A DNA stretch of 58,474 nt from the IMG/VR virus record IMGVR_UViG_3300032083_001532, positions 1-58,474 of that record. One strand, given 5' to 3'. The position numbers and the translations under genes were made by a program. The DNA comes from a virus (taxonomy: Duplodnaviria > Caudoviricetes). The notes under the pieces are model-generated. The model searched no databases. It worked only from the letters and a program-made list of their open reading frames with translations, and had not been told where the DNA came from. Shown here one piece after another: positions 1 through 58,474 of the stretch; positions within the stretch are counted from its first letter, which is position 1; every line of letters starts with the position of its first letter.

Positions 1-190
1 CACCGCTTCACTCCCAGCACGGATCTGCACTGGTTTAGGTGGGTCAAATTTAGTCAGGGTTTATTTTCCCGTTTGCTTCAAATACGGCTTGCGCCCATCC
101 CTTGCGACGGGCTGGGCGGCTCTACATTCACATAGGCACCGACAGCATCGCCATCTTGGCTCGTTATCTCTACGTACACCTGTTTCATTG

Positions 191-466
191 CTAATCCCTC
201 TTGAATTCCGGCGATCCCAGCACTTCGTCCTCACCGTGCGTAGTGGCCGCTTTGTCTTTTTCCAGTTGTTCGGGACCGTTCTTCGCATAACCATTTCCCG
301 GCTGGTAATATTCCGTAATCACATAGGAGCCGTCAGGCTGTCCCCTGACACGAATGACGCTCCTGTAGAACTCAGCCTTGATATCACGACGAACCTTCTC
401 GGCCTCAGCCTTCGTCAAGACCCGATGCCTAGACCTGATGCCAGTCATCATTATTTTATCACCCAT
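191..466 (-). CDS. hypothetical phage protein
   Basis: 91-aa ORF overlapping the end of the upstream 451-858 gene; no recognised motif. Confidence 0.5.
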   Translation of the reverse strand: MGDKIMMTGIRSRHRVLTKAEAEKVRRDIKAEFYRSVIRVRGQPDGSYVITEYYQPGNGYAKNGPEQLEKDKAATTHGEDEVLGSPEFKRD

Positions 467-858
467 ACAATTTCTGCGTTACCACGCCTGTTTGTTCGTG
501 TTGCTTCGGTTTCTTTTATGTGACCAAGGTCAGCAAGCTCTTTCCTGCGGGTGCGAGCGGTTGATGTGTTCCCCCATTCGGGCCTGAACAAGTCATCAAG
601 TTCCGAAGTAGTAAGTCCGTCGCTGCCAGCATTCCTGAATGCAGCAAGGACTTGTTTCTGCTTTTCTTTTAACTCCACCTTCTTGGCGGCGTCTTTTGAT
701 GTCTGTGGGTCTGCTTTTCGGCTCATGCGACTGAGCTTGTATTTCTCAAACTCTTTTAGTTCGCGCATAGCCCTGTTGACGGCACTGCCCAGCGAATAGT
801 CAGGGTGATTTTTCCACAGGTAATCACGCGCCAGTTCAAGTTTTTTTGTGTCGTCCAT
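451..858 (-). CDS. winged-helix DNA-binding protein (phage type)
   Basis: R..DP.TS..AA motif followed by GLTTSEL...RTRRKEL...G.I...RGNAEIVW, typical of small phage wHTH proteins; RBS GGAAGGGAAGAT before ATG. Confidence 0.6.
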   Translation of the reverse strand: MDDTKKLELARDYLWKNHPDYSLGSAVNRAMRELKEFEKYKLSRMSRKADPQTSKDAAKKVELKEKQKQVLAAFRNAGSDGLTTSELDDLFRPEWGNTSTARTRRKELADLGHIKETEATRTNRRGNAEIVWVIK

Positions 859-1033
859 ATCTTCCCTTCCCTTAGTGGGGCAGGCTGGCGCTTGGCACCC
901 CCATCGCCAGCAAATGAGGTCTCAGGTGAAAGGCTACACCTTGGCGCTTCGCGTTCTGCCCCTGATGAACAGCACTTTCCTTTACCAAGAGAGGTGCTGA
1001 CCATCTGTTTTTTTGATAATAGCGCATTAGCTA

Positions 1034-1062
1034 TTGACCAAAACTGTCCATAAACCTATCAT
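1034..1062 (+). promoter_or_regulatory. sigma70-type promoter
   Basis: TTGACC-17 bp-TATCAT in an intergenic gap upstream of the 1101 ORF. Confidence 0.55.
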
Positions 1063-1100
1063 CTGTTCTTCTGTTGTTCAAGAAAAATATTGAGGGCATC

Positions 1101-1340
1101 ATGGATCATGGTAAGTGGCGACTGGTCACGGGTTCCGAAACCTGCCGGTTAGCGAAAAGCATGGATGGAAAGACAGTGGCTGGTGCCCGGTACGGCGGAC
1201 CCTTCCGCCTACCATACACAAACTGCCCGAGGAAAAAAGAATGCTCCTGCGAGTGGGAAATGGTCAAGCCACCGCTCCCGGCACCAGAGCCGGTAGAGCG
1301 TGAAGTCCCTGTTCTTGACCCATGGGAAATGGAGAACTGA
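1101..1340 (+). CDS. small Cys-containing hypothetical protein
   Basis: ATG at 1101 after GAGGG, downstream of the promoter; C..CP....CSC pattern. Confidence 0.45.
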   Translation: MDHGKWRLVTGSETCRLAKSMDGKTVAGARYGGPFRLPYTNCPRKKECSCEWEMVKPPLPAPEPVEREVPVLDPWEMEN

Positions 1341-1341
1341 C

Positions 1342-1617
1342 ATGAGAAAGTGGGATCGCCTTTACGCTATTGAAGCAAAGAGCCTTCTTGTTGACCTTGG
1401 CTGGTCAAAAGCGCGGCTGGCACGGGAAATGGGACTGCGGGAGGCCACAGTCTACGGGTGGGCTGAGATATGGCCCCTTTACGCGCTCAAGTTTGTAGAA
1501 ATGGCAAAGGCTATAAAAGAGCTAAAACATGCCAATTCAGTCGTGGAAGAGCGCCTTGAGTTCCTGACCAATACACTTCGGTCATCTTTTAAGGACCATG
1601 AAGATTTCAGGCACTAA
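1342..1617 (+). CDS. Cro/XRE-like helix-turn-helix protein
   Basis: LGWSKARLAREMGLREATVYGW HTH signature; GGAG RBS before ATG 1342. Confidence 0.6.
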   Translation: MRKWDRLYAIEAKSLLVDLGWSKARLAREMGLREATVYGWAEIWPLYALKFVEMAKAIKELKHANSVVEERLEFLTNTLRSSFKDHEDFRH

Positions 1618-2146
1618 CAGCTTCCCAAGAGTTTGTAATCGGCTGTCCTGCCTGCGGACGGTAGAAGCTTTCATAGCCCTGCCGTTGCAGTTGCCGGACA
1701 TTAAGCATACCGTCCTGCCGGTTATCCATGCAGCGAATACCCTTGTCGGTTTCAACTGCAAGAACCATGTGCCAGCCACCGGGCGTCAGGCACACCATCG
1801 GGTAAACACTTTTGCGAAGGGATGGCATGTCCTCTTCCAGCATGTTGTAGCAGTAAAGTGCGAAGCCATCACAGTCATCGCGTATCTTGCCGCCTTCAAG
1901 CTCGGGGATACGCCAGTCTTCGACCTTGCCGTAATTGGCCATGTCTGATGTCCATATAAAGTGCCGTCGCATGTGGCGCAGGGCACCGAGTAGGATGTCA
2001 CGGTTACCATCCCAGTTAAGGGGTGTGTATGAAGCTTTGGGGGGAGGAGCCTTGGGAGCCGCCGTCGTTGCCTTGGGGGCTTTTGTTTGGGTGTTCTTCT
2101 TGGTGGCAGGCTTCTTTTTAGCTTTGGTTTCCTTGGGGTTCGCCAT
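1607..2146 (-). CDS. transglutaminase-like cysteine protease (BTLCP/C93-like)
   Basis: DDCDGFAL ... GWHMVLAV ... RCMDNR gives a Cys-His-Asp triad in BTLCP context; GAGGAG RBS before ATG 2146; Lys-rich N-terminus. Confidence 0.7.
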   Translation of the reverse strand: MANPKETKAKKKPATKKNTQTKAPKATTAAPKAPPPKASYTPLNWDGNRDILLGALRHMRRHFIWTSDMANYGKVEDWRIPELEGGKIRDDCDGFALYCYNMLEEDMPSLRKSVYPMVCLTPGGWHMVLAVETDKGIRCMDNRQDGMLNVRQLQRQGYESFYRPQAGQPITNSWEAVSA

Positions 2147-2309
2147 TGTCGTTCTCCTCATAAGTATTGCAAAGGGAGTGTTCAGGATGATCAAGGCAGA
2201 ACTGGTGAGCGCCTGTAGGCGCATCAATGTACGGTTCTTCGATGCCACTCGTGGTTTCTGCACAACTGACAAGAAGAAGGCCGATAAATATAAAAGACAA
2301 CTGCCTCAT
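2118..2309 (-). CDS. small lipoprotein
   Basis: signal peptide with lipobox LVSC; APTGAHQFCLDHPEHSLC motif. Confidence 0.6.
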   Translation of the reverse strand: MRQLSFIFIGLLLVSCAETTSGIEEPYIDAPTGAHQFCLDHPEHSLCNTYEENDNGEPQGNQS

Positions 2310-2329
2310 GGCGGGGAGGATAGCACAAA

Positions 2330-2533
2330 ATGACCGAAGACGAAAAGCAACACCTGTGGACGCTACACACCACCTATGAAAATGCTGTCAAAAAATATGA
2401 CAGCATTCCCATGGTGGAGGGGAACCCCCGGCCAAAGATTGAGGCGCAGTACCAGCGCAAGGCGGCTATTGACAAGCTGACTGGTTATGTAAAGTGGTTA
2501 AAAGGAAAGTACGAAGAAGACCCTTGGGGCTAG
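2330..2533 (+). CDS. hypothetical protein
   Basis: 67-aa ORF with GGGGAGGA RBS. Confidence 0.55.
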   Translation: MTEDEKQHLWTLHTTYENAVKKYDSIPMVEGNPRPKIEAQYQRKAAIDKLTGYVKWLKGKYEEDPWG

Positions 2534-2733
2534 GAAGTGAACCGGCGCTTGCGCCCTTCAATGTTCCAGACTTTCTGATAGGCATTCATCATCTTGTCGG
2601 CATTCTTTTTTTCTTCGGCTTTCTTTGTTTCTGCTGCCCGCAGATGCTCAAGGTATTTTTGAATAGCCACCAAGTTGGCAGTATTCATCTTCCCTTTCTG
2701 GGTGTTTGCAGTTGGCATTGTTGGCTTTTTCAT
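2530..2733 (-). CDS. hypothetical basic protein
   Basis: 67-aa ORF with AAGGAAAG RBS; converges on 2330-2533. Confidence 0.5.
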   Translation of the reverse strand: MKKPTMPTANTQKGKMNTANLVAIQKYLEHLRAAETKKAEEKKNADKMMNAYQKVWNIEGRKRRFTS

Positions 2734-2799
2734 TTTCTTTCCTTGTTCGTAGACTAGAACAACAGTATAACATATTAGGACAAATTGAAAGGTCTTAGT

Positions 2800-3048
2800 G
2801 TGAGTACGCCAGAAGCAAGAAATGAAGATCGCTTCCGCAACAGGCGGAAGATGGCGTGGCAGGCTTGGATTTTTATCCTTCTTGTTGGTGCCATCCTGAC
2901 CGTGTGTGGCATTATGTCTGATAATGTTGCGGCACGTATAGAAAGGTTCTGGCCTGCCGTCGCGTCTTTTGTTGCTACCCCCGGCCTAGTTGTCTTGGCC
3001 TATTACGGAAGTGCTGCTTATGAGCACAAAAAAGAAGATGGTAGATGA
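2800..3048 (+). CDS. two-TM membrane protein, holin candidate
   Basis: two hydrophobic helices, basic N-terminal RRK and charged C-tail; just upstream of the spanin pair; start GTG 2800 or TTG 2785. Confidence 0.5.
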   Translation: MSTPEARNEDRFRNRRKMAWQAWIFILLVGAILTVCGIMSDNVAARIERFWPAVASFVATPGLVVLAYYGSAAYEHKKEDGR

Positions 3049-3440
3049 CAAGGGGCGTGCCAAACGTACTGAATAAGGAACTTATTTGGGACAGGGTTAT
3101 AGTCTGCGGCAGTGGATGCTGGAATTGGACTTCGGCCAAAATGGGTGGGTATGGGTATGTGATGGCGGACGGTGAACGCTGGTACGCACACCGTGCCGCT
3201 TATACTGTGTTCGTCGGCCCTATCCCGGTCGATAAACGAATAAACCACCATTGTGATAACAGGGCCTGCTGCAGCCCGACACATCTTTACACGAGTACTG
3301 CCCAAAAGTTGTCTGAAGCTGACATTCGGTCAATTCGCAATGACCCAAGGCTGCACAAGGTAATAGCCTATGATTACGGCATTCATCTCACGGGAGTGCA
3401 AAAAATCAAATACGGACTTACGTGGAAGCATGTGAAATGA
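3045..3440 (+). CDS. HNH (His-Me finger) endonuclease-like protein, possibly degenerate
   Basis: CWNW...GYG...AHR.AY...G.IP...HHCDNRACCSP.HL plus C-terminal KLSEADIRSIR HTH-like tail. Confidence 0.75.
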   Translation: MTRGVPNVLNKELIWDRVIVCGSGCWNWTSAKMGGYGYVMADGERWYAHRAAYTVFVGPIPVDKRINHHCDNRACCSPTHLYTSTAQKLSEADIRSIRNDPRLHKVIAYDYGIHLTGVQKIKYGLTWKHVK

Positions 3441-3871
3441 ACTATCTGCTAGGGGGGTTGGGAATATTAACGGTCGTTTCTTGGCTCGCCACCTATTTCC
3501 TATGGAACCAGTACGAAGACGAACGGGCTAACCGTGCGGTGGCGGAGGCTACCATAGCGGTTCAGAAAGAAACCATCAGGACTATGGGGGAGCAGGTCAA
3601 TATAGCCAAAGCAACCCTTGCCGAGCAGCGACAGGAAAACACTGAACTTGTCATACAGATGCAGAAACGGGACCGTGACCTAAACCAAATGCGCCTCACG
3701 ATTGAAAGGCAAGCCTATGAAAGCCCTTACCGCAACAGCATTGATACTAATAACTGGTTTGCTGACTGGATGCGGAGCGTCGAAAGTGCCACCGGCTACA
3801 CTCGCCCCGGAACTGATAATAATTCCACCGGAGAAACCAGCACCATTGATGGCACCACTGGAACGGATTAG
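3437..3871 (+). CDS. inner-membrane spanin (Rz-like)
   Basis: N-terminal TM helix followed by long coiled coil; overlapped out of frame by a lipoprotein gene. Confidence 0.65.
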   Translation: MNYLLGGLGILTVVSWLATYFLWNQYEDERANRAVAEATIAVQKETIRTMGEQVNIAKATLAEQRQENTELVIQMQKRDRDLNQMRLTIERQAYESPYRNSIDTNNWFADWMRSVESATGYTRPGTDNNSTGETSTIDGTTGTD

Positions 3872-4145
3872 CGAAGAAGAGTTTGCCCAGACATGGACGA
3901 TTACTGTTACGGAAGAAACATTCGAGCAATACCGCATTCTTTGCGAAGAGGGGATGTCCGACTTCTGCAATGTTGGAGTTCCGGGCTTCACACCCCACGG
4001 CCTGACGAACCTTATGGACTATCTTAACGATATGCTCGCCTATATCCACGCGGCGAACAGCGCGATCAGGTATTATGAGCGCGTACTTGAGAGAGTGGAT
4101 CAACACTTCAAAAAGGAGAATAGGCAATGGAATGGGAAGGACTAA
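3717..4145 (+). CDS. outer-membrane spanin lipoprotein (Rz1-like)
   Basis: MKALTATALILITGLLTGC lipobox then Pro-rich segment; starts inside the i-spanin gene in another frame with GAAAGG RBS. Confidence 0.65.
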   Translation: MKALTATALILITGLLTGCGASKVPPATLAPELIIIPPEKPAPLMAPLERISEEEFAQTWTITVTEETFEQYRILCEEGMSDFCNVGVPGFTPHGLTNLMDYLNDMLAYIHAANSAIRYYERVLERVDQHFKKENRQWNGKD

Positions 4146-4237
4146 TTTGGTTAGCCCTTGTTGCGGTGCTGTTGCTCGGTGGTTATATCGGGTTTCGGTA
4201 CTTCAAGGGCTTGCTTGACAGAAAAAATGGAAAATAA
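4127..4237 (+). CDS. 36-aa single-TM protein (below ORF-track cutoff)
   Basis: AAGGAG RBS; MEWEGLIWLALVAVLLLGGYIGFRYFKGLLDRKNGK; fills the gap between o-spanin and LexA-like gene. Confidence 0.55.
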   Translation: MEWEGLIWLALVAVLLLGGYIGFRYFKGLLDRKNGK

Positions 4238-4238
4238 A

Positions 4239-4472
4239 ATGACCAGCACACAAAGCCGCGTATATCAATTTATTAAGCGGTATTGGAAGCATCATGGTCA
4301 TGGACCGTCTTACCAGAACATTGCGGAGGGAGCTAACCTGTCCTCACGGTCATCGGCGCACTATTGTGTAAACCGCATGATTGAGGCTGGATATCTCACA
4401 AAAGGTTCTGGGAAACGACTGGCTAGGACAATTCGACCAGCGGATATACCGTTGGAGCAATTGATCACTTGA
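4239..4472 (+). CDS. LexA-like DNA-binding domain protein (no peptidase domain)
   Basis: T..Q..VY.FI..Y....G.GPSYQNIA....LSSRSSAH..V..M...GYL....ARTI matches the LexA N-terminal wHTH. Confidence 0.75.
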   Translation: MTSTQSRVYQFIKRYWKHHGHGPSYQNIAEGANLSSRSSAHYCVNRMIEAGYLTKGSGKRLARTIRPADIPLEQLIT

Positions 4473-4497
4473 CGAACAAGGCAAGTTAAGCCAAACT
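4469..4497 (+). promoter_or_regulatory. candidate sigma70-type late promoter
   Basis: TTGACG-17 bp-CAAACT upstream of terL. Confidence 0.4.
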
Positions 4498-4554
4498 GCT
4501 AAAATCAGCGGGTGGTGTCCTTAATACACTTTTCCGACCCGCGCCTTCCAGACT

Positions 4555-4586
4555 AGGCCCTTCCCTTGTGGAGGGGCCTTTTTATT
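4555..4586 (+). terminator. intrinsic terminator immediately upstream of terL
   Basis: AGGCCCTTCC-CTTGT-GGAGGGGCCT stem (one G.U) followed by TTTTATT. Confidence 0.5.
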
Positions 4587-4589
4587 AAG

Positions 4590-6140
4590 GTGGTCGCCAT
4601 AAGTCTTGAGCAATCCCCAGAGTTGCAGCAGATCGTTAAGGCTCTGAGTGCATCCCAAAACCTTCCAGATAAGGACCGCCTAGAACTCTTGGAACTTGTG
4701 GCCAATCTTGGAGAGGCCGCAATCCTAGACAGGGCGCGGCACAACTTTCTGGATTTTGTAAAGCGGGTCTGGCCGATCTTCATTGAGAGTGCCCACCACA
4801 GGAAGGTGGCAGAACTTTTTGATGATGTGATCGAAGGGCGGAAAAAGAGGGTCATTATTAATATGGCCCCCCGTCACACCAAGTCAGAGTTTGCTTCTTG
4901 GTTATTACCGGCCTACACATTGGGCAGGGCACCAAGCAAAAAGATCATTCAGGCATCGCACACGGCAGACCTTGCTGTGGATTTTGGCCGTAAGGTGCGA
5001 AACCTTGTGAACTCCGAAGAATATCACGAGGTATTCCCCGGCACAGAATTGAGTGCAGACAGTAAGTCAGCCGGTCGATGGAAAACAAACCATGCCGGTG
5101 AGTATTACGCTGTTGGTGTTGGTGGCGCTTTGGCGGGTCGCGGTGCCGATCTTCTGGTGATTGACGATCCACACTCCGAACAGGACGCGATGTCCCCGTC
5201 ATTGCTTGAGAGCGCCTATGACTGGTACATGACAGGCCCTCGCCAGCGTTTGCAGCCGGGAGGGTCCATTATTCTGGTGCAAACCCGGTGGGATGAGCGA
5301 GACCTGACAGGCCGCATTCTCAAGGAAAGCATAAAGTCATCCGGTGGTGATGAATGGGAGGTCTTTGAACTGCCAGCCATTCTGGATGAGAACACAGAAA
5401 AAGAGCGCCCAATATGGCCATCCTTCTGGTCCCTTGATGAGCTAAAGGCAACACGGGCTAGTATTTCCCCGCAACGCTGGCAAGCGCAGTACCAGCAGCA
5501 ACCGACCTCAGAAGAGGGCGCTCTGATCAAGCGCGAATGGTGGCGCATGTGGGAACAGAAAGCTCCTCCCCGGTGCAGTTATATCCTGCAATCATGGGAT
5601 ACGGCATTCTTGAAATCGCAAACGGCTGACTTTTCGGCGCTCACGACATGGGGTGTTTTCAACTACGAAGACCCGGAAACCGGCAAATTGTTACCGAACA
5701 TAATTTTGCTGGATGCCGAGCAGGACCGTTGGGAGTTTCCTGAACTCAAGGAAAAGGCTTTACAAGAATACAATCAGTGGAACCCTGACAGCGTGATCAT
5801 TGAAAGCAAGGCTGCGGGACTTCCTCTTATTGCTGAATTGCGCAGGACCGGCGTGCCGGTGGCAGAATTCAGTCCTTCACGGGGCAACGACAAGGTTGCT
5901 CGTGTTAATTCGGTTAGCGACATCTTTTATTCGCAACGGGTTTGGGCACCCGAAGGGAGAAGGTTTGCACAGGATGTAATCAATCAATGTGCAGCGTTTC
6001 CCCACGGCGAACACGACGATTATGTGGATAGCACCACGCAGGCCATCATGCGTTTCAGGCAAGGTGGTCTTATTGCCCTTGAGAATGACTGGGCCGACGA
6101 AGAAACAGTCCGACACAGGAAAACAAGAGCGTATTACTAA
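4590..6140 (+). CDS. terL: terminase large subunit
   Basis: IINMAPRHTKS Walker A, LLVIDDP Walker B, VQTRW coupling motif, SWDTA and HDDYVD RNase H-like nuclease; start uncertain (TTG 4566, GTG 4590 or ATA 4599). Confidence 0.95.
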   Translation: MVAISLEQSPELQQIVKALSASQNLPDKDRLELLELVANLGEAAILDRARHNFLDFVKRVWPIFIESAHHRKVAELFDDVIEGRKKRVIINMAPRHTKSEFASWLLPAYTLGRAPSKKIIQASHTADLAVDFGRKVRNLVNSEEYHEVFPGTELSADSKSAGRWKTNHAGEYYAVGVGGALAGRGADLLVIDDPHSEQDAMSPSLLESAYDWYMTGPRQRLQPGGSIILVQTRWDERDLTGRILKESIKSSGGDEWEVFELPAILDENTEKERPIWPSFWSLDELKATRASISPQRWQAQYQQQPTSEEGALIKREWWRMWEQKAPPRCSYILQSWDTAFLKSQTADFSALTTWGVFNYEDPETGKLLPNIILLDAEQDRWEFPELKEKALQEYNQWNPDSVIIESKAAGLPLIAELRRTGVPVAEFSPSRGNDKVARVNSVSDIFYSQRVWAPEGRRFAQDVINQCAAFPHGEHDDYVDSTTQAIMRFRQGGLIALENDWADEETVRHRKTRAYY

Positions 6141-8716
6141 TGGCTGTAGACAAACCCCTACAATCGCCCCTCTCTGATGACGAGGCGTTGATGGCTGCAA
6201 TGGAGCTTGATGTTCCTATCGACAATACCGAGATTGACGGTATGGTCGTGGCCATTGATGGCTACGATCTACCGCCAGAACTTGACGATGACTTTAACTC
6301 CAACATCGCTGAACAGCTTGACGACAGTGATGCTAGTGAGATTGGAGGCCAACTACTTGCTGACTATGAAGCAGACCTGAACTCCCGTGAAGAATGGGCG
6401 AAAACCCTCAAGCAGGGAATGCAGGAACTGGGACTTAAAATCGAAGAGCGCACCGAGCCATGGGATGGTGCGTCGGGCGTCTTCCACCCCCTTCTTCCCG
6501 AGGCGCTGGTCAGCTTTCAGAGCCAGATTATCCAAGAGGTATTCCCGGCACGAGGGCCAGTCAGATCAAAGCTGATGGGCAAGGAAACCCTGCCCTTGCA
6601 GCGTCAAGCCAAGCGGGTTGAAGATTACATGAACTATACGCTGACAGAGCAGATGTCAGAGTATCGTGCTGAAACTGAGAAGCTTATCTTTAATATGGCC
6701 TTGGCAGGGTCTTCTTTCCGCAAGAACTATCTTGATCCTGTTCTTGGCCGTCCTGCCGCCATGTTCGTTCCGGCAGAAGATTTTGTCGTTGAGTACGGAA
6801 CTGCGGACCTGAGAACATGCGGTCGATACACTCACGTTATGCGTAAATCGCAAAACGAAGTGAAGAAGCTGCAACATGTTGGCTTTTACAAGAAAATGAA
6901 CCTCCCTGTTGGCGTTCCGCGCTACAGCGAAGTTGAAGACGAAAAGGACAGCCTTAGTGGCGTCCGGGCCACCTATGACAAAGACAACCGGCACGAACTG
7001 CTTGAAATGTTCGTGGACTACGAGCTACCGGTTGACGATCCCTTTGCTGGAGATATGGGTGGATTGGCCCTCCCATATGTGATCACGATTGATCGTGCTA
7101 CAGGAAGGGTTCTTTCTATTCGTCGCAATTGGCTGGAAGACGATCCCCATAAGAACCGTCGCCAGCACTTTGTGCATTACTATTATGTGCCGGGAATGGG
7201 TTTCTATGGCTATGGCCTAGCCCACCTGATTGGCTCCACGGCCAAGTCGGCAACATCAATCCTGCGGCAACTTCTTGACGCAGGTACACTTGCCAATGTG
7301 CAGGGCGGGTTTAAGTCTCGCGGCCTCCGAGTTATGGGCGGCGATGACATGCCAGTAGCGCCGGGTGAGTGGCGTGACGTTGAAGTTACCCACGGTTCCA
7401 TTCGGGACAACATTCTCCCACTCCCGATCAAGGAGCCAAGCCCGACGCTACACGCCTTGCTCAAGGACATTGCTGACGATGGTCGTCGGTTTGCCTCGCT
7501 GGCTGACGCAAATATTTCCGAAATGAGCAATCAGGCACCTGTAGGGAGCACATTGGCCATTCTGGAGCGTTCGCTTAAAAACATGAGTGCTGTGCAGGCC
7601 CGGTTCCATGACAGCCAGAAGCAGGAATTCAAGCTTCTCCATGACCTTATTGGTGAAGATGATACGCCTTATCCATACGAGCTTGAGCCGGAAGAAGACG
7701 GTCAGGTGCCGAACAAGCAGCAGGACTTTGATGGCCGTGTTGATGTGATCCCGACAGCCGATCCCAATGCAGCAACGATGGGAATGCGCATCGTGCAGAA
7801 CCAAGCGGCACTCGATTTGGCGAATACTGCACCGCACCTTTACGATCTACCGGAATTGCACCGTCGCTTCCTTTATGCAATGGACATGCGTGATCCTGAG
7901 AAGCTGGTGCCGACCGATGATGAACTCGTTCCGACCGATCCTGTGTCAGAGAACATGAACATCCTGACCAGCAAGCCCGTGCGCGTTCACTCATATCAGG
8001 ACCATGAAGCACATATTTCTGCCCACATGATGGCGTCCCAAGACCCGAAGATTGCGGAAATGGTAAAAGAGCACCCCAACGCTCCGGGTATCATGGCGGC
8101 ACTTGCTGCGCACGTTGTTGAGCATCTTGCTCACAAGTATCGTCAGGAAATCGAAGAAGAAATGGGCACAACGCTACCGCCTTATGGCGAGCCGATCCCG
8201 CCAGAAGTTGAAGTCAGACTGTCCAAGCTTGTTGCCGAGGCTGCTGCTCAACTCTTTAATAAGGACGTGGCAGAAGCCAAGGCTCTTGAAATTGCCCGCT
8301 CTCAGGAAGACCCGGTTATCCAGCAGCAGAACCGGGAACTGGATGTCAAGGAAGGCGAGTTGGCTCGCAAGAAGATGGCCGATGCCGCCAAGACCGAGTT
8401 CCTGTACGAAAACCTTATCAGGGAAATGGAACACAAGAAGGCAGAACTGGCCAGCGAAGAGCGCCAGAAGGGTGCCGAGCTTATGGTTGAAATGCTCAAG
8501 GCGTGGTCTGACGAAAACGAACGCCGTGCGGATCGTGCCAGCAAGGACCAGACAACGGGCGTTGATATGGCTCGTCGCTTCGTGGAAGACCTTGCCCGGA
8601 ACGATGACCTCAAGAAGCAGCGGTTCTTGCAAGAAAAGGACATGGAGTACAAGAAAGCCCTTGAGGCTCGCAAGATTGAGCGGGAAACCCCCTTTACAAG
8701 GGGTGACAGCGAATGA
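6140..8716 (+). CDS. portal protein
   Basis: 858 aa directly after terL; EPWDGASGVFHPLL, GFYGYGL.HLIG and LRQLLDAGTLAN motifs of podovirus-like portals; C-terminal coiled coil. Confidence 0.9.
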   Translation: MAVDKPLQSPLSDDEALMAAMELDVPIDNTEIDGMVVAIDGYDLPPELDDDFNSNIAEQLDDSDASEIGGQLLADYEADLNSREEWAKTLKQGMQELGLKIEERTEPWDGASGVFHPLLPEALVSFQSQIIQEVFPARGPVRSKLMGKETLPLQRQAKRVEDYMNYTLTEQMSEYRAETEKLIFNMALAGSSFRKNYLDPVLGRPAAMFVPAEDFVVEYGTADLRTCGRYTHVMRKSQNEVKKLQHVGFYKKMNLPVGVPRYSEVEDEKDSLSGVRATYDKDNRHELLEMFVDYELPVDDPFAGDMGGLALPYVITIDRATGRVLSIRRNWLEDDPHKNRRQHFVHYYYVPGMGFYGYGLAHLIGSTAKSATSILRQLLDAGTLANVQGGFKSRGLRVMGGDDMPVAPGEWRDVEVTHGSIRDNILPLPIKEPSPTLHALLKDIADDGRRFASLADANISEMSNQAPVGSTLAILERSLKNMSAVQARFHDSQKQEFKLLHDLIGEDDTPYPYELEPEEDGQVPNKQQDFDGRVDVIPTADPNAATMGMRIVQNQAALDLANTAPHLYDLPELHRRFLYAMDMRDPEKLVPTDDELVPTDPVSENMNILTSKPVRVHSYQDHEAHISAHMMASQDPKIAEMVKEHPNAPGIMAALAAHVVEHLAHKYRQEIEEEMGTTLPPYGEPIPPEVEVRLSKLVAEAAAQLFNKDVAEAKALEIARSQEDPVIQQQNRELDVKEGELARKKMADAAKTEFLYENLIREMEHKKAELASEERQKGAELMVEMLKAWSDENERRADRASKDQTTGVDMARRFVEDLARNDDLKKQRFLQEKDMEYKKALEARKIERETPFTRGDSE

Positions 8717-8913
8717 TCCGCAGCATTGAGGAGCTTGTCGAAAAGGCTCTCAATGACATGTTGATGGACCTTGAGGAGGTCGTAAGGACAGGGCGGAACG
8801 TTGAGGACTATGCCCAGTACCAGTTCCTGATCGGCAAGATTGAGGGCATAAGTCGTGCCCGTACCGCAGTTATTGATGTCCTTCATCGCTATGACAGGGG
8901 TGAGGACGACTAA
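8713..8913 (+). CDS. conserved small head-module protein
   Basis: DYAQYQFLIGKIEG motif often seen between portal and co-chaperonin in such phages; ATGA overlap. Confidence 0.65.
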   Translation: MIRSIEELVEKALNDMLMDLEEVVRTGRNVEDYAQYQFLIGKIEGISRARTAVIDVLHRYDRGEDD

Positions 8914-9242
8914 TGAAGGGGTGGAAGATGGCTAGTTTTTATATTGGCGTCATTGTCTCCATCCTGACCTTCTTTGTGCTGATTGATGAGGTTGGAGTTC
9001 CCCGCCCCGTCATGACAGGCGAACACAAAGAGTGGGAAATAGCGGTCATGATCACTCGGGAAGAACAACTCGAAGACAGGATTGACCGAATTCAGAAGCG
9101 GGTGTACGAATTCCAGCGAGAACTTAACGTACAGGGCGAACCGCAGACTGACATACAGAAAGAATACGAACTGCTTCTCCAACGGCAGATCGAACGGGAC
9201 AGGCGTGAACTTGACGCCATCCGTGAACAACAAGCCCAGTAG
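8913..9242 (+). CDS. membrane-anchored coiled-coil protein
   Basis: N-terminal TM helix then charged coiled coil; TAATG coupling. Confidence 0.6.
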   Translation: MKGWKMASFYIGVIVSILTFFVLIDEVGVPRPVMTGEHKEWEIAVMITREEQLEDRIDRIQKRVYEFQRELNVQGEPQTDIQKEYELLLQRQIERDRRELDAIREQQAQ

Positions 9243-9289
9243 TTGGTGCAAAGGGACCGTGGCCCTTCTTCCACGCGCATGGAGACATC

Positions 9290-9742
9290 ATGACTAAAAC
9301 ACAGACGGTAGAGGCCACACCCGTGGCCGAAGCAGGGGCGTCTACAATCCCCGACCCAAAGAACGCCGCTTCGGCACCTTCACCGGATAGTTTGCCGGAA
9401 TGGATGCCAAAGCCCGTTGGGTACTCACTTCTTGTGGCAATGCCGCAAGAGCAGGAAAAAACAGATGGGGGTGTGTACATCCCTGACGAGCTTAAAAAGC
9501 GTGAGCAGTTGCAGTCGCAGGTTGCTTATGTGATGGCATCTGGGGTGGAAGCCTACTGTGATGTTGGTAAGTTTCCATATGGTCCGTGGTGCAAGCCCGG
9601 TGATTGGGTGTTGATCAAGGCATATTCAGGCACTCGCTTCACCATCAAGACGGAAAAGGGCAACCAAGAGTTCCGCTTGATTAACGATGATCAGGTTCAG
9701 GCTGTTTGCCCCGAACCCGGTGTAGTGAAGAGGGCTGCGTAA
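9290..9742 (+). CDS. GroES/Cpn10-like co-chaperonin
   Basis: KPVGYSLLV...EKTDGGVYIP mobile loop, CKPGDWV, YSGT, RLINDDQV; GGAG RBS. Confidence 0.85.
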   Translation: MTKTQTVEATPVAEAGASTIPDPKNAASAPSPDSLPEWMPKPVGYSLLVAMPQEQEKTDGGVYIPDELKKREQLQSQVAYVMASGVEAYCDVGKFPYGPWCKPGDWVLIKAYSGTRFTIKTEKGNQEFRLINDDQVQAVCPEPGVVKRAA

Positions 9743-10734
9743 TGAGTACACAAGTGGAACCTTGGGAAAACGACGAAGAACCTGAACTGGAAATCGAAGT
9801 CGTTGATGACACCCCGGAAGAAGACCAGAACCGGAAGCCGCGTGCCGAAGCCGCTGATGATCAGGATGATCTTGAAAAAGATATCGAAGGCGTCAGCGAA
9901 CGTGTGCAGAAGCGCATTGACCGGCTGAAATACGAATTTCATGAAGAGCGCCGCGCCAAAGAAGGAGCCTTGCGGGAAGCCGCTGCGGCAACTGACTTTG
10001 CAAGGCAGGCACTCGATAAGGCGAATGCAGCGGCACAGAGGTCGCAGCACGCCGAAGAAGGCTTTAACAAGTCCCGTATCGAAGGGGCGCAAGCCAAGCT
10101 ATCTGCTGCAAAGCAAAAGGCCAAAGAGGCATATGATGCCGGTGAGGCTGATGCTTTGATTGAGGCTCAGGAGGAAGTGGCAGCAGCCGCTTATGACCTG
10201 AAAGCAGCACAGGCAGAAAGCGAGCGTTGGGACGCAAGTAAGGCCCAGCGTGAACATGAACAACAGGTGATGGCGCAAGCCGCACAACAAGTCCCACAGC
10301 CAAATGGTGGCGGGGCACAAATTCAGGCACCCGACCCACGGGCTGTTAGCTGGCTGAAAGAAAACCAGTGGTTCGGGTCTGATGAGGAGATGACAGCGTT
10401 TGCCTACGGGCTTCATGAGAAGCTTGTTCGCAATGGCGTCGATCCTCGCTCGGAAGATTACTATCAGCAGATAGACACGCGCATGAGAGAGGTCTTTCGA
10501 GAACACGAATGGGAAGATGGTGGAGCCGCAAGCGCACAGCCAGAGCGTACTGCAACCAGTTCTCCCAAATCATCGACCGTTGTCGCCCCTGCATCGCGTG
10601 GTGGGGGCACGTCACAACGGCGCACAGTGCAGTTGACGGCATCCGAAGTTTCCCTCGCTAAGAAACTTGGGATATCGCCAGAAGGCTATGCCCGTCGAAA
10701 ACTCGAATATCAGGAGCAACAAGCTAATGGCTAA
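9742..10734 (+). CDS. probable scaffolding protein
   Basis: acidic N-terminus, V.KRI..L, long helical region, W...N.WF and LT..E...AKKLGIS.E.YA C-terminus; upstream of capsid genes. Confidence 0.65.
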   Translation: MSTQVEPWENDEEPELEIEVVDDTPEEDQNRKPRAEAADDQDDLEKDIEGVSERVQKRIDRLKYEFHEERRAKEGALREAAAATDFARQALDKANAAAQRSQHAEEGFNKSRIEGAQAKLSAAKQKAKEAYDAGEADALIEAQEEVAAAAYDLKAAQAESERWDASKAQREHEQQVMAQAAQQVPQPNGGGAQIQAPDPRAVSWLKENQWFGSDEEMTAFAYGLHEKLVRNGVDPRSEDYYQQIDTRMREVFREHEWEDGGAASAQPERTATSSPKSSTVVAPASRGGGTSQRRTVQLTASEVSLAKKLGISPEGYARRKLEYQEQQANG

Positions 10735-11206
10735 CAATGAAGAGCGCACATCGCAGGATCGTAAACCACGATCTGGTGAAACTCGTGAAGCGGCAACCCG
10801 CCGTCAAGCGAGTTGGAGGCAACCGGGCGTTTTGCCTGAGCCGGAAGAAGATGACCATTATGACTATCGGTGGATCAGAGCGTCCATGGTTGGACAGGAA
10901 GACCCACGTAATGTGTCTATGAAGCTTCGGGAAGGTTGGGAAATCGTTGATCCGAAAGAACAACCTGACATGGACTTAGGTCCAGCTATTCCGGGCCAGC
11001 AAAGCGACAGCGGAACAATCGCAATCGGTGGCCTCATCTTGTGTAAAATGCCGAAAGAATTCACGGCACAGCGACAGGAGCATTACGACCGGCAAAACCG
11101 GGCGCAATTGCAGGCAGTCGATCAAAACCTGATGAATGAACAGCAGGATGAACGAATGCCGATCCTCAAGCCAAAGCGTGAAACCTCCTTCGGCCCTCGT
11201 GACTAA
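10727..11206 (+). CDS. conserved head-module protein
   Basis: YRWIR...NVS.KLREGWE...GGL.LCKMP motif; CAGGAG RBS. Confidence 0.7.
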   Translation: MANNEERTSQDRKPRSGETREAATRRQASWRQPGVLPEPEEDDHYDYRWIRASMVGQEDPRNVSMKLREGWEIVDPKEQPDMDLGPAIPGQQSDSGTIAIGGLILCKMPKEFTAQRQEHYDRQNRAQLQAVDQNLMNEQQDERMPILKPKRETSFGPRD

Positions 11207-11230
11207 CCTTAACCACTAAGGAGAAAGAGT

Positions 11231-11809
11231 ATGTCTTCGACTGCTACTCCCTACGGGATGGTTCCCGTAAAAATGCTTGGTGGCCAGTATCACACGGGCG
11301 CTTTTCGTAAAATCCCAATTGCCAGCGGATATGGCACCAGCATCTTTACTGGTGATCTTGTGAAGCTGGTTGCAGCAGGCGGCGTCGAAAAAGATGTCGG
11401 CACTGACGCTGCTACGCCAGTTGGGATTTTCGTCGGGTGCGAATATACTGACCCAAGTTCCAGCCAATTCCTGCAACGCCAGTATTTCCCTGCCAGCACG
11501 GCAGCGGATGATATTATGGCGTTTGTTGTTGATGACCCTGATGTTATCTTCAAAATTCAGGCTGATGGCTCTATCACCGCCGCTGATGTTGGTGAAAATG
11601 CTGCTCTGGTTCAGACAGCAGGCTCCACATCTACTGGCAATTCCAAGGTTGCGCTTGACGCATCCTCAACCGCAACGACCAACACGCTTCCTGTTCGGAT
11701 CGTCGGCCTCTATGCCGACCCGGAAAATGCGTTCGGTGATGCCTACACTGATGTCCTCGTTAAATGGAACGCTGGCCACCAGTACGGTAACACCACAGGT
11801 CTAGGCTAG
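11231..11809 (+). CDS. capsid decoration/minor capsid protein
   Basis: IFTGDLV, GIFVGCEY and VVDDP motifs; Ala/Thr-rich; directly before the major capsid gene; AAGGAG RBS. Confidence 0.65.
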   Translation: MSSTATPYGMVPVKMLGGQYHTGAFRKIPIASGYGTSIFTGDLVKLVAAGGVEKDVGTDAATPVGIFVGCEYTDPSSSQFLQRQYFPASTAADDIMAFVVDDPDVIFKIQADGSITAADVGENAALVQTAGSTSTGNSKVALDASSTATTNTLPVRIVGLYADPENAFGDAYTDVLVKWNAGHQYGNTTGLG

Positions 11810-11821
11810 GGAGAACCAGTA

Positions 11822-12736
11822 ATGGCTATTTCACGCGCAAACCAACTCAAGCAGTTGGTTCCCGGCCTCAATGAATTGTTCGGTCAGGAGTATGATGCAT
11901 ACGAAAACGAACATCTTGAAATCTATGAGGTCGAGAATTCAGACCGGTCTTTTGAAGAAGAGACCAAATTGTCAGCATTTGGTGCTGCCCCAGTGAAGGA
12001 AGAAGGCGATAGCGTAGCTTACGATAACGCCCAAGAACACTTCACTGCCCGGTATGTACATGAAACAATTGCGTTGGCTTTTGGCATCACCGAAGAGGCG
12101 ATGGAAGACAATCTTTATGAAAGTATTTCCGCCCGGTACACCAAGGCTCTCGCCCGTTCCATGGCTTATACCAAGCAGATCAAGGGTGCCGCTTGGCTGA
12201 ACAACGGTTTCACATCCTCGGACTACAACTCCGGCGATGGTGTAACCCTGTTCAACACGGCACACCCACTGGTCAGTGGCGGAACCAATTCAAATCGCCC
12301 CACCACGGGTGCTGACTTGAACGAAACCTCCCTTGAAAATGCTGTAATTGACATTTCCGGGTGGACCGATGAGCGTGGCTTGCTGATTTCAGCGATGCCC
12401 CGCAAGCTCGTTGTCCCACCTGCGCTGATGTTTGTTGCTACGCGAATTCTGGAAAGCGAACTGCGCCCCGGAACCGCTGACAACGACACCAACGCCATGC
12501 GGAAGATGTCCAGCATTCCTGAAGGTTTCTGCGTCAATCATTACCTGACTGATGCAGACGCATGGTTCCTGTTGACGAATGTGCCTAACGGCATGAAGCA
12601 TTTCGTCCGCGTTGCCATGTCGAACAACATGGATGGGGACTTCGATACCGGCAATGTAAGGTACCGCGCAAGGGAGCGTTATTCGTTTGGCGTTTCCGAT
12701 CCGCTCGGCATCTACGGCTCGCCCGGAGCGGCCTAA
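11822..12736 (+). CDS. major capsid protein (Mu gpT-like, HK97 fold)
   Basis: MAISRA...PGLN.LFG.EY, S.RSFEEE, ARY.HETIAL.F.ITEEA.EDNLY, GDFDTGN.RY.ARERYSFG. Confidence 0.9.
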   Translation: MAISRANQLKQLVPGLNELFGQEYDAYENEHLEIYEVENSDRSFEEETKLSAFGAAPVKEEGDSVAYDNAQEHFTARYVHETIALAFGITEEAMEDNLYESISARYTKALARSMAYTKQIKGAAWLNNGFTSSDYNSGDGVTLFNTAHPLVSGGTNSNRPTTGADLNETSLENAVIDISGWTDERGLLISAMPRKLVVPPALMFVATRILESELRPGTADNDTNAMRKMSSIPEGFCVNHYLTDADAWFLLTNVPNGMKHFVRVAMSNNMDGDFDTGNVRYRARERYSFGVSDPLGIYGSPGAA

Positions 12737-12808
12737 CCAAGCGTTCTGGCCGGGGGCGCGTGTTCCCGGCCAGTAACCTACCCGATTAGATAGTTTTGGG
12801 AGCATCCT

Positions 12809-13138
12809 ATGTCATCTACTGTAGGGGAACCGGACAACGTAGGCCCCGTTTCCATAAAAACTATGCATATCCTCATTGTATTGGCTCAAGTCTTTGTCGT
12901 TCCGTCTGTCGGATGGATGATCAGCACAATCTGGGACATGCAGAAACAGATGGTTGAGGTCAACACAAAGCTGGAAACAACCCTTGGCTCCATGAACTTG
13001 AGCGACAGTTATACCAGCAGCCAAGCCACCCAAGACCAGCAAATTATTCACAACCGTATTCAGCAGCTTGAGAACCGCGTGACACGTAATGAGGGCTGGA
13101 TACGTGACAACAGCGACAACCTGAGCAAGCGCAACTGA
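12809..13138 (+). CDS. single-TM coiled-coil protein (holin/antiholin-like)
   Basis: one TM helix plus coiled coil, immediately upstream of the endolysin. Confidence 0.5.
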   Translation: MSSTVGEPDNVGPVSIKTMHILIVLAQVFVVPSVGWMISTIWDMQKQMVEVNTKLETTLGSMNLSDSYTSSQATQDQQIIHNRIQQLENRVTRNEGWIRDNSDNLSKRN

Positions 13139-13197
13139 TGCCCCTTTTCGGGAAACGACAGCCTGACGGAAAACAACAGACTGAACGGGAGCAACTG

Positions 13198-13599
13198 ATG
13201 GCTACTTTCGGAATTCGTTCGGCAGCTAATCTGGCTACGGCACATCCCTCCCTTCAAAGGTTGTTCAGGGAAGTGATCAAGCATTTTGATTGTTCTGTAA
13301 TTTGTGGGCACCGTACCGAAGAGGAGCAGAACAAAGTCTTCCACGAAGGCAAATCCAAGGTTCAATGGCCCCGCAGCAAGCACAACAGGTTGCCATCTAT
13401 CGCTGTTGATGTTGTGCCATATCCGGTGGACTGGAAAGATACAAACCGGTTCTACTACTTTGCCGGTGTTGTCAAAGGCATCGCCTCCAGTATGGACATC
13501 GACATTCGATGGGGCGGTGACTGGGATGGTGATACGGAAGTGTCTGACCAATCATTTAACGATTTACTTCACTTTGAGTTAGTTCTGAATGACGACTAA
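13198..13599 (+). CDS. endolysin, M15 family L-Ala-D-Glu peptidase
   Basis: FG.RS..NL..AHP.L, GHRT.EEQ, SKHN...AVD, RWGGDW, D..HFEL; GGGAG RBS before ATG 13198 (in-frame ATG also at 13138). Confidence 0.9.
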   Translation: MATFGIRSAANLATAHPSLQRLFREVIKHFDCSVICGHRTEEEQNKVFHEGKSKVQWPRSKHNRLPSIAVDVVPYPVDWKDTNRFYYFAGVVKGIASSMDIDIRWGGDWDGDTEVSDQSFNDLLHFELVLNDD

Positions 13600-14245
13600 G
13601 GTGACGGTCGCCATACCGACCATCGACTTTAATGTTGATATTCGCCTTGCTGGATCGCTTGTAAGTGCAAGTCATATGCTCATGGCATCAGGTAATGAAA
13701 TGGCCTTAACGGGCTTGGGGGGTTGCTCAGTTCTTCCCAAGGCACGGAATAAGTTGGTGGCTGATTTCTTGGAAACAGAAGCTGATGCGCTCATGTTTAT
13801 TGATGCAGACACGGTGTTTCCTCCTGAGAATATTTTCAGGGCTGTTAAATTTAGCGAAGGCAAGGATATCGTTGCTGGGGTGTGCCCCCTTAAACGGGAT
13901 GACGTAAGGTTCCGGGTAAGCATCAAAGAGCCATACGTGGTTGATGATGGGCTTCTTGAAGTGGAGCGTGCCGGAACAGCGTTCATGTTGATCCGCAGGC
14001 ATGTTCTTGAAGAAATGATCAAGCACTATCCTACGGCATATGATAGCGACACTGACCGCGACCATCATGTCTTGTTCGACTTCCAAGTCACTGAGGAAGG
14101 GTATCTTGGGGAAGATTACACTTTCTGTGACCGGGCAAGGAAACATGGGTTCAGGATATGGGTTGACCCTCTTATGCAATTCGATCACATCGGGCCAAAG
14201 TCTTATTCTGGACGCTTGGCTGATCACTTGGAGATTATAGAGTAA
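13589..14245 (+). CDS. GT-A fold glycosyltransferase-like protein
   Basis: ARNKLV..FL....LMFIDAD (DxD), GTAFMLI.R, GEDYTFC, IWVDP...HIG. Confidence 0.75.
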   Translation: MTTKVTVAIPTIDFNVDIRLAGSLVSASHMLMASGNEMALTGLGGCSVLPKARNKLVADFLETEADALMFIDADTVFPPENIFRAVKFSEGKDIVAGVCPLKRDDVRFRVSIKEPYVVDDGLLEVERAGTAFMLIRRHVLEEMIKHYPTAYDSDTDRDHHVLFDFQVTEEGYLGEDYTFCDRARKHGFRIWVDPLMQFDHIGPKSYSGRLADHLEIIE

Positions 14246-14317
14246 ATTTTATTTGTTAGGTCATTTGACCGCATGAATGTGGCAATCCTGCCATGGTCTG
14301 ACTAAAGGAGACTGTTC

Positions 14318-15028
14318 ATGCCTACTCACTTTACAAATGGTGTCAGCAACACGGCTGTCGGTGATCCCCTCTATGAATGGGGAATGCTTGACCCGACCAA
14401 GTGGCACACCTACTTCAACGACTTCCACACCTATGTTGCAGGTGATTGGACCATCACCACGACCGAAGCTGGTGCAGGCAGTGCGACCGAAGCACTGGCT
14501 GACGAAGCCTTTGGTGCCTTGCTGCTGACCAATGCAGCCGGTGATAACGATCTGGATTTCCTCCAGAAAGTTGGTGAAAGCTATCAGTTCGTCGCAACCA
14601 AGAAGCTGTTCTTCAAGGCCCGCTTCAAGGTTTCTGATGCCACCCAGTCCGACTGGATCATGGGTCTGCAAATCACTGACACCACACCCCTTGATGTAAC
14701 TGACGGTATCTTCTTCCAGAAAGATGATGGCGACACGAACATCGACTTCCACGTTGAAAAGAACAACACTGCGACTTCTTCTGCTGCTGTCGGCACCAAT
14801 GCCGATGACACTTATGTCACGCTTGCATTTGCCTATGAACCGGGCGGCAAGGACGGCAAGACAGAAAGCCAGTTCCACGTTTTTGTTGATGGCAATCGCG
14901 TTGCTTCTGTGGCCAACACCAATGCGCCGGATGATGAACTGCTGACTGTCAGCTTTGGCATCCAGAATGGTGAGGCTGTTGCGAAGACGATGACGATTGA
15001 TTACATCCTTGCGTCCATCGAACGCTAA
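14318..15028 (+). CDS. virion structural protein (beta-sandwich/lectin-like)
   Basis: MPTHFTNGVSN start, beta-rich, ends IDYILASIER; AAAGGAG RBS. Confidence 0.65.
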   Translation: MPTHFTNGVSNTAVGDPLYEWGMLDPTKWHTYFNDFHTYVAGDWTITTTEAGAGSATEALADEAFGALLLTNAAGDNDLDFLQKVGESYQFVATKKLFFKARFKVSDATQSDWIMGLQITDTTPLDVTDGIFFQKDDGDTNIDFHVEKNNTATSSAAVGTNADDTYVTLAFAYEPGGKDGKTESQFHVFVDGNRVASVANTNAPDDELLTVSFGIQNGEAVAKTMTIDYILASIER

Positions 15029-15039
15029 GGAGGTTAATC

Positions 15040-15693
15040 ATGCCCCGTCAATATCGCAGGACATTTACACCATCCGCAGCCGATGCGGATGGTATCTGCG
15101 CGTCCCAGACACCCGCCGCTGGCGGTGAGCAATCCCTTACCATTGGTGGGGCGCTCGCTTCTGGCGGGGCTGTGACCCTTGGAACTGCGCAGCATGTCAC
15201 CATCACAGCGGTTGGCAATGAAAGTGCCCGCACCTTCACTGTGACCGGCACCGACAGGGAGAGCCAAGCTCTCACGGAGACCATCACAGGCCCGAACGCA
15301 ACAACTGCTGCTTCCTCAAACAATTTTGCTACCGTAACCGCCGTCACAGTTGATGACGATACTGCCGGTGCGGTTACCGTTGGCGTCAATGGGTTGTTTG
15401 AAAGCGGCTGGTATTGCGCCAATCCGCGTGACCATGAAAGTAGCATCGGGTTGGCCGTTGATCTTAACGGGTCTGCTGCATACACCTTCACGGTGCAGCA
15501 TACATATGATGATATCTATGCCTCCGGCTTTGATGAAACCGCAGCAAAAACTTTTAACAGCGCTGATATCGCTGGTGCCACGGCTGATGCCGAAGGCAAT
15601 TATACAGCGCCAATTTCTGCTTTGCGTCTTGCTGTAACAACCGAAACCACTGCGGGGTCTCTTGACTTCACAGTCTTGATGGAAGGGCGTTAA
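15040..15693 (+). CDS. virion structural protein
   Basis: DGICASQ, FTVTGTD, ETITGPNA and FATVTAV motifs; AAGGAGG RBS. Confidence 0.65.
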   Translation: MPRQYRRTFTPSAADADGICASQTPAAGGEQSLTIGGALASGGAVTLGTAQHVTITAVGNESARTFTVTGTDRESQALTETITGPNATTAASSNNFATVTAVTVDDDTAGAVTVGVNGLFESGWYCANPRDHESSIGLAVDLNGSAAYTFTVQHTYDDIYASGFDETAAKTFNSADIAGATADAEGNYTAPISALRLAVTTETTAGSLDFTVLMEGR

Positions 15694-15694
15694 G

Positions 15695-16405
15695 ATGGCC
15701 TCATCTGGAACTTCAACTTTTAACCTAGATATCATCGACCTCTGCGAGGAGGCGTTTGAACGGGCTGGCATTGAAATGAGGACAGCTTACGATCTTCGCA
15801 CTGCTCGCAGGGCGCTTGATATCATGATGCTTGAGTGGCAGAACAAGGGCGTCAATCTATGGTGCACCGAAGAGGCTAATTTCTCAACGGTCCAGTCTCA
15901 AGCTGAATACAGCATTGATACTGACACAATTGATGTTCTTGAGCATGTGGTTCGCGTTAATGATGGCCTGTCCAATCAGGCTGATTATTGGCTCGACCGG
16001 ATCAGCCTTACCCGTTACGCAGCAATCACCGACAAAACCACAGAGGGTCGCCCGACCATGTGCTGGTTTGACCGCCAGATTGCCCCGAAGCTGGTACTGT
16101 ATCCTGTCCCCGACGCAGCCACGTACAAGATTTACTACTGGAAAGCTCGCCGGATTGAAGATGTTGGTGCTGATGGCTCCAATAACATGGATATCCCAGA
16201 GCGTTTCATCCCGGCCATCGTCACTGGTCTGGCTTACCAGATTGGTGTGCGCAAGCGGATGGAGGTTCCGGGGATCACGGAAACGCTTCCCTTCCTCAAG
16301 GAAGACGCGATGGAACAGTTCACGCTGGCCACGCAGGAAGATCGTGAGAAAGTGTCGCTTCGGGTCAGGCCCATGCGGTATGACCGGGGCACCACTAGCG
16401 GATAA
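15695..16405 (+). CDS. head-tail adaptor / tail tubular protein A-like
   Basis: SGTSTFNLD...EEAFER.G...YDLRTARR, EW.N.G.NLW, GRP, YPVPD, P.RF..A...GLAY. Confidence 0.7.
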   Translation: MASSGTSTFNLDIIDLCEEAFERAGIEMRTAYDLRTARRALDIMMLEWQNKGVNLWCTEEANFSTVQSQAEYSIDTDTIDVLEHVVRVNDGLSNQADYWLDRISLTRYAAITDKTTEGRPTMCWFDRQIAPKLVLYPVPDAATYKIYYWKARRIEDVGADGSNNMDIPERFIPAIVTGLAYQIGVRKRMEVPGITETLPFLKEDAMEQFTLATQEDREKVSLRVRPMRYDRGTTSG

Positions 16406-16423
16406 TTATGGCTGGTCACTATT

Positions 16424-16756
16424 GTGGGAACCTATTCCAGAGGTAAAGAAGCTTACGGATTTTGCGACCGCTGCGGGTTCAGGTACTCATATCATGAGCT
16501 TGCTCCCGAGTATTACAATCGCAATATAGTCCATAACAAGGTCTGCCCTGACTGCCGTGATCCAGATCACCCGCAGCTTCGGGTGGGCCTTGAGATTATT
16601 GATGATCCCAAGCCCCTGCAAAATCCACGCCCGGATCGCTCTCTTACAAAAAGCCGCAGCTTTTCAGGCTGGAACCCTGTCGGTGACGCTGGCGGGTACA
16701 CAACAACAACCGAGCTAACGGTGTCGCTTGGCACGGTTACGGTTTCCACGAGCTAG
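16424..16756 (+). CDS. Zn-ribbon-containing virion-module protein
   Basis: CDRCGFRY ... VCPDC.DPDHPQ ... DP.PL.NPRPD. Confidence 0.7.
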   Translation: MGTYSRGKEAYGFCDRCGFRYSYHELAPEYYNRNIVHNKVCPDCRDPDHPQLRVGLEIIDDPKPLQNPRPDRSLTKSRSFSGWNPVGDAGGYTTTTELTVSLGTVTVSTS

Positions 16757-16759
16757 AGC

Positions 16760-17413
16760 ATGGCACTCACCTATACCCAGTTAAAACAGGCAATGCAGGA
16801 CTATCTTGAGAATGATGAAACGTCATTCACGGGTAACCTTGATGTCTTCATCCGTCAGGCGGAAGACCGCATCCTTAAAGAAGTCCAGCTTCCCGTGTTC
16901 CGCAAGATCGCCACATCGGCCCTTGCCTCTGGGAACAAGTACCTGTCTTTGCCTGATGACTTCATCGTTCACTATGCGCTTGCCGCCATCAATGCCTCAA
17001 GCTCATACACTTGGCTGATCCAGAAAGAACCCGAGTTTATCAAGGAAGCCTATCCTGATGACAGCGGCTCATCGACTGGCTCCCCAAAGGTTTATGGTGT
17101 CTGGGACCACGATACAATCATCATTGGTCCTGTACTTGATGCCACTTACACTTTTGAACTTCACTACATCCATCGGCCAACAAGCATCATTGACAGTGGA
17201 GACGGAACAAGCTGGCTTGGCACCAATGCTGAGATGGCGTTGTTGAATGCCTGCCTTGTGGAAGCTTACACATATCTCAAGGGTGAAGGCGAATTGTTAG
17301 CGATTTACAATCAGCGATATGAGAGCGCCCGTGATCGTCTGAAAACTTTTGGTGAAGGCTTGCGCCAGCAAGATACTGTCCGGCGCGGCATGTTCACCAT
17401 TCAAGTGACGTAG
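16760..17413 (+). CDS. phage adaptor/connector protein
   Basis: TY.QL...QDY.EN, FI.QAE.RI, G.PK.Y, ELHY..RP.S, WLG.NA..ALL..CLVEAY..LKGE. Confidence 0.7.
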   Translation: MALTYTQLKQAMQDYLENDETSFTGNLDVFIRQAEDRILKEVQLPVFRKIATSALASGNKYLSLPDDFIVHYALAAINASSSYTWLIQKEPEFIKEAYPDDSGSSTGSPKVYGVWDHDTIIIGPVLDATYTFELHYIHRPTSIIDSGDGTSWLGTNAEMALLNACLVEAYTYLKGEGELLAIYNQRYESARDRLKTFGEGLRQQDTVRRGMFTIQVT

Positions 17414-17423
17414 GAGCGGGTTC

Positions 17424-17852
17424 TTGGCTATCATTCAAGGTACGTGTGTATCCTTCAAGGTTGAGTTGCTGAAAGCCATCCATGACTTTCAGGCGGCGGG
17501 CGATACATTCAAGATCGCCCTGTATGACGCTGACGCAAACCTGAGTGAAAACACCACGGCCTACAGCACAACCAACGAAATCTCGGGGACGGGATATTCC
17601 GCTGGCGGGGAAACCCTTACCAGTGTGGACCCGACCTCATCCGGCACCGTGGCCTATGGCGATTTTGAGAACGTAACGTGGTCATCTTCCAATTTTACGG
17701 CTCGCGGTGCGCTTATTTATAACAGCAGCAAAGCCAACAGGGCTGTTGCCGTTCTCGATTTTGGCACAAACAAAACGTCCGGGGCGACTGGCGAGTTCAC
17801 AGTTACATTCCCCGTGGCCAACAGGGAAAGTGCCATTGTCAGGGTATCCTAA
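17424..17852 (+). CDS. tail-associated structural protein
   Basis: SFK.ELL..HDF...FKIALY, TT.YS.TNE.SGTGY.AGG, TARGALIYN, VLDFG; TAGGAG RBS with TTG start. Confidence 0.75.
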   Translation: MAIIQGTCVSFKVELLKAIHDFQAAGDTFKIALYDADANLSENTTAYSTTNEISGTGYSAGGETLTSVDPTSSGTVAYGDFENVTWSSSNFTARGALIYNSSKANRAVAVLDFGTNKTSGATGEFTVTFPVANRESAIVRVS

Positions 17853-17936
17853 ACCCAAGCAGGGAGTTTCTTCGGCGCTCACTACCTAATCCAAAGCCGA
17901 TGCAGATAACTTCACCTTCAATCTTCGGAGACTAGG

Positions 17937-18359
17937 ATGGCTTCCTATAACAAATTCCAACAGTTTGTAGAGGACGTAGCCCACAAGGCTCACGATCTGG
18001 AAACAGATCAATTCACTGTAGCATTGACAGCCTCTGCCAATCCGCCGGTTGCCACCAATTCTGTACTGGCTGACCTGACAGAGATTTCCTACACAAACCT
18101 TTCTTCCCGCGACATCACCACAACATCATCTGCCCAAACTTCCGGCACCTATAAACTGACGCTGACAGACCTTGTTCTGACGGCATCGGGTGGTGCCGTT
18201 GCTGCGTTCAGGTATGTGGTGATATACAACAACACCCCAACATCGCCGCTCGACCCGCTGATCGGTTGGTATGACTATGGTTCGGACCTGACCCTTCAAG
18301 ATGGTGAAACCCTCACTATCGACTTTGATGGTTCGGCTGGCTTTATCACCATTGGATAA
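17937..18359 (+). CDS. tail-associated structural protein (distant paralog of 17424-17852)
   Basis: HDL.TD.F.VAL, YVVIYN and LIGWYDYG mirror the preceding gene's motifs. Confidence 0.7.
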   Translation: MASYNKFQQFVEDVAHKAHDLETDQFTVALTASANPPVATNSVLADLTEISYTNLSSRDITTTSSAQTSGTYKLTLTDLVLTASGGAVAAFRYVVIYNNTPTSPLDPLIGWYDYGSDLTLQDGETLTIDFDGSAGFITIG

Positions 18360-18368
18360 GGATAAATC

Positions 18369-18605
18369 ATGAGTAATCGTGAAGAAATCATGCGCCTGAT
18401 TGACGAGCGTGACGCGCTACGCGCCAAGGTTGACCTGATCAGGAAGGAGTATGATGCAGTCAATGCAGAGATTGCTCCCCTTGAAGAAAGGAGGCAGGAA
18501 ATCAGGAAACGCCTGATTGCGGCCAAGGGCGATAAACTGGTTGATGTTGAAAAAAAATTGGCGGCGCTGGCTCGCGCTACCGGTGGGCACGTTCTCTCAA
18601 GGTAA
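18369..18605 (+). CDS. small coiled-coil protein
   Basis: AAGGA RBS; heptad-like charged sequence. Confidence 0.6.
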   Translation: MSNREEIMRLIDERDALRAKVDLIRKEYDAVNAEIAPLEERRQEIRKRLIAAKGDKLVDVEKKLAALARATGGHVLSR

Positions 18606-18642
18606 CTATGCCAGCAGGGAATTTGACTTCGGAGTTTGATTA

Positions 18643-18957
18643 ATGAGCTTTCACGCACGATTGGTTGGTAGTACGCCAACACAGCACCGTATCCACATTA
18701 ACGCCTTGGTGGCGGCTATGGAGTTGTTCAGCTTGATTGGGCATCCGTCGGTGGCGCAGATAGAGGAGGGGTTTGATCTTGACCCGTCTGATGCGGAATG
18801 GGTGCAATTCAAGCAGATGTATGACGGAGCAACGAACAAGCGCCGTTTTTTGGCGATTGCGGCGAATTCGATGCGTTTGGCGGAAGGCGCTCATTTTGGG
18901 ATGGATGACAGCACGACCTTCTTTTCTAGGCTTACGAGCGCGACCAGCGGGGCTTAG
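18643..18957 (+). CDS. hypothetical protein
   Basis: GGAG RBS; in line with flanking + strand genes. Confidence 0.55.
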   Translation: MSFHARLVGSTPTQHRIHINALVAAMELFSLIGHPSVAQIEEGFDLDPSDAEWVQFKQMYDGATNKRRFLAIAANSMRLAEGAHFGMDDSTTFFSRLTSATSGA

Positions 18958-18960
18958 GTT

Positions 18961-20277
18961 ATGAGCCTCTATGCTTCTGTTGTCGGGTTTCAGGCTAAGA
19001 CGACGACGGGTACGCTTGACATTACAGGCAGCCTTGGTGGTGAGAACCCGAAGGCAGCATTGTTTTTTATGACTGAAGAAACCACCTTATCCAACACGCC
19101 TTTGACGCCCTTTCATTTCACGATGGGCATGACGGACGGGACGAACGAGTTTTATTCAGTGGTTCACTCGGAAACGGGTGTTACAACGACGGACGACTAC
19201 AGTGCGGCCTATACCGATGCTGTTTTGAGGGGCTTGGATGGTTCTGGTTCGCAGACATACAAGGCTGCTTTTGATAGCTGGATAACAGACGGTGTGCGGA
19301 TTGACTGGACTGATGCTGCGCCTTCTGCCTTTCAAGGGTTTGTTGTGCTGCTTGGCGGCTCTGATCTTGCGAATGCCTATGTTGGTACGTGTGGCACGGG
19401 TGCCACGGTTACTGATCCGGGTTTCTCGGTAAATCAGGTAATTATGGCGGCGATTGGCACGGGTATTGCCAGCGGCACGGTTGCTAACGGCGCACATATG
19501 ATGTTTGGCATGGGGCTTGATACCAGCACGTTCAGTAATAGCACGTCTTCGAATTTGGGTTGGTCGTTTCTAATGCGGGATGGATTGTCAACATCATCAC
19601 CGAGTTCTGTTTGGGAAGATGCTTGCGTGATTTCAAAAATCACCGATAGCGGTACAACCGGATTTGATTATAACATGACTGTTGGCACATGGAGCGCCAG
19701 CGGTTTTACGACGACGAGCGACAATAGCAACTCGGACAAGGTTGGCTATCTGGCGCTGGAATGGAACAGCAGTTGTGATGTTCGTTTAGAGCCATTTGAC
19801 AACAACAATTATACATCCACAGGCGTGACCAAGCACGATTACGGTGTGACATTTGGCGGCACTGGAACGCCGGTTCTTAATATGTTGTCTGGTAGCCTTT
19901 CAAGGCGAGACACTGGTCTCCGAGATAATAATGACGCTGGTGGTATGCACATTGCAGCGACGGATGGTACGACAGACAAAGCTGTCGGCGGCGGTGTAGA
20001 TGATGGGGTGTCAACAACGGCGACTGGCTCCAATGCCTCATCTAAGTCTCTCGCTATCCCTAATCCTTTTGCGCCACATAGCAGCAGTGCATGGATCAGG
20101 GCAACATTTGATAGCTGGGCCACAGATGGTGTGAACCATAATTATGACGCGGTAGCCGGTGGCTCGAATTATCACTATCTTGGTTGGGTTGTCGTTCCGT
20201 CTGGTTTGACGGCTAATGTCGTCGGGACCGGCTTACTGGATAGTCAGAAACTGTCACGAATGAGGTTGGCACGATGA
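18961..20277 (+). CDS. Thr/Ser/Gly-rich putative receptor-binding or tail protein
   Basis: 438 aa, beta-rich with internal repetition (e.g. A.FDSW.TDGV twice); in the tail module. Confidence 0.65.
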   Translation: MSLYASVVGFQAKTTTGTLDITGSLGGENPKAALFFMTEETTLSNTPLTPFHFTMGMTDGTNEFYSVVHSETGVTTTDDYSAAYTDAVLRGLDGSGSQTYKAAFDSWITDGVRIDWTDAAPSAFQGFVVLLGGSDLANAYVGTCGTGATVTDPGFSVNQVIMAAIGTGIASGTVANGAHMMFGMGLDTSTFSNSTSSNLGWSFLMRDGLSTSSPSSVWEDACVISKITDSGTTGFDYNMTVGTWSASGFTTTSDNSNSDKVGYLALEWNSSCDVRLEPFDNNNYTSTGVTKHDYGVTFGGTGTPVLNMLSGSLSRRDTGLRDNNDAGGMHIAATDGTTDKAVGGGVDDGVSTTATGSNASSKSLAIPNPFAPHSSSAWIRATFDSWATDGVNHNYDAVAGGSNYHYLGWVVVPSGLTANVVGTGLLDSQKLSRMRLAR

Positions 20278-21377
20278 ATTATGTAGGCGACTTTGCCGCA
20301 GACGAAACGGTATATCTGAATTTCGCCAGCTACGACAGCAACGGCGCGTCTGTGACGTTGACCGGCTTTGCAACCAGCGATATTCAGATTTACAAGAACG
20401 GTGGCACGACCCAGCGCAGCAGCAATGCCGGGTACACGGTATCCACGGACTTCGACGCGATTACCGGCATTCACGCTATTTCGATTGATACCAGCAATAA
20501 CACGGACGCAGGCTTCTTTGCCGCAGGCAATGATTACGTTGTGATTGTGTCCAGCGTCACTATTGACAGCCAGACGGTTAGCCTTGTTGCTGGTTCGTTC
20601 TCGATTGAAAACAGGTTCATGCGGGGGACAGATAGTGCTGCCTTGGCTACAGATTTAGCCACGGTCGATACGAATGTAGACGCCATTCTTGTGGATACTG
20701 GCACGACAATTCCCGCACAGATTACGGGGTTGAATGACCTGTCAGCCGCCCAAGTCAATGCCGAAGTTGACACTGCAATTTCTGATGCGGCATTGGCGAC
20801 GGCAGCGAACTTGGCGACGGTTGACACGAATGTCGATGCTATTCTTGTGGACACGGGCACGACTATTCCGGCGCAGATCAGCGGGTTGAATGATATTTCA
20901 GCAGCCGAAGTAAACGCCGAAGTTGACACCGCGTTGCTGGATTATGATGGCCCGACGAAAGCCGAACTCGACGCTGGTCTGGCGGCGCTGAATGATCCGA
21001 CTGCGGCAGCGATTGCCGATGCGGTGCTAGACGAGGCAACAGCAGGCCACACAACACCGGGAACCGTTGGCGCAGCCATTGTGGATATACTGGCAGACAC
21101 GAACGAGTTACAGGCCGATGATGTGCCCGGCCTGATCGCGGCGCTAAATGACGTATCAATTGGTGATATACTGCAAACGCAGTTGACAGAAAGCTATGCC
21201 ACAGATGGCGTTGCGCCAACGCTGACGCAGGCTGTGATGCTTATTCAGCAGATATTGACTGAATTGAATATAAGCGGCCTGACAGGCACGATTAAGAAGC
21301 TGGACGGCAGCACGACGGCGGCAACATTGACATATGATAGCGCGACACAACCGACTAGCGTAACGCGGAGCGGCTAA
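20274..21377 (+). CDS. putative tail fibre/spike protein with internal repeat
   Basis: tandem ~52-aa repeat LATVDTNVDAILVDTGTTIPAQI.GLND.SAA.VNAEVDTA; ATGA overlap. Confidence 0.7.
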   Translation: MNYVGDFAADETVYLNFASYDSNGASVTLTGFATSDIQIYKNGGTTQRSSNAGYTVSTDFDAITGIHAISIDTSNNTDAGFFAAGNDYVVIVSSVTIDSQTVSLVAGSFSIENRFMRGTDSAALATDLATVDTNVDAILVDTGTTIPAQITGLNDLSAAQVNAEVDTAISDAALATAANLATVDTNVDAILVDTGTTIPAQISGLNDISAAEVNAEVDTALLDYDGPTKAELDAGLAALNDPTAAAIADAVLDEATAGHTTPGTVGAAIVDILADTNELQADDVPGLIAALNDVSIGDILQTQLTESYATDGVAPTLTQAVMLIQQILTELNISGLTGTIKKLDGSTTAATLTYDSATQPTSVTRSG

Positions 21378-22159
21378 TGACCTTATCGGTCGTTACCCGT
21401 GGCTTCGGCCCAGCGGGGAGTATTAATCGCGTCGTGACGATGGGCTTTGGCCCTGAGTTCATTGAGGCCAATACCGGGGCCTATACGCTTACGGGCAACG
21501 CTGCAAACCTGATCAAGGGCAGCACCATTGGTGCGGTCAAGGGGACATACTCCCTGACGGGCCTGCCTGCCGCATTAAGTCGTGGCTACTACATAAGCCC
21601 AGAAGACAATGCGTTCAATCTTGTGGGGGCTGCGGTTGGTTTATTAAAGGCCAGCGTTGTTGATGCCGACACAGGGGCGTACACCCTAACAGGGATCAGT
21701 GCTGATCTTGACCATGCGGCGGTCATTGGTGCTGGTACTGGCGCATACACCCTGACAGGAAACGATGTTGCCCTTAACTGGGGCACATTGATTGAGCCGG
21801 TTGTTGGTGCTTATACCCTTGTTGGCCAAGATGCCACCCTGACAAAAGCATCAACGATTAGCCTGACCGTTGGGGCCTACACCCTTACGGGCATTGACGT
21901 TGGATTAAAGCGAGGGCTTGTCCTTGGCGGTGCGGTTGGTGCCTATACCCTGACAGGGCAGGATATAACGCTCAAATATTCCAAGCTGTACGCTGATGCC
22001 GGAACCTACACATTGACGGGTGGTGATATCGGGTTGGCGTCAAGCGCATGGGTGGAAGTTCCTGATACAGACGGAACATGGACAGAGGTATCGGACACAG
22101 ACAACACATGGGTCGAAGTATCAGACACAGACAACACATGGACGGAAACGGTGACTTAA
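21377..22159 (+). CDS. repeat-rich tail fibre-like protein
   Basis: multiple GAYTLTG repeats about 30 aa apart; C-terminal W.EV.DTD.T repeats. Confidence 0.7.
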   Translation: MTLSVVTRGFGPAGSINRVVTMGFGPEFIEANTGAYTLTGNAANLIKGSTIGAVKGTYSLTGLPAALSRGYYISPEDNAFNLVGAAVGLLKASVVDADTGAYTLTGISADLDHAAVIGAGTGAYTLTGNDVALNWGTLIEPVVGAYTLVGQDATLTKASTISLTVGAYTLTGIDVGLKRGLVLGGAVGAYTLTGQDITLKYSKLYADAGTYTLTGGDIGLASSAWVEVPDTDGTWTEVSDTDNTWVEVSDTDNTWTETVT

Positions 22160-22951
22160 ATGGCAAGCACGTACACAACATTAGGATTTGAGGACCAAGC
22201 AACCGGGGAGAACTCCGGCACTTGGGGAACAAAGGCCGATGTGATCTTTCTTCAAATTGAAGAGCTTCTTGGTGTCAACACTTATGAATGGGCATCAGAC
22301 GCCAACCAGACCCTGAACCTCAGCGACGGGGCAACGGGCGAAGACGCTCGCGCCCAAGCCCTGATCCTGACAGCAGGAACAATTACTGCGGCACGCGACT
22401 TGACGCTTGGCCCAAATGATGTGGAAAAAACTTACATCATCCAGAATGACACAGGTTACACGATCACTGTAAAGCAGGGATCAGGTGCCTCTGTTGCTGT
22501 TCCTACGGGTCAGCGCAGCATGGTCTACATGGATGGTGGCGGGGCCACTGCTGCTGTCTATTCTGTATTTGACAACGTGGCTCTGGAACGACCACGGATG
22601 CAAAGCTACACAGAAGCGGTCAACGCTATTGGCACCACGTCTTCTGCTACATGTGATATGTCGGCCTATTCAATGTTTACCCTGACAGCCAGCGGATCAA
22701 CAACGATCAACCTGACGAACGCCCCCACATCTGGCGAGGCCGGGTTCGCCACTATTATTGTTACCAATGATGCGACACCGCAGTCGTCTTACACTTGGCA
22801 GTACGGAGGGAGCGCCATGACAATCCTTTCTACTGGCGGTGTTGACCCGGCTCCAACTGCATCAAATGGCGCGGTCGATGTGTTTACGTTCTTCACCCTT
22901 GATGGCGGCACCAATTTCTACGCAACCGAAAGCATACTGAACGCAACGTAA
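22160..22951 (+). CDS. tail fibre protein
   Basis: MASTY...ATGENSGTWG N-terminal anchor typical of this phage type; C-terminal AVDVFTFFTLDGGTNFY. Confidence 0.7.
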   Translation: MASTYTTLGFEDQATGENSGTWGTKADVIFLQIEELLGVNTYEWASDANQTLNLSDGATGEDARAQALILTAGTITAARDLTLGPNDVEKTYIIQNDTGYTITVKQGSGASVAVPTGQRSMVYMDGGGATAAVYSVFDNVALERPRMQSYTEAVNAIGTTSSATCDMSAYSMFTLTASGSTTINLTNAPTSGEAGFATIIVTNDATPQSSYTWQYGGSAMTILSTGGVDPAPTASNGAVDVFTFFTLDGGTNFYATESILNAT

Positions 22952-23265
22952 TGACTACGGTAGTCACAGAAATAGTCTTGATCAGCGTGACCGAGCAGCA
23001 GGACTTGGCTTCCTGTCCGTGGCGCGAGTTCCTTGATGTGAAAGGGCTTCCTTACAAGGACTTGAATTATGTAAATTGTGACGAGGCACAATTACGTAAC
23101 GCTCTTTATCCCATTGAGACGTGGTTAGATAATGAAGTCATCAAACGGTCAGACCTTCCTGTCATTGTGTATCAGTATGCTGAGACAATGAACCCGGTGA
23201 GGTCTGTCATTCTCAGGACTGTGGTTGAGGCTAAAAAAGATAACCGCCTGAAAGGAATGGCCTGA
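22951..23265 (+). CDS. hypothetical protein (weak glutaredoxin-like)
   Basis: translationally coupled at both ends; SCPWREFL..KGLPY..LNY. Confidence 0.55.
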   Translation: MTTVVTEIVLISVTEQQDLASCPWREFLDVKGLPYKDLNYVNCDEAQLRNALYPIETWLDNEVIKRSDLPVIVYQYAETMNPVRSVILRTVVEAKKDNRLKGMA

Positions 23266-24398
23266 TGCCGGGAGCAAAGCACCTTCTGCTTAGGGATTAT
23301 GTGCCCGCAGGCAGCGCAAACTTTACGTCACCGGGAAACTGGACGGCTCCTCCGGGCGTCACGTCCATTACTATTACCGGCACAGGAGCTACAGGCAACT
23401 CAGGTAATCCCGGTAATGTGGGTGCGGGTGGCGCAGGGGGTGCGGCTGGCAACCCCGGCAACGCAGGTACGGCAGGTACAGGCGGCGCAGGGGGTACCGG
23501 TGGGGCCGCAGGTGGCGGTGGTGATGCAGGCGGTGTTTCCCCCAACCCGGCAGGGTCTCCTGACGCAGAAAGCGCAAACCCGACAAACAAAGCCAATGGG
23601 GCAACCTACACTGCCTTTGGACCTAATCCGGGTGGCACAGGCGGTGGATACACAAATACTCTGGATGGCTATGGCGGTCCCGGCGCAGCAGGTCTCACGG
23701 GGACAAGCAATCCTTTTTCCATTCCGGGTAATGTTGGTGGTTCTGGTGGTGGTCGTGGTGTTGCTGGTAATCCGGGCGGATCAGGCAATGCTGGCGCTGC
23801 TGGCACGGCAGGTGATAGCGCGGGAACAGGCAGTCCCGGTGGCACAGGGTCCGCAGGCACAAATGGCAATACAGGTGATAGCTCAACAGTAACGCCGACA
23901 TCTCCTTCTGCCCCAGCCATCTTTACAGCGCTGGGTGGCGCTGGCGGCAACGCGGGCAACGCTGGCAATCCCGGCAACGCAGGTAGCCCCGGTACGGCAG
24001 GGACTGGTGGTAACGCGGGTAATCCGGGGAACCCCGGTGGCGCAGGTAGTCGAGGCGGTGGCGGCGGTGGCGGCGGTGGGCTGTCTATTGCTGGTACGGC
24101 TGGCGATCCGGCCACAGGCGGTGGTGCTGGTGGCGCTGGTGGCAATTATCCATCTGGGGGAGGTAGTCCCGGCAATCCCGGCAACGCAGGTAGCCCCGGT
24201 ACTTCTGGAACGGGTGGTAATCCCGGCAATGATGGTGCTGCTGGTGCGGCTGGCAATCCCGGCAACGAAGCCAATCCCGGCAACGCAGGTAGCGCGGCCA
24301 GCCCAACAAACAACAACCACACTGTCCCAGCGGCCAGCACGCATTCAGTAGTTGTCCCGACCAATGGAAGTGTTACGATTAGCTGGGCGCAACAATAA
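23265..24398 (+). CDS. glycine-rich (G-N-P/G-N-A repeat) protein
   Basis: FTSPGNWTAPPGVTSITITG.GA.G start; long Gly-X-Y runs (GNPGNAGSPGTAG). Confidence 0.8.
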   Translation: MPGAKHLLLRDYVPAGSANFTSPGNWTAPPGVTSITITGTGATGNSGNPGNVGAGGAGGAAGNPGNAGTAGTGGAGGTGGAAGGGGDAGGVSPNPAGSPDAESANPTNKANGATYTAFGPNPGGTGGGYTNTLDGYGGPGAAGLTGTSNPFSIPGNVGGSGGGRGVAGNPGGSGNAGAAGTAGDSAGTGSPGGTGSAGTNGNTGDSSTVTPTSPSAPAIFTALGGAGGNAGNAGNPGNAGSPGTAGTGGNAGNPGNPGGAGSRGGGGGGGGGLSIAGTAGDPATGGGAGGAGGNYPSGGGSPGNPGNAGSPGTSGTGGNPGNDGAAGAAGNPGNEANPGNAGSAASPTNNNHTVPAASTHSVVVPTNGSVTISWAQQ

Positions 24399-24413
24399 TG
24401 ACTGGACACCATT

Positions 24414-25145
24414 GTGTGGAAATCATTCTCTGGCGGGAAGGGCATTTCTTTTCGTTGTTATGAAGGCCATTGGGATGTAATTCCAAAGCCTTATCCGGCC
24501 AGATACGACAAGCCGGACTGGTATAAAAAAATACCAGCCCGCATCAAGGAAAACCCGGACAAGAAGGGGCCGGGGAATATCAGGCGCTCGACCATAAGAC
24601 GCTGCACACCAGTTCAGGATGCAATGGAAGTAGGGTGGATCATCCCTCTCGCGGCAGATGTCTCATTTACCTCCAATGAGGACGCTAGTGAAGTCAGCTA
24701 TGAATGGGCCTTCGGGTCACCCATGGTGGAAAATCACTCAGCGGAGCAGATAGGCGGTGAAAACCACCCGGATTATCCCAAGCCGCCATTGAAGTTCCTA
24801 AACTGGTGGCAGATCAAGGTGCCGGACGATTACTCCGTACTTTTTGTCCCACCCCTCAACAGGCCGAACCCATGGTTCACTTGTATGTCGGGGTTTGTTG
24901 ATTGTGACAGGTACGATGAGTTCATCAATTTTCCGTTTATTTGGCACGCGGAAAATTATGAAGGGCACATCCCGGCAGGAACGCCACTCGTTCAAGCCAT
25001 ACCGATCAAGCGTAAGTCATTGATAAAAAAAGGTTCTATTGAACCAATGACTGTTGATCAATTTGAGGATTTGGAGAAGCTTCGTCGCAGGCGATCCTCC
25101 CATGAGAGCCTGTATCGCGACACGATGCGCGAAAGGAAATGGTGA
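24414..25145 (+). CDS. DUF6065-like protein
   Basis: P.WYK, TIRRC.P..DAM..GWIIPL, KFLN.W.I..P..YSVLF.PP.N, G.VD.D, NFPF, AGTPLVQ.IP.KR. Confidence 0.65.
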   Translation: MWKSFSGGKGISFRCYEGHWDVIPKPYPARYDKPDWYKKIPARIKENPDKKGPGNIRRSTIRRCTPVQDAMEVGWIIPLAADVSFTSNEDASEVSYEWAFGSPMVENHSAEQIGGENHPDYPKPPLKFLNWWQIKVPDDYSVLFVPPLNRPNPWFTCMSGFVDCDRYDEFINFPFIWHAENYEGHIPAGTPLVQAIPIKRKSLIKKGSIEPMTVDQFEDLEKLRRRRSSHESLYRDTMRERKW

Positions 25146-25151
25146 CTGGTC

Positions 25152-25769
25152 ATGTTTCCATTCGCCCCCAGCCCGGAGCATATAGCATTTGGCCATCATC
25201 CATTTGCTTATTGGGATGAAGGCTTCTCGGAAGAAGCTTTGCAGGAACTCAGTGAAGCTGTCGATGATGTGGACCCGCAAGACGCTGTTGTCGGCAAAGG
25301 GGTAAAGAACGCCGAATACAGGTCCAGCACTGTCAGGTGGTTAAACCCCCACGCCGTGCCGATGTTCAGTTCCATTCTGGCTGACATTGTTCGCAAGTTG
25401 AACGGCGAGTGTTACGGCTTTGACCTGTGGGGATTTGGTGAGGCTTTGCAGCACACCACATACGAAGCGCCAGAGGGTTTCGGGCGGATGAAGATATCTG
25501 TCCCAGAGGCTTACGGGCACTATGATTGGCATATGGACATAGGCGACAACACTGACATGTGCCGGAAATTGTCAGCCGTTACCTTCCTTAATGACGATTA
25601 TGAGGGTGGCGACCTGCAAGTCATGATGGCTGCGGAGCCAATAACCATTGAGAAGAAGCCCGGTCGGGTAATTGTTTTCCCGTCCTATCATCTTCACAGG
25701 GTTACGCCGGTAACAAAGGGGACAAGGAAAACCTTGGTGTCTTGGGTATCAGGACCAAAGTTCAGGTAA
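25152..25769 (+). CDS. 2OG-Fe(II) oxygenase (prolyl-hydroxylase/PKHD-like)
   Basis: YDWHMD (HxD), RKLS, YEGGDL, IVFPSY.LHRVTPVTKG.RK.LV.W. Confidence 0.9.
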   Translation: MFPFAPSPEHIAFGHHPFAYWDEGFSEEALQELSEAVDDVDPQDAVVGKGVKNAEYRSSTVRWLNPHAVPMFSSILADIVRKLNGECYGFDLWGFGEALQHTTYEAPEGFGRMKISVPEAYGHYDWHMDIGDNTDMCRKLSAVTFLNDDYEGGDLQVMMAAEPITIEKKPGRVIVFPSYHLHRVTPVTKGTRKTLVSWVSGPKFR

Positions 25770-25781
25770 TGAGAGAGCGAA

Positions 25782-27620
25782 ATGACACTTATTTCACTGG
25801 AATTCCAACCGGGAATTAACAAGGAATGGACCGACTATGCAGCCGAGGGAGGCTGGGTAGACGGTGATAAAGTGCGTTTTCGCAAAGGGCGTCCAGAAAA
25901 AATTGGTGGCTGGGGTAAGGTTACCTCAAATACTTTTCTTGGCGTATGCCGTGCGATCCATACGTGGTCTGATTTGTCGTCGGCCATTCGTGGCGGGCTT
26001 GGCACCCACCTGAAATATTATATCGAAGAGGGGGGCGTGTTTTATGACGTTACCCCCATTCGCAGCGATGTCACGCTGGGCACTGATCCAATCACGACAG
26101 ATGCCGCTGCATCAGGAATAATTACGGTTACCCATGCCAGCCATGGCGCAATCCTGAATGATTACGTCACGTTCTCCGGCGCAACGGCTGTGGACGGGAT
26201 TACCGCCGACGAAATTAACACCGAACACCAGATCACAGAGATTGTGAATGCCAACTCATACAAGGTGGACACGGGTGGCTCTGCCTCTGCTGGCTCTGTT
26301 TCCGGTGGCGGGGCTTCGGTTGACGCTGAATACCAGATCAACACTGGCAGCATTGATTTTGTTGCCGGTCAGGGTTGGGGTGCTGGTACATGGTCCAACT
26401 CAGATGTTGGTTGGGGTGAAGCCAACACAGCCGCATCTATTGGCGGCACTGCGATCCGGCTTTGGACGCATGATAATTTTGGCGAAGACCTGATCATCAA
26501 CCCCCGTGGCAGTGAGGTTTATTATTGGGATACAAGCAACGGTACTTCTACTCGTGCTGTTGCCTTGAGTACCCTTGGCGGGGCCAGCGATACACCAACG
26601 AACTGCAATATTGTTCTGGTGAGTGAGAACCGGCAGGTTATTGGATACGGCACCAACAGCATTGGAACCTCAACGCAAGACCCTATGCTTGTTCGCTGGA
26701 CCGATGAAGAAGACGCTACAAACTGGACGCCATCACCCTCCAATTCTGCTGGCGGGTATCGTCTTGGCGTTGGGTCGGGGATTGTGGCGGCAGAGAAGGC
26801 CAGACAGGAAATCCTTATTTGGACGACAAGCGCCATTTATTCCCAGAGATTTACTGGTGCCCCGTATTACTGGGGCTTTTCGCTCCTGAGCCAGAATGTG
26901 TCGATCATTTCCCCGAGCGCCGCAATCATGGCGGATAGCATTATGTACTGGATGGATAACGGAACGTTCTATCGGTACACAGGGCGGGTTGAAGTGGTTC
27001 CCTGTTCAGTGCTTTCTTATGTGTTTGATGACCTGAATTATGACCAGTCATATAAGGTTGTGGCTGGCGGCAACTCAGCCTATGGCGAAGTATGGTGGTT
27101 CTATCCGTCAGTGTCTGGCGGCACCGATGAAATCGACCGCTACGTGATGTACAACTACAAAGAAAACTCTTGGAGTATCGGCACGCTTGTCAGGACTGCG
27201 TGGGAAGAAAGCCGCTTGAGGAGCAATCCTATTGCGGCTGGCACGGATAATTACCTGTGGAACCATGAACTGGGCGAGAACGCTGATGGCGCAGCAATGG
27301 CTTCGTATATCCAGAGCGCAGATATGGATATGACGGGGCGCGATGGTGGTGAGGGGGATAGACTTTACTTTGCCCACCGGCTTATTCCCGACATGAAAAT
27401 GTCCAATGGTGAGGTCACTATCAAACTGAACATGAAGAACTACCCGCAGGACACAGAACGCACCCCTGTATCTGTGACAGTCCTGCCTTCTGATACAAAG
27501 AAAAGCATCCGCGCAAGAGGCAGGCATATGAACGTCCGGGTGGAGAGCGACTTCATTAACACTGACTGGCGACTTGGCAATACAAGGGTTGATGTCAGGG
27601 CAGACGGGCGAAGAGAATGA
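25782..27620 (+). CDS. tail nozzle / stabilisation protein (P22 gp10/T7 gp12-like)
   Basis: PGIN...T.Y..EGGW.D.DKVRFR.G.PEKIGGW start, W..DNFGEDL, EVWWFYPS, W..G.L.RTAW, WRLG..R.D...DGRR end. Confidence 0.75.
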   Translation: MTLISLEFQPGINKEWTDYAAEGGWVDGDKVRFRKGRPEKIGGWGKVTSNTFLGVCRAIHTWSDLSSAIRGGLGTHLKYYIEEGGVFYDVTPIRSDVTLGTDPITTDAAASGIITVTHASHGAILNDYVTFSGATAVDGITADEINTEHQITEIVNANSYKVDTGGSASAGSVSGGGASVDAEYQINTGSIDFVAGQGWGAGTWSNSDVGWGEANTAASIGGTAIRLWTHDNFGEDLIINPRGSEVYYWDTSNGTSTRAVALSTLGGASDTPTNCNIVLVSENRQVIGYGTNSIGTSTQDPMLVRWTDEEDATNWTPSPSNSAGGYRLGVGSGIVAAEKARQEILIWTTSAIYSQRFTGAPYYWGFSLLSQNVSIISPSAAIMADSIMYWMDNGTFYRYTGRVEVVPCSVLSYVFDDLNYDQSYKVVAGGNSAYGEVWWFYPSVSGGTDEIDRYVMYNYKENSWSIGTLVRTAWEESRLRSNPIAAGTDNYLWNHELGENADGAAMASYIQSADMDMTGRDGGEGDRLYFAHRLIPDMKMSNGEVTIKLNMKNYPQDTERTPVSVTVLPSDTKKSIRARGRHMNVRVESDFINTDWRLGNTRVDVRADGRRE

Positions 27621-27829
27621 CAAGCGAAACAAGCTTCTTTGAGAACTTTCAGATTGCTCCCCCGGAGTATGACACAATGGAAGAGCAGCAGTTCAGGCAA
27701 CAGTTGGAGCGAGTAATCGAATTACTTCACTCTGACATTCTTGCGCTTGCCAACTTTACTGGTTCACAGGAAACTAACGCGATCAAGAAGTACCAGTTCT
27801 TGTCGCGCATTACCGGTGAGGTTGGTTAA
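27617..27829 (+). CDS. small virion-module protein
   Basis: APPEYD motif; ATGA overlap. Confidence 0.6.
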   Translation: MTSETSFFENFQIAPPEYDTMEEQQFRQQLERVIELLHSDILALANFTGSQETNAIKKYQFLSRITGEVG

Positions 27830-28173
27830 TGGCAGAGATCATCAAGGTTCTTGGTCAGGTAGATGTTGATGCCACGACAGAGGCAACGCTTTACACAGTG
27901 CCGAGCTATTCAACGGCGGTAATTTCTTCGATTTCTGTTTGTGAACGGAACAATGCGGCGGCAACATTCAGGATATCAGTGTCTGTGGCCGGGGCGGCAA
28001 CAGCGACCAAGGATTACATTTATTACGACCACACCCTTGGAGCGAACGACACCATTCATGTCTGCACAGGCATTACCCTGAATGAAACAGATGTGGTGCG
28101 CGTTTACGCCAGCACCACAGACGTAAGCTTTTCAATCTTCGGCGTAGAAACCACAAGAGAACAATCCACTTAG
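27829..28173 (+). CDS. virion structural protein
   Basis: KVLGQ...TLYTVP...SSI.VC...FRI...YIYYD...GITL...DVVRVYAS...SFS.FGVE. Confidence 0.7.
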   Translation: MAEIIKVLGQVDVDATTEATLYTVPSYSTAVISSISVCERNNAAATFRISVSVAGAATATKDYIYYDHTLGANDTIHVCTGITLNETDVVRVYASTTDVSFSIFGVETTREQST

Positions 28174-28179
28174 GAGCGG

Positions 28180-29856
28180 ATGATGGAATATCCCCTATCA
28201 CAAGAAGCACAAAAACTCGCATCGGCTGGCCGGTTCGGGGATACGATGCTTGTACACATGAACCCCGCCGAAGTGGCGGGGCTGGCATCGCTTCCCGGTG
28301 GCCTCACGATTAATCCTGATACAGGACAGCCGGAAGCGTTCCTTCAATTCCTGCTTCCTTTGCTTGGTAGCGTTGGAGCCACCGCCTTGGCCCCAACCCT
28401 TGGTATCACATCTGCACTTGGTACAGCGGCCCTTGGCGGTCTTGGGTCCGCAGTTGGTACAGTGGCTGGTGGCGGCAACCTTCAGCAGGGACTGTTGTCC
28501 GGCCTTCTTGGCTTCGGGCTTGGCGGTTTGGGCAATGGTGGCTTCAAGGGCCTGTTTGGCGGGGCTGACCCAACCATTACGCTGCCAAGCGGCGGGGCCG
28601 CAGATGCTATAACCTCAGCGACTGGTTCACTACCGGGCGCTACGCCATTAACCATTCCAGCAGGCTCCGTTCCTGCGCAGTCTGCTGGTGCCGCAGGCAT
28701 TACGGTTTCCCCAAGCGGGGCCATTACCCCTATCATTCCAACGCCACCGCCCACAGCACCGGGTCCATTTTCCAGCCTGAAAAACTTTGGCAAGGCGGCA
28801 ATCCAGATGGAGAATATAGCTCCGGCCCTGTATTCGGGTTCTCTCCCAAAAAGCGTGAAGAGCGTCGATGAAGAAGAATACGAAATGCCCCCGGCCAACT
28901 ATCCTCAGTTTATTCGTGAGGGCATGGCTCCGTCCACTCCGGGTGCCCCTGCCTTTGGCGGCGAAGAAATGCTAATCAGGGAAGTGCCAAATCCCATTTA
29001 CAGTGATGATCCGTATGATCGCTATCCAAAGAACCCGATTGCAATTAGCGGCTACCGGGGCTTTGAAGATGGCGGTGAAGTCCAGACCATTACGGCATAC
29101 GATCCGATGTCCTATATCAGCGATGTAGACATGAATGCTATTCCTTCTGTTGATGTCACGAGCATGTCAACGAATTCAATCGGCATTCCTACTGGTGAGA
29201 TTGGCAAGACCTACTCCTATGAACGGCAACCTGTGACCAGTTATGGTTTGGGTGGTCTGGGTCGCGGCATCACTCTTCCAGATGGGCAGCAGATTGATCT
29301 GAGAACACTCAATCCCTACACCGGTCATGCTGGTCGTGGCTTCTCCGGCTTTGAAGAAGGTGGCATGGTAAAGGACGACCCGGCATATAAAAATTATGCC
29401 GCTGGCGGTCAGGTTCCAGCAGATTATGCCGCTGGTGGTCAGGTTGCAGCAGATAATCAAGCCAACAAGATGATTGAGCAGGGTGCCGTTGCTGCCTTGA
29501 CGGGGCAGCACCCCGAACCAGAAAAGGCTCTTGCTCTCTACCAGCAAGCGTTTGGTCAAGAGGCTTTGCAGGGCCTAATGACGGCTGTCCGGCAGCAGAT
29601 GGAAGGCCGTCTTGTTGAGGGAGCAGGGGCGGGACAAGACGATGCAATTCCTGCTATGATAGACGGGCAAGAACCAGCCGCCCTTTCCAGCGGTGAGTTT
29701 GTGGTACCGGCTGATGTGGTGAGCCACCTTGGCGATGGTGACACTGGCGAAGGAGCAGACCGATTACAACAGATGATGGCACAAATCCGGCAGCAGAAGA
29801 CTGGCAAGAAGTCGCAGCCGAAGAAGATCGACCCGCAGCAAGTGATGCCGGGATAG
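28180..29856 (+). CDS. internal virion / DNA ejection protein
   Basis: GRFGDTMLVHMNP.EVAGL...LTINPDTG.PEAF, Gly-rich hydrophobic segment, [FY]..GG.V repeats, D.IPA.I...AALS.GEFVVPADVVSHLG.G. Confidence 0.7.
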   Translation: MMEYPLSQEAQKLASAGRFGDTMLVHMNPAEVAGLASLPGGLTINPDTGQPEAFLQFLLPLLGSVGATALAPTLGITSALGTAALGGLGSAVGTVAGGGNLQQGLLSGLLGFGLGGLGNGGFKGLFGGADPTITLPSGGAADAITSATGSLPGATPLTIPAGSVPAQSAGAAGITVSPSGAITPIIPTPPPTAPGPFSSLKNFGKAAIQMENIAPALYSGSLPKSVKSVDEEEYEMPPANYPQFIREGMAPSTPGAPAFGGEEMLIREVPNPIYSDDPYDRYPKNPIAISGYRGFEDGGEVQTITAYDPMSYISDVDMNAIPSVDVTSMSTNSIGIPTGEIGKTYSYERQPVTSYGLGGLGRGITLPDGQQIDLRTLNPYTGHAGRGFSGFEEGGMVKDDPAYKNYAAGGQVPADYAAGGQVAADNQANKMIEQGAVAALTGQHPEPEKALALYQQAFGQEALQGLMTAVRQQMEGRLVEGAGAGQDDAIPAMIDGQEPAALSSGEFVVPADVVSHLGDGDTGEGADRLQQMMAQIRQQKTGKKSQPKKIDPQQVMPG

Positions 29857-30272
29857 AAATCAGCGCAGTTCCTCCCGCTGAAATAAAAGCGGTTTGGGAT
29901 GTCGTTGAGCCAATGCTTGAAAAAGCAACACGGCGGTCTGGTGACCGCTATACCACAATGGATATCCTGCTTGATATTCTTGAGGACAAAGAGACCTTGT
30001 GGATCGCCTTTGAGGGACAGAAGATACTCGGGGCACTAACCACAGGCATCGTACCATACCCACACAGGCTCATGCTTGTAGGCCAGTTCCTTGGCGGTGA
30101 ACGCATTATGGACTGGCGAAAGCCCATGCTTGAGACCCTTGATAAATTCGCCAAGGATCAAGGGTGTACGGGGTTTGAAATGGCTGGACGGGAAGGCTTC
30201 TTGAAAGTCTTGGGGCCGTTCGGATGGCGCAAAAAATATACAGTTTTTGAAAAGGACTACCGCGATGGGTAA
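29853..30272 (+). CDS. GNAT-like (acetyltransferase-fold) phage protein
   Basis: LWIAF...GA.TT...YP..L...FLGG...W...L..FAK..GC...E..GR.G..KVL...GW; first ATG at 29913 but the frame extends to ATA 29853 overlapping the upstream stop. Confidence 0.6.
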   Translation: MEISAVPPAEIKAVWDVVEPMLEKATRRSGDRYTTMDILLDILEDKETLWIAFEGQKILGALTTGIVPYPHRLMLVGQFLGGERIMDWRKPMLETLDKFAKDQGCTGFEMAGREGFLKVLGPFGWRKKYTVFEKDYRDG

Positions 30273-31314
30273 GCCAAGCGCTCCAAGCGAGCAAAAATCA
30301 ACTGTCTACCAGAGTTCCCTTCCTGAATACGCAAGGCCGTATTACACACGGCTTATGCAGCGTGCGGAAAGCGAAACCCTGCAACCATATACCCGGTATC
30401 CCGGTGCCCGACTTGCTGGCTTTACACCTGATGAGCAGACCGGCTTTGATATGTCTCGGGCTTACGGGACGAGCGGAACCAGTGACCCATACAACTTGGC
30501 CATGGGATCGCTTGGTATGGCTCAGGGCGTGGCTGGCGCAGAGACAGACTTTAATTACGCACCCGGTGCCATCCGTGGGGACTACGCCGCAGACATCAAC
30601 CGGTTCACCGATCCGGGGGTCGCCGGTAGTTATATGGACCCTTACATCGGCAATGTGCTGGACGCACAGACGCGGGAGATTGCCCGTCAGGGAGACATAG
30701 GCAGGCAGCGCATCCAGAGCGATGCGGCACGAGCAGGTGCTTTTGGTGGTTATCGTCAGGCCATAGAAGAAAGCGAACTGCAACGGAACACAGACCGCCT
30801 GATGGCGGACACGCGGGCCAAAGGATACTCGGCGGCTTATGACCGGGCTGCTGATGCTTTCATGGCTGACGAACAGCGAAGAGAAGCTTCACGCCAATTT
30901 GGGGCGCAGTATGGCCAGCTTGCAGACCTTGAAGGTGGCAAGCTTGGCCTGTCTGCTGCGATTGACAGCGCCCGAACAAGGCTTGGTGCAGGCGAGATGT
31001 ATGGCAATGTGGCGCAGTCAGCTACCGGGCTGGCGCAGCTTTATGATGCCATTGAACGTGGCAAGATTGATCAAATCCTTGGCACAGGATACCAGCAGCG
31101 ACAGCTTGGCCAGTCTGCTCTGGATATTGCAAATCAAGATTTCGTCAACCAGCGTGACTACGAGCGTCAGAACATTGCGTTCCTGTCAGGCATTCTTCAT
31201 GGCGTTCCGGTTAATCCTCAGTCGGAAGTCATTACCGAAACCGCCGCGCCATCCGGCTTGTCCCAGATGCTTGGGGCAGGCATCGGCAGCGTTGGCCTAG
31301 CCGGGTTATCCTAA
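30265..31314 (+). CDS. internal virion / ejection protein
   Basis: LPEYARPY, PY..Y.G.RLAGF, YMDPY..NV, A.RAGAFGGYR, G.QQ..L.Q..LD; GAAAAGGA RBS. Confidence 0.7.
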   Translation: MGKPSAPSEQKSTVYQSSLPEYARPYYTRLMQRAESETLQPYTRYPGARLAGFTPDEQTGFDMSRAYGTSGTSDPYNLAMGSLGMAQGVAGAETDFNYAPGAIRGDYAADINRFTDPGVAGSYMDPYIGNVLDAQTREIARQGDIGRQRIQSDAARAGAFGGYRQAIEESELQRNTDRLMADTRAKGYSAAYDRAADAFMADEQRREASRQFGAQYGQLADLEGGKLGLSAAIDSARTRLGAGEMYGNVAQSATGLAQLYDAIERGKIDQILGTGYQQRQLGQSALDIANQDFVNQRDYERQNIAFLSGILHGVPVNPQSEVITETAAPSGLSQMLGAGIGSVGLAGLS

Positions 31315-33134
31315 TGCAGAACATTGTCCAGCTACAAAAATCGCTTGAGAACTACAGTGATGAAGACCTGATGCGGGAAGCACAGGCACCATCTGGTCGG
31401 GTTCCCCAATACCTGACGATCACTGAATTGAAGCGCCGTAAAGACTTGCGCGACAGCTATGCCGGTGAAGTGGCCGCACGTCAGGCACCAAAGGAAACTG
31501 TGGCTGATCGCTATTTGGCTGATGCGACACAAGGACTGAACCGTCAACAGGGTATTATGGGCCTGAACGGAAAGTCTACTTCTTCCCCGGTGCCGACAGA
31601 CTATGCCGGTGGGCAGGTCACCGCCAACAGGGGGTATGCCGATGGCGGTCTTGTTTCTCAGGAATACGCCAGCCGTCAAGGCCGCTTCCCGATACAGACA
31701 AGGCGTCCTTCTGATTTTGCTCTGTGGTGGCAAGGCGTGCAGCAACAGCTTGGCGAGGATTGGGATGACCTTTCCTATGAAGTCTCTCGCGCTTCAGGCG
31801 ATGTTGGGGATGCCGTCAGTGGCGCTGTTGGCCCTCGTCTCCAGAATGCTCAGGACTATATGTCTGCAACAGCTGATTATATGCAGAACAATCCAGCTAT
31901 TTCTGACCCCAACGGTCTTTCTCTGGAGAATGTTCCGGGCAACTTGGAGCGCATAAAAGGCGGGTTCAGGGAGGGCCTTCCGCAGGGGATCGCAGAGCTT
32001 TTTGGCCCCGCTTACAATGCTGCATATGATGTCGTCAAGCCTGCCGTTGGGTATTTCGGTGAAGGGGTTTATGATGTTGGCAAGTGGGCTACTGGTACAA
32101 AAGATGTTCTTCCAGAGAACTTTGTTTACAACAGTGAGGCCGGTGAGTTCTTCCCGGTATCCCCGGAGGAAAAGGCAGCAAGAGAAGTTGAAAGCTTCCG
32201 CGATGAAATTAGGGGTGCCCCCATTGGGGCCGACACCTATACTGGCGGAACCCCCACCCTGTCAGCAGAGGCTGCTGCTGCCCGGAACAGGGCCGTTGAA
32301 GCCGCCGATCTCAGGAATGCCGCTGCGGCTACTGCCGAAGCCAATAAAAAGTCTGTCGTTGAAACAGCAACCCGCCCAGCGAAGGTTGGCGTCGAACAGT
32401 CTGCCGCAGTTGCTGCGGCCAATGACCACCTGAGTGAATATGACAAGCTGGCAAAGCGCGTTGAGGAGCGCATGGCCAAGCTTGATCAAAATCAAGGGCT
32501 GGCTTCTTTTAGTCAGGGTATTCCCGACAACAAGTATGCCAAGAACATGGCGCTTCTTGCTGCTGGTGCCGCCATGATGGGTGGTCGCTCTCCCAATGCT
32601 GGGGTCAATATCGGCGAAGGTATCGCTGCCGGTCTTGGCACGTATGGAAACATCCGTAACCAGTCCCAGACACAACGCGCAGAAGCCGCCAAGCTTGGCC
32701 TTGCCGCAGATCAAGCTGCTCTTGGAGGTCTTGGTGGCTTGGCTAAAGATCGCGCATCCATGTGGGCATCCGAACAGTCAAGGGCAAACAGCCAAACATC
32801 AATCTTGCAGATTGCCAATGCCTATATGCAGCGGGGCGTCCCGTTCCAGCAGGCAATGAGCAGGGCCGTCAACGATGTCCAGCAGTCGTCTATGTATGCA
32901 ACATCAGCAAGGCAGGGCAATTATCTTCGAGCCGCCCTTGCGGACGACACGAGATACATGTTGGCACAAATAAATAAAGATGCGCAGGGTATGTTAGATA
33001 TTGAAAACGAGTATAGAGAACAGCTTGATATGCCCTTGCGTGGCGCTGCCCCCGCCAGCCCAACAGGCGGCGGTGCAGGGTCAAGGAGCACGGTTGTAGA
33101 AGAGTTTGATATTAGCGACACAGCACCACGGTAA
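31314..33134 (+). CDS. internal virion / ejection protein
   Basis: PSG.VPQYL...EL.RR N-terminus, YADGGLV, AL..AGAAMM.G.SP.A..NIGEG. Confidence 0.7.
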   Translation: MQNIVQLQKSLENYSDEDLMREAQAPSGRVPQYLTITELKRRKDLRDSYAGEVAARQAPKETVADRYLADATQGLNRQQGIMGLNGKSTSSPVPTDYAGGQVTANRGYADGGLVSQEYASRQGRFPIQTRRPSDFALWWQGVQQQLGEDWDDLSYEVSRASGDVGDAVSGAVGPRLQNAQDYMSATADYMQNNPAISDPNGLSLENVPGNLERIKGGFREGLPQGIAELFGPAYNAAYDVVKPAVGYFGEGVYDVGKWATGTKDVLPENFVYNSEAGEFFPVSPEEKAAREVESFRDEIRGAPIGADTYTGGTPTLSAEAAAARNRAVEAADLRNAAAATAEANKKSVVETATRPAKVGVEQSAAVAAANDHLSEYDKLAKRVEERMAKLDQNQGLASFSQGIPDNKYAKNMALLAAGAAMMGGRSPNAGVNIGEGIAAGLGTYGNIRNQSQTQRAEAAKLGLAADQAALGGLGGLAKDRASMWASEQSRANSQTSILQIANAYMQRGVPFQQAMSRAVNDVQQSSMYATSARQGNYLRAALADDTRYMLAQINKDAQGMLDIENEYREQLDMPLRGAAPASPTGGGAGSRSTVVEEFDISDTAPR

Positions 33135-33138
33135 AATC

Positions 33139-36100
33139 ATGGCAAATGTTATTCGGGTAAACGCACCCGACAAGTCTTACGACTTCAAGATTGCTGGCGA
33201 TAAGCCAACCGAAGAAGAATATCAGCGAATGGACGCGTTCCTTATGGACCGCTACCCGGACTATCAAGGCCGTCCACCAGAGCCTGATCTTCTTGACTAT
33301 CCCGGTGAGTTCTTTACCGCCATCGGGCGTGGTGCGCTTGATATGGGGGCGACCACACTCAGGGGCATGGGTGCCGAAGAGTTGTCAGATGATTTGCGTG
33401 AGTTCACAGCGAAGAACCTTGCACGCGACCCTTCCTTTGAAGACAGCACAGCAATCACCCTTGGCGAAGGCTTAGGCTCAACCATCCCGTTCCTTGCCAC
33501 AGCTACGGCACCCGGTCGTCTTGCTAAGGTTGGCCTTGGTTTTGGCCTTGGTGGCTTTGCTGGTTCCGGTGAACAAGCTGAACGCATTGAAGCCTATGAA
33601 GAGCGTACTGGCGAAGACGTTCCCAAGTGGAAGGAGTATCTTTCCCGCAGTCTCGGTTTTGGTGTGGGCCTTACAGAAATGCTCCCGCCCTTCCGCATCC
33701 TTAAAGGCATTCCCAGAAACATTCCTAACAGCGCCAAAGAATTTGTTGGCCAATCCATTATGGATGTCATTAAGGGCGGTGGTGAAGAAGGCTTGCAGGA
33801 AGCAGCATCTGGCCTTTTGCAGGACTTCATTGAAGCCGGGATTTATAATCCTGACCTTAATGTTGGCGAAAGCATGTGGGAAGAGTTCACCTTGGGTGCC
33901 GGTGTTGGTGGCATTCTTACCGGCGCAGTTAATACCTATGCCCTTCCGGGCCGCATCCGCAAAGCACGACAGCAGGAACGCGACCTGCGTGCGGGCGAGC
34001 AGAAAGAGCAAGAAAAAGTTCAGGTTCTTACCGAAGCTCAAATCGACGCAGCAAACGCTCCCAACGTATTGCAACCCGACATGCAGATGCAGCCTAATGA
34101 AAGCCCCGGTGACTTTGCTCGTCGCCAGATGGAGGCCGAGTATGGGCCAGCACCCAAAAACGTGCCGAATGTGCAATACAACCCCTTGCAGCGTCAGGAT
34201 GGTTTCTGGGAGATATTGAACGATAATGGCGTGGCCATGGGCGCTCCCGCCCGCACAGAGGCCGAGGCAAAAGAACGAATTGATGTCTATTCACAATTTG
34301 CTTATCAAGCCCGCGTTGCCGAGGAATTGGCGAACGTAACAGGTGGTGCCGACAGCACTACTGGCCAGCCCACAACGGCAACTGCCGGGGACATTCACCA
34401 GATGCTTGATGAAAAGAACATCAAGTGGGATGAAGACCCGGACTTCATGGCCTTCACCAAGACCATCACCGGCAAAGAAAGACTTGATGATCTAACCTCT
34501 TATGAACTTGGCAACCTGAAAAACACGTTGGCACCCCTGCCAACCCAGCCCTCACTGCGCTCCTTTGGCGATGTGCAGAATGATTTCCGCCAGAACAGCG
34601 AAGGTACTGATGGCGATGCCGCCAAGTATTCCCTCCCCGACATAGACCCGGCTACTGTTCAACCCGGTCAGACCGTTACCTTGTTTGATCCCATGGGAAC
34701 CCCGGTTGATGTTCAGGCCGAGGCCGTCAGTGAGGCGGGCAGCATTATCTATACGCACCCGGAGACGGGCGAGAGCAATATTGCTGACGCTTCTGAGTTT
34801 GGAACGAAAGACCCGACATCCCCGCTTTTTGTTATTGAAAGTATGCCCAAGAAGCCAGAGGTTCGGGAAATCCCCGATAACACATTGGCTTGGTTGGACC
34901 GTCGTCTTTCTGAAAAAATTGACGCTCACCTTAATGCTGACCGTGATGCAGTTTCTAGCGAGATTTTTCATTTTATGCGTCAGCAGAATGCAGTTCGCGC
35001 AGAGAAGAGCAGGCGCGAGACAAGTGCTGACAGCATCGAAGCACGGTCCATGAACGAACAGGCGCGATCAACAGAGCGCGTTCCCCCAACTGTAGAAGAC
35101 ACAGAAAATGCCGTGGAGAGGTCCGCTGACACCAACAGCGAACAGATGGATCAGCGGCACCCGGAAAAGAAGGATGAGCCTAGCGGACCTGCTGTGCCCG
35201 AAGAAGCCCAGCGTGAGGTCGAGGGTATTCCTGCGCCTGATGAAAAGGATGCGGTGCCACCCGAACAACGCAAGCGACAGAAAATGAAAAAGGGCAAGCC
35301 TGCAAAGAACGCAGGCAAGCAAACGCCTGAACCCGTTGAAGTTCCAGAACCAGAAGTGCGGCCCGAACAAGAGGTCGCCACACCCATGGTTCGGTTCAAT
35401 GAAGACTTCGAGGCTGATACGGTTAAGCTGGAAAAGGAATTCCAAGAAAAGCTCAACAAGCTTGGAGCTTCCAGCGTTATGGTGCGGCTGGCCAAGACTT
35501 TGTTCACTAACAAGTCCGGCACCCGTGGAGCGCATGGCGTCTTCGCCAACAAACTAATCGGTCTGTCGCTTGGTCACACTGATCCCAACGCTTCTTATGA
35601 CAAGAAGATGGAAGCACTCACGCCTCACTTCTATCATGAATATACCCATTGGCTTCGGACCAACGACAAGTTCAAGCCCAGTGAGTGGCGTGGTTTGGTT
35701 GCTTACTCCAAGCGCAACAAGATGCCCGGTCAAAACCTGTCTATCTATGAGGCGGCTCGCAAGGTTTACACGGACGGGGGCACGGACCTGCGTAGAGACA
35801 GCAAGGCGCGTGACAGGGTTGAAGAAGAGGCTGTTGCTAAAATCTTTGAACTTGCAACAGCGGGCACCATTAAACTTAATGGCGGGCCAAAGGCGCAACA
35901 CAAAGAGGTTATGGGTTTCATTGAGAAACTTGGAGACACCCTTCGTGGCCGCAATCGAAATAGTGTCCAGTCAATATTTGAGCGGTTCAACGCTGGTCAA
36001 ATTGCTGCTCGCCCTGACAAGATCAGGACATTCCAAGCGTTGCGCCGTCATGGATACCCGCCTATTTCAAAGCCGCCGAGCGATGCAGCAGACGAAGAGC

Positions 36101-39100
36101 GGCGTCGGGAGGAAGGTCGTGACGTAAAGACGGTCAGGGAAAGCAACCTGACCGACAAGGCCAAATACTCTTTTGACTACATGTTTGAGCCTGATGAGGC
36201 TCAACCCACCATGGCGTTCAGTGGTTCAGATGAAGACCTGAATGTTGATGAGCTACCAAGGGAACTTAACGGGTGGTCACTTGAAAAGATCGCCCCCGGA
36301 GACAAGGAATGGGCCGCGTATGAAGACACGCCCATTATGAATGAGCCGCCATTGCCGGACCTTGATGGCAAAACATTGTCTACTGGCATGGTTATGATTG
36401 AGCCGGATGGTCGTGTGTGGATTACCGAGCCAACAAATCATTTTGGTGGATATGAACACACCTTCCCGAAGGGTGGTATGGCGGAGGGGCTAACCCTACA
36501 ACAAAACGCCCGCAAGGAAGTCTATGAGGAGACTGGTCTTCTTGCGCGTGCTGCTAGTTGGCTTGGTGATTATGAGGGTGATAAGTCAGTCACCCGTTAT
36601 TACATTGGGATGCGCCATTCAGGAAGTCCCTTGGATCATGGTTTGGAAACCCAATCCGTCAAGCTTGTGGACTTCAAGGAGCTTGATAGCTTCCTGAACA
36701 AAAAGCGGGACAAAAATATCTCCGGGGATATTTTCAGCCTCATGAATTATGGCGATAGCACGCTCAACGCTACGTATAACAACTTCTATGGTAAAGACGT
36801 TAATACCTTCCAGCCATTTGACGAAACAATGGACGCTGGAGATTTGGAAGACCTCTTTAATAGCGCCCTTGGCGCAGTTACAAAAGACAGCGAGCCACAG
36901 AACACGGAACCTTCTGTAATTAACGCCCACCATAATGTTCTTGCTGATGGTGATCCCCTGACAGGGGCACCAACCAATATCTTTGAATATGAAATGTTTA
37001 ATCCCACGCAGCGCGGGTCAAACCTTGGCGCAACGTTCACAGACAGCCAAGGAAACAGGTTCTATATCAAGGCGTATGAGAACCCGGAACAGGCACGGCA
37101 AGAGGTTGTTGCGTCTCGCCTTTATCAGGCCGCAGGCATCCCCGCGCCCCGCGCCTTTCTTGTTTCAACACTTGATCCCAATACCGCTGACCCATTTGTA
37201 TTCCCCGGTGGCATGGCACCAAGCGAAACAGCCGTGGCAACCAGATGGGTAGAGGGCTATTCACAAAACTCGACTGTGTTACAGAACCAGACAGCTTCTC
37301 TTACCGATGTCCATGATGGATTTGTGGTGGATGCTTGGCTGGGGAACTGGGATGTGGTTGGTCTGGACTTTGACAACATGCTTGTCGGGGAAGAGGCCGG
37401 TGCCGTCATTCGCATCGACCAAGGCGGCACCCTACAATTCCGGGCGCAGGGTGGCAGCAAACCGTTCACCGATGAAGTTCTGGAACTGGACACCATGCGT
37501 GATCCACAGATGGCACCCCAAGCAACCCGAGTTTTTGAGGGTGTAACCGATGAAGATTTGCGTACTGGTGCGCAGCGGATCATGGCTATTCCTGACGATG
37601 TTATCTATGACATCGTAAACCAAGCGGGTGCCGACCCTTCTTTGGTCGATACCCTTATTGCCCGTAAAGCGTACATTGCTGACAAGGTTGGCGTTATCAA
37701 GAACAGCGGTGTTATTGTGCCAGACTTGGGGGCCAATGTTATTTCCTTTGGGGATTTGAAGGAAATCGGCATGGATTGGAAGGCTTCTCATCGAGAGGCT
37801 TTTGATGCTTGGGAGGGGAATATACAGGGTCCGGGCAACGCCCGCGCCATGGATGCGTGGATCAAAAATAACTCGGAAACATGGCAAGCGTCTTTAGATT
37901 TCATTCATTCCCGGCTTCGGAAGCTGGCTCCGAGTGGAAAAATCTTTTTGTTCCGTGATCCCGGTGGGTGGGGAAGTTACTCAGGCCCTGACAGGGCGGG
38001 AATGAATTGGCGGTTCAGCGAAGAACACCCATACATGTCCATGTCCATAAATCATAAATTTGGCAGCAGTGGCATCACTGGTCGCTTTGCAGCAACAGTT
38101 GATATTGAAGACACCATTGGCGTGACCGCAGGGGCATGGGCTGATGAGGCTGAAATAACCGTCAAGCGCAGCGGCATCGAGCAAACCCCTTTCGTTACCA
38201 TCCTGAACGGGGATTATGGTTCTGCTATAGTTAATCCACAGTCTGCAAAAGCGGCCCTTGCCGGGGCAGCAAAAACCGCGCAAGAAATTCCCGGCATAGC
38301 GTACCCAGTCTATGAGGGTGGCGCAAAATATGACCAGCCATCATTGGTTCATCAGGAAGAAACATATCAGTCTCACAGTGATTACGGGAGAAACTTCCAG
38401 CACTATACAGGCTCCATGCTCACAGCAAACTTTGGTGGTGCCGTCATGCAACGGGCCATCAATGATGTTGTTGCCGATGGGATCGCGGGAGCGCGGGCTG
38501 AAAACATGCCGTTCTTTATGGCTATGGAGCGTATCGCTGACAAAGACATTGACGCTTTTTATAAAGAACACGGTCGATTGCCAGACTTCGTTCGCCCCGG
38601 TGTAGATATCAGCCTTCGCCCTGCTCGTATTCAGGGCAAGAAGGGGATGAATGAACAAGCATCCCAAGGGGAGATGAACCGGACGCTTTCTAGGCTTCTT
38701 GCTGGCGCGGGGCGTGAAGTTGAGGTCGCCCTCTTTAATCAGAATGACGGCAGCAGCTTAAAGACAAATGCTGCACGCATTATGTGGACGCCTGAAACCC
38801 AGATGGAAGTGAAAAACCTTGCTAACGCAAAGTCCTTGGAAGAGTTCAGCGAAGAGGTTCAAAAGCGCCAGTACGAAATGCACCGTAAAATGAGTGGGCT
38901 TGTTCGCTCTATTGTTTCATCCAAGGTCACCGTACAAATACCTGCAAATATTACTGGAAAGCAAATCAGTGAGTTTTGGCGGATTGCTGAAGAGGTGGGC
39001 AGCGCCAAAGAAGATGTTAAGCAGGCAGATGAAGCGTTTCCTGTCGCCACTAAGAACAACCCGTTTACCTATCTGGAGCAACAGGTAGGTGACAAGCCTT

Positions 39101-42100
39101 ACATTGAGATTGTCTTTGAGGGCGTTGGTCGGAATGAAGATGTCGCATCAAAATCGGCACAGCTATGGTACTATGATGCCATCACAGCAGGCAAAGGAGA
39201 GATGGATGCCACAGAAAGATACCTCCGGGGGCAGTTCTTCCCCGAAGAATTCGAGGTCACAGTCGGGGAAGACGGCTCTGTCGAAGCGCCGTTCGCCAAT
39301 GAGCCACACGCAGCATGGAGAAGGCCGGTCGCGCACGCCATACTCCGACGACTGGCAGTGGATGACGGAACATGGGGCAGAAACCTCTCCGACGCAGATC
39401 GTGCTGGGGTTCAGAAAAATCTGAACAAGATTTTCACCGAAGAAGCTATGCCTTTTGAACATCAAAAGGATAGCAAGCTTCGGAACGTTGCTGAATACAA
39501 CGCACAGTTTGCCAGCCAATCAGATCGCTTGGCTGACCTGCGCAAGTGGTCAAAGGTTGAAGACCTAAAGACCCTGCGGGAAGAACTGGAAATAGACCCT
39601 GACACAAAGCGGTTCTATTCACAGCCTTACGACGACAACCTGACCGAAGAGATGAATGCCGTGATGAACAAGCATTCCCCTCATCGTAAGCAGGCCACAG
39701 TCGGGCAAAGCATTCTTGATAGCTTACAGCAAAGGGGTGATTGGCTTACCGCCCTGCGTCAAAAGTTCATAGACAAGTACGACAAGATCGCCAAGAACAG
39801 CCAGCTTATTGCCCAGATGATGGGCGACGAAAAGATGTTGTACGCTGATAGCTCCGCAGCAGCAGCAGCTTACCTGTCTGATCGCGCCCGTGGCATCTTT
39901 GCTTCGGTGATCAAGGCTGGCGTACCCACTTATATAAATGGCGGGTTCAAGGTCGTTACGGAAATCGGTGGCCAGAAAGTCGGGGGTCTACTTGATATTC
40001 TGCAACCCCTTTACCAGAACGGATATAACACCAACCTTGTCCGGCAGTGGCAGACATATGGTATTGCACGTCGTGAGCAACAAATCCTGATAGATCAGGC
40101 GGCGGACCCTGACTACAAACCTGACTACGTTTTCCAGATGAGCAATGCCGAGCGCACAGCGGCACTCAATATTGCCAACGCCTACCCGGAAGTTCAGGTG
40201 GTGTTTGAAGCCTACAATGAATGGAACGGGCACACCGTCAAGTTCATGCGGGACACCGGTGTTATTGATGATGCCGCAGCAGATGAATGGATGCGTGGCT
40301 CATCATACATCCCGTTCTACCGGGAACTGGACGGAGAAGGTCCGCAAGGCCCCGTTGGCGTGCTTAGTGGTCTGGCAGACATTCCTACTCCGCGCAAACT
40401 AAAAGGCTCCACCGAGCGCCGTGTTGGCGACCCCATTGAGAACCTTGCCCGTAACGCTCAGGCGGCTATCACAGCAGGCATGAAGAATGTTGCTATGCAG
40501 AGGGCAATGCGTGACGCATACACGCTAGGGCAGGCTCGCAACCTGACGGCGGCAGTTGAAGCTGGTGAAATCTCCCGCGAACAGATGGAGAAGGACAGCA
40601 CCCACACCTACCGGCAGGACGGCAAGACGATCAACGTAGCAATATATGACCCGCTATTATTTGATGCAGTCAGTTCGGTTCATGAAGGTCGGCTCCCCGG
40701 CTGGGCTTCTATTCTGGCGGCACCATCAACCCTGTTGCGGGAAACGGTTACCCGTGATCCCGGCTTCATGCTGGCCAACATGCTTCGTGATACAGCCTCT
40801 GTCTGGGTCACGTCCGGTGCCAACATCACTCCGGTGGTTTCCACACTTAATAACTTTGTTCGGGAGAGCAAAGACTTCTTGGCTGGAAAGCAGGATGAAA
40901 ACCCGCTTGCGCTGGGCGGTGTTATTGGTGGTTATGACTTTTCTCAAGACCCCAAGAACATCAAGAAATGGATGGAACGGACCATGCGTGAGAAGGGCAT
41001 GTCCAAGAAAACCAACTGGGACTATTTCCGTCTTGTGTGGGATAAGGCAGGCGACCTAACTACAGCATCTGACGCAGCTACACGCATGGCTGTCTACAAC
41101 GATGTCCTCAAGGACACGGGCAACGAATACCAAGCCATGTATCAGGCGCTGGAAGTAATCAACTTCTCCCGGCGCGGATCGTCCCCCGTCATGCGGGTGA
41201 TGACTGCCATGATCCCGTTCCTGAACGCACGTATCCAAGGTCTGGATGTGCTGGCGCGGGCCATGGCTGGCACCTATTCAGCAAAAGATGTAAACAACCG
41301 GTCGGCTGCGACCATGCGCTTCCTGCTTCGTGGTGCCACCCTGACGGGCTTGTCTCTAGCATACTATGCGCTGATGTATGACGATGATGACTACCTGTCC
41401 AAGGGCATGGCCGAACGTGACGATCACTGGATTGTCCCTGTCGGTGAGGGTTTGCCCCCGGTCATGATCCCCATCCCGTTTGAAGTGGGCTTTATGTTCA
41501 AGGTTATCCCAGAGCGTCTTGCCGCCATGTTCGCAGGTGAAGACCTGCCACGCGATGTGTCCGCATCAATCCTTCGCGGGATTGGCACTACGCTTGAAAT
41601 GAACCCGGTGCCGCAGTTTGCCATGCCAGTGCTGGAAGCCACGATGAACTATTCTTTCTTCAAGCAGAAAGACATCGTGCCCTATTACATGGAGAACCTT
41701 GACCCGACCCTTGAAGCTCGCACCACCACGTCTGACACAGCCCGTCGCCTAGCCATGGGGGTGGATGCGGTGGCTCGTGGGCTTGGCCTTGCCAGCCCCG
41801 GTGAAGAAGCCGGTATGCTGGAGAGCTTCCGGTCGCCGCTCAAGATGGAGCAGATCATCAAGGGCTATACCGGCACCATCGGGACATACATTCTTGAAAC
41901 AACAGACGCGCTTGTGCGTATGGTTGAAGGTGCCCCCGAGCGTCCGGGCCGCAGGCTTGATCAGCAGCCCATCCTGAAAAGGTTCTTGTCTGCAAACACT
42001 GGCTCTGGCCAGTTGGAACAGTTTTATGAAATGCGTTCAGCAGTAAGGGAAGTGGCTGGAAGCATTCGTGAGCTTGAGGCGCGTGGTCGGTTTGATGATA

Positions 42101-42357
42101 TGGCTGAATATTACCAGACCTATGGCTGGCTGTTGCAGATGGACAATGCGCTGTCCAATATCGACGATACGCTGGGCAAATATCGAGACCTCATTGAGCT
42201 AATCTTCCGCGATCCAAACATGAGCGCGGAGGAAAAAGAAGGGTATCTTGAAGATATCATATCCGCCCGTTCAGAGGTTGTTAGCGTTGTCCCTGAACTG
42301 CGCAAGTTCCTTTACAAAGACATGAAGGAAGAATGGAAAAAATCCATGAACCCCTAG
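33139..42357 (+). CDS. giant polyvalent internal virion protein (HExxH peptidase, NUDIX, kinase-like, probable ADP-ribosyltransferase, LPD38-like)
   Basis: ~3070 aa; HEYTH at 35635; NUDIX box G.....LTLQQNARKEVYEETGL at ~36475; YIK...E...WD....DNML...IDQG kinase-like at ~37015-37690; LFR/SMS/EAE at ~37950-38155; IPIPFEVG...NPVP...NYSFF...IVP...SP...IKGYTG LPD38-like C-terminus. Confidence 0.85.
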   Translation: MANVIRVNAPDKSYDFKIAGDKPTEEEYQRMDAFLMDRYPDYQGRPPEPDLLDYPGEFFTAIGRGALDMGATTLRGMGAEELSDDLREFTAKNLARDPSFEDSTAITLGEGLGSTIPFLATATAPGRLAKVGLGFGLGGFAGSGEQAERIEAYEERTGEDVPKWKEYLSRSLGFGVGLTEMLPPFRILKGIPRNIPNSAKEFVGQSIMDVIKGGGEEGLQEAASGLLQDFIEAGIYNPDLNVGESMWEEFTLGAGVGGILTGAVNTYALPGRIRKARQQERDLRAGEQKEQEKVQVLTEAQIDAANAPNVLQPDMQMQPNESPGDFARRQMEAEYGPAPKNVPNVQYNPLQRQDGFWEILNDNGVAMGAPARTEAEAKERIDVYSQFAYQARVAEELANVTGGADSTTGQPTTATAGDIHQMLDEKNIKWDEDPDFMAFTKTITGKERLDDLTSYELGNLKNTLAPLPTQPSLRSFGDVQNDFRQNSEGTDGDAAKYSLPDIDPATVQPGQTVTLFDPMGTPVDVQAEAVSEAGSIIYTHPETGESNIADASEFGTKDPTSPLFVIESMPKKPEVREIPDNTLAWLDRRLSEKIDAHLNADRDAVSSEIFHFMRQQNAVRAEKSRRETSADSIEARSMNEQARSTERVPPTVEDTENAVERSADTNSEQMDQRHPEKKDEPSGPAVPEEAQREVEGIPAPDEKDAVPPEQRKRQKMKKGKPAKNAGKQTPEPVEVPEPEVRPEQEVATPMVRFNEDFEADTVKLEKEFQEKLNKLGASSVMVRLAKTLFTNKSGTRGAHGVFANKLIGLSLGHTDPNASYDKKMEALTPHFYHEYTHWLRTNDKFKPSEWRGLVAYSKRNKMPGQNLSIYEAARKVYTDGGTDLRRDSKARDRVEEEAVAKIFELATAGTIKLNGGPKAQHKEVMGFIEKLGDTLRGRNRNSVQSIFERFNAGQIAARPDKIRTFQALRRHGYPPISKPPSDAADEERRREEGRDVKTVRESNLTDKAKYSFDYMFEPDEAQPTMAFSGSDEDLNVDELPRELNGWSLEKIAPGDKEWAAYEDTPIMNEPPLPDLDGKTLSTGMVMIEPDGRVWITEPTNHFGGYEHTFPKGGMAEGLTLQQNARKEVYEETGLLARAASWLGDYEGDKSVTRYYIGMRHSGSPLDHGLETQSVKLVDFKELDSFLNKKRDKNISGDIFSLMNYGDSTLNATYNNFYGKDVNTFQPFDETMDAGDLEDLFNSALGAVTKDSEPQNTEPSVINAHHNVLADGDPLTGAPTNIFEYEMFNPTQRGSNLGATFTDSQGNRFYIKAYENPEQARQEVVASRLYQAAGIPAPRAFLVSTLDPNTADPFVFPGGMAPSETAVATRWVEGYSQNSTVLQNQTASLTDVHDGFVVDAWLGNWDVVGLDFDNMLVGEEAGAVIRIDQGGTLQFRAQGGSKPFTDEVLELDTMRDPQMAPQATRVFEGVTDEDLRTGAQRIMAIPDDVIYDIVNQAGADPSLVDTLIARKAYIADKVGVIKNSGVIVPDLGANVISFGDLKEIGMDWKASHREAFDAWEGNIQGPGNARAMDAWIKNNSETWQASLDFIHSRLRKLAPSGKIFLFRDPGGWGSYSGPDRAGMNWRFSEEHPYMSMSINHKFGSSGITGRFAATVDIEDTIGVTAGAWADEAEITVKRSGIEQTPFVTILNGDYGSAIVNPQSAKAALAGAAKTAQEIPGIAYPVYEGGAKYDQPSLVHQEETYQSHSDYGRNFQHYTGSMLTANFGGAVMQRAINDVVADGIAGARAENMPFFMAMERIADKDIDAFYKEHGRLPDFVRPGVDISLRPARIQGKKGMNEQASQGEMNRTLSRLLAGAGREVEVALFNQNDGSSLKTNAARIMWTPETQMEVKNLANAKSLEEFSEEVQKRQYEMHRKMSGLVRSIVSSKVTVQIPANITGKQISEFWRIAEEVGSAKEDVKQADEAFPVATKNNPFTYLEQQVGDKPYIEIVFEGVGRNEDVASKSAQLWYYDAITAGKGEMDATERYLRGQFFPEEFEVTVGEDGSVEAPFANEPHAAWRRPVAHAILRRLAVDDGTWGRNLSDADRAGVQKNLNKIFTEEAMPFEHQKDSKLRNVAEYNAQFASQSDRLADLRKWSKVEDLKTLREELEIDPDTKRFYSQPYDDNLTEEMNAVMNKHSPHRKQATVGQSILDSLQQRGDWLTALRQKFIDKYDKIAKNSQLIAQMMGDEKMLYADSSAAAAAYLSDRARGIFASVIKAGVPTYINGGFKVVTEIGGQKVGGLLDILQPLYQNGYNTNLVRQWQTYGIARREQQILIDQAADPDYKPDYVFQMSNAERTAALNIANAYPEVQVVFEAYNEWNGHTVKFMRDTGVIDDAAADEWMRGSSYIPFYRELDGEGPQGPVGVLSGLADIPTPRKLKGSTERRVGDPIENLARNAQAAITAGMKNVAMQRAMRDAYTLGQARNLTAAVEAGEISREQMEKDSTHTYRQDGKTINVAIYDPLLFDAVSSVHEGRLPGWASILAAPSTLLRETVTRDPGFMLANMLRDTASVWVTSGANITPVVSTLNNFVRESKDFLAGKQDENPLALGGVIGGYDFSQDPKNIKKWMERTMREKGMSKKTNWDYFRLVWDKAGDLTTASDAATRMAVYNDVLKDTGNEYQAMYQALEVINFSRRGSSPVMRVMTAMIPFLNARIQGLDVLARAMAGTYSAKDVNNRSAATMRFLLRGATLTGLSLAYYALMYDDDDYLSKGMAERDDHWIVPVGEGLPPVMIPIPFEVGFMFKVIPERLAAMFAGEDLPRDVSASILRGIGTTLEMNPVPQFAMPVLEATMNYSFFKQKDIVPYYMENLDPTLEARTTTSDTARRLAMGVDAVARGLGLASPGEEAGMLESFRSPLKMEQIIKGYTGTIGTYILETTDALVRMVEGAPERPGRRLDQQPILKRFLSANTGSGQLEQFYEMRSAVREVAGSIRELEARGRFDDMAEYYQTYGWLLQMDNALSNIDDTLGKYRDLIELIFRDPNMSAEEKEGYLEDIISARSEVVSVVPELRKFLYKDMKEEWKKSMNP

Positions 42358-42367
42358 ACCGGAACGC

Positions 42368-42871
42368 CTAAAAGGCGTATCCGTGTTCTTCTGAAAAGGC
42401 TCCACGCAACTCAACAAACCTCTTCCTTACATCGGCATCAGTGGCGATTTCACGCCTGCTCTCCGCGCCAATCAATTGAAGCATCGCTTCCTTGGCGGCA
42501 TCCTCACCCAACTCATCACAGTATCCCTTGCTGTTCAGCCAGACTTGGAACTCTTCGTTCTTGCACAGCATTGCCGCTGACGTAACAAGCTTCTGCCCCT
42601 CTGACTTGGGGGCAGACGTGTTGCCCATGTGGTTGCGTCGGTCGTATGGCCTGCCCTCATCATCCATTCGCACCATTGCGACTTGGTACCGGGCACCCAC
42701 ATAGTCCCTGAACAAATCTTCTGGAACATCGTCAGGATGAATGGCCAATGTCAAATTGTGACCATCCTTAGTTTGCCGGATGGCTGTCTTGATCGCCTCA
42801 AACGTCAGCGCCTTTGACCGCACATCATCTTCATCATGCTCTACGAAATCCCAAGGGTTTTCATTGCTCAT
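42368..42871 (-). CDS. conserved hypothetical phage protein
   Basis: FEA.K.A..Q.KDG..L.L.IHPDD.P....RD.VGARY...MV pattern. Confidence 0.7.
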   Translation of the reverse strand: MSNENPWDFVEHDEDDVRSKALTFEAIKTAIRQTKDGHNLTLAIHPDDVPEDLFRDYVGARYQVAMVRMDDEGRPYDRRNHMGNTSAPKSEGQKLVTSAAMLCKNEEFQVWLNSKGYCDELGEDAAKEAMLQLIGAESRREIATDADVRKRFVELRGAFSEEHGYAF

Positions 42872-43154
42872 GTCTTATTTCCTTCCATCTTTTGTATGCT
42901 TCCCTACACCATTCGGCAGCATCTTTTCCTTGCAGCGCCCAGAACGTTCCTTCTCTCCCAGAATAGCGAAGGTGGATCGTTTCGTGGCATGGCTGGCATA
43001 TCGGCACCACCCACTGGTCTCCTGCGCGTAGCCCCATACCCCGTGTATTCGGTATGAAAGTCAGGTGATGGGCTTGACCGCCGCCACGCCCACAAGACAG
43101 GCAGCGCATACCCCTCACTTTTATCAACCAATTTTTGTCTTGGTATCGTGCCAT
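42861..43154 (-). CDS. DUF968/Ref-like HNH nuclease
   Basis: CLSCG...AHHL.......GMG....D.WVVPIC..CH..IH. Confidence 0.7.
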   Translation of the reverse strand: MARYQDKNWLIKVRGMRCLSCGRGGGQAHHLTFIPNTRGMGLRAGDQWVVPICQPCHETIHLRYSGREGTFWALQGKDAAEWCREAYKRWKEIRHEQ

Positions 43155-43206
43155 ATCTACGTTATATTGACGCTATTGAAAGACGCCCCAGATTGTCTTT
43201 CTTGTT

Positions 43207-43258
43207 AGCGGGGTGGTGTTTGGGTTCCCTTCCAGTGACACCGCCCCGCTCTTTTTTT
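43207..43258 (+). terminator. + strand hairpin-terminator with a 16-nt loop antisense to the early-gene RBS motif (possible sRNA)
   Basis: 14-bp stem AGCGGGGTGGTGTT/GACACCGCCCCGCT with two G.U pairs (favouring + strand folding), loop TGGGTTCCCTTCCAGT, then C-T7. Confidence 0.7.
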
Positions 43259-43325
43259 GATCAGGGGCTTCGTCTCATTTGATTGTTACCCTGCTCCGCA
43301 CCTTACGGAAAGCAGCAGGCAGGGG

Positions 43326-43667
43326 TCAATCAAAAGGGATTTCATCGTCCAGATCAGGATCAAACCCACCAGCATCACCGAGCGAAAAGTCTTCGCCCCC
43401 GCCACCGTTGCGGGAGTTTTCGTATTCTTTCCTTTCGGTCTCACTCTGGACGTTGATGGCAAGCCCAACATAGGGTGTGCCCTTCTTGGACTTGTTCTTC
43501 CACCCGGACACCCGGATTTCATAGTCTTCACCCTTTTTGACAAGACCAATAATCTTTTTCAGGTCGTCCATTGATAGCGTGATGTTCCCTGAAAAGTCAG
43601 GCGACTTGTCGCTACGTCGGTTTTGCGGGATGAAAAGCGCCCCACCAGATTTATCATCATAAGCCAT
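43326..43667 (-). CDS. single-stranded DNA-binding protein (DUF736-like)
   Basis: GALF......KSPDFSG.I, VSGW...SKKG..Y, acidic tail ending DDEIPFD. Confidence 0.75.
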   Translation of the reverse strand: MAYDDKSGGALFIPQNRRSDKSPDFSGNITLSMDDLKKIIGLVKKGEDYEIRVSGWKNKSKKGTPYVGLAINVQSETERKEYENSRNGGGGEDFSLGDAGGFDPDLDDEIPFD

Positions 43668-43688
43668 TTGTCTTTCCTTTCTTGGCTA

Positions 43689-44510
43689 TTACGCCGCCTC
43701 TTCAAGTGAGGCGGTTCGTTCTTTGAACATGTTTGTGATTTCTTCAAGCAACGAGCTATTGCTTTCGGAGTAATATTCAAGGCGTGCCTTGTTGTCCTTC
43801 CAAATTTGACGAAGGTCAGCCTTGTTATCAACGCCCTCAATAAAGACAGCAAAGGCTTCAAGAACATCTTCATTATCTGTGGCGCTTTTGCTGATTTCAT
43901 AACCGGCAGGCTCCGGCTCGGCCTTGTCTTCAACATCGAGTTCATCAGTAACATCAAGGTCATCAATGTTCCCAACGGGCGGCTCTTCCTTTTCCAAGGG
44001 CGGCAGGCCAAACGCATCGTCGGTTTCCTTGGCGTCATCCATGGCAAATGGATCAGGCGCTTCGGTCGTTTCCTGATGGCCTTCAAAGGCGTCATGCCCT
44101 TCCGGGTCATCACCTGTTGAAAGCTGCAACAGCTTGAGGATCATGTACTTGTTAGCCCCGGTGATCGCCTTGTACAGGCCCTTGTCCCCAACACCGTTCC
44201 TGTGCCTGTCATTCCCGGCACCACCACCACCGAAGACAACTTCACTGCCACTGGCTACATGGTGAACCTTGTATTCCATGCGGACAAAGACGTTACCAAA
44301 CTTGTCGATGGGGGTGATGTCATTGACGGAAGAAATTATGACCAGCCCATATTTAAGCATCGTCGGCCTTACAGCTTCGATAACATCGGCCTCTCCGGCG
44401 AATTTATATCCGTGGAAGTCGTTGGTTCCTTTCTTTTCAACGTGGCCTATTTCACGAGCCACATGGAGTAATGCGTCATAGACGTTTGCTGTCTGTATTT
44501 CTTCGCTCAT
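43689..44510 (-). CDS. ERF-family single-strand annealing protein
   Basis: K.G.N.FHGYKFA.E.DV...VRP.M..YGL, GDK.LYKAITGA.KY......TGDDPE. Confidence 0.85.
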   Translation of the reverse strand: MSEEIQTANVYDALLHVAREIGHVEKKGTNDFHGYKFAGEADVIEAVRPTMLKYGLVIISSVNDITPIDKFGNVFVRMEYKVHHVASGSEVVFGGGGAGNDRHRNGVGDKGLYKAITGANKYMILKLLQLSTGDDPEGHDAFEGHQETTEAPDPFAMDDAKETDDAFGLPPLEKEEPPVGNIDDLDVTDELDVEDKAEPEPAGYEISKSATDNEDVLEAFAVFIEGVDNKADLRQIWKDNKARLEYYSESNSSLLEEITNMFKERTASLEEAA

Positions 44511-44752
44511 TCTTCTCTCCAGCATCGAATGCCGCCGTCAATAACACGGGTCGTGAACCTCTTGTTGTGCTTGCGTCCGTAATAGGATGCAGCGGCCCTT
44601 AGCCGAATAGCGTCCTTTGACTGACTACTACGGCATGGCAAATCAAAGTGATCGCCCACATTCATGATGTGAAACGGCCATCGTCGCCGCCTACTGGTCT
44701 CAACAGACGGAAGTGGCACGCCACTCTTGATTTCAAATTCAGTGTCATTCAT
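44507..44752 (-). CDS. small DNA-binding protein
   Basis: FEI..GVPLP......WPF..M.VGD.F.....L..AA..YG....F.TR....GIRCWR motif common in phages. Confidence 0.7.
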   Translation of the reverse strand: MNDTEFEIKSGVPLPSVETSRRRRWPFHIMNVGDHFDLPCRSSQSKDAIRLRAAASYYGRKHNKRFTTRVIDGGIRCWREE

Positions 44753-45725
44753 CGTTTCCCTTCTCTCTTTCTGGGTATAATTCCGGGTTTTCTTTCTTGT
44801 ATTGGGCGTATTGCCCACACCACCGCGACACCCGGCAGTAATCACCATCGCAGCGTGCCGGGGTTCCCGGCCTGTGTTTCAATTCGTACTGCTGGTCCTT
44901 CATGTTTTCTTCAATCCAGTCCAGCGCCTCTTTCTCTGTTTGTGCCGCCTTTGATGGCACCTTCGCCAGAGGTCCGGCCTTTGTGTAGCGGAACACCGCC
45001 CAGTCACCAGCCCGTAGCCAACGCTCTTCATCGGAGCAGGGGGGCAGCATATCCGGTTCATCAGCATAGGTTTCGTGGTCGTTATGAACATCCATATGCA
45101 TCTTCATGCGCGTGCGTATGAAGTCGGCAGTTTCTGCCATTGGCCATTTCTTGATATCCACCATGTGGACCGCAGCCTTTGGATATGTCTTTTTGGTATC
45201 GACCCGGCTTTGTTGCCAGTCACGCAGGATCGCGCAGATGCGAAGCCTTCGCACTTTATAGTTTGTGCAGGCTTCCACCAAGGCCCCGTAAACATTCAAT
45301 TGTTTGGCCCAGTCTTCCTTGTCTTTGTCTTGGTCTGCTGAAATTATGACTGACCACACAGAGGTAAACTTGTAGTCAATGATATCAACAACCGGTGTCC
45401 CGTCATCCGCCTCACCAACGTGCTGTACATCAATGGCACCCGACAAAACATAATCACCCACTTTCATGAACAGGCGTTGTTCTGTAAGATGTTCGTTATC
45501 GCCCCCGCTTTCGAGGACGTAATGGATCGCAGACCCGAACAACATCCAGACCGCTTCGGACACGTCCTGTTCGATTTCATCGTTGTGCATACGGCGCAAC
45601 GCTTTCACCTTCGGCGCATCAATAATATCGGTCACGGATTTATCGGCGGCACCCCGGCTATATTCGCGGCGTTCAAGCGCATTGATCAGTGGCGCAGGCA
45701 AGTTGAATTTGTTCGTGAATTTCAT
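44745..45725 (-). CDS. PD-(D/E)XK exonuclease (Cas4/RecB-like)
   Basis: MK.TNK.NLP, SVT.I, G.AIH, TEQRL, LSG.ID, IDYK.TSVW, QLNVY, C...E.W, RC..YC.V..WC. Confidence 0.85.
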   Translation of the reverse strand: MKFTNKFNLPAPLINALERREYSRGAADKSVTDIIDAPKVKALRRMHNDEIEQDVSEAVWMLFGSAIHYVLESGGDNEHLTEQRLFMKVGDYVLSGAIDVQHVGEADDGTPVVDIIDYKFTSVWSVIISADQDKDKEDWAKQLNVYGALVEACTNYKVRRLRICAILRDWQQSRVDTKKTYPKAAVHMVDIKKWPMAETADFIRTRMKMHMDVHNDHETYADEPDMLPPCSDEERWLRAGDWAVFRYTKAGPLAKVPSKAAQTEKEALDWIEENMKDQQYELKHRPGTPARCDGDYCRVSRWCGQYAQYKKENPELYPEREKGNDE

Positions 45726-45766
45726 GTCGGTTCCCTTCTACTGATTGGCAATTTAACAGCAATACG

Positions 45767-46141
45767 ATGAGTGGTCAAGTGTTCGAAAAGGCGTTAGCCG
45801 AATTTGTTATCATAGGGGAGCCATGTTCAAAGGCAAACAGCCGTAAGATTGTGAAGATAAAGGGAAAAACACGATCCATAAAATCAGACAAGGCGCTGGC
45901 CTATGAGAGAGACTTCCACAGTCAGTGCCCCAACCTTGATGAGGTCATCGAAGATGATGTTTGGGTAGACATAAGGATTTGGTACGCATCACGGCGTCCT
46001 GATCTGGATGAGAGCATTATACTGGATGCCATGCAAGGTCATATTTACAAAAATGACCGGCAGGTAAAGCTCAAACTGATTGTTCACAAGGGCGTGGACA
46101 AGGTAAATCCAAGAGCAGCAATAAGAGTTGGAACCCTTTGA
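45767..46141 (+). CDS. RusA-like Holliday junction resolvase
   Basis: GEP.SKANSR, SRRPDLDES.ILD.MQG.IY.NDRQV, DK.NPRA. Confidence 0.85.
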   Translation: MSGQVFEKALAEFVIIGEPCSKANSRKIVKIKGKTRSIKSDKALAYERDFHSQCPNLDEVIEDDVWVDIRIWYASRRPDLDESIILDAMQGHIYKNDRQVKLKLIVHKGVDKVNPRAAIRVGTL

Positions 46142-46142
46142 A

Positions 46143-46382
46143 ATGAAAGAACTATATCGGTCCATCATCAAGCAGGCAGCAAAAGACCTTTGCGGCAAAA
46201 ACGACAAAGACAGAATGGAGGTTGTTCGGTGGATGACCGGAGAGGATTTTGAGGAAACCTGCGTTGGTGCCGACGTAAAACCTGAACTGCTGAAAAAGTT
46301 TTTTGTGGCTATGGTGAAGGTGCCGTTGGATGAACGGAAGAGTTATTCCCAGTCACTAATCAGCGTTTTGGATGCATCGTAA
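46143..46382 (+). CDS. hypothetical protein
   Basis: LYRSII.QA..D...W...DFEE.C..A pattern; follows RusA. Confidence 0.6.
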   Translation: MKELYRSIIKQAAKDLCGKNDKDRMEVVRWMTGEDFEETCVGADVKPELLKKFFVAMVKVPLDERKSYSQSLISVLDAS

Positions 46383-46590
46383 CCCCGCCCGAAAAAAAAT
46401 CGGGCGGGTTATATATATAATAATATTATTATCTCTTACTGTAGATGATAATAATCTCTATCAGACTGTATTTATTATAAGCCCTTCACTTTATGTGAAG
46501 GGCTAATATAAGATATCTCATACTGTAGTTATCCCCATACTATATAATCTACTGTTATATATATAATAATATTATTTATATAACACGCGT
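46381..46590 (+). other. AT-rich putative replication origin
   Basis: extremely AT-rich island with 23-bp direct repeat GTTATATATATAATAATATTATT (46408-46430, 46554-46576), central inverted repeat AGCCCTTCAC/GTGAAGGGCT (46480-46504), repeated ACTGTA, GC hairpin at 46384-46408; just upstream of primase-helicase. Confidence 0.55.
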
Positions 46591-46711
46591 GCGTAGCAAA
46601 AATCGGGCCAAAAATAATTGCGGCACTACCTCAATTTTTCCTTGCAACGGACAGGCCCCTAGTGACAGGATCGCAGATGCGGCTTGGACTGATTAACTGG
46701 AAGGGAAAAAC

Positions 46712-48595
46712 TTGTCTACTACTTCACACGACAGCACACTTAACGACTTTGCTGAAACTTCACTACGCGATACAATTGTCTCAAAAGATTTGAGGCAAGG
46801 CCAGCATCGGCTCATCTGCCCGAACTGCTCACCGGGGCGAAAAAAATCATGGGAGCAATGCCTTTCCGTCTACATTGAACCGCACCGGGCGATGTATTCC
46901 TGCAAGCACTGCGCGTGGGAAGGCTCTGTGCCGCTGCGGGATAACATCGTTAATTTCAGGCCCAAGCAGCCGAAGGAAGAGGATGAAAAGGCGCTTGATC
47001 TGGGCTTCGACATCAGCCCACCCACGGAAAAACAATACCAGTACATGGAAAGCGTCAGGCATATACCGCGCACCACCGTCGATCACTACGAGCTATGCTC
47101 TGCCCAAAAATGGTTCCGGGCACACAAAGAAGAACGAGAGGCGTTAGGGTTCCCTTACCGTTCATCAGCAGCATCAGAGTTTCACGCCATCAAGTGGCGC
47201 AGCGACAAGAAGCAGTGGACACAGGATGGGGGTGCAAAAAGCTTCTTCGGCCTCAAGCAGTTTGAGCGGTCAGCATCCGGCCCCACCGAGGAAGACCCGC
47301 TCATCATCACGGAGGGTGAATTCGATGCGCTGGCAGCGCACGCAAGCGGATACCATCACGCCCTAAGCGTACCGAACGGGGCACCCATGAAACTAAGCAC
47401 ACAGAAGAAGGCTCCCGGCGACGACCGGAAATACCATTTCTTGTGGGCTGCTAGGAACTTGCTGGAAAATTGTGACAGGGCATATATTGCTTGTGATGCT
47501 GACGACCAAGGGGAAATCCTTGCGGAGGAACTGGGGCGCAGGATTGGCAAGATTAAATGCTGGCGCGTTAAGTACCCAGAGGACTGCAAAGACCTGAACG
47601 ATGTGCTGGTCAAGCACGGGAAGGATGAGGTCCAGAAGTGCATAAAGGATGCGGAACCCTTCCCGGTGTCAGGGCTTTACACGGTTGATGATTACCGTGA
47701 TCAGGTTAATGATCTTTATGAGAATGGCTTTGCCAAAGGGGCCACTATTGGCATTCCCGAAGTTGATGAGTTGATGACGATTGTTCCCGGCATGATGACG
47801 GTCGTGACCGGGGTGCCTTCGCACGGCAAATCAACTTTTGTGGACTACATGATGTTCCGTCTGGCTCGGGACCATGGGTGGCGGCACGCGGTCTGTTCAT
47901 TCGAGAACCCGCCATCCTTGCACATCGCAAAGCTGGCGCAGACGTTTACGCGCAAGCCTTTCTTCGATGGGCCGAACGAGCGAATGTCCCAATACGAAAA
48001 GGCGCTGGCTTTGGATTGGGTCAAGGATCGCTTTGTGTTCATCAGCGAGAGCGACGGGACGCCGCCTACGGTCGATAGCGTGCTTGAGCGTGCGAAGACT
48101 GCGGTCATGCGTTACGGGATAAACGGTCTGGTGATTGATCCGTATTCGCGCCTGAACGTCAAGGGCGAAGACGACACAGCAGGGATCGGTGACATGCTCA
48201 CGAAGGTGCAGGCGTTCGCAGCAGCGCACAGCGTCCATGTGTGGTTCGTGGCACACCCGAAGAAGCCGCAGTTTCCTGATGGGTATGTGCCAGCAGGCTA
48301 TGATATATCGGGGTCGGCCCACTGGTACAATCACACTGATTTTGGGGTTACCGTTCATCGCCCGGACAGGGAGAGCGCCAACGTAGAGGTACACGTTTGG
48401 AAGGTACGATGGGCAAACCTGCTTGGTAAACAGGGGCAAGCTGATATAAGATACGAACCTGTGACCAATCACTATTCGCAAAGGAATGGGTATGGCTACC
48501 AAGCGGAAGAGGAAGCGCAAAGTCCAGAGGAAGCCTTACGGCAGCGCGTCATCGACGGGGAGGCGCTCGAAGACCTCCCAGCATATCTCACTTGA
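46712..48595 (+). CDS. T7 gp4/Twinkle-type primase-helicase
   Basis: Zn finger CPNC...CKHC, TOPRIM ITEGEFDAL / D.D.QG / KDLND, Walker A TGVPSHGKST, VIDPY, VAHPKK, YDISGSAHW; TTG start after ACTGGAAGGGAAAAAC. Confidence 0.93.
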   Translation: MSTTSHDSTLNDFAETSLRDTIVSKDLRQGQHRLICPNCSPGRKKSWEQCLSVYIEPHRAMYSCKHCAWEGSVPLRDNIVNFRPKQPKEEDEKALDLGFDISPPTEKQYQYMESVRHIPRTTVDHYELCSAQKWFRAHKEEREALGFPYRSSAASEFHAIKWRSDKKQWTQDGGAKSFFGLKQFERSASGPTEEDPLIITEGEFDALAAHASGYHHALSVPNGAPMKLSTQKKAPGDDRKYHFLWAARNLLENCDRAYIACDADDQGEILAEELGRRIGKIKCWRVKYPEDCKDLNDVLVKHGKDEVQKCIKDAEPFPVSGLYTVDDYRDQVNDLYENGFAKGATIGIPEVDELMTIVPGMMTVVTGVPSHGKSTFVDYMMFRLARDHGWRHAVCSFENPPSLHIAKLAQTFTRKPFFDGPNERMSQYEKALALDWVKDRFVFISESDGTPPTVDSVLERAKTAVMRYGINGLVIDPYSRLNVKGEDDTAGIGDMLTKVQAFAAAHSVHVWFVAHPKKPQFPDGYVPAGYDISGSAHWYNHTDFGVTVHRPDRESANVEVHVWKVRWANLLGKQGQADIRYEPVTNHYSQRNGYGYQAEEEAQSPEEALRQRVIDGEALEDLPAYLT

Positions 48596-49088
48596 CTTCG
48601 GCACCCCAGAGGCTCGCAATCACAACACGATGCGTGTTGAGAATGTTGACCCCAAGGGCAACATTGTTCGGATCAGGAACCTAGATCAGACAGAATTTGA
48701 CAGGCTGGCCCTTGTTGGGGATATAACGCCAGACCAGTTTCAAGCGGGTCAGCAGTTCTCAAGCGCGTGTTGGAAGGCAGGGGGTTTTGTGAAGGCTGTG
48801 AATTGGGGGCGCACAGGTGGGAGCGCAGGTAACAGCCACGAAAGGCGAGCGGTCTTGTCGGCTATGGCGGCAGCAGAACCGCTTCACTACATGCAGAAGA
48901 ATTGCGGCAGGGATGTCGCGGGGTTGGTCGTTCGGGTGGCTATAGACCAAGAGCGATGCACGGGTAAGGCGCTGCAAGATTTACGGGGGGGGTTGGATGC
49001 GTTGGTGCGGTACTATTCCGCAGCCATAAAACGCAAACAAAAAAAGAGGGCGGCTGCTTTCGCAGCCGCCCTTTCTTCGGTCGGTTGA
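48492..49088 (+). CDS. DUF6456-like (GafA C-terminal-like) putative transcription regulator
   Basis: DRL...G.IT..QFQAG..F ... W ... LR.GLD.L..YY pattern; overlaps helicase 3' end; AAGGAA RBS. Confidence 0.55.
   Translation: MATKRKRKRKVQRKPYGSASSTGRRSKTSQHISLDFGTPEARNHNTMRVENVDPKGNIVRIRNLDQTEFDRLALVGDITPDQFQAGQQFSSACWKAGGFVKAVNWGRTGGSAGNSHERRAVLSAMAAAEPLHYMQKNCGRDVAGLVVRVAIDQERCTGKALQDLRGGLDALVRYYSAAIKRKQKKRAAAFAAALSSVG
49036..49078 (-). terminator. intrinsic terminator ending the early (- strand) region
   Basis: perfect AGGGCGGCTGC-TTTC-GCAGCCGCCCT stem; A-run on its left (U-tract on - strand), TTCTT on its right. Confidence 0.75.
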
Positions 49089-49131
49089 GTAACCTGCTAT
49101 TCAGGAAGTGCAATCCACCATGTAGTTGGGT

Positions 49132-49503
49132 TTATCCCCCATAGTTTTTTCCTTCCATTTCCTGAACGTCATCCTGTGCTTCGTACATGCTGTTCCATAC
49201 TTGGTGCAACATGCGCATCCGGTAATGATGGTCATCATCAAATTGGGACGCTTTGGCGACACGGTTCTTGAAGTTGGTGTAAGTGATGTTGTTGATTTCC
49301 TTTGTCAGTTCTTCAACAACGATTGGCTTGTCGATAAAGGCGCGGAACCGATAGTCCGTCCCGGCACCCTCAATTACATTTGCGTTTGTGTGCCCAAAGA
49401 TACTTTCGATGTCTCCGGGGAACCGGGCGCGGACGCAGAAGCGTTCGCTGTTATTCTTGTCTTCGACAACAGACAAGACTGCGTTTTCAGTAAATAACCA
49501 CAT
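49132..49503 (-). CDS. conserved hypothetical phage protein
   Basis: MW.F.....SVV.........VRAR..GDIE.....TDYRFRA......I.Y.NFK pattern. Confidence 0.75.
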   Translation of the reverse strand: MWLFTENAVLSVVEDKNNSERFCVRARFPGDIESIFGHTNANVIEGAGTDYRFRAFIDKPIVVEELTKEINNITYTNFKNRVAKASQFDDDHHYRMRMLHQVWNSMYEAQDDVQEMEGKNYGG

Positions 49504-49529
49504 ATGTTTTTCCTTCCAGTGATTTGACG

Positions 49530-49558
49530 TTTGTATAGTAAAGTAGTAGCCGTGTCAA
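49530..49558 (-). promoter_or_regulatory. sigma70-type promoter
   Basis: TTGACA-17 bp-TACAAA on - strand upstream of the 49503 ATG. Confidence 0.55.
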
Positions 49559-49718
49559 GGGCTATACGCAAAGGCGTGCTAAAGTTTTATTGGTTTTCCC
49601 TTCCAAGTTAATAGTGATTGGTCACAAATAACCTAACGAATAAATGGCAGGGACCGGGATTAGCGGTAGCGAACCGCCTACCCGGCTTACGACACCCAGT
49701 TGCCGACACCGCGCAGTG

Positions 49719-49895
49719 TTAGCGTTTCATGTTCATGTCTACCTGATCTTGTTCAGTGCGTGACAGGGACACCTTTAGTTTGTTGTTGCTGGCTTCGACA
49801 GTTACGCTCCAACCATCTTGGCGCAACTCATCAATTGCTTGCCCAAAGGGTTCTAGCGCGGCGTTTACTTTGTCTACCGCCTCTTGCCTGTTCAT
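49719..49895 (-). CDS. small hypothetical protein
   Basis: GGAG RBS then MNRQEAVDKVNAALEPFG; 58 aa. Confidence 0.55.
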   Translation of the reverse strand: MNRQEAVDKVNAALEPFGQAIDELRQDGWSVTVEASNNKLKVSLSRTEQDQVDMNMKR

Positions 49896-50139
49896 TGGTT
49901 TTTCTCCATCCCAACAGAATGTTGGTGCTATAGAAGTCTCTGGAACGACCGTCTCTCTCGTACAATAGCGCAACTCTAGCGCACGGCACCACACGAAAGC
50001 GAGCGCCAAATACACGAAAGCGCATATTGGTGAAACGTTCGCCGGGACATGCTCGTGCTAGTCGTTTCAGTTCATCAAGGGTGATTGGCCTGCCCCTTTT
50101 GGGGACAGGCTTTTCAAGGATGCGATTATACATCCTCAT
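49831..50139 (-). CDS. Arg-rich hypothetical protein
   Basis: ATGA-coupled to the 50136 stop; 3' end overlaps the next gene. Confidence 0.45.
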   Translation of the reverse strand: MRMYNRILEKPVPKRGRPITLDELKRLARACPGERFTNMRFRVFGARFRVVPCARVALLYERDGRSRDFYSTNILLGWRKTNEQARGGRQSKRRARTLWASN

Positions 50140-50804
50140 TGTGATCCCACAGCGTCAAGCAGGGCTTTATCGGGAAGCGGCGCACCCCAGACAGTTTCTG
50201 GTTTTGTTCCAGACGTGGTTAGTTCTTTTATTAAGGCGTATGTGGCTTGACCGCGCAGGTCCATCAGCCAATCATAGGCTTTGCTGTTTCGCCAGCCGAC
50301 ATCATTACAGGCTTGATATTCAAAGCAATTTACGCTTGAGATAACCTGAGTTGGTTCAAATGCTGGCCAGTAATTATTTTCAAGAACGCTTATAGCGGCT
50401 TCCTTGTAGTTCGCTGAAGCAACTTCATCCTGTCCGTACCGGGCCTGCATGGAAAGCTGATTGCTTTCGATTAGCATGTCCAGAATTCTGTGAATGCTTT
50501 CCCCTGTATAGGGGCGATCAGAATAGCTTTCGGACGCCCGGACAAGGTACGCCAGATGGTGCGGGTCTACATAAAATGCGAATGGTTTGATCTCCTCTTT
50601 ACTCTCCACAACTTTCCAGTTTTTATCAGTGATGACGTAGGGCCTCTCAAAGCCATCCAGCGCCTCAAAGGTTTCTTTGAGTGTTGGGAACCCATCCCAT
50701 ACTTGTGGCGTGCCGCCCCACCTTTTCAGGTAGCGCAAGTGGTCGTTTACGGAGCCTTGCTCGTAATCTCCATCAGACCAGAACACAAAATAGTTCAAGT
50801 TCAT
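50136..50804 (-). CDS. hypothetical phage early protein
   Basis: repeat-element RBS; N..S..ARY ... C.EYQAC...W..S.A pattern. Confidence 0.7.
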   Translation of the reverse strand: MNLNYFVFWSDGDYEQGSVNDHLRYLKRWGGTPQVWDGFPTLKETFEALDGFERPYVITDKNWKVVESKEEIKPFAFYVDPHHLAYLVRASESYSDRPYTGESIHRILDMLIESNQLSMQARYGQDEVASANYKEAAISVLENNYWPAFEPTQVISSVNCFEYQACNDVGWRNSKAYDWLMDLRGQATYALIKELTTSGTKPETVWGAPLPDKALLDAVGSQ

Positions 50805-50914
50805 GGTTCTTCCTTCCAGTTAAAATGTTATCAGTCACAATTTGCGACTAGGGTTATTGAAAATAACCTAACGAATGGGGTGGTGCGCAGTAGATGTACC
50901 GCGCACCACCAGCG

Positions 50915-51154
50915 TTACCCGATCCCCAAAGCGTCAGCAACCTTGTCTTTGTTCATAACGTCGGTGCGGCTCATGTAGACAGCGGGACCGTCCAATACGG
51001 CCTTAAAGCCTTCGCCGTGGGCACGCTGGGCGTACCATTGGCCATGGTCGTTGCAGTTGATATAGGCCACTAGGTTCGACATTGAGCCAGTGTGACCCGC
51101 ATACATGTGGTGCTGATTGCGGTGGCTGTTCAGGATTATGTAGTTCGTGTCCAT
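50915..51154 (-). CDS. small early protein
   Basis: ATG directly after ACTGGAAGGAAAACCA. Confidence 0.65.
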   Translation of the reverse strand: MDTNYIILNSHRNQHHMYAGHTGSMSNLVAYINCNDHGQWYAQRAHGEGFKAVLDGPAVYMSRTDVMNKDKVADALGIG

Positions 51155-51249
51155 TGGTTTTCCTTCCAGTTGATAGTGATTGGTCATAAATAACCTAACC
51201 GGGTAGCAGTTAGATCACTTACGTTCTCTAACTGCGTCCCCGAATGATT

Positions 51250-51828
51250 TTAGTTCATGCCAAGTTTGTCTTTGGCGTCATGGATGGTGGAAATCAGGCG
51301 TTGTCTTAGGGCCTTGTCGCCACGGTCCATAACCGCCGCAAGTTGCTCTGCCTCTGGCAGATAGACCTTCGCAAAGTCAGGGTCGTGATCGGCAATATCA
51401 AGTGTGTTGTCTATCAAGTCAGCATACTTGATGGTTTGTGTCGCATAGCCTTGAGAAGAGGCTCGGACAGCTTCGGCAGCTTTACGGGCGGGCCTGTTCA
51501 TGTCAGGATACGCTTCGTGTGTGTAACGATCCGTCAGATCATCCACCCATTCAGCCACAATCGGCCCAAATTGTTCATCAATTTCACGCCTTGTCACTCC
51601 GCAATCTTCGATTGTGTCATGCAAGACTGCGGCACAAAGCATAGCTTGGTTTGCCAAAGCTATGTGCTTCATGTCGTGGCCTGAGTTTATAAGCGTGTGT
51701 GCCACGTTCAGCGGATGCTGAATATATGGCGTGTCTGTGTATTTGCGGACTTGCCCATCATGGACTTCGGTCGCAAAATCAATAGCACGCTTAAATCCCG
51801 GCGAAGCCGTTATAGGATATGTCGTCAT
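51250..51828 (-). CDS. HD-domain hydrolase, SpoT/Mesh1-like small alarmone hydrolase
   Basis: A..FA...H.GQ.RK....PYI.HP..VA, AAVLHDTIEDC, V..LTD, IK.AD..DN. Confidence 0.85.
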   Translation of the reverse strand: MTTYPITASPGFKRAIDFATEVHDGQVRKYTDTPYIQHPLNVAHTLINSGHDMKHIALANQAMLCAAVLHDTIEDCGVTRREIDEQFGPIVAEWVDDLTDRYTHEAYPDMNRPARKAAEAVRASSQGYATQTIKYADLIDNTLDIADHDPDFAKVYLPEAEQLAAVMDRGDKALRQRLISTIHDAKDKLGMN

Positions 51829-51907
51829 GGTGTTTTCCCTTCCAAGTAAATAGTGATTTGTCATAAATTGACTAACGGGGACAGGGTGTTAGCCCTGCCC
51901 CCAATGC

Positions 51908-53437
51908 TTAGGCAGCGATTTGTGAGACATCTTCCTCGAAGAGGATGATCTGGCCAAAAGGCACCGGGTACTGGCCAGCCTTCAAGGCTTTGCCATAGCA
52001 CCCATGATGCTTGCGCCAGTTGACGCCGTTTCGATCAGACATCCAGTAGACTGGATAGTCTGGAGCGTCCCCAAAGTCACCATCGTATGCTATCAGGTCA
52101 GTGAAGTAGATTGCGCCCTTGATGTTGGCGCATTCTTCGTTGAGGTAATCGAACCCCGGATAAAACCGGGTGCCACCACCGCCAACGGGGTTGAATTTGA
52201 TTTCTTCACCAAGGGTGAAGGTATCAACCCCCTTCACGTCATAATCCACGTAGAGAACGTGGACAGTCTGTGGCGCAGCTTCTTCGACAAGTTCGTTGAG
52301 CTTTTCTTCGAAAAGCGCAAGCAAGTCTTCGTTGATAGATGCCGACGTGTCGATCAGCACTGCCAGTTCGCCTGCGTCTTCCTTCACAATGGAAGGAAGA
52401 TATACGTCACTGGCAATCCGGCGACGATTGGGACGGTTCCAAGTCGTAGACTTGGGGAACATCTGCGAGAATGCTTCCTGCAACTCGTCGCGCCAGTCGA
52501 TGGTCTTGACCTTCAACGCCTCATTAACGATGCGTTGAATGCCGCCATCACCGGCACCCTTGGTTGCGTTCTGCACTTGCGCAGCCTGCACCACGTTGAT
52601 CTGGGTGTCTTTTTCAAGCTTGTCCAGATCAGCCTGTGAAAACGGTTTACCGTCGTCATCGCATGGTGGCAGGATGTCCCCAAAGAAGTCGTCGTCTCCA
52701 AAGGTAACATCGTCACCTTCGGTGTCGTCGTCACCATTGCCGCCACTGTCACTGTCGTCACCTTCGGTGTCGTCGTCACCGGAGCCACCGTTACCTTCGG
52801 TATCGGCGTCTTCGCTGTCGTCGTCATCGTTGCCGGGATCATTACTGTTACCAGTAATATCTTCGTCGTCTTGGTCGTCACCTTCGGTGTCGCGATCACC
52901 AGACGGCTTGCCGTGGTAGCCACCTTCGCCATCTTCGCAACCTTCGCCATCTTCGCCATCTTCGCGCGGCTTGCCCCACGGTTCGGCAATAGGCTCTTTA
53001 GCCTTCCACAAGATACTATAAGTATCTTCTGCGGAACCGTTCAGTTCAGGGTCGTAAAGGCCCTTGCCGTGGGGGAATTCAAACAGCGGCTTACCCTTGC
53101 TATCTCTGGCATCCACAAGGATGCTGTTGATAGAGTAGTCCGTTGCCTCACCCCATGTGTCACGATCACGATTGCCCATCCGCACAGAGTGCAGGCAGGC
53201 AATATGTGACAGTTCATGTGCTGCCAGAGTAACAACCTCACCGATGGTGAGGATGTCGAGAAAATCCGGGTTGTAGTATACCCGGACGCCATCAGTCGCC
53301 GCTGTTTTGATAGGAAAACCGCCAAGGGTTTTCTTTGCTATCACATACGGCACCTTGACAGCCAAGGTTCCATAGAATGGCGAATGACGGAGCAAGCGAG
53401 TGTAAGCTTCGCTTAATTTTGCTTCTGGTGTCATCAT
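51908..53437 (-). CDS. DUF2201-type metallopeptidase + vWA domain protein
   Basis: TAATDG..VYYNP.F, AHELSH (HExxH), A.D..IN, acidic linker, W.RPNRR, IDTSASI (MIDAS), GGGGT.F, YFTD. Confidence 0.9.
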   Translation of the reverse strand: MMTPEAKLSEAYTRLLRHSPFYGTLAVKVPYVIAKKTLGGFPIKTAATDGVRVYYNPDFLDILTIGEVVTLAAHELSHIACLHSVRMGNRDRDTWGEATDYSINSILVDARDSKGKPLFEFPHGKGLYDPELNGSAEDTYSILWKAKEPIAEPWGKPREDGEDGEGCEDGEGGYHGKPSGDRDTEGDDQDDEDITGNSNDPGNDDDDSEDADTEGNGGSGDDDTEGDDSDSGGNGDDDTEGDDVTFGDDDFFGDILPPCDDDGKPFSQADLDKLEKDTQINVVQAAQVQNATKGAGDGGIQRIVNEALKVKTIDWRDELQEAFSQMFPKSTTWNRPNRRRIASDVYLPSIVKEDAGELAVLIDTSASINEDLLALFEEKLNELVEEAAPQTVHVLYVDYDVKGVDTFTLGEEIKFNPVGGGGTRFYPGFDYLNEECANIKGAIYFTDLIAYDGDFGDAPDYPVYWMSDRNGVNWRKHHGCYGKALKAGQYPVPFGQIILFEEDVSQIAA

Positions 53438-53558
53438 GGTTGATGTTTCCCTTCCAGTAATTGTTACCAGTCACAATTTGTGACCGGGGCTATTGAAAAT
53501 AACCTAACCGGGATGCGGTTGGATCACTTACGTTCTCCAACCACAGCCCGAATGATTT

Positions 53559-54452
53559 TTAGGTGGATTTGCCGCCACCCGACAAAAAGATGCTTGCCAT
53601 TTCGGCAACATCTTCTGCGGCATCAGCCGCTTTGTCACGAAGATCAGGATCGGATTTCAATTGATCCCTAGAATAGGGAGCAATGTCATCCATGATCCGC
53701 TTTGCGGCCCTTGTCAGGGCCGGGTCGTTGGTCAGGTTCAGATGGGGCAGGGCTTCGGCCAGATCAACCACATGGTTGATTGTGGCGTTGTAGATGTCCC
53801 GCTTGCCACCGTTGCCGGTGTCCTGCCCATAATTGCGCAGGGCGTCGGCAAGATTGCCGACCAGATCGACCACCTTTGTGGCAGGCTCCAAAACAGCGTC
53901 GTTCAGACGCTGGTTCAGCTTTTCGTTCACCGATGCTTCGATAGCGGCGAGAGCATCCTTGGATGCTTTCACGCGGATGTCGTCGGTGTCTGGCACGGCT
54001 TGGTATTCGACTTCACAGACAAATTTGTCCCGAATGTCATCCTTTGAAGGATAGTCCCCTTCATTAAACGCGGTATTCAAGATCAATCTTGCTTCGTCAA
54101 CGGCTTCGCCGTACCCGACTACGAACTGGTCAGCAGCACTATCAAATGCCAGTTTGGCATCCTTGATTGCTTCGTCGCATTTGGTGAATGCGGACATCGG
54201 CAATAGCCGCCAACCACTTTCGTCCCATGGCAGGGTCCATTCTTTCATGGCACGCCGGACATGTTCGCTATGCGTTTTCATGTCCTTGAGTGATTGCACA
54301 TCGACCAGCGGCTTACTGACTTTGAAGTCAGCGCTTGACTGGTGTTTGCTCTGCACTTCCGTGGCAAGCTGGTCATCCAGCTTGCGACCAGACCATTTTT
54401 TGATAGTCACCTTTACCAAGGTGCATCGTTGAGATAAGTCTTTCACGATCAT
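53559..54452 (-). CDS. DUF3150-like protein
   Basis: LV.V.I..WSG.KLD, SK.L, TLPW...G.RLLP, F...DYP, LNLT.DP.L; sits between AAA and vWA genes. Confidence 0.7.
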   Translation of the reverse strand: MIVKDLSQRCTLVKVTIKKWSGRKLDDQLATEVQSKHQSSADFKVSKPLVDVQSLKDMKTHSEHVRRAMKEWTLPWDESGWRLLPMSAFTKCDEAIKDAKLAFDSAADQFVVGYGEAVDEARLILNTAFNEGDYPSKDDIRDKFVCEVEYQAVPDTDDIRVKASKDALAAIEASVNEKLNQRLNDAVLEPATKVVDLVGNLADALRNYGQDTGNGGKRDIYNATINHVVDLAEALPHLNLTNDPALTRAAKRIMDDIAPYSRDQLKSDPDLRDKAADAAEDVAEMASIFLSGGGKST

Positions 54453-54559
54453 GGTTTTTTCCCTTCCAGTTTAGTGACCAGTCACAGTTTGTGACCGGGA
54501 CCAGTGTAAATGGCCTAACCGGGACAATGCTAATGCATTGCCCCGAATACCTTCAAATA

Positions 54560-55582
54560 TTATTGGTTGCCGAATTCGTTCCGCATTTTGACGCCCCAGT
54601 CACTTTCAAGAATTGAAGCATTCAATGCTTCAATCATTTCGACAGTGACCGATTGGAATTCACGGGGAAGACGTTCCACGTATGCTCCGAATGCGTCAAC
54701 TGTTTCGTCTTTGATTGCGTTAGCAATCAAGCCGGTAACAGCATAGAGTGCCGATGGGTCCGTTGGAACCAAGGCACCCTGCGGGTTGTTGCGAATTTCA
54801 GCCGGTGTTGGCAAGCTATCAATGGTCCGTAGGAACCCAATGAATTCCTTGCTTGCGGCTTCGCCAAGATAGCCAAGAATACCCTCTTCGAGTTCATTCT
54901 GTGGCATATCAAGCTGCATAATGTCAGAGACATTATGCCATGTCCGCAATGTCGGGAATGTGTCAGCTTTCGGATCGAAATCCACCAGCAATTCCGGGCG
55001 ACCTTCGGTGAACACCAGCACTTCCGGCACCAAGTTTAACTTGGTAGCCAGTGCCCGGAAACAATCGGTAGAGGCGACCACATCAATGTGGTTCCACCGG
55101 GTTTTGACCTGTGTACCCATTTCATGGGTGCCTGCCTTGTGTTCCCGTTTGTTGGATGCTCCAACAAATGACACGCCTTTAGGCAGCGGATATTGGCCGA
55201 TACGACGATCCATCACCATCGTGCCAGCCGCATTCTGCGTCATCTGGAACGCTTGCGAGAATTCATCCATAAAGATGATGCCCTGCCAGTCAGGCTCTTT
55301 GTGGAGTTCCACAAAGCGACCGTTTAGTTCATCCCAAAAGGCAGGTGGATACCACCTAGTGGTGCCATCTTCGACCTTTGGCGTGCCGTTGAAGTCAACA
55401 GCGTCCATCATGGACAGATCGCAAACGATCAGTCCATAATCGGGGATGTGGTGCGTCCTGATGTGCTTCGCCACATTGCGAACAGTCGTCGTTTTCCCGA
55501 TACCGGGAGCCGACCACATAAAGACGTTCTTGCGAGCAAGAACCATGGCCGTGATGTAGTTTTGTGTTTGGCTAATAAGCAT
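54560..55582 (-). CDS. MoxR/AAA_5-type AAA+ ATPase
   Basis: WSAPGIGKT Walker A, D..D..G.P, IIFMDE Walker B, ASN, R..H, FPT.RTW. Confidence 0.9.
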   Translation of the reverse strand: MLISQTQNYITAMVLARKNVFMWSAPGIGKTTTVRNVAKHIRTHHIPDYGLIVCDLSMMDAVDFNGTPKVEDGTTRWYPPAFWDELNGRFVELHKEPDWQGIIFMDEFSQAFQMTQNAAGTMVMDRRIGQYPLPKGVSFVGASNKREHKAGTHEMGTQVKTRWNHIDVVASTDCFRALATKLNLVPEVLVFTEGRPELLVDFDPKADTFPTLRTWHNVSDIMQLDMPQNELEEGILGYLGEAASKEFIGFLRTIDSLPTPAEIRNNPQGALVPTDPSALYAVTGLIANAIKDETVDAFGAYVERLPREFQSVTVEMIEALNASILESDWGVKMRNEFGNQ

Positions 55583-55744
55583 GGCTTATTTTTCCCTTCC
55601 AGTAGTAGTGACCAGTCACAATTTGAGACTGGGGTTATTGAAAATAACCTAACGAATAACTTAACAAAATCAGTGACCTAGCCCCCTATCACCGTAAGGT
55701 TCTAGGGGGCGTAGGCACTGGAAGGGCACCATTGCCCAACGTTA

Positions 55745-56035
55745 CTAGCCTACGGCTAGTTCAGCCTGTCGCCGTGAGGCTCTGGCCTTGTTCAGGTTTT
55801 CAGCCGATACGATAGAGTATCGGCGCTGATGCACTTCGCCTTCGGAGCCAAGCACCGGGAACTTGATTGTTCCATTCTTTTCCATCTGGAAAAGAACGCG
55901 CATGGCACCCTTGGTGGTTCGGTATGGCTCATTATCCAAGTGTAACGCCCATTCAAAAGCCTTGGCTTTGCGGTTGTAGCACTTGAACTTGCCGGAGTTC
56001 CAGCCGCCAAATCCATGCTCAACAATGTAGAACAT
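55745..56035 (-). CDS. small early protein
   Basis: GGGAG RBS before ATG 56035. Confidence 0.6.
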   Translation of the reverse strand: MFYIVEHGFGGWNSGKFKCYNRKAKAFEWALHLDNEPYRTTKGAMRVLFQMEKNGTIKFPVLGSEGEVHQRRYSIVSAENLNKARASRRQAELAVG

Positions 56036-56045
56036 TGTGTTCTCC

Positions 56046-56231
56046 CTATCTGTTGATAAAGTCGTTGATTGAGGCACCTTCTTCGGAGAAGAAGCCTACG
56101 TTCATCACGTCAACACCGCCAAGCCAAGCCCCAAACAATGAGGCGGTCAGGCCCAAGAGGATAAACAAGTTTATCCCGCATAGGACCGCAAGCGTTGTTG
56201 CCAGTGGTGTGACATATTTAATGTTTTTCAC
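56046..56231 (-). CDS. small membrane protein
   Basis: GTG start after repeat-element RBS; long hydrophobic stretch. Confidence 0.6.
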   Translation of the reverse strand: MKNIKYVTPLATTLAVLCGINLFILLGLTASLFGAWLGGVDVMNVGFFSEEGASINDFINR

Positions 56232-56298
56232 GGTTTGTTCCTTCCAGTTGGTAATAACCTAACCGGAACAAGGCGTTAGCCTTGTCCCGAATGCAGTA

Positions 56299-56550
56299 TT
56301 AGTGGGCTGGCAGCACTTCGGCTACCACATCGACCACTTCGGCACCCTTATAGGGTGAGCCGTAGAGGTCGGCACAGCCGCTAAAGCGGCCTTCAAAATC
56401 ACCGTCTTCGTCACGGACAACATCAATTACCCGCAGGCCAGCAAGATAGACTTCTATCTTGCTAATCTCATTAACGGTTAAGCCTTCGGCGTCACCGTTA
56501 ATCAGGTAGCAGATTGTTGCCATAGGTACTGTCACTTCAGTGGTGTTCAT
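56299..56550 (-). CDS. small early protein
   Basis: repeat-element RBS; P...CYLINGD..GL...E pattern. Confidence 0.7.
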   Translation of the reverse strand: MNTTEVTVPMATICYLINGDAEGLTVNEISKIEVYLAGLRVIDVVRDEDGDFEGRFSGCADLYGSPYKGAEVVDVVAEVLPAH

Positions 56551-56617
56551 GGTGTTTTCCTTCCAGTTGGTAATAACCTAACCGGAACAACACGTTAGTG
56601 TTGTCCCGAATGCAGTA

Positions 56618-56827
56618 TTAGTCTATCCAAGGGGTGAACTCTCGTTCACCAGCAAAGATCAGCAGGTACTGTTCCCTGTAAGGGGACAGATTGAGCAGGG
56701 CACCAAATTCAAATCCAAGGATGTTGAATTTGAGTGTGCGAGTGGTCTCATAGACCAGTTCCTTAGTGTTGTTTCCCTGTTCGTCAGTATCCTTACGGAT
56801 AAAGTGTTGAGTATGTTTGTTGTACAT
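56618..56827 (-). CDS. small early protein
   Basis: AAGGGAG RBS before ATG 56827; flanked by repeat elements. Confidence 0.6.
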   Translation of the reverse strand: MYNKHTQHFIRKDTDEQGNNTKELVYETTRTLKFNILGFEFGALLNLSPYREQYLLIFAGEREFTPWID

Positions 56828-56884
56828 TCTATGTACTCCCTTTTGTTTGAAATAACTAAACCGGAACAAGGGGTTACAAGTAAC

Positions 56885-57315
56885 CCCCTGTTCCGAATAA
56901 ACAGCGTTTAACAGCCTGAAAAATAGGCTACGCTGTCCTTTTCTGGAAAAGGAAAGGATTGCACTTCCTGCCATGCCTCCGGCATTATTGGGATTGTCTT
57001 TGCTGCGCACAGTCCAGAGGACCATGCGAGGCAAAGCCAGCGCCCACACGGAGCATGTGTCGTCACGCACAGCAGGTTACTCGAACGGGCCGAGGTCCAA
57101 CTTCCGTCCGGCACCCTTTAGGGTAACCGACAGACAAGGCTTCACACGAAGCAGTCAATGTCCCACTTTGGAATGGTCTTTGGCCTCTCTCTCATGTGAA
57201 TACCAGAGGTATCGTGTAAGAGACAAACCGCATCAGCAATCGCCGCGGACCGAAGGTATTTATGCCGTGGCCCCTTCGGAGGGCCGTGGCTCTCGACGTT
57301 GCCGCCGAAAGCCCC
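56885..57315 (-). ncRNA. long structured leader / candidate ncRNA
   Basis: no credible ORF; successive stems with GCAA and cUUCGg tetraloops and G.U pairs on the - strand; begins just after a TTGACA promoter. Confidence 0.55.
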
Positions 57316-57318
57316 ATT

Positions 57319-57347
57319 ACTAAACCAAACGGTAAAGCATTTGTCAA
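57319..57347 (-). promoter_or_regulatory. candidate early promoter
   Basis: TTGACA-17 bp-TTTAGT on - strand; -35 overlapped by inverted repeat CAAGCCC-TTTA-GGGCTTG (57345-57362). Confidence 0.5.
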
Positions 57348-57560
57348 GCCCTTTAGGGCTTGTTTGATTGCCAAGCCTTAAAAATGGCGATTTTTGTGGT
57401 CCTTGCGGGATCATGATGGTTTCCTGCGACAATGCGTGAAAAACCTCTGGTTTTCGCACGTTGTCATGTGAACCGTGGTGCAGGATTGGTGACGGGTCAC
57501 AATTCGTTGCCGTTCTTGGTGGTTGGGGTTGAGGTTTTGGGCCTTTCACACGGGTCTGCC

Positions 57561-57623
57561 TAGGCGTGCACACGTAGGCAGAGGCGTGCAGGCGCGTGAT
57601 GCGTAGGCAGAGGCGTGCACACA
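57561..57623 (+). repeat. short direct repeats upstream of terS
   Basis: CGTAGGCAGAGGCGTGCA at 57573-57590 and 57602-57619; AGGCGTGCA three times (57562, 57582, 57611). Confidence 0.7.
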
Positions 57624-57764
57624 AGGGGGGATTGCAGCGGGAAGAATAGGGGGTTAAGATTGGTGCGCGGTAAGTAAACGCGAAATCTTGTGCGCGGGAT
57701 TGGAACTCGATCATATGTTGCTTCGGTGTCCAGTGTGCCCGCATAACCCCGAAGGGGCGGTTTT

Positions 57765-58358
57765 ATGGATGACATCCAAGACAAAGCATACAGGGCTTTA
57801 GAAGACATAGAGATAGTAAGAGCAGATAGTAATCCACCAGAGGTGGACGCTGAAAAGCTCAATAGTTCCACGGCACTACCCCCGAAGGGGAAGGGTAGAA
57901 AGAGACTAACTAAGCAGATGAACGACTTCGCAGGCAACATCCTTAAAGGGATGAGCCAGAGTGAAGCCTACAAAGCTGCATATAATGCAGAGAACATGAA
58001 GAAAGCTTCGATTGCGACTGAGGCTTGGAAGCTCATGCGACATCCTGAGGTGGCCCAGATCATAGGGGCAGGGATGGAGAAGAAGAGGGAGGTTAATAGC
58101 ATCAGCGGGGATATGATGCGCTCTAAGGTGTTGGAACGCTTATGGTTTGAGGCAACCGAAGCCCGCAATGATGGTGCACGTATCAGAGCACTGGAGCTAC
58201 TAGGTAAGGTGCCAGAAGTCGGACTGTTCACTGCAAGTGAAAAGGAAAAGCCCAACGATATCAAGGCATTGGAGCGCATTGTCGGAGACAAGCTGAAAGC
58301 ATTAGGGCTGGATGCTACTATCGTGGACAGCAATAACCCTTCTAAATCAAAGATTTAG
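57765..58358 (+). CDS. terS: terminase small subunit
   Basis: LT.QM..FA..I..G.SQSEAYK.AY........A.KL...P.V, then VL..L..EA......RIRALELLGK...VGLF. Confidence 0.85.
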   Translation: MDDIQDKAYRALEDIEIVRADSNPPEVDAEKLNSSTALPPKGKGRKRLTKQMNDFAGNILKGMSQSEAYKAAYNAENMKKASIATEAWKLMRHPEVAQIIGAGMEKKREVNSISGDMMRSKVLERLWFEATEARNDGARIRALELLGKVPEVGLFTASEKEKPNDIKALERIVGDKLKALGLDATIVDSNNPSKSKI

Positions 58359-58474
58359 CGAACATATGACTGGTCACCATATATGTAGCGCGGTCCCTAC
58401 GGGACTATGCGCGTTGTGCTGCCCCCACCCCCCCCTGCTGCCAGCGATCACCTGCCCCCTCAACTGAGTTGGAT

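What the first reader, a model, noticed from the sequence alone, without database searches (positions are those of the whole stretch)
43167..57347. Candidate RNA-based master control system for the early regulon (repeat leaders + anti-RBS hairpin RNA + long leader RNA)
Seen in sequence, four interlocking non-coding signals: (1) a shared structured leader before most early genes ending in ACUGGAAGG(G)AA; (2) a hairpin-terminator at 43207-43258 whose loop is the exact antisense of that motif; (3) a ~430-nt structured leader at the start of the early region, with a condensed opposite-strand copy at the far end of the operon; (4) a GTGAC-NN-GTCAC palindrome inside many leaders. Late genes mostly use ordinary GGAG-type RBSs instead. 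Inference: the phage gives early/replication genes a common translational 'address' that one RNA (and one DNA-binding protein) can switch off together. I do not recognise this as a described system.
Basis: partly seen in the sequence, partly recalled or inferred. Interest (0 to 1): 0.88.

Follow-up and report, generated by a model that had tools for sequence, protein, structure and literature searches.

The report
Repeated early-gene leaders plus anti-RBS terminator loop
An uncultured aquatic phage puts the same structured leader and ribosome-binding site in front of about half of its early genes, and the terminator hairpin on the late-gene strand carries the exact complement of that site in its loop, which suggests, but does not prove, that an RNA switches the early genes off.

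Summary
Three of the four signals are real. ACTGGAAGG occurs 11 times (0.40 expected), only at 43-57 kb. Nine copies lie 7-12 nt before early-gene starts, inside about 10 repeated intercistronic cassettes: a gene-end hairpin, GGTTAGGTTATT, palindromic boxes, then the extended SD. All 16 cassette-type hairpins fold better as sense RNA. Hairpin 43208-43249 with its T-run is the strongest + strand terminator. It folds better on the + strand, and its 18-nt loop holds the exact 12-nt complement of the motif. A second complement (55717-55726) is predicted to sequester the neighbouring RBS in cis. The "condensed opposite-strand copy" of the long leader is not supported.

The closest described system is the SAS/ESAS repeats of Cluster K mycobacteriophages, whose function is still unknown. 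Checking Anaya, I found that its single reverse SAS lies in the apical loop of a conserved, covarying RNA structure. That structure sits in the intergenic region where late transcription is reported to start in Adephagia. TM4 and Pixie right ends lack it.

No close relatives and no RNA data exist for the window, so trans repression is plausible (about 0.45) but unproven. I rate it a new variant of a known kind.

The parts
43208..43249 (+). Terminator hairpin: 12-bp stem with one G.U pair, and an 18-nt loop.
   Evidence: It is worth -29.4 kcal/mol, and folds at -31.5 on the + strand against -26.3 on the - strand.
43225..43236 (+). Anti-RBS 12-mer TTCCCTTCCAGT in the loop. It is the exact complement of ACTGGAAGGGAA.
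   Evidence: In the modelled 83-nt RNA the first 6 nt have unpaired probability 1.0, and the next 4 are mostly paired.
43250..43258 (+). T-run TCTTTTTTT, the terminator tail.
43140..43168 (+). Candidate sigma-70-like promoter TTGGTA-17-TATATT, which could start an RNA of about 85 nt ending at the terminator.
   Evidence: 9 of 12 matches. Such matches are no more frequent than in shuffles (15 found against 15.9 expected), so this is weak.
43178..43201 (+). Predicted 5' hairpin of the candidate short RNA.
43276..43322 (-). Gene-end hairpin after the SSB-like gene.
   Evidence: sense strand favoured by 3.9 kcal/mol.
42872..42887 (-). TGGAAGGAAA Shine-Dalgarno of gene 42368-42871.
46694..46711 (+). 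AACTGGAAGGGAAAAAC before the TTG start of the primase-helicase gene.
48459..48491 (+). Box CTGTGACCAATCACTATT plus AAAGGA before gene 48492-49088, embedded in the 3' end of the primase gene.
   Evidence: (I19).
49137..49157 (-). Relic copy of RBS plus ATG at the 3' end of gene 49132-49503, opening a 13-codon mini-ORF.
   Evidence: (D13).
49504..49522 (-). CACTGGAAGGAAAAACAT, the Shine-Dalgarno of gene 49132-49503.
49593..49640 (-). Orphan medium-class cassette with no gene directly behind it. A TTGACA-type promoter-like site follows.
   Evidence: (D5).
50805..50914 (-). Long-class cassette before gene 50136-50804.
51155..51249 (-). Medium-class cassette before gene 50915-51154.
51829..51907 (-). 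Medium-class cassette before the HD-domain gene 51250-51828.
53438..53558 (-). Long-class cassette before the VWA/metallopeptidase gene.
54453..54559 (-). Long-class cassette before the DUF3150 gene. Hairpin 1 carries two compensatory pair changes.
55583..55744 (-). Long-class cassette before the MoxR-like ATPase gene, with an extra upstream hairpin.
55717..55726 (-). Cis anti-RBS. It reads CCCUUCCAGU in the - strand RNA and pairs with the RBS at 55594-55603. The outer arm overlaps the stop codon of gene 55745-56035.
   Evidence: I1; MFE -85.4 kcal/mol, z -6.3.
56232..56298 (-). Short-class cassette before gene 56046-56231.
   Evidence: (D7).
56551..56617 (-). Short-class cassette before gene 56299-56550.
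   Evidence: (D7).
56828..56898 (-). Degenerate cassette before gene 56618-56827: a 16-bp hairpin, GGTTTAGTTATT and a GGGAG Shine-Dalgarno.
56899..57311 (-). Long structured region downstream of the putative early promoter. It holds an unsupported 90-aa ORF at 57142-57414.
57318..57347 (-). Putative early promoter TTGACA-17-TTTAGT, read by eye.
   Evidence: The scan does not list it because the -10 hexamer lacks A at position 2.
57489..57502 (-). TTGTGACCCGTCAC box in the divergent control region, not next to an RBS.

Best explanation
SHOWN: the cassettes. The early and replication half of this roughly 58-kb, apparently lytic phage is divided by about 10 copies of a portable intercistronic RNA cassette. 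Each cassette has three parts:
- a gene-end hairpin just after the stop codon, followed by the U-rich CCGGUUAGGUUAUU; I read this as a leaky terminator or a processing/stability element;
- no, one or two further small hairpins, plus a TTRTGAC-N3-TMAC box;
- an extended Shine-Dalgarno, ACUGGAAGG(G)AA, 7-12 nt before the start codon.
The cassettes fold on the sense RNA.

INFERRED: what the cassettes do. They give early genes a uniform translation start. Because they are repeated, they also serve as recombination joints.

SHOWN: the hairpin. Hairpin 43208-43249 with its T-run is an intrinsic terminator for the + strand, which is the late-gene strand. Its 18-nt loop displays the exact complement of the early SD.

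INFERRED (about 0.45): what the loop does. The RNA that ends there is either read-through from the late operon, which stops at 42357 with no terminator of its own, or an RNA of about 85 nt from a promoter-like site at 43140-43168. Through its C-rich loop it pairs with the shared SD of about 11 early mRNAs and lowers their translation once late transcription is running. The same pairing is used in cis at the MoxR gene, where an anti-RBS overlapping the upstream stop codon would couple translation of the two genes.
For: - Motif statistics and positions.
- Cassette classes.
- Compensatory changes: 6 of 11 pairs in the gene-end hairpins and 2 of 18 pairs in the long-class hairpins.
- Strand asymmetry: 16 of 16 cassette-type hairpins are more stable as - strand RNA, by 0.4-7.7 kcal/mol. 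The 43207 hairpin is 5.2 kcal/mol more stable on the + strand. Random coding windows show no bias: mean -0.09, 53% below zero, and 3.5% reach +5.2.
- It is the strongest + strand terminator, and none lies between 42357 and it.
- Net interaction energies: 11 of 22 early start regions at -7 kcal/mol or better, against 0 of 46 late ones at -5 or better.
- Cis anti-RBS in the MFE fold, z -6.3.
- Early/late RBS split.
- Cluster K parallel. In Anaya the single reverse SAS lies in an apical loop of a structure conserved in 135 records. In that structure 94.5% of cells pair against 31-46% when slid, 7 pairs change on both sides (2 of 500 shuffles reach this), and the covariation score is reached by 0 of 500 shuffles.
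- The Cluster K structure sits in the Adephagia gp92-93 intergenic region, where 'late transcription appears to initiate' (PMC11373665, passage read).
- The distant relative MinM2 also has a repeated palindrome before many early genes.
Against: - There is no transcript evidence of any kind.
- No relative carries the motif, so co-variation between loop and motif is untested.
- The motif copy in the loop is a direct copy with respect to the - strand operon, and it sits where a cassette would be expected. It could therefore be a cassette remnant around which a terminator evolved.
- Four of the 12 loop bases are predicted to be paired within the loop.
- The promoter-like site is no better than chance matches.
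- Five of the 11 ACTGGAAGG copies (nine start-proximal, the loop copy and the + strand copy at 55717) read GGAAGGAA, which would leave a one-base bulge.
- In Cluster K, Amohnition keeps 17 canonical SAS copies but its loop lacks one base. SirPhilip's loop has diverged. The right ends of TM4 (4.8 kb) and Pixie (6.1 kb) hold SAS copies but no anti-SAS-like 11-mer. SAS-type repeats therefore exist without such a loop.
Confidence: 0.45

Rival explanations
1. By-product. The cassettes are real regulatory and recombination modules. The 43207 hairpin is only the + strand terminator that stops late transcription from running antisense into the early genes. Its loop holds a remnant of a degenerate cassette between the SSB and HNH genes and has no function in trans.
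For: - The copy has the same orientation as the cassettes of the - strand operon. It lies 27 nt behind a typical gene-end hairpin (43276-43322) and is followed by TTTCAATAGC, a piece of the long-class cassette.
- Other remnants exist: the orphan cassette at 49593-49640 and the RBS+ATG relic at 49137-49157.
- Similarity to the 55706-55730 copy beyond the 11-nt core is not significant; 35 of 500 shuffles reach it.
- TM4 and Pixie right ends have SAS copies without an anti-SAS.
Against: - A 12-nt exact match placed precisely in the loop of the strongest + strand terminator is unlikely by drift.
- The stem contains a G.U pair that works only on the + strand.
- The HNH gene downstream has no SD of its own at the 43154 start.
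- There is an independent parallel in Cluster K phages.
Confidence: 0.33
2. Protein-read address. The extended SD, with its A-rich 3' flank, is recognised by a phage or host protein, either a translational repressor or an SD-cutting nuclease like T4 RegA or RegB. The copy in the hairpin loop, read on the - strand mRNA, would be a decoy or an autoregulatory site.
For: - The strong RegB sites of T4 share a long SD-containing consensus, GG*AGRAYARAA, in early intergenic regions (PMC3014915, passage read). The motif here is likewise an SD plus an A-rich tail.
- Many small early ORFs have no known family.
- Pope et al. left open whether an RNA or a protein binds SAS.
Against: - The Pfam scans of the early proteins returned no RegA, RegB or other RNA-binding family, and the window has no CsrA.
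- The hairpin is weaker on the - strand, which has an A-C mismatch there.
- The sub-threshold CsrC match at 49031-49209 scores 30.7 bits against a gathering score of 61, and rests mainly on a terminator.
Confidence: 0.12
3. DNA-level signals. The boxes in the long and medium cassettes are promoters and operators, like ESAS, PeSL or stoperators. The conserved ACTGG and CCGGTT are parts of those DNA sites and not RNA structure.
For: - The box also occurs away from any RBS, at 57489-57502 in the control region and at 58364-58377.
- The MinM2 palindrome is almost invariant in its 25 copies, as a protein site would be.
- The Adephagia ESAS motifs each hold SigA-like -35 and -10 hexamers plus an inverted repeat thought to bind a regulator (PMC11373665).
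Against: - No consistent sigma-70-like hexamer pair could be placed in the cassettes (reading; the scan lists none there).
- G.U and compensatory changes with a sense-strand bias point to RNA.
- The window has no HTH_3-type regulator and no integrase.
- The short class has no box at all.
- This rival is not exclusive of the best explanation.
Confidence: 0.15

Closest known systems
SAS/ESAS of Cluster K mycobacteriophages (Pope et al. 2011, PMC3203893; passages read)
   Same: - An asymmetric repeat that contains the SD core and is conserved beyond it.
- It sits a few bases before start codons and is confined to the non-structural half of the genome.
- Almost all copies are in one orientation, with a rare reverse copy.
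- About half of the copies carry upstream inverted repeats.
- The function is still unknown in 2024-2025 (PMC11373665, PMC12699233; passages read).
- In Anaya-like phages I found the reverse copy in the apical loop of a conserved structured RNA.
   Different: - The phage lineage and host are unrelated, and the motif differs (ACTGGAAGGRAA against GGGATAGGAGCCC).
- The spacing to the start is 7-12 nt instead of 3-9.
- Here the upstream repeats show compensatory and G.U changes that fit RNA hairpins, whereas Pope et al. found little support for hairpins.
- Here the complement lies in a terminator loop on the opposite strand. In Cluster K it lies on the gene strand.
PeSL promoter-terminator cassettes of T4-like phages (PMC4122927 abstract read; PMC2839356 search listing only)
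   Same: Short composite intergenic cassettes with a stem-loop are repeated between early, mostly unknown genes, and act as points of recombination. Contigs of related strains show joints at the short cassettes (weak evidence).
   Different: No early promoter could be recognised in the cassettes. The conserved part here is the RBS. The phage family is different.
SD-targeting C-rich loops of S. aureus RNAIII and Rsa sRNAs (PMC2790875 passages read; PMC2837412 listing only)
   Same: An unpaired UCCC-type motif in a hairpin loop pairs with the SD of several mRNAs and blocks initiation. These sRNAs have a 5' hairpin and a terminator.
   Different: Here the seed would lie in the terminator loop itself, would be 12 nt long, and would be aimed at a repeated phage motif. 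Expression is not shown.
T4 RegB and RegA shut-off of early mRNAs (PMC3014915, passages read)
   Same: The logic is the same: early messages share a feature in the initiation region that allows them to be shut off together after the early period.
   Different: In T4 the agents are proteins. No homologue appeared in the Pfam scans of the early proteins.
Antisense RNA immunity factors P1/P7 c4 and P4 CI, and the T7 RNase III intercistronic sites (recalled; no call)
   Same: Phage RNAs that pair with repeated target sites near an RBS, and repeated structured elements between early genes.
   Different: Not tested here; named only as leads.

Membership tests
SAS/ESAS (Cluster K type start-associated sequences) | Asymmetric repeat of about 13 bp that contains the SD core and is conserved beyond it. 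| tested here: met
   ACTGGAAGG(G)AA: 11 exact 9-mers against 0.40 expected.
SAS/ESAS (Cluster K type start-associated sequences) | Lies within a few bases of the start codon. | tested here: met
   Nine copies lie 7-12 nt before a start. Cluster K spacing is 3-9 bp.
SAS/ESAS (Cluster K type start-associated sequences) | Restricted to the non-structural half, in one orientation, with rare reverse copies. | tested here: met
   All copies lie at 43-57 kb. TGGAAGG precedes 11 of 22 early and 1 of 46 late genes. There is one inverted copy at 55717 and one copy in the terminator loop.
SAS/ESAS (Cluster K type start-associated sequences) | Upstream imperfect inverted repeats in about half of the sites (ESAS). 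| tested here: met
   Seven of about 10 leaders have palindromic boxes.
SAS/ESAS (Cluster K type start-associated sequences) | Consensus GGGATAGGAGCCC, and membership of actinobacteriophage Cluster K. | tested here: not met
   The motif is different. The nearest cultured relative is cyanophage MinM2, at 36% identity in the primase. The window works like SAS/ESAS but is not a member.
PeSL cassettes (T4-like) | An early promoter combined with a stem-loop terminator in one short intergenic unit. | tested here: inconclusive
   Stem-loops are present. No consistent promoter hexamers were found in the cassettes.
PeSL cassettes (T4-like) | Serve as junctions of insertions and deletions between close relatives. 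| tested here: inconclusive
   Joints 56206>56546 (1 run) and 56595>56058 (2 runs of 2 studies) lie at the short cassettes. The sides are short (22-40 nt) and repeats can mimic joints.
Trans-acting SD-targeting sRNA (RNAIII/Rsa type) | A transcript of its own, or a stable processed 3' fragment. | not testable with these tools
   No RNA run is listed for this phage.
Trans-acting SD-targeting sRNA (RNAIII/Rsa type) | An unpaired C-rich motif complementary to the SD of several targets. | tested here: met
   The loop reads UUCCCUUCCAGU. Six of its 12 nt are fully unpaired. Eleven of 22 early targets have net energy of -7 kcal/mol or better, and no late target reaches -5.
Trans-acting SD-targeting sRNA (RNAIII/Rsa type) | Seed and targets conserved or co-varying in relatives. 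| not testable with these tools
   No relative with the motif was found.
Intrinsic (rho-independent) terminator | A G+C-rich stem followed directly by a U-run. | tested here: met
   Twelve pairs, -29.4 kcal/mol, then TCTTTTTTT, on the + strand only.
Intrinsic (rho-independent) terminator | A short loop of 3-8 nt. | tested here: not met
   The loop is 18 nt, so the scan does not list the hairpin.
T4 RegA/RegB system | A RegA or RegB homologue is encoded. | tested here: not met
   The Pfam scans of the early proteins returned no such family. Distant homologues cannot be excluded.

The most novel reading that the evidence does not exclude
Some phages may time the switch from early to late with RNA alone. 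Early genes carry a repeated, extended RBS. The late transcription unit carries one hairpin loop complementary to it, so the rise of late RNA titrates the early ribosome-binding sites. In this aquatic phage the loop sits in the 3' terminator. In Anaya-like mycobacteriophages it sits in a conserved structured RNA in the intergenic region where late transcription is reported to start in Adephagia. If both are functional, this would explain the unexplained SAS repeats and would be a convergent mechanism in unrelated phages.
Probability: 0.25. Interest if true: 0.85.

Novelty: new variant of a known kind. Interest (0 to 1): 0.62.

Why it matters
Start-associated repeats on phage early genes have been known since 2011. 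The passages I read from 2024 and 2025 still call their role ill-defined. This window is an independent example from an unrelated aquatic phage. Together with the loop I found in Anaya-like phages, it names a concrete candidate partner: an RNA loop complementary to the repeat, carried on the late-gene strand. That turns an open question into a simple experiment with leader reporters and the hairpin, using compensatory mutations. The experiment can be done at once in the tractable Mycobacterium smegmatis phages. Even if the loop proves inert, the cassettes show how an uncultured phage standardises translation starts, and probably how it shuffles early genes.

Tried and rejected
RELATIVES
- megablast and blastn of the early region against cultured phages found no match.
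- Protein-guided scans of IMG/VR were run with primase, ERF, MoxR and P0122. Only primase gave relatives (8 loci at 36-37% identity), and they are AT-rich and lack the motif.
- The DNA pattern GGTTAGGTTATT-N(3-33)-ACTGGAAGG gave 0 stretches in IMG/VR. This gap range does not cover the long class.
- The 18-mer GTTAGGTTATTTTCAATA gave 6 stretches, all at 35-38% GC with no other motif and no blastn similarity, so they are chance hits.
- The metagenome scan with the VWA protein gave 1 locus at 31% identity, with tightly packed genes and no repeats.
- The GTDB scan with P0122 gave none.
- ERF has 197 hits, none between 54% and 100% identity. DUF3150 has 4 hits in all.
- A three-protein MoxR alignment (24-28% identity) was judged too weak to use as a scan query.

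MinM2
- Its repeated SD-proximal word is short. No antisense copy in a hairpin and no comparable terminator was found. At 69% GC the test is weak.

RNA EVIDENCE
- No RNA holder is listed.
- Contigs of four DNA runs were laid. The table of differences is cut (316 rows not shown), so nothing can be said about variation in the hairpin.

OTHER CHECKS
- RNAcofold of the short RNA with the leaders cannot model loop-to-single-strand contacts and did not separate early from late targets. I replaced it with duplex energy plus opening energies.
- Rfam gave no hit at gathering score. The sub-threshold CsrC and BjrC68 matches at 49031-49209 rest on a terminator.
- No Rfam family covers the Cluster K element.
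- ORFs in the long leader have no Pfam or PHROG family. HMMER against 1.84 billion proteins finds only one 90-aa protein, 96% identical, from a near-identical relative, so their coding status is undecided.
- Similarity between 43196-43330 (+) and 55640-55765 (-) beyond the core is not significant.
- A closing helix CCGGUU/AACUGG appears in the folds of the short class but has no co-variation to support it.

LITERATURE AND TOOLS
- The first search and one search were too loose and useless. One search found no paper.
- The ZoeJ paper (Dedrick 2019) was not found or read.
- Supplements are closed and may list the reverse SAS sites or RNA-seq detail that bears on the Cluster K claim.
- I found no mention of an anti-SAS hairpin in the passages read of PMC3203893, PMC12699233 and PMC11373665, nor through searches. 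That is not proof that it is unpublished.

Full report
WHAT THE WINDOW IS. The window is a complete IMG/VR virus record of 58,474 bp, rated 96% complete. Late genes run on the + strand from the small terminase gene at 57765, across the record ends, to a 3083-aa polyvalent protein (LPD38 plus NUDIX) that ends at 42357. The early and replication genes occupy 42368-56827. Most are on the - strand: HNH/DUF968, an SSB-like protein, ERF, an exonuclease, an HD-domain protein, a VWA-metallopeptidase, DUF3150, a MoxR-like ATPase and small unknown ORFs. A + strand island at 45767-49088 holds RusA and the primase-helicase. No integrase, HTH_3 regulator, CsrA, tRNA or Rfam family was found. The nearest cultured relative is the freshwater cyanophage MinM2 (also deposited as Pag-Yong1 and Pra-JY27). 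Its primase is 36% identical and its gene order matches, including a giant last late gene.

THE REPEATED LEADERS ARE REAL. ACTGGAAGG occurs 11 times against 0.40 expected, always between 43228 and 56567. Nine copies lie on the gene strand 7-12 nt before a start codon. Looser forms precede further early genes (42871, 44752, 45725, 51828). For the counts I used a crude gene call and adjusted it as follows. I dropped the antisense ORFs inside the late operon. I also dropped four doubtful ORFs (56035-56262, 57142-57744, 58312-58467, 56618-56974). I added 56046-56231 and 56618-56827, and I reset the HNH start to 43154. With that list, TGGAAGG precedes 11 of 22 early genes and 1 of 46 late genes. 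GAAGG precedes 13 of 22 early and 4 of 46 late genes. GGAG/GAGG precedes 3 of 22 early and 23 of 46 late genes. Some late starts are probably mis-called.

CASSETTE ANATOMY. The motif is the 3' end of a larger cassette. Directly after the stop codon of the preceding gene comes a hairpin with a conserved base (UCGGG...CCCGG) and a variable interior. Then comes GGTTAGGTTATT (15 matches at <=2 mismatches against 2.38 expected). After that:
- the 4 long-class copies have two further hairpins, GGTTATT-TTC-AATAACC and CCGGTCACA-AAT-TGTGACTGG;
- the 3 medium-class copies have a TTRTGAC-N3-TCAC box;
- the 2 short-class copies have nothing more.
The extended SD closes the cassette.

THE CASSETTES ACT AS RNA ON THE SENSE STRAND. 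In an alignment of seven gene-end hairpins, 6 of 11 pairs show changes on both sides that keep the pair, and one U.G pair is present in all seven. In the four long-class leaders, hairpin 1 has two compensatory pair changes, and hairpin 2 varies by G.U/A-U and C-G/U.G exchanges. All 16 cassette-type hairpins of the - strand units are more stable as - strand RNA than as + strand RNA, by 0.4 to 7.7 kcal/mol. Four hundred random coding windows show no such bias (mean -0.09; 53% below zero). The copies are paralogues and so not independent, but the direction is uniform. I could not place a consistent sigma-70-type promoter inside the cassettes. The box also occurs away from any RBS, at 57489-57502 in the divergent control region, so a DNA-binding protein is not excluded.

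THE HAIRPIN AT 43207-43258. The coordinates and the claim are correct: a 12-bp stem, an 18-nt loop, and TCTTTTTTT on the + strand. Loop bases 43225-43236 are exactly complementary to ACTGGAAGGGAA. My own scan of the whole window ranks it the strongest + strand terminator (-29.4 kcal/mol). No + strand terminator lies between the end of the late operon at 42357 and this hairpin. Late transcripts would therefore run antisense through the last two - strand genes and end here. Unlike every cassette hairpin, this one is better on the + strand (-31.5 against -26.3 kcal/mol), because a U.G pair becomes an A-C mismatch on the other strand. Only 3.5% of random windows show that much + strand bias. A promoter-like site, TTGGTA-17-TATATT at 43140-43168, could also start an RNA of about 85 nt with a 5' hairpin. 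Matches of that quality are as common in shuffled sequence, so this is weak.

IS PAIRING FEASIBLE? In the modelled RNA the first six bases of the anti-RBS are fully unpaired, and four further bases form a weak inner helix. I summed the duplex energy and the cost of opening both partners. Eleven of 22 early start regions come out at -7.4 to -13.0 kcal/mol. The best late one is -2.4, and none of the 46 late regions reaches -5. This partly follows from the motif match itself. It does show that the sites are accessible enough.

A SECOND ANTI-RBS ACTS IN CIS. The only ACTGGAAGG on the 'wrong' strand inside the - strand operon (55717) reads CCCUUCCAGU in the early mRNA. In the minimum-energy fold of 55770-55560 it pairs with the RBS of the MoxR gene 113 nt downstream. 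It closes a multi-hairpin junction, and the helix continues over the start codon. The upstream arm overlaps the stop codon of the preceding gene (-85.4 kcal/mol, z -6.3). That is the classical arrangement for translational coupling, and it suggests that the phage does use pairing to this RBS.

WHAT IS NOT SUPPORTED. The region between the putative early promoter (TTGACA-17-TTTAGT at 57347-57318, read by eye) and the first early gene is strongly structured, but on both strands. It has no Rfam match. It holds a 90-aa ORF whose only database match is a 96% identical protein from a near-identical relative. It has no detectable similarity to the 43100-43340 region. Similarity between the two anti-RBS contexts does not extend significantly beyond the 11-nt core.

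RELATIVES. None was found in cultured phages, IMG/VR, JGI metagenome contigs or GTDB genomes.
- Near-identical strains occur in seawater and freshwater DNA runs, but only as short contigs.
- Those contigs show joints at the short cassettes: 56206>56546 in one run, and 56595>56058 in two runs of two studies. This fits cassette-mediated gene shuffling, but repeats can mimic such joints.
- MinM2 has 25 copies of the palindrome GTTCA-N3-TGAAC, while the 50 shuffles gave none. They usually read ATCCGGTTCAGCCTGAACC.
- The palindrome lies 11-38 nt before the start of 13 of 65 - strand genes and 3 of 37 + strand genes. A repeated hairpin in front of early genes is therefore a trait of the wider lineage. 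I found no anti-RBS terminator there.

COMPARISON WITH WHAT IS KNOWN. The closest described system is the SAS/ESAS pair of Cluster K mycobacteriophages.
- SAS is a 13-bp asymmetric repeat that contains AGGAG and lies 3-7 bp before the starts of non-structural genes.
- About half of the SAS sites have upstream 17-bp inverted repeats (ESAS).
- The authors left open whether an RNA or a protein binds SAS (PMC3203893).
- Later papers still call the role ill-defined, and place SigA-like promoters in the ESAS (PMC11373665; PMC12699233).
The PeSL cassettes of T4-like phages (PMC4122927 abstract) share the cassette-as-recombination-joint idea. T4 RegB and RegA share the logic of shutting off early messages through their initiation regions (PMC3014915). 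S. aureus RNAIII and the Rsa sRNAs share the mechanism of a C-rich loop pairing with an SD (PMC2790875).

A PARALLEL I DID NOT EXPECT. I fetched Anaya to see where its reverse SAS lies.
- In 25000-60835, 16 SAS copies are on the + strand and one is on the - strand.
- Read on the + strand, which is the gene strand, that one copy is CCUCCUAUCCC. It forms the apical loop of a hairpin GCGCGG/CCGCGC on top of a 10-bp stem. It lies in the unannotated gp96-gp97 intergenic region, behind a terminator.
- The 161-nt region matches 135 Mycobacterium phage records at 75-100% identity, mostly unannotated.
- In a nine-phage alignment the structure has 43 pairs. 94.5% of cells pair, against 31-46% when the partners are slid.
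- Seven pairs change on both sides (2 of 500 shuffles reach this), and the covariation score is 0.180 against 0.135 (0 of 500).
- The loop is identical in 7 of the 9 phages.
- In Adephagia the element lies at 58611-58772 and gp93 starts at 58879. [quoted passage not shown]
In two unrelated phages, then, the strand and region of late transcription carry one hairpin loop complementary to the repeated early RBS.

EVIDENCE AGAINST THE PARALLEL. Amohnition keeps 17 canonical SAS copies, yet its loop lacks one base. SirPhilip's loop has diverged. The last 4.8 kb of TM4 and the last 6.1 kb of Pixie hold SAS copies but no anti-SAS-like 11-mer; I did not scan their whole genomes. I did not see this element mentioned in the passages I read. 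I could not read the ZoeJ paper or any supplement.

VERDICT. The cassettes are a solid, RNA-level, start-associated repeat system of a kind already described, here in a new lineage and with a new motif. The terminator loop is a genuine, strand-specific anti-RBS. I put its action in trans at about 0.45 and the remnant reading at about 0.33. Protein-read or DNA-level signals are lesser possibilities and are partly compatible with the main reading. Expression data or a simple reporter test would settle it.

Noticed in passing
L023 34800-34960 (Mycobacterium phage Anaya, record 59799-59959), and L024-L031: A conserved structured non-coding element of Anaya-like Cluster K phages. Its apical loop, CCUCCUAUCCC, is the complement of the SAS repeat. 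It matches 135 records, co-variation is supported, and no Rfam family covers it. It lies in the intergenic region where late transcription is reported to start in Adephagia.
   Followed up: partly
window 46384-46600: A + strand terminator at 46384-46408 is followed by an AT-rich stretch with two exact 23-nt direct repeats 146 nt apart (46408-46430 and 46554-46576) and palindromes. It lies just upstream of the primase-helicase gene and is a likely replication origin.
   Followed up: no
window 57545-57620: Repeats of GTAGGCAGAGGCGTGCA, with an overlapping palindrome, lie in the divergent region before the small terminase gene. They may be a packaging site or a late control site.
   Followed up: no
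window 33106-42357: A 3083-aa polyvalent protein (LPD38 and NUDIX domains) is the last late gene. MinM2 has a 2803-aa counterpart annotated RelA/SpoT.
   Followed up: no
window 52690-52965: Tandem and interspersed repeats inside the VWA/metallopeptidase gene encode an acidic low-complexity linker.
   Followed up: no
window 49137-49157: A near copy of the RBS-plus-start of gene 49132-49503 sits at the 3' end of the same gene. It opens a 13-codon mini-ORF just before the bidirectional terminator at 49047-49072 and looks like a scar of cassette recombination.
   Followed up: partly
L014 and L015 (Synechococcus phage MinM2): Twenty-five copies of the palindrome GTTCA-N3-TGAAC, oriented with transcription by their flanks. 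They precede 13 of 65 - strand and 3 of 37 + strand genes. An unannotated HNH/DUF968-like reading frame lies at about 31354-31583.
   Followed up: partly
window 42861-43154: The HNH/DUF968 gene appears to start at 43154 with no Shine-Dalgarno. The nearest SD-like sequence is the motif in the hairpin loop, 70 nt upstream.
   Followed up: partly
window 49031-49209 (- strand): A sub-threshold Rfam CsrC match (30.7 bits against a gathering score of 61). It rests mainly on the terminator plus a few GGA words, so I treat it as chance.
   Followed up: yes

Follow-up and report, generated by a model that had tools for sequence, protein, structure and literature searches.

The locus considered here raises a simple question: does a terminator-like hairpin, lying among genes of the opposite strand in a phage genome, only end a transcript, or does its loop, which is complementary to a ribosome-binding-site (RBS) box of the same phage, also act on other mRNAs? 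The window analysed is an entire IMG/VR virus record, 58,474 bp long and estimated to be 96% complete. An original prediction had described the element as a terminator-type hairpin with a loop antisense to a common RBS box, and this description is borne out by the stem, by the tract of seven Ts (T7) and by an exact 12-nt complement to the box. The features discussed are collected in Table 1.

Table 1. Hairpin, neighbouring genes, RBS boxes and related sites, with positions in the window.
Feature	Position	Strand	Remarks
Terminator hairpin	43207-43250	+	14-bp outer stem, weak 4-bp inner helix, 2-nt bulge
T7 tract	43252-43258	+	after C43251
Loop, 16 nt, TGGGTTCCCTTCCAGT	43221-43236	+	43225-43236 is the exact complement of RBS box ACTGGAAGGGAA
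Apical hexaloop UUCCCU	43225-43230	+	contains UCCC; fully unpaired in predicted fold
Hairpin SL1, GAAAGAC/GTCTTTC, 10-nt loop	43178-43201	+	5 nt upstream of terminator; TTGTT linker
Promoter-like TTGGTA-17-TATATT	43140-43168	+	~84-nt, two-hairpin RNA expected if transcription starts near A43175
Promoter-like TTGACG-16-CAGATT	43167-43194	+	weak -10 hexamer; weaker than TTGGTA-17-TATATT
Polyvalent protein gene, 3083 aa	33106-42357	+	final structural-block gene; Pfam NUDIX, LPD38
phrog_19763 gene	42368-42871	-	function unassigned; convergent with giant gene; covered by antisense if read-through occurs
HNH/DUF968 endonuclease gene	42861-43154	-	downstream of hairpin on - strand
SSB-like gene	43326-43667	-	weak phrog_18154 match; acidic C-terminal tail ...DDEIPFD; upstream of hairpin on - strand
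Erf gene	43689-44525		in mostly - strand region
Exonuclease gene	44745-45725		in mostly - strand region
RBS box, perfect	46696-46707	+	ahead of primase-helicase gene, start 46712
RBS box, perfect	53447-53458	-	ahead of DUF2201 metallopeptidase/vWA gene, start 53437
RBS box, perfect	54459-54470	-	ahead of DUF3150-like gene, start 54452
RBS box, perfect	55592-55603	-	ahead of AAA ATPase gene, start 55582
RBS box, 1 mismatch	49509-49520	-	ahead of start 49503
RBS box, 1 mismatch	51159-51170	-	ahead of start 51154
RBS box, 1 mismatch	56556-56567	-	ahead of start 56550
RBS box, 2 mismatches	50809-50820	-	ahead of start 50804
RBS box, 2 mismatches	56237-56248	-	ahead of start 56231
RBS box variant ACTTGGAAGGGAAAA	51833-51848	-	ahead of HD-domain gene, start 51828
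Second anti-RBS copy	55717-55728	-	predicted cis pairing with AAA-gene RBS ~115 nt downstream
Third anti-RBS copy CCTTCCAG (4544-4551) and terminator (4555-4579)	4544-4579	+	copy directly 5′ of terminator

The position of the hairpin is best understood from the layout of the genome. A 38-kb structural block (about 4590-42357), made up of the large terminase gene and the structural genes, occupies the + strand, and rightward of 42368 nearly all genes are non-structural and lie mostly on the - strand. The giant gene that closes the block was considered as a possible N4-type virion RNA polymerase, a candidate that was ruled out because Pfam gives only NUDIX and LPD38 for it. Its stop codon and that of the convergent phrog_19763 gene are separated by a gap of 10 nt that is free of terminators, and no terminator for the giant-gene transcript was found ahead of 43207. 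Given that there is no terminator between 42357 and 42368, rightward transcription would run antisense through two genes and meet the hairpin first. The matches of the HNH/DUF968, Erf and exonuclease genes indicate that the - strand genes flanking the hairpin are real, and thus the element is, as had been proposed, antisense to its neighbours. Two + strand ORFs (43065-43208 and 43148-43282) were judged to be spurious, since both run antisense to HNH, a gene with homologues. Farther to the right there are genes for RusA, the primase-helicase, an HD phosphohydrolase, a DUF2201 metallopeptidase/vWA protein, a DUF3150-like protein and an AAA ATPase. The early region also contains duplicated cassettes (74 nt in four copies, 46 nt in four copies, and 87 nt in two copies plus a third, shorter one). 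Matches to Rz-like spanins suggest that the host is Gram-negative.

In the hairpin, the 5′ arm (43207-43220) forms 14 pairs with the 3′ arm (43237-43250), nine of them G-C. Two of the remaining pairs, T43214-G43243 and T43220-G43237, are U.G wobbles in + strand RNA but A.C mismatches in RNA of the opposite strand. For the + strand, the predicted fold has -31.5 kcal/mol (z -6.33), and none of 200 shuffles folded equally well; the - strand reaches -26.3 kcal/mol (z -6.27), about 5 kcal/mol weaker because the two U.G pairs turn into mismatches. The T-tract is also specific to the + strand, as none follows the hairpin on the other. These features bear out the original structural reading of a + strand, terminator-type hairpin. 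The loop is nominally 16 nt long, which in the predicted fold becomes a 6-nt apical loop, a 4-bp helix and a 2-nt bulge, as compared with loops of 4-7 nt in terminators elsewhere in the genome. In a custom scan of both strands of the 58-kb genome, the hairpin ranked first of 22 candidates consisting of a hairpin plus a T-run. Judging by this anatomy, 43207-43258 is quite probably a Rho-independent terminator that would be read on the + strand and stop rightward transcription.

The origin of the transcription that it would stop is less direct. Beyond 4555-4579, and after the block at 4590-42357, this is the next compact, GC-rich hairpin with a T-run on the + strand, and its being the first encountered after the structural block makes a late-block terminator the simplest reading. 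The original prediction had offered, as an alternative to a separate RNA, that the element could be the 3′ end of late-operon read-through, and it is this alternative that appears to fit the anatomy better. The transcription map itself is uncertain, since the + strand terminator at 4555-4579 sits 11 nt ahead of the terminase gene and transcription of the structural block must, consequently, pass it. In lambda, late transcription is antiterminated. If late transcription were also antiterminated here, the hairpin might be read through. No known RNA family was recognised in the region: Rfam covariance models gave no match at the gathering score in the whole window, and over 42300-46800 they gave only two chance matches below threshold (E 0.14 and 0.76).

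With regard to the loop, its complementarity to the RBS box is far above chance. The 12-mer ACTGGAAGGGAA has five perfect and four one-mismatch matches, nine as compared with 0.29 expected, and none of 100 shuffles reached nine. All four genes predicted to have the perfect core ahead of their starts do have it, the six starts predicted to follow near-matches do so at one mismatch or in looser form, and every coordinate of the original prediction was correct (Table 1). The fourth one-mismatch match (55717-55728, + strand) has no gene after it. Of the 14 occurrences of the 8-mer core CTGGAAGG, nine are on the sense strand, 4-10 nt ahead of start codons, one is in the hairpin and four are elsewhere. 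A weight matrix trained on nine start-proximal sites, with a score cut-off of at least 15, recovered 13 sites, namely the nine of the training set, two further start-proximal ones (51848 and 49161), the copy in the hairpin and a start-less copy near 49609.

The box is also restricted to one class of genes. GGAAGGRA was found up to 25 nt upstream of none of the 34 genes in the + strand block (4590-42357) versus 12 of the 36 other genes, and 14 structural-block genes have AGGAG-type upstream sequences instead. The nine start-proximal sites share a conserved ACTGGAAGG followed by an A-rich tail. By our own reading, only the AAGGG of the box would pair with a standard 16S 3′ end, while ACUGG could not. 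The conservation of the box at ACUGG is, consequently, not explained by Shine-Dalgarno (SD) pairing, and these positions are presumably read by something else, be it an RNA, a protein or a structure in cis. In the hairpin loop, ACUGG is matched by CCAGU. It must also be considered that boxes can persist as debris, as is indicated by a decayed, start-less box near 49594-49609, where the start codon has been lost (ATA where the paralogue has ATG) and a T has been inserted.

The loop provides a perfect 12-nt complement to four RBS boxes and a near-perfect one to at least six more, with UUCCCU predicted to be unpaired. When 70 translation-initiation regions were ranked by a rough duplex energy plus an estimate of the opening energy, the top nine were eight box genes and the exonuclease gene, with net values from -10.9 to -3.6 kcal/mol. 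The RBS of the exonuclease gene, GAAGGGAACC, is a near-copy of the box and a 10-nt complement of the loop. By contrast, the gene at 54452, which has a perfect box, ranked merely 11th of the 70. Strong duplexes are also frequent for shuffled loops (7.7 on average and up to 17, against 18 for the real loop), which speaks against a function. These net energies are modest once the opening of the inner helix and of the target structure has been paid for. The ddG values from RNA cofolding were discarded because such calculations cannot represent kissing between a loop and its target. A genome-wide duplex scan that included the stem bases revealed no convincing cis partner on the + strand, its results being dominated by G/U-rich chance duplexes.

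Additional copies of the anti-RBS sequence point in the same direction as the loop. In the five of the 14 core copies that do not precede a start codon, the anti-RBS sequence is always on the locally transcribed strand or on the terminator strand, and three of the five (43221-43236, 4544-4551 and 55717-55728) are in or beside a hairpin. For instance, long-range pairing over 10 bp is predicted between the copy at 55717-55728 and the RBS of the AAA gene (55594-55603), in a fold of -69 kcal/mol (z -5.54) that encloses a hairpin and operator-like palindromes. The copy at 4544-4551 is predicted to pair with the initiation region of the terminase gene at the base of the terminator hairpin, whose 5′ arm contains CCCTTCC. 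In these predicted structures, anti-RBS pairing looks like a device that recurs in the genome. A similar AGCGGGTGGTGT was noticed by eye at 4500-4585, and a common origin with that region was rejected, as it was not ranked by local alignment; similarity of the hairpin region to 55706-55730 extends over 21 of 25 positions and is marginal, with a score of 30 against shuffle maxima of 22-28.

DNA of strains at least 99% identical to this phage is present in metagenomes of four studies, which comprise seawater, freshwater, aquatic and salt-marsh samples; among the 20 runs recovered, none is listed as an RNA run, which has no bearing on expression. Variants were taken from contigs of four runs, belonging to four studies, in some of which certain bins have no contig cover; at the hairpin, X7 has no cover and the listed X8 piece stops at 43217. 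Four sites vary within 43167-43258, and all stems remain intact. The changes are 43175 A>C, upstream of SL1 and in one strain contig, 43191 G>T inside the SL1 loop, 43204 G>T in the linker, seen in three runs, and 43214 T>C, which turns a U.G pair into C-G; each variant comes from a single contig with a depth below 5. The 16-nt loop is invariant in the contigs that cover it, but with about 0.7 changes expected there this has little power. Altogether, these data are consistent with a hairpin that is maintained across strains, and they are no test of the loop.

Another strain difference concerns the sequence beyond the T-tract. One contig carries 18 unmatched letters after 43258, which suggests that in this strain the T-tract is directly adjoined by the SSB stop codon, the 66 nt of 43259-43325 being absent or altered.

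More distant relatives of the locus were not found. The region 42300-46800 had no blastn match among GenBank phages, and a search with the Erf protein revealed no related locus in viral or metagenome contigs, the closest Erf homologue among 5.8 billion proteins being 44-54% identical across about half its length. The primase-helicase led to eight viral loci at 36-37% identity, in which it is the only gene in common, and its best matches among GenBank phages are three cyanophages at 35.7%. Searches with the element itself gave similar results. The exact 16-mer of the loop has eight matches in viral sequences, none of them related (in one, L008, the motif is an ordinary RBS ahead of an ATG). The cassette pattern has three viral and nine genome matches, none related; the pattern of loop plus T-run has 21 viral matches, with no related one and no comparable hairpin; and a 19-mer has a single, unrelated match in metagenomes.

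The explanation that we favour, and that seems on balance probable, is that the hairpin is the terminator of rightward, likely late, transcription with a possible anti-RBS loop. In this model, RNA polymerase would reach the hairpin most likely by read-through from the 38-kb structural (late) block, crossing the phrog_19763 and HNH genes in antisense over about 0.9 kb, and would be released at 43258, ahead of the SSB-Erf-exonuclease and replication genes. Whichever promoter it came from, an RNA ending at 43258 would have a protected 3′ hairpin that exposes UUCCCU as an anti-RBS loop. This loop could kiss the GGGAA of the box, pairing could then spread to CCAGU by way of the weak inner helix, and ribosome binding on box-bearing mRNAs would be blocked, so that late transcription would be coupled to the shut-off of early and middle genes.

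That the loop represses box-bearing genes in trans, as a function added to termination, is a plausible but tentative proposal, less likely than not. It is favoured by the open UUCCCU apical loop of the predicted fold, by the conservation of the box past the SD core, by its class-specific use and by the further anti-RBS copies near hairpins, and also by the fact that the 12-nt core in the loop is exact while the vestigial box near 49594-49609 has decayed. Against it stand that same start-less relic, as an example of a box persisting as debris, and the modest net pairing energies. A broader version, which we regard as rather unlikely, is that of a temporal switch made only of RNA, where the non-structural genes would be united by the 12-nt extended RBS box, the 3′ hairpin of abundant late transcripts (or an sRNA derived from it) would silence this early/middle regulon, and the cis copies at 55717-55728 and 4544-4551 would gate read-through by controlling the translation of read-through transcripts.

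The main rival accepts the terminator and nothing else, the loop being debris of a duplicated intergenic cassette or RBS that is either recent or harmless. The early region is indeed made of duplicated cassettes, and the box that lost its start codon and gained a T demonstrates how such debris may arise. Nevertheless, the core in the hairpin is perfect where the known relic has decayed, and an insert of 16 nt is unusual among the short terminator loops of this genome. Moreover, the copy lies exactly between two perfectly matched stem arms, has none of the flanking boxes of the cassettes, and the similarity to 55706-55730 is the marginal one described above. We consider debris a serious but rather unlikely origin. 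A different possibility is that the functional strand is the - strand mRNA, in which the hairpin would display an RBS box in the loop of the SSB-HNH transcript and serve as a decoy for ribosomes or a repressor, as the operator of an RNA-binding protein, as a stabiliser of an mRNA 3′ or 5′ end, or in the control of HNH translation. The hairpin would be within the - strand operon transcript if the operon is read through, and would still fold at -26.3 kcal/mol; the 40 nt ahead of the HNH start (43154) contain nothing SD-like; the conservation of the box past its SD core would suit a box-recognising protein equally well; and in one strain contig the SSB stop seems to adjoin the hairpin. But on this strand the two wobble pairs become mismatches and the T7 tract has no role, the box is separated from the HNH start by two hairpins and a distance of about 70 nt, and there is no start codon, near-cognates included, at RBS distance after the box. 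Action on the - strand is considered improbable. A small - strand ORF that would use the loop box was rejected, as no start codon follows the box.

The last alternative differs from the favoured explanation solely in the point where the RNA starts. According to it, a stand-alone sRNA, some 58-84 nt long and transcribed from a promoter of its own, would comprise SL1, the U-rich linker and the terminator hairpin. It would target the RBS boxes in trans and, being antisense to the leader at the 5′ end of the HNH mRNA, would also act in cis. The arguments from the loop are identical for both. From TTGGTA-17-TATATT, transcription would begin at a purine near 43175, and the resulting 84-nt RNA is predicted to fold at -39.7 kcal/mol into two hairpins with the UUCCCU apical loop unpaired; the geometry resembles that of lambda OOP and P22 sar, as these are described in PMC12197685. 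The promoter of the original prediction, TTGACG-16-CAGATT, is present at the position proposed, but CAGATT agrees with TATAAT in only three of six positions. Furthermore, promoter-like matches are not enriched (15 as compared with 16.4 in shuffles), so that neither site counts as evidence, and one strain contig has 43175 A>C, at the proposed start. An independent sRNA appears improbable.

For the favoured terminator with a possible anti-RBS loop, the closest precedents would be, by analogy, the terminator loop of LhrC and the c4 RNA of P1/P7. In Listeria monocytogenes, compensatory mutants showed that LhrC contacts the SD region of lapB through its terminator loop (PMC4132741). Likewise, RNAIII, RsaE, SprD and FsrA are described as UCCC-motif sRNAs whose C/U-rich loop motif pairs with the SD of the target and blocks initiation (PMC4132741, PMC2790875). 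The hairpin resembles them in having UCCC in a predicted exposed terminator loop that is complementary to RBS regions. The LhrC/UCCC sRNAs are, however, chromosomal, belong to low-GC Gram-positive bacteria and use several redundant sites with short pairings, whereas the element considered here is encoded by a phage with an inferred Gram-negative host, has a single site of 12 nt that reaches past the SD into a phage-specific box, and has the phage's own genes as putative targets.

Among phage RNAs, c4 acts on the ant/icd transcript in the control of immunity and is processed from the same operon. Its loops are reported in PMC12197685 to pair at RBS sites of phage mRNA, with translation being blocked as a result. 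Unlike c4, the hairpin would have about 10 separate genes as its targets and is located at a boundary of convergent transcription. Lambda OOP and P22 sar are described in the same source as short, terminator-ended antisense RNAs between or inside opposed genes, with RNase III involved in the case of OOP (PMC12197685). The hairpin RNA would share with them the terminator end and the antisense relation to the flanking genes, but the action of OOP and sar is confined to the gene that they overlap in cis, while here there is complementarity to distant RBS boxes. Overlap in cis, be it with the HNH leader or, in the case of read-through, with HNH and phrog_19763, would be an extra effect of the OOP/sar type.

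In T4, the e, soc and I-TevI genes have an upstream anti-RBS sequence that sequesters the RBS in read-through transcripts, so that only internally started transcripts are translated. Such RBS-sequestering hairpins match the cis copy (55717-55728 with 55594-55603) and not the hairpin at 43207-43250. With the ordinary terminators of convergent boundaries, on the other hand, the hairpin shares a GC-rich stem and a U-tract that end a transcription unit. It differs from them in its nominal 16-nt loop with the complement of a regulatory box inside, and in its position 0.85 kb past the last + strand stop codon, within an operon of the opposite orientation. If functional, the hairpin would be a variant of the known RNAs that occlude the RBS by means of a loop seed, of the c4 or LhrC/UCCC type.

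The early-to-late switches of phages are mostly explained by proteins, such as sigma factors, antiterminators and RegA/RegB-type factors. If the terminator role alone holds, the element is an ordinary one. If the loop also acts as proposed, a simple RNA route would be added, where the loop of a terminator shuts off about ten dispersed genes through their common extended RBS. This would explain why one class of genes has an RBS box longer than SD pairing needs, and it would extend the principle of the terminator loop with a UCCC seed from the chromosomal sRNAs of Gram-positive bacteria to an aquatic phage, which would thus encode a multi-target, terminator-loop riboregulator of its own gene class.

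The intergenic spaces of the early region, where mostly minus-strand non-structural genes lie, consist of repeated cassettes (49590-56900) in which a variable hairpin is followed, in this order, by GGTTAGGTTATTTTCAATAACC, GGTCACAAATTGTGACTGGTCAC, the RBS box (the 12-nt extended ribosome-binding motif that precedes the starts of a number of these genes) and ATG. GGTTAGGTTATTTTCAATAACC is a 7-bp inverted repeat, and GGTCACAAATTGTGACTGGTCAC is composed of overlapping inverted repeats that resemble an operator. They fall into three sub-families, of 74 nt (four copies), 46 nt (four copies) and 87 nt (two copies and a third, shorter one). The cassettes look like terminator, operator and RBS units, with one for each gene.

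Coordinates of the cassettes and of other features of the window
Feature	Position	Strand	Remark
Cassette, example	53435-53508
Cassette, example	54446-54519
Cassette, example	55580-55653
Cassette, example	50799-50872
Operator-plus-RBS cassette without a start	49594-49609	-	reads ACTTGGAAGGGAAAACCAATA
RBS-like box GAAATGGAAGGAAAAA and 13-codon ORF	49101-49161	-	box within the 3′ end of gene 49132-49503
Polyvalent protein, 3083 aa	33106-42357		end of the structural block
Terminator	4555-4579	+	region 4540-4592; CCTTCCAG just ahead
HNH endonuclease, DUF968 type	42861-43154
Second HNH endonuclease	3045-3440

One cassette copy has no start codon, as it carries ACTTGGAAGGGAAAACCAATA where its paralogue at 51154 reads CCAATG. 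This copy is followed by a putative promoter with a near-consensus sequence (TTGACA-17-TATACA), and the gene at 49503 has its own, second RBS box beyond it. Another RBS-like box, GAAATGGAAGGAAAAA, is found upstream of a 13-codon ORF that ends just before a strong minus-strand terminator (49072-49047). Further left, a very AT-rich stretch full of repeats (46383-46690) is bounded on one side by a hairpin that looks bidirectional (46384-46408) and on the other by the primase-helicase gene. Among its repeats is a direct one of 23 nt, with identical copies at 46408 and 46554. The stretch is a likely replication origin.

Beside the main hairpin, a plus-strand terminator-type structure whose loop is complementary to the RBS box, the SSB-like protein ends in DDEIPFD (43259-43328), one residue past the IPF in which SSB proteins typically terminate. 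In one metagenomic strain contig, the protein apparently stops at IPF, with the stop codon adjoining the hairpin, pointing to a 66-nt indel polymorphism.

The window carries two distinct genes for HNH endonucleases, and no SD-like sequence was found in the 40 nt upstream of the ATG of the DUF968-type one. The DUF2201 metallopeptidase/vWA gene is matched by phrog_1314, labelled HNH endonuclease in PHROGs; the DUF2201 gene contains tandem and interspersed repeats of 9-47 nt (52691-52965) that, on the coding (minus) strand, look acidic and Gly/Asp-rich. In the polyvalent protein, a NUDIX domain lies internally at residues 1090-1199, and residues 2760-2957 form an LPD38 domain.

The terminator preceding the terminase gene has CCCTTCC in its 5′ arm, and transcription of the structural genes must pass it. 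For CGCCUU in the same plus-strand region, the predicted pairing partner is AAGGUG, located at the start of the terminase large subunit (4590). An anti-RBS, i.e., a complement of the RBS box, is located upstream of the AAA ATPase gene (55717-55728) and is predicted to pair in cis with the RBS of this gene (55594-55603; minus strand, 55575-55750) over a span of about 115 nt (predicted fold, -69 kcal/mol, z -5.54). In phage T4, the translation of e, soc and I-TevI from read-through transcripts is blocked. By analogy with these genes, the predicted cis anti-RBS would block translation of the AAA gene on read-through transcripts.

Follow-up and report, generated by a model that had tools for sequence, protein, structure and literature searches.

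[quoted passage not shown] Of several possible explanations for this match, we favour one where the trailer of the last gene pairs with the leader, and we put the probability of this reading at roughly 40%. The stretch analysed, referred to here as the window, is the whole IMG/VR record of 58,474 bp, which represents a phage genome with an estimated completeness of 96%; the DNA runs that contain this sequence are labelled as seawater and estuary metagenomes, and none of the runs listed is recorded as RNA.

Most genes of the phage are encoded on the plus strand. The minus strand block comprises the genes from 49132 to 57310, with the leader at its head and a terminator at 49047, and codes for an AAA ATPase, a DUF3150 protein, a DUF2201 metallopeptidase/VWA protein, an HD-domain protein and several small orphans. 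The genes referred to below are:

4566–6140, + strand: large terminase
6140–8716, + strand: portal
33106–42357, + strand: protein of 3083 aa
46712–48595, + strand: primase/helicase
48630–49088, + strand: orphan ORF of 152 aa as called, or of 200 aa from an ATG at 48486
49132–49503, − strand: p123, last gene of the block, from a widespread family of small phage proteins with unassigned fold
56618–56827, − strand: p69, first gene past the leader, with its ATG at 56827
57765–58358, + strand: small terminase gene (TerS), divergent from the block across about 940 nt that hold no convincing gene

The p123 family is represented by 29 clusters in the protein collection, by 141 IMG/VR stretches and by 363 metagenome stretches, and its members carry the motifs MW[LI]F, DYRFRA and YTNFK. 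Searches with p123 gave no Pfam, PHROG or PDB match of note, and its AlphaFold model (pLDDT 89) has no PDB match at E ≤0.001. In the gene-poor stretch of 940 nt between TerS and the leader, an 18-nt direct repeat (57573–57619) is present in two exact copies 29 nt apart, with a third, partial copy close by; these could be iterons or packaging-related repeats. The ORF of 200 aa called at 57142–57744 is without a family and non-coding in appearance. Elsewhere in the genome, the C-terminal 700 residues of the 3083-aa protein match PHROGs of unknown function, while a short stretch near its residues 1090–1160 is Nudix-like, and a 377-aa ORF on the plus strand (23427–24293) contains many direct repeats of 16–32 nt (for example 23964–23995 and 24171–24202), which suggests a repetitive, collagen-like structural protein.

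A first-pass annotation of this DNA had described three short blocks, read on the plus strand at 49080–49116 in the order block 1, block 2, ATT, block 3, that recur in the same order on the minus strand leader with 42 and 100 nt between them. Letters, coordinates, order and distances were all found to be exact:

49080–49086, + strand: block 1 of the short copy, 7 nt (GTCGGTT), the last two codons and first stop letter of the plus strand ORF
49087–49098, + strand: block 2 of the short copy, 12 nt (GAGTAACCTGCT)
49102–49116, + strand: block 3 of the short copy, 15 nt (CAGGAAGTGCAATCC)
57131–57125, − strand: block 1 of the leader, 7 nt, 10 nt past the stop of a called but doubtful 200-aa ORF
57082–57071, − strand: block 2 of the leader, 12 nt, the 5' strand in the closing stem of a 100-nt domain
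56970–56956, − strand: block 3 of the leader, 15 nt, the 3' strand of the closing stem and a mostly unpaired AAUCC tail

Blocks 2 and 3 each have exactly two perfect copies in the window, and near-matches to the blocks occur at chance level (4 vs 2.99 expected with ≤2 mismatches, 5 vs 2.30 with ≤3). Two-block matches were scored as chains of two exact seeds of ≥9 nt in either orientation, with gaps of ≤10 nt on one side and ≤200 nt on the other, and the best such chain equalled the 27 matched letters in one of 150 simulated windows (first-order Markov). Chains of 22–23 letters are common in the simulations, and the real window has a few of these. The match of block 2 reaches 14 nt when 49099–49100 are included, with one A/G difference (A at 49099, G at 57070 in the leader). 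Block 1 adds little and probably matches by coincidence: from the size of the search space we estimate a chance of about 0.1 for a match of this kind, the block is part of a coding sequence, and the match is lost in the related strain X3 described below. The earlier statement that three ordered exact matches are very unlikely to occur by chance can be retained for blocks 2 and 3, whereas block 1 carries no weight. The 27-letter match almost certainly reflects a common origin of the two sites, because that many perfect letters cannot come from point mutation.

The RNA elements at the two ends of the block, as read from the minus strand, are:

49131–49073, − strand: 3' untranslated trailer of p123, 59 nt, with the reverse complements of blocks 3, 2 and 1
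49072–49047, − strand: intrinsic terminator hairpin of 11 pairs, 9 of them G-C, with the tail CTTTTTTTGT (7 T), which ends the block
57310–56828, − strand: structured leader, or separate non-coding RNA, of about 450 nt, with a putative 5' end
57070–56971, − strand: 100-nt folded domain between blocks 2 and 3
56896–56861, − strand: hairpin of 16 pairs with the T-rich tail TTTAGTTATT, at the end of the leader; the ribosome site and the ATG at 56827 follow about 30 nt later

The plus strand ORF runs through the terminator hairpin and ends with a TGA at 49086–49088. The short copy had been placed just after this stop codon, which in fact is part of the element and spans the junction between blocks 1 and 2. 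The description of the ORF as DUF6456-like is likewise unsupported, as Pfam searches with its 200-aa form and with a 162-aa sub-fragment (48600–49088) gave no family at E values up to 10, and the only homologue found was the protein itself. A duplication of a gene together with its flank was considered and rejected, as the two 200-aa ORFs that end beside block 1, one at each site, are unrelated.

On the minus strand RNA, the p123 stop codon (49134–49132) is followed by 15 nt, antisense block 3, AAU, antisense blocks 2 and 1, a further 6 nt, the hairpin and 7 U. A G+C-rich hairpin followed by a U run is the hallmark of an intrinsic (Rho-independent) terminator, and this one is the strongest minus strand terminator of the region; on the plus side its T tail is poor, and it was not reported as a plus strand terminator. 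The trailer is placed as are small RNAs derived from 3' untranslated regions, between a stop codon and an intrinsic terminator on the same strand, the terminator being common to both, and it holds a potential seed of 12 (14) + 15 nt with perfect complementarity to the minus strand leader. The short copy is also predicted to form a helix of its own, between blocks 2 and 3 around a 5-nt loop.

The leader region folds well on the minus strand (z −6.0, with none of 100 shuffles as good) and equally well on the plus strand (z −6.45); because of this, the leader RNA is assigned to its strand from gene context alone. The minimum-energy fold pairs block 2 with block 3 (GUA/UGC, CCUG/CAGG and two more pairs), which closes the 100-nt domain. 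The hairpin at the end of the leader and the hairpin at 49072–49047 top the list of terminator-like structures for 49000–57400, where they are the two longest-stemmed minus strand sites. No Rfam family reached its gathering score, either in the whole window or in the two regions searched at relaxed thresholds. Among the sub-threshold candidates, the CsrB/CsrC family (RF00084) was rejected, as CsrC scored 30.7 bits vs a gathering score of 61 in an alignment carried by the terminator hairpin; BjrC68 (26.4 bits vs 39) was likewise driven by the terminator hairpin, and CyVA-1 was rejected as well.

Contigs from four DNA runs (X2, X3, X6 and X8) were compared with the window over 48900–57400; X6 gives no cover at the short copy and X8 none at either the short copy or the leader blocks. 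The X2 contigs have the window sequence at both sites. X3 is a mosaic relative, in which both sites are present at equal depth (7.2 and 7.16). The first-pass annotation had held that relatives which keep the leader and lose the short copy would speak against a function of the pair, and X3 holds both.

X3 differs substantially from the window around the two sites. Its leader (56830–57307) carries 63 substitutions and 19 gap letters, and the genes next after the leader, p69 and p83 (56268–56830), are swapped for 232 other letters. At the short copy only 48936–49113 aligns, the sequence beyond being clipped. The 66 nt at 48966–49031 have 11 substitutions (7 of them at codon position 3 of the plus strand ORF, by our own count), and 49032–49116 has two listed changes, 49073 T>C and 49083 G>A, along with a presumed 49114 T>C: the X3 letters past 49113 start with CCC, which we read as this change with the rest of block 3 kept. 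The short copy retains 35 of its 37 letters inside otherwise replaced sequence, forming a preserved island together with the terminator, and block 2 is unchanged. Judged by X3, block 1 is not maintained: the short copy has 49083 G>A, and the leader has lost 2 nt at 57128.

Among the 12 leader indels listed for X3, none falls in blocks 2 and 3, and there are three partner pairs. The single-base deletions at 57035 and 56999 are predicted pair partners inside the 100-nt domain, the deletions at 56870 and 56888 take out one G-C pair of the terminal hairpin, and the indels at 57143 and 57148 are partners in a small hairpin; three or more such pairs arise with a probability of 0.0045 (20,000 random placements). 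Because the X3 indels fall on predicted pair partners, the leader fold, including the 100-nt domain, is under selection. A 194-nt contig from X6 (56945–57138) has 10 differences from the window.

The conservation of the short copy has to be read with caution. X3 tracts elsewhere have as few as 1 difference in 1636 positions, and because X3 is mosaic, its low divergence at the short copy may be due to recent exchange and not to selection. The mosaicism of X3 is strong, with sharp breakpoints at the leader edges and at the right edge of block 3, and at least about 326 extra letters separate the short copy from the conserved portion of p123 in this strain.

Another unexpected finding is a repeated cassette within the minus strand block. 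Copies of its motif, GGTTAGGTTATT, with 0–2 mismatches occupy 10 positions, of which two are neighbours ahead of the AAA gene. The copies are confined to the minus strand of this block, within 49627–56862, with 15 matches in all vs 2.4 expected by chance in the window. The cassette stands before nearly every gene of the block and consists of a variable G+C-rich hairpin, (C/G)GTTAGGTTATT, often TTCAATAACCCC, and the ribosome site ACTGGAAGG, and it looks like a terminator-plus-promoter or processing cassette. A single early transcript of 8 kb, as assumed in the first-pass annotation, is doubtful when nearly every gene has its own hairpin-plus-GGTTAGGTTATT cassette, and the block is probably not one transcript. 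Because the cassettes punctuate the block, action of the trailer in trans, or on partial read-through transcripts, is favoured over a helix spanning 8 kb.

Two further repeats were noted in this part of the genome. The palindrome GTCACAAATTGTGAC occurs on the minus strand with 0–1 mismatch in four gaps of the block (50834–50848, 53470–53484, 54481–54495 and 55615–55629), placed between the cassette motif and the ribosome site, with a weaker copy upstream of the leader (57496–57510), and it looks like an operator for a dimeric regulator. The operator-like sequence TGTGACCAATCACTATT forms an exact inverted repeat of 17 nt, with one copy at 48460–48476 (+), within the 3' end of the primase/helicase gene and shortly ahead of the orphan ORF, and the other at 49626–49610 (−), in the cassette upstream of p123; the two copies are roughly symmetric around the shared terminator.

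Given the observed complementarity, the position of the antisense blocks between stop codon and terminator, the leader fold and the retention of both sites in a diverged strain, we consider pairing of the minus strand trailer with the leader the best single reading at the level of the sequence. Pairing between trailer and leader was already one of two readings in the first-pass annotation; the anatomy, with the antisense blocks between the stop at 49132 and the terminator, fits it best, while the single 8-kb transcript on which it was set is doubtful. Action in trans would be the likeliest mode, with the trailer as a fragment of the 3' end to which the terminator hairpin and the U-tail are still attached. 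Blocks 2 and 3 make up the closing stem, one strand each, and this places them next to each other, such that one uninterrupted antisense stretch can span both. On pairing, the closing stem would be opened and a duplex of about 27–29 bp would form, from which the 100-nt domain would protrude as a third arm; the predicted duplex has 14 + 15 bp, broken by the three-way junction, with a 3-nt bulge where the domain sits. In one outcome a double-strand RNase would cleave the duplex, and in another the leader would refold, with altered read-through of the terminal hairpin into p69 and beyond. Either outcome would signal to the head of the block that its last gene was transcribed. We infer the existence of either RNA with these ends, their meeting and all of these downstream effects.

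Cofolding of trailer and leader gives a gain of −33.5 kcal/mol vs −7.6 ± 2.7 (best −15.4) for 100 shuffled seeds, a value that is not independent evidence because it follows from the complementarity. The three observed differences (49099 A against the leader G, and 49083 G>A and 49114 T>C in X3) would all leave G-U pairs on minus strand RNAs and mismatches on plus strand RNAs, a weak pointer to the minus strand; given that all are transitions, the odds of all three being G-U-compatible on the minus strand RNAs are about 1 in 8. Several properties argue against the pairing model. Perfect identity over 27 of 27 letters is commoner for a recent copy than for a long-selected pair acting in trans, block 1 is not maintained, the leader region folds equally well on either strand, and the targets in the leader are mostly paired, with a mean unpaired probability of 0.25 for block 2 and 0.45 for block 3. 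A more far-reaching version, which we consider rather unlikely, is that the leader, about 450 nt long, represents a structured phage RNA of a new kind, in which a stem at the foot of a domain would dock the trailer of the last gene, thereby cleaving or refolding the leader and resetting the genes behind it.

Relatives of the window in the collections were distant. Comparison of both regions with INPHARED phages by blastn gave nothing, and IMG/VR scans with p123, the AAA protein and TerS gave no relative. The 27-mer of the short copy had no match in the collection scan, the 15-mer of block 3 matched 55 unrelated IMG/VR stretches, none of which also has block 2, and the 18-mer of the cassette was found in 6 stretches without protein kinship to the window. 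The collection scans returned distant relatives only, with records very near the window excluded. The protein P0034 is 69% identical to p123, and the scan with it gave relatives of only 29–36%; alignment scans with p123 gave 80 IMG/VR loci (≤48% identity) and 80 metagenome loci (≤51%), the latter by a peptide pattern that does not fit the p123 of the window itself, so that close kin were missed, and a scan of genome contigs gave 8 loci (≤51%). No leader- or trailer-like DNA was found in 166 loci (L058–L223, with L224–L235 outside the test). When the called leader ORFs were looked up exactly, the yield was limited to an identical copy, on a contig of 54,472 bp, and a 90-aa fragment with 96% identity; a search for homologues of the 68-aa frame across blocks 2 and 3 gave nothing.

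In 88 loci with a p123 homologue, the 110 nt past the gene were compared with 4–10 kb of upstream sequence. Complementarity exceeded all 40 null windows of the same locus in 4 of the 88, and those examined (one of the pair L077/L078, L085 and L098) were traced to coding or palindromic sequence and rejected. In the distant phages of this set, 3' flanks are not generally complementary to the sequence upstream, which argues against the pairing model.

The main rival explanation, which we regard as unlikely but as one to be taken seriously, sees the short copy as a remnant without function. It would stem from an inverted duplication of part of the leader region at the other boundary of the block, or be a leftover of recombination there. 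Replication slippage would have excised the hairpin-forming interiors and left the feet of the stems, and the remnant would persist in the only non-coding gap there. Excision of the folded interior between the strands of the closing stem yields exactly block 2, a short loop and block 3, and the perfect identity suits a recent copy. The phage also encodes an Erf-like annealing protein and an exonuclease, and X3 is heavily mosaic, with one of its breakpoints at the right edge of block 3. However, three rare events would be needed, and its position directly ahead of a terminator with a U-tail would have to be coincidental; moreover, X3 keeps the 35 of 37 letters while their neighbours are replaced or about 17% diverged.

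The other reading of the first-pass annotation, in which the two sites share a motif read in the same sense, we consider improbable. Here a protein would recognise a helix of blocks 2 and 3 (GUA/UGC plus CCUG/CAGG, with a 1x3 internal loop) in two settings, at the base of the leader domain and, as a minimal hairpin, in plus strand RNA just past the stop of the plus strand ORF. The same helix is predicted at both sites, where the 41 nt at 49080–49120 of the plus strand fold at −8.3 kcal/mol, and this ORF crosses the terminator hairpin, so plus strand transcripts must reach at least 49088; the T tail of the 49047–49072 hairpin is poor on that side. The helix is weak, though, with no third copy in the genome and no candidate binding protein, and the motif is altered by the presumed 49114 T>C in X3 and by the A/G difference at 49099, both of which are neutral for antisense pairing.

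That two unrelated short matches fell in order into two non-coding gaps by chance is very unlikely. One simulated window in 150 did equal the two-block total, very many windows were screened, and the scan with the 15-mer found 55 stretches that all lack block 2. Against this, both sites belong to the small non-coding fraction of the genome and mark the two boundaries of one gene block, the matching letters form both sides of a single stem, block 2 matches over 14 nt when extended, and the short copy is kept in X3.

It is highly unlikely that a phage protein binds the blocks as double-stranded DNA at both boundaries, marking or insulating the gene block irrespective of orientation: the inverted 17-mer TGTGACCAATCACTATT does illustrate that regulatory DNA words recur on both strands here, but the blocks are non-palindromic and not repeated elsewhere, and their 100-bp separation in the leader suits a folded single strand better than duplex DNA. 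Equally hard to credit is the mirror image on the plus strand, where the tail of a plus strand replication transcript, with the sense blocks, would pair with a plus strand leader upstream of TerS (57765) that has the antisense blocks: most genes are on that strand, which on a circular map runs from TerS to the plus strand ORF, and the leader region folds as well there as on the minus strand, but the blocks lie 630–800 nt before TerS with a terminator-like plus strand hairpin (57345–57362) in between, the seed comes after the hairpin on the plus strand and not before it, and the three observed differences are mismatches on plus strand RNAs.

The proposed pairing of trailer and leader is reminiscent of several known systems. 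In rRNA operons, leader and trailer of one precursor form stems, a continuous duplex of about 20 bp or more, that are cut by RNase III. As there, the flanks of a long transcribed region are complementary in the phage, such that a long duplex for a double-strand RNase is possible; unlike the rRNA operons with their one continuous precursor, the phage block is punctuated by terminator-like hairpins and promoter-like cassettes, and its duplex would be interrupted by the protruding 100-nt domain. In the retroregulation of int in lambda, sib is a local hairpin that is completed by read-through, and in the icaR mRNA of Staphylococcus the 5' and 3' untranslated regions pair within a single short mRNA. 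In both of these, as in our proposal, a 3'-proximal RNA element controls an upstream message via a double-stranded structure, whereas the phage sites are 8 kb apart and the target would be the stem that closes a domain.

Closer in layout are OppZ and CarZ of Vibrio cholerae and PcrX of the Rhodobacter puf operon, autoregulatory small RNAs that are cut from operon 3' ends; stop codon, seed region and terminator follow each other in the standard arrangement of small RNAs from mRNA 3' ends, as reviewed in PMC9438474. Like these, the phage regulator would be the 3' end of the mRNA of the last gene, with which it shares the terminator, and it would target RNA of its own block, so that feedback requires transcription to the block end (compare PMC9438474). 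Leader and trailer lie on the same strand and in the same gene block, as an OppZ-type regulator of its own transcript would require, while the cassettes suggest several units. Compared with the systems described in PMC9438474, the phage target would be a long structured leader and not an intergenic ribosome site, the complementarity of 27 perfect letters, split across a domain, is far above the usual seed, and the block belongs to a phage and not to a cellular operon, and is probably divided into several transcription units.

Whatever the origin of the match, this uncultured marine phage has a large leader RNA with a fold backed by compensated deletions in a natural variant, and the leader, together with the repeated cassette, offers handles on the timing of phage genes where no host is in culture. 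A remnant, if that is what the short copy is, would provide a clear example of folded interiors being lost while the feet of their stems survive. If the pairing of trailer and leader is real, operon autoregulation by RNAs derived from 3' ends would extend from cellular operons to a phage gene block, with an unusual target, the closing stem of a folded leader domain in place of a ribosome site. Should the leader indeed be reset by the trailer of the last gene, this would constitute a feedback loop on transcript completion, made of RNA alone, in a virus.

Follow-up and report, generated by a model that had tools for sequence, protein, structure and literature searches.

Composite hairpin and start-box elements between the early genes of an uncultivated marine phage as candidate RNA insulators and recombination linkers

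The gaps between the early genes of an uncultivated marine phage are filled by related sequence elements that combine a hairpin with a ribosome-site box, and this arrangement raises the question of what such elements do for the genes that they separate. The phage is represented by a 58.5-kb IMG/VR record, a 96%-complete genome of seawater and estuary metagenome origin, and the full 58,474 nucleotides constitute the window analysed here. Its annotated genes include a terminase, a portal, Erf, a primase/helicase and a polyvalent protein, and a T4-specific core was not recognised among them. The early operon occupies the minus strand from 56827 to 49132 and comprises 13 ORFs, 10 of which have a composite element directly upstream. 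An initial annotation had proposed about 11 related elements in front of most early genes; the placement holds, and a recount yields ten, one of which (E10) has two ribosome-site boxes. The three element-free junctions are a 10-nt gap (56036-56045) and two overlaps.

Host RNA polymerase most likely reads the operon, starting at a promoter that precedes a long leader. This structured non-coding leader (56897..57320, minus strand, ~420 nt) has a TTGACA promoter-like site (about 57345) on its upstream side and E1 on its downstream side, and its fold z-score is -4.63; no Rfam family was found for it, and one- and two-base indels are present in an X3 contig. The operon is closed by a canonical intrinsic terminator (49047..49072, minus strand) with an 11-bp GC stem followed by seven T residues, and a second canonical terminator of the same genome is located at 46384-46408. 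Rfam covariance models gave 0 matches at the gathering score across the whole window.

On the mRNA the elements open at their 5' side with a hairpin (H1), which is followed by the linker GGTTAGGTTATTT, then by a palindromic motif that is optional, and lastly by the box ACTGGAAGGRAA (ACUGGAAGGRAA in mRNA). H1 has a G/C foot, a stem of 10-16 bp and an interrupted U tract, UUAGGUUAUUU, as its 3' tail. The linker is exactly conserved, with variants in E1 (GGTTTAGTTATTT) and E7 (GTTAGTCAATTT). The palindromic motif, TRTGAC-NN-RTMAC, is a module absent from the initial annotation; it is present in 7/10 elements in gene orientation, and a fixed spacing of about 5-12 nt separates it from the box downstream. 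Ten boxes reside in operon gaps, all on the minus strand, and nine of them stand 4-9 nt before a start codon. The proposal of a single related hairpin family applies to the seven elements that share a UCGG...CCGG hairpin type, but not to E4, E9 and E10, whose unrelated hairpins lie upstream of a contiguous ATTCGTTAGGTTATTT. Sequence counts are above chance: TRTGACNNRTMAC occurs 10 times (0.14 expected), ACTGGAAGGRAA with ≤2 mismatches 37 times (8.7 ± 3.0 expected; 10 in operon gaps), and GGTTAGGTTATT with ≤1 mismatch seven times, always on the minus strand and within 49627-56583. The elements cover about 21% of the stretch, and no copies were found in other records of three collections.

All ten elements lie on the minus strand. 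E1 (56828-56959, with its hairpin, linker and ribosome site within 56828-56920) is preceded by the non-coding leader instead of a gene, and its H1 (56861-56896, 15-16 bp) and variant linker are followed by its own ribosome site, GGGAG, and an ATG at 56827. E2 (56551-56617; repeat families D10 and D12) and E3 (56232-56298) are short forms consisting of H1, linker and box, in which the palindromic motif is absent and the hairpin-to-box distance is only 26 nt. The long form is represented by E4 (55583-55744, or up to 55761 with the 5' edge placed by variation), E5 (54453-54559), E6 (53438-53558) and E9 (50805-50914). E4 carries its unrelated hairpin (GCCCCCTA...TAGGGGGC), ATTCGTTAGGTTATTT and two further hairpins, H2 and H3, besides the palindromic motif and the box, and also holds an inverted box copy (55717-55728, plus strand). 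In E5, the H2 arms GGTTATT/AATAACC are changed to GGCCA/TGGTC; E6 has an H1 class with the loop GAACGTAAGTGA and belongs to repeat family D13; and the unrelated hairpin of E9 has 14 bp. E7 (51829-51907) and E8 (51155-51249) are medium forms, the latter with a 42-nt linker-to-box core (51162-51203). In E10 (49504-49718), hairpins, linker and palindromic motif lead to a first box, after which come a promoter-like site (TTGACA...TATACA), a second box and the ATG at 49503; behind the first box stands ATA in place of ATG, the mark of a gene remnant.

Single modules also occur apart from the elements. The palindromic motif is found as TGTGACCCGTCAC in the regulatory region that precedes the operon (57489..57501, minus strand), and it recurs 13 nt ahead of the ATG that opens ORF 48486-49088 (48460..48472, plus strand) and just 3' of a small-terminase-like ORF (58365..58377, plus strand). 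An exact box copy, ACTGGAAGGGAA (46696..46707, plus strand), stands before the primase/helicase gene, which starts with TTG.

The H1 hairpin is kept by selection, with a bias toward the mRNA sense. When the H1 paralogues of E1, E2, E3, E5 and E7 are compared, 59 of 60 cells are paired and six of the 12 pairs have changed on both sides, a result reached by 0/500 shuffles; slid controls pair at 38-52%. Particular exchanges noted in the initial annotation are borne out by the sequences: E2 and E3 are identical at 61/67 positions with four of the six differences compensatory, the stems of E6 (~53500) and E8 (~51191) differ by two double changes and a further single one, and the basal C-G pair is flipped to G-C in the 51829 copy (E7). 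The E1 orthologue in X3 differs from the window by three changes, all compensatory (6/6 stem changes paired), namely C-G to A-U at 56895+56862, A-U to G-C at 56892+56865, and the loss of one base per arm (56888, 56870). The suggestion that folding of the mRNA strand is favoured agrees with the greater stability of the sense fold over the antisense fold for H1 (9/9) and H3 (4/4), and seven G.U pairs are found among 114 H1 pairs. Whole-gap folding gives z ≤ -2.7 in nine of the ten gaps, and H2 has little stability (-1.3 to -3.8 kcal/mol).

Gene replacement beside the elements occurs in natural relatives. Contigs from four other metagenome runs carry different genes or gene numbers beside the same elements, which directly supports the earlier reading of cassettes shuffled by recombination. 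Record 14 of X3 (1709 nt) is collinear with the window and has 232 other letters in place of 56269-56829 (561 nt), a segment that holds genes 1 and 2, E2 and the upper portion of the E3 hairpin. The joints, 56268 (in the 3' arm of E3 H1) and 56830, place the limits of this swap at the foot of the E3 hairpin and the end of E1. The 5' edge of E4 is itself set by variation, with four different upstream contexts; X2, X3 and X8 each have a joint or loose end at 55761 and diverge beyond it. X3 and X8, from two studies, have the E8 core in common, with flanks that are absent from the window, and E7 is in X3 an island of similarity between skipped flanks. At the site of the E10 remnant, X3 has an intact ORF; the sequence at its loose end (49595) retains the ATG, and the frame there is longer.

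Whether relatives gain or lose genes exactly between elements had been suggested as a check. The joints and ends at 56268/56830, 55761, 51162/51203 and 49595 fall at elements, but about half of the breakpoints are located elsewhere. In these variant contigs, which are short, low-depth (2-7x) Logan assemblies prone to breaking at repeats, half of the joint ends (8/16) and of the loose ends (10/20) fall inside an element or no more than 30 nt from one, and the other 8/16 and 10/20 are inside genes. The elements are therefore preferred junctions, not sole ones. Six of the eight joints may stem from divergence to under 85% identity and not from replacement. Searches of IMG/VR, JGI metagenomes and GTDB genomes yielded no full-length relative.

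We consider it probable that the elements are RNA-level insulators, each joining a leaky terminator or 3' stabiliser to a start-associated box, that double as homologous-recombination linkers. They would then be composite 'punctuation' units of the early operon. H1 with its interrupted U tract may act as a leaky terminator and/or a 3'-end stabiliser, and each cistron would therefore be insulated. Compared with intrinsic terminators, the GC stems qualify and the tail is UUAGGUUAUUU; only one of ten H1 hairpins, that of E1, passes a terminator-like scan, in contrast to the canonical T-run terminators at the operon ends. The H1 hairpins are probably not full terminators, and any terminator activity of theirs is a prediction from sequence. 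The box, which would be kept unpaired, could provide uniform strong translation starts by analogy with the start-associated sequences discussed below, and the palindromic motif, present in seven elements and at three other gene fronts, is a predicted binding site for a dimeric regulator. Since identical stretches of 40-90 nt return at intervals of 0.2-1.6 kb, they would offer homology patches for gene exchange, gain and loss. Related phages would swap genes at these patches by homologous recombination, probably via the present phage's Erf, exonuclease and RusA; the first two had been recognised in the initial annotation, and all three genes are encoded by this phage.

The comparison already drawn with T4-like promoter/stem-loop cassettes of different sequence is apt. 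Promoter-early stem-loops (PeSLs) reside in the T4-type phages RB49/phi1, PST and nt-1, and terminator activity, promoter activity and mini-circles are reported for them in the portions of the two accounts drawn on here (PMC2839356; PMC4122927). The stable PeSL stem-loop, often GGGG...CCCC, serves as terminator or attenuator; the hairpins here match it in structure, and one in ten passes the terminator scan. To the extent of these portions, both systems are repeated composite units of about 70-100 bp that run from stop codon to start codon (here at 10/13 gene fronts), include a Shine-Dalgarno sequence and a stem-loop of the form GGG...CCC that contains G-T pairs, are concentrated among small accessory early genes, bound indels or replacements between relatives (here with about half of the breakpoints elsewhere), and have no known dedicated recombinase. 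The elements might be PeSLs in the strict sense, that is, terminator-promoter cassettes whose promoter is perhaps activator-dependent and uses TRTGAC-NN-RTMAC. With each element terminating transcription from upstream and supplying a promoter of its own, every gene would be a separate transcription unit. The fixed, gene-oriented position of the motif upstream of the box, its further copies at two sites on the plus strand and within the main regulatory region, and the TTGACA...TATACA site within E10 are consistent with this proposal. So are the phages L026, L046 and L079, which have the same ATPase module and repeated TTGACA-N17-TATAAT promoters at repeated positions, some directly after a hairpin. 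The motif could also be a promoter element of a kind outside the scan model. However, 0/15 sigma-70-like sites lie inside elements, with a total (15) close to the shuffle expectation (15.9), and reading of the elements revealed no TTGACA/TATAAT pair apart from the separate site within E10. Furthermore, in E2 and E3 the hairpin is only 26 nt from the box and the motif is missing, and the U tracts after H1 are poor compared with those of the canonical terminators at the operon ends. We regard strict PeSLs as unlikely. Relative to PeSLs as characterised in these portions (PMC2839356; PMC4122927), the present elements have a linker, an extended box and an optional palindrome instead of a sigma-70 -35/-10 pair and an AT-rich upstream tract, the sequences are unrelated, and the 58-kb phage is not recognisably T4-like, whereas PeSLs reside in the hyperplastic regions of T4-like myoviruses.

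The hairpins could alternatively be RNA-processing sites, cut by a host or phage endoribonuclease to give monocistronic mRNAs with protective terminal hairpins. RNase III cleaves between the early genes of T7, and HK022 put and lambda nut are antitermination systems; all of these resemble the present arrangement in having structured RNA between or ahead of early cistrons that are transcribed by the host polymerase, and the long structured leader here precedes the first terminator-like hairpin. The intercistronic location, mRNA-sense bias and compensatory evolution of the hairpins, together with the single-stranded A/U-rich linker 3' of the stem, fit with processing, which is compatible with insulators that double as linkers and not exclusive of them. 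However, RNase III substrates are longer and internally looped, whereas the stems here are short (10-16 bp), mostly perfect, and simpler than the T7 sites, and there is no sequence similarity to these systems or match to an Rfam family. As an explanation in its own right, processing seems doubtful to us.

The H1 of seven elements interrupts a sequence that is contiguous in the other three (ATTCG and GTTAGG are separated, versus ATTCGTTAGG), which could be an insertion of selfish REP- or MITE-like palindromic repeats that spread into intergenic gaps with no role for the phage. This origin is very improbable, since the copies share one orientation in one operon, are fused to a ribosome site whose spacing from the start codon is fixed, and are found in no other record of the three collections, and since an orthologous hairpin is preserved by compensatory change. 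Least credible is site-specific cassette recombination at hairpins serving as attC-like folded DNA sites: the array looks like cassettes and the linker GTTAGGT fits the integron core consensus GTTRRRY, but neither an integrase nor a resolvase was found in the 96%-complete record, with PF00589 (tyrosine recombinase) and PF00239 (serine recombinase) both unmatched, GTTAGGT has no paired inverse core on reading of the element sequences, G.U pairs favour the coding-sense RNA, and junctions are spread over several element parts and genes with no single crossover point.

The stoperators of Cluster A mycobacteriophages are asymmetric 13-mers bound by the monomeric immunity repressor of temperate phages. 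The motif described here is palindromic, and no repressor or integrase is recognisable in the phage record. The two resemble each other in having many copies of a short protein-binding-like motif that are intergenic and oriented with transcription, as judged from the part of the Cluster A report used here (PMC9283540). Halovirus HF2 likewise has repeated intergenic sequences conserved in position, but these are archaeal AT-rich promoters, and the abstract describes no hairpin/ribosome-site module (PMC8707807).

A closer parallel for the box is provided by the start-associated sequences (SAS/ESAS) of Cluster K mycobacteriophages (PMC3203893). In the excerpts of that description considered here, both are asymmetric 12-13-nt boxes with a Shine-Dalgarno core and conserved flanks that rRNA pairing leaves unexplained, placed in one orientation a few nucleotides before starts (3-7 bp for SAS, 4-9 nt here). 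Both are confined to the non-structural part of the genome, mostly in gaps over 50 bp, and about half or more are preceded by an imperfect inverted repeat (PMC3203893). The same excerpts give SAS/ESAS the sequence GGGATAGGAGCCC, 17-bp inverted repeats and a Mycobacterium host, in contrast to ACTGGAAGGRAA and TRTGAC-NN-RTMAC in a seawater/estuary phage, and they include neither an attached terminator-like hairpin or linker nor a role in gene exchange (PMC3203893). By analogy, the elements appear to work like T4 PeSLs and mycobacteriophage SAS/ESAS, yet they are a member of neither family.

A related design is seen in a distant relative, L040 (ATPase 30% identical), in which a GC hairpin and a different conserved box (5 copies) stand before the gene for that ATPase and before each of the two genes that follow it (310 and 510 aa). 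We propose only tentatively that the phage combines an integrase-free cassette system, an antitermination-controlled operon and a lineage-wide punctuation code. As a portable unit of 3' hairpin, linker, regulator site and start-associated box, the element would render an inserted gene both expressible and insulated, and would also provide the homology for cassette swapping between co-infecting relatives by the phage's own Erf, exonuclease and RusA. The 420-nt structured leader and ten leaky terminator hairpins could form an early operon controlled by antitermination. If this is true, the hairpin and private start box of L040 would make the design a general, lineage-specific code of such operons.

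The window is the entire IMG/VR virus record (58,474 bases), with an estimated completeness of 96%. Terminase, portal and structural genes lie on the plus strand, the last being an open reading frame (ORF) for 3083 amino acids. One minus-strand block (45725 to 42368) carries Erf and an exonuclease, and a RusA-like gene lies just outside it (45767-46141, plus strand). A second minus-strand block (56827 to 49132) is an early operon of 13 ORFs, whose products include a MoxR-type ATPase, a DUF3150 protein, a DUF2201 metallopeptidase/VWA protein and an HD phosphohydrolase; the other ORFs are small and belong to no family, except for a DUF6926 protein.

Related composite elements, here called E1 to E10, stand ahead of 10 of these 13 ORFs, and the three junctions that lack one consist of a 10-nt gap and two overlaps. 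In the mRNA sense (minus strand), the full plan begins with the stop codon, (C)ATTCG and a hairpin (H1) with a UCGG...CCGG foot, followed by a linker, GTTAGGTTATTT, an optional module, a ribosome-site box, ACTGGAAGGRAA, 4-9 nt and the start codon. H1 is of the common type in seven elements (E1, E2, E3, E5, E6, E7 and E8), and E4, E9 and E10 carry unrelated hairpins upstream of an uninterrupted ATTCGTTAGGTTATTT. The module is absent from E1-E3, is short in E7, E8 and E10 (TT[A/G]TGAC-NN-ATCACTAT), and in E4, E5, E6 and E9 is long, adding the two hairpins H2 (GGTTATT-TTC-AATAACC) and H3 (CCAGTCACAA-A-TTGTGACTGG). E1 has a ribosome site of its own, and E10 has two boxes. A repeat finder recovered the element families as D3, D5, D7, D9, D10, D12 and D13.

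The linker and box motifs occur far above chance and are confined to the early operon. With at most one mismatch, the linker has 7 matches, on the minus strand only and all within 49627-56583. With at most two mismatches, the box has 37 matches (8.7 +/- 3.0 expected), including 10 in the operon gaps and one exactly before the primase/helicase start (46696, plus strand). An orphan exact box, ACTGGAAGGGAA, is found at 43225-43236 (minus strand) with no start codon near; the 170-nt gap of the Erf/exonuclease operon in which it lies is rich in hairpins. Inside E4, an inverted box copy, ACTGGAAGGGCA, occupies 55717-55728 (plus strand). Its complement, CCCTTCCAGT, is able to base-pair in the predicted fold with the regular E4 box, which lies 115 nt further downstream. 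The inverted copy could be either a device sequestering the ribosome site of the ATPase gene or the relic of an inverted cassette.

The modules also share a palindromic motif, TRTGAC-NN-RTMAC, with 10 copies where 0.14 are expected. Seven lie in E4-E10, invariably 5-12 nt upstream of the box. One of the others is at 57489-57501, within the regulatory region ahead of the operon; the remaining two, on the plus strand, lie 13 nt before the ATG of ORF 48486-49088 and directly after a small-terminase-like ORF. We read the motif as a putative DNA site of a dimeric regulator, because its 2-nt spacer cannot form an RNA hairpin. No candidate regulator was recognisable among the small early proteins, for which Pfam yielded only DUF6926, in the second gene after E1. 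Near the upstream copy, iteron-like direct repeats, GCACGCCTCTGCCTACG, are present as two copies plus a partial third (57570-57630, minus strand).

The H1 stems vary in a manner that preserves pairing. In an alignment of E2, E3, E5, E7 and E1 covering 12 pairs, 59 of 60 cells hold standard pairs and six pairs are altered on both sides. Covariation scores 0.517, compared with 0.245 +/- 0.062 for shuffles, and none of 500 shuffles reaches any of five measures; when the partner is slid by 1-3 columns, pairing falls to 38-52%. E6 and E8 were compared by reading: they have a 12-nt loop in common, and between their 9-bp upper stems there are two double changes and one single one. The initial annotation had reported 61/67 identity between E2 and E3 with four of six differences compensatory, covariation between E6 and E8, and a flipped basal pair in E7, all of which are correct against the element sequences.

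Independent orthologous evidence for selection on the E1 hairpin comes from a 1709-nt contig of X3, a metagenome run with contigs matching the window. In this contig, C-G becomes A-U at 56895 and 56862, A-U becomes G-C at 56892 and 56865, and one G of the G-run is missing together with one C of the opposing C-run. Among the differences listed, all six in the stem are thus pairwise compensatory, and the other two in E1 (56898 and 56911) lie outside it.

Isolated H1 hairpins are more stable as minus-strand RNA than as the complement in all nine cases, by 1.2-6.5 kcal/mol, as is H3 in four of four. The minimum free energy folds contain 7 G.U among 114 H1 pairs, positions at which the other strand would have A-C mismatches instead. 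These findings bear out the earlier proposal that G.U pairs favour folding of the mRNA strand. Whole gaps fold with z-scores of -2.7 to -5.6 in nine of ten cases, the exception being E10 (z -1.1). The box is unpaired in eight of the ten gap folds, paired in E4 and partly paired in E9. Those of the H2 type, at -1.3 to -3.8 kcal/mol, are weak hairpins and were given little weight.

Among the elements, E1 alone passes a scan for terminator-like structures, and the U tract that forms the H1 tail, UUAGGUUAUUU, is interrupted. Textbook T-run terminators are located at operon ends (49047-49072 and 46384-46408). A scan of 42000-58474 for sigma-70-like promoters found 15 sites, the level of the shuffle mean (15.9), and none of the 15 is inside an element. 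By eye, TTGACA sites with imperfect -10 hexamers can be seen at ~57345, before a long leader, and within E10; both fail the scan. N4-type hairpin promoters, which are served by a virion RNA polymerase, were considered because of the 3083-amino-acid ORF (33106-42357, plus strand) and rejected as unlikely. This ORF, which closes the structural block, contains NUDIX (residues 1090-1199) and LPD38 (2760-2957; 'large polyvalent protein') domains, has no RNA-polymerase match and probably encodes an injected polyvalent protein. A search of Rfam returned no family match.

Several other features of the record were noted. The leader is a ~420-nt segment (56897-57320, minus strand) from the TTGACA promoter-like site to E1. 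Its folding energy of -173.6 kcal/mol (z -4.63) is far better than that of shuffles, none of 100 of which reaches it. The many 1-2-base indels in the X3 relative indicate that it is non-coding, and Rfam at a permissive threshold gave two sub-threshold matches only (E 0.28-0.43), taken as chance. Possible identities of this segment are a cis-acting RNA, for example an antiterminator, and a gene for a small RNA. The AT-rich gap from the RusA-side terminator to the primase gene (46400-46600) contains two copies of AATAATATTATTATATATATAAC and other repeats, and may be an origin of replication or a region of divergent promoters. The DUF2201 gene includes a repetitive acidic tract rich in Asp, Gly and Glu with 45-nt periodicity (52690-52900, minus strand), within which run X8 has a 45-nt length polymorphism (52709-52755). 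A 377-amino-acid ORF with collagen-like 9-nt periodic repeats of the GGN AAY CCN type (23385-24308, plus strand) presumably encodes a fibre protein.

Natural relatives were sought in metagenomes. Parts of the window are contained in 19 DNA runs, with no RNA run among those listed, from 12 studies labelled seawater, estuary, sediment or freshwater, and contigs from four runs of four studies were aligned to it at >=85% identity. These contigs are short (2-7x depth), and De Bruijn contigs often end at repeats. The 1709-nt X3 contig (record 14) matches 57307-56830, 56268-55904 and 55761-55263, with 232 other letters in place of 56269-56829 and 136 in place of 55762-55903. The first of these joints replaces 561 bases, made up of the first gene after E1, the element E2, the second gene and the top of the E3 hairpin. 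This replacement ends 3 nt before the ATG of the first gene and within the 3' arm of the E3 hairpin. The joint at E1 is not a repeat artefact, because the E1 linker is unrepeated elsewhere in the window. Position 55761 lies 14 nt ahead of the stop codon that precedes E4, and upstream of it the letters of the runs X2, X3 and X8 all differ, giving four contexts counting the window.

The 42-nt core of E8 (51162-51203) has identical loose ends on both sides in X3 and X8, which come from estuary and sediment studies, and in these runs a different ORF opens directly after the E8 box. Motifs from the four flanks are absent from the whole window; allowing up to three mismatches, three have no match and the fourth matches once within the DUF2201 gene, with three mismatches, a number that shuffles also reach. 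After the first E10 box, X3 has an intact ATG and a continuing frame in a contig that runs >700 nt further. At this location (49574-49607, minus strand) the window has the box followed by CCAATAAAACTTTAG, with ATA and an early TAG, and therefore keeps only the remnant of a lost gene. This remnant is followed by a separate TTGACA...TATACA site and the second box.

Identity between X3 and the window is mosaic along the sequence, with 1 difference in 1636 positions at 52855-54490, 9 in 499 at 55263-55761, 25 in 365 at 55904-56268, 57 in 409 at 49595-50003, and 63 plus 19 gaps in 478 at 56830-57307. Within elements or at most 30 nt from them lie 8 of 16 joint ends and 10 of 20 loose ends; elements with their 30-nt margins make up ~21% of the 8.4 kb. 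The remaining half of these ends fall inside genes (for example at 50003, 52011 and 55904). At six of the eight joints, the intervening letters are not known. The repeat elements themselves are confirmed, and the initial annotation's reading of each gene as a cassette is supported by these population data, in which contigs of relatives carry gene replacements next to elements.

Close relatives suited to gene-by-gene comparison were not found: blastn of the region against GenBank phages and a search of the ATPase protein against IMG/VR gave no match. Besides a 100% identical fragment, the nearest protein to the ATPase among 5.8 billion is 34% identical. None of 80 distant loci from an alignment-based scan has the linker or box, and three of them (L008, L009 and L010) have no comparable repeats. 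Scans with the element pattern gave chance matches only (3 in IMG/VR, 15 in JGI/ENA metagenome contigs and 2 in GTDB genomes), all single and mostly within coding sequence. One similar-looking JGI/ENA contig locus (L096) was rejected as the front of a bacterial reductase gene.

Distant loci offer a parallel. In L040, whose ATPase is ~30% identical to that of the window, a different conserved box, AAACGGAGTCACC, has five copies (3780-7800), standing before the ATPase gene, the two genes that follow it (310 and 510 amino acids) and two more starts. A GC-rich hairpin precedes at least three of the five, and two of these hairpins have the same loop with swapped outer stems. Three loci with the same ATPase module (L026, L046 and L079) carry repeated full TTGACA-N17-TATAAT promoters, some directly after a hairpin. 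The form is TTTTGGTTGACA-N17-TATAAT in L026 and L046 (5 and 6 copies), and in L079 the same promoter type is followed by a box, TTAAGGAGCGGA (4 copies). It therefore seems common for early operons of this kind to have punctuation private to their lineage, with the parts used varying.

Among known systems, the more distant analogies are stoperators, T7 RNase III sites, put/nut antitermination and integron attC sites. Promoter-early stem-loops (PeSLs) of T4-type phages are cassettes running from stop to start codon that combine a strong sigma-70 promoter with a G-T-containing GGGG...CCCC stem-loop and a Shine-Dalgarno sequence; they bound indels between relatives and form mini-circles (PMC2839356, PMC4122927). 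The window elements resemble PeSLs in layout and in bounding gene replacements, but they lack a promoter that passes the scan and the genome is not T4-like, and they are therefore not PeSL members. The box and inverted repeat find a close parallel in the start-associated sequences (SAS/ESAS) of Cluster K mycobacteriophages, although sequence and host are unlike. The function of SAS/ESAS is reported to be still unknown (PMC3203893), and the reason for their conservation beyond the Shine-Dalgarno core is an open question. A keyword literature search found no description of this element or of a marine phage with the motif, a result that cannot establish absence from print.

We infer that the elements act at the RNA level. 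H1 is predicted to serve as a leaky terminator and/or 3' stabiliser that would insulate cistrons, and the box to be a start-associated sequence held single-stranded. Related phages would exchange genes via homologous recombination between the conserved 40-90-nt parts, which is the economical reading because no integrase or resolvase is present in the record and Erf, an exonuclease and RusA are encoded.

Of the mechanisms for orderly gene shuffling in accessory regions of phages, repeated regulatory cassettes that double as recombination linkers have the best support. To our knowledge, such cassettes have so far been documented mainly in T4-type phages. The elements are not categorically new, and are of interest to phage genomicists as a comparable, promoter-less architecture with different components in an uncultivated marine phage unrelated to that type, with gene replacement tied in by population data. 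They also form a compact test bed, in which a single hairpin occurs in ten natural variants and the modules in three combinations, together with a private ribosome-site box. It could be used to study how cistrons are insulated in phages and what conserves start-associated sequences outside their Shine-Dalgarno core.
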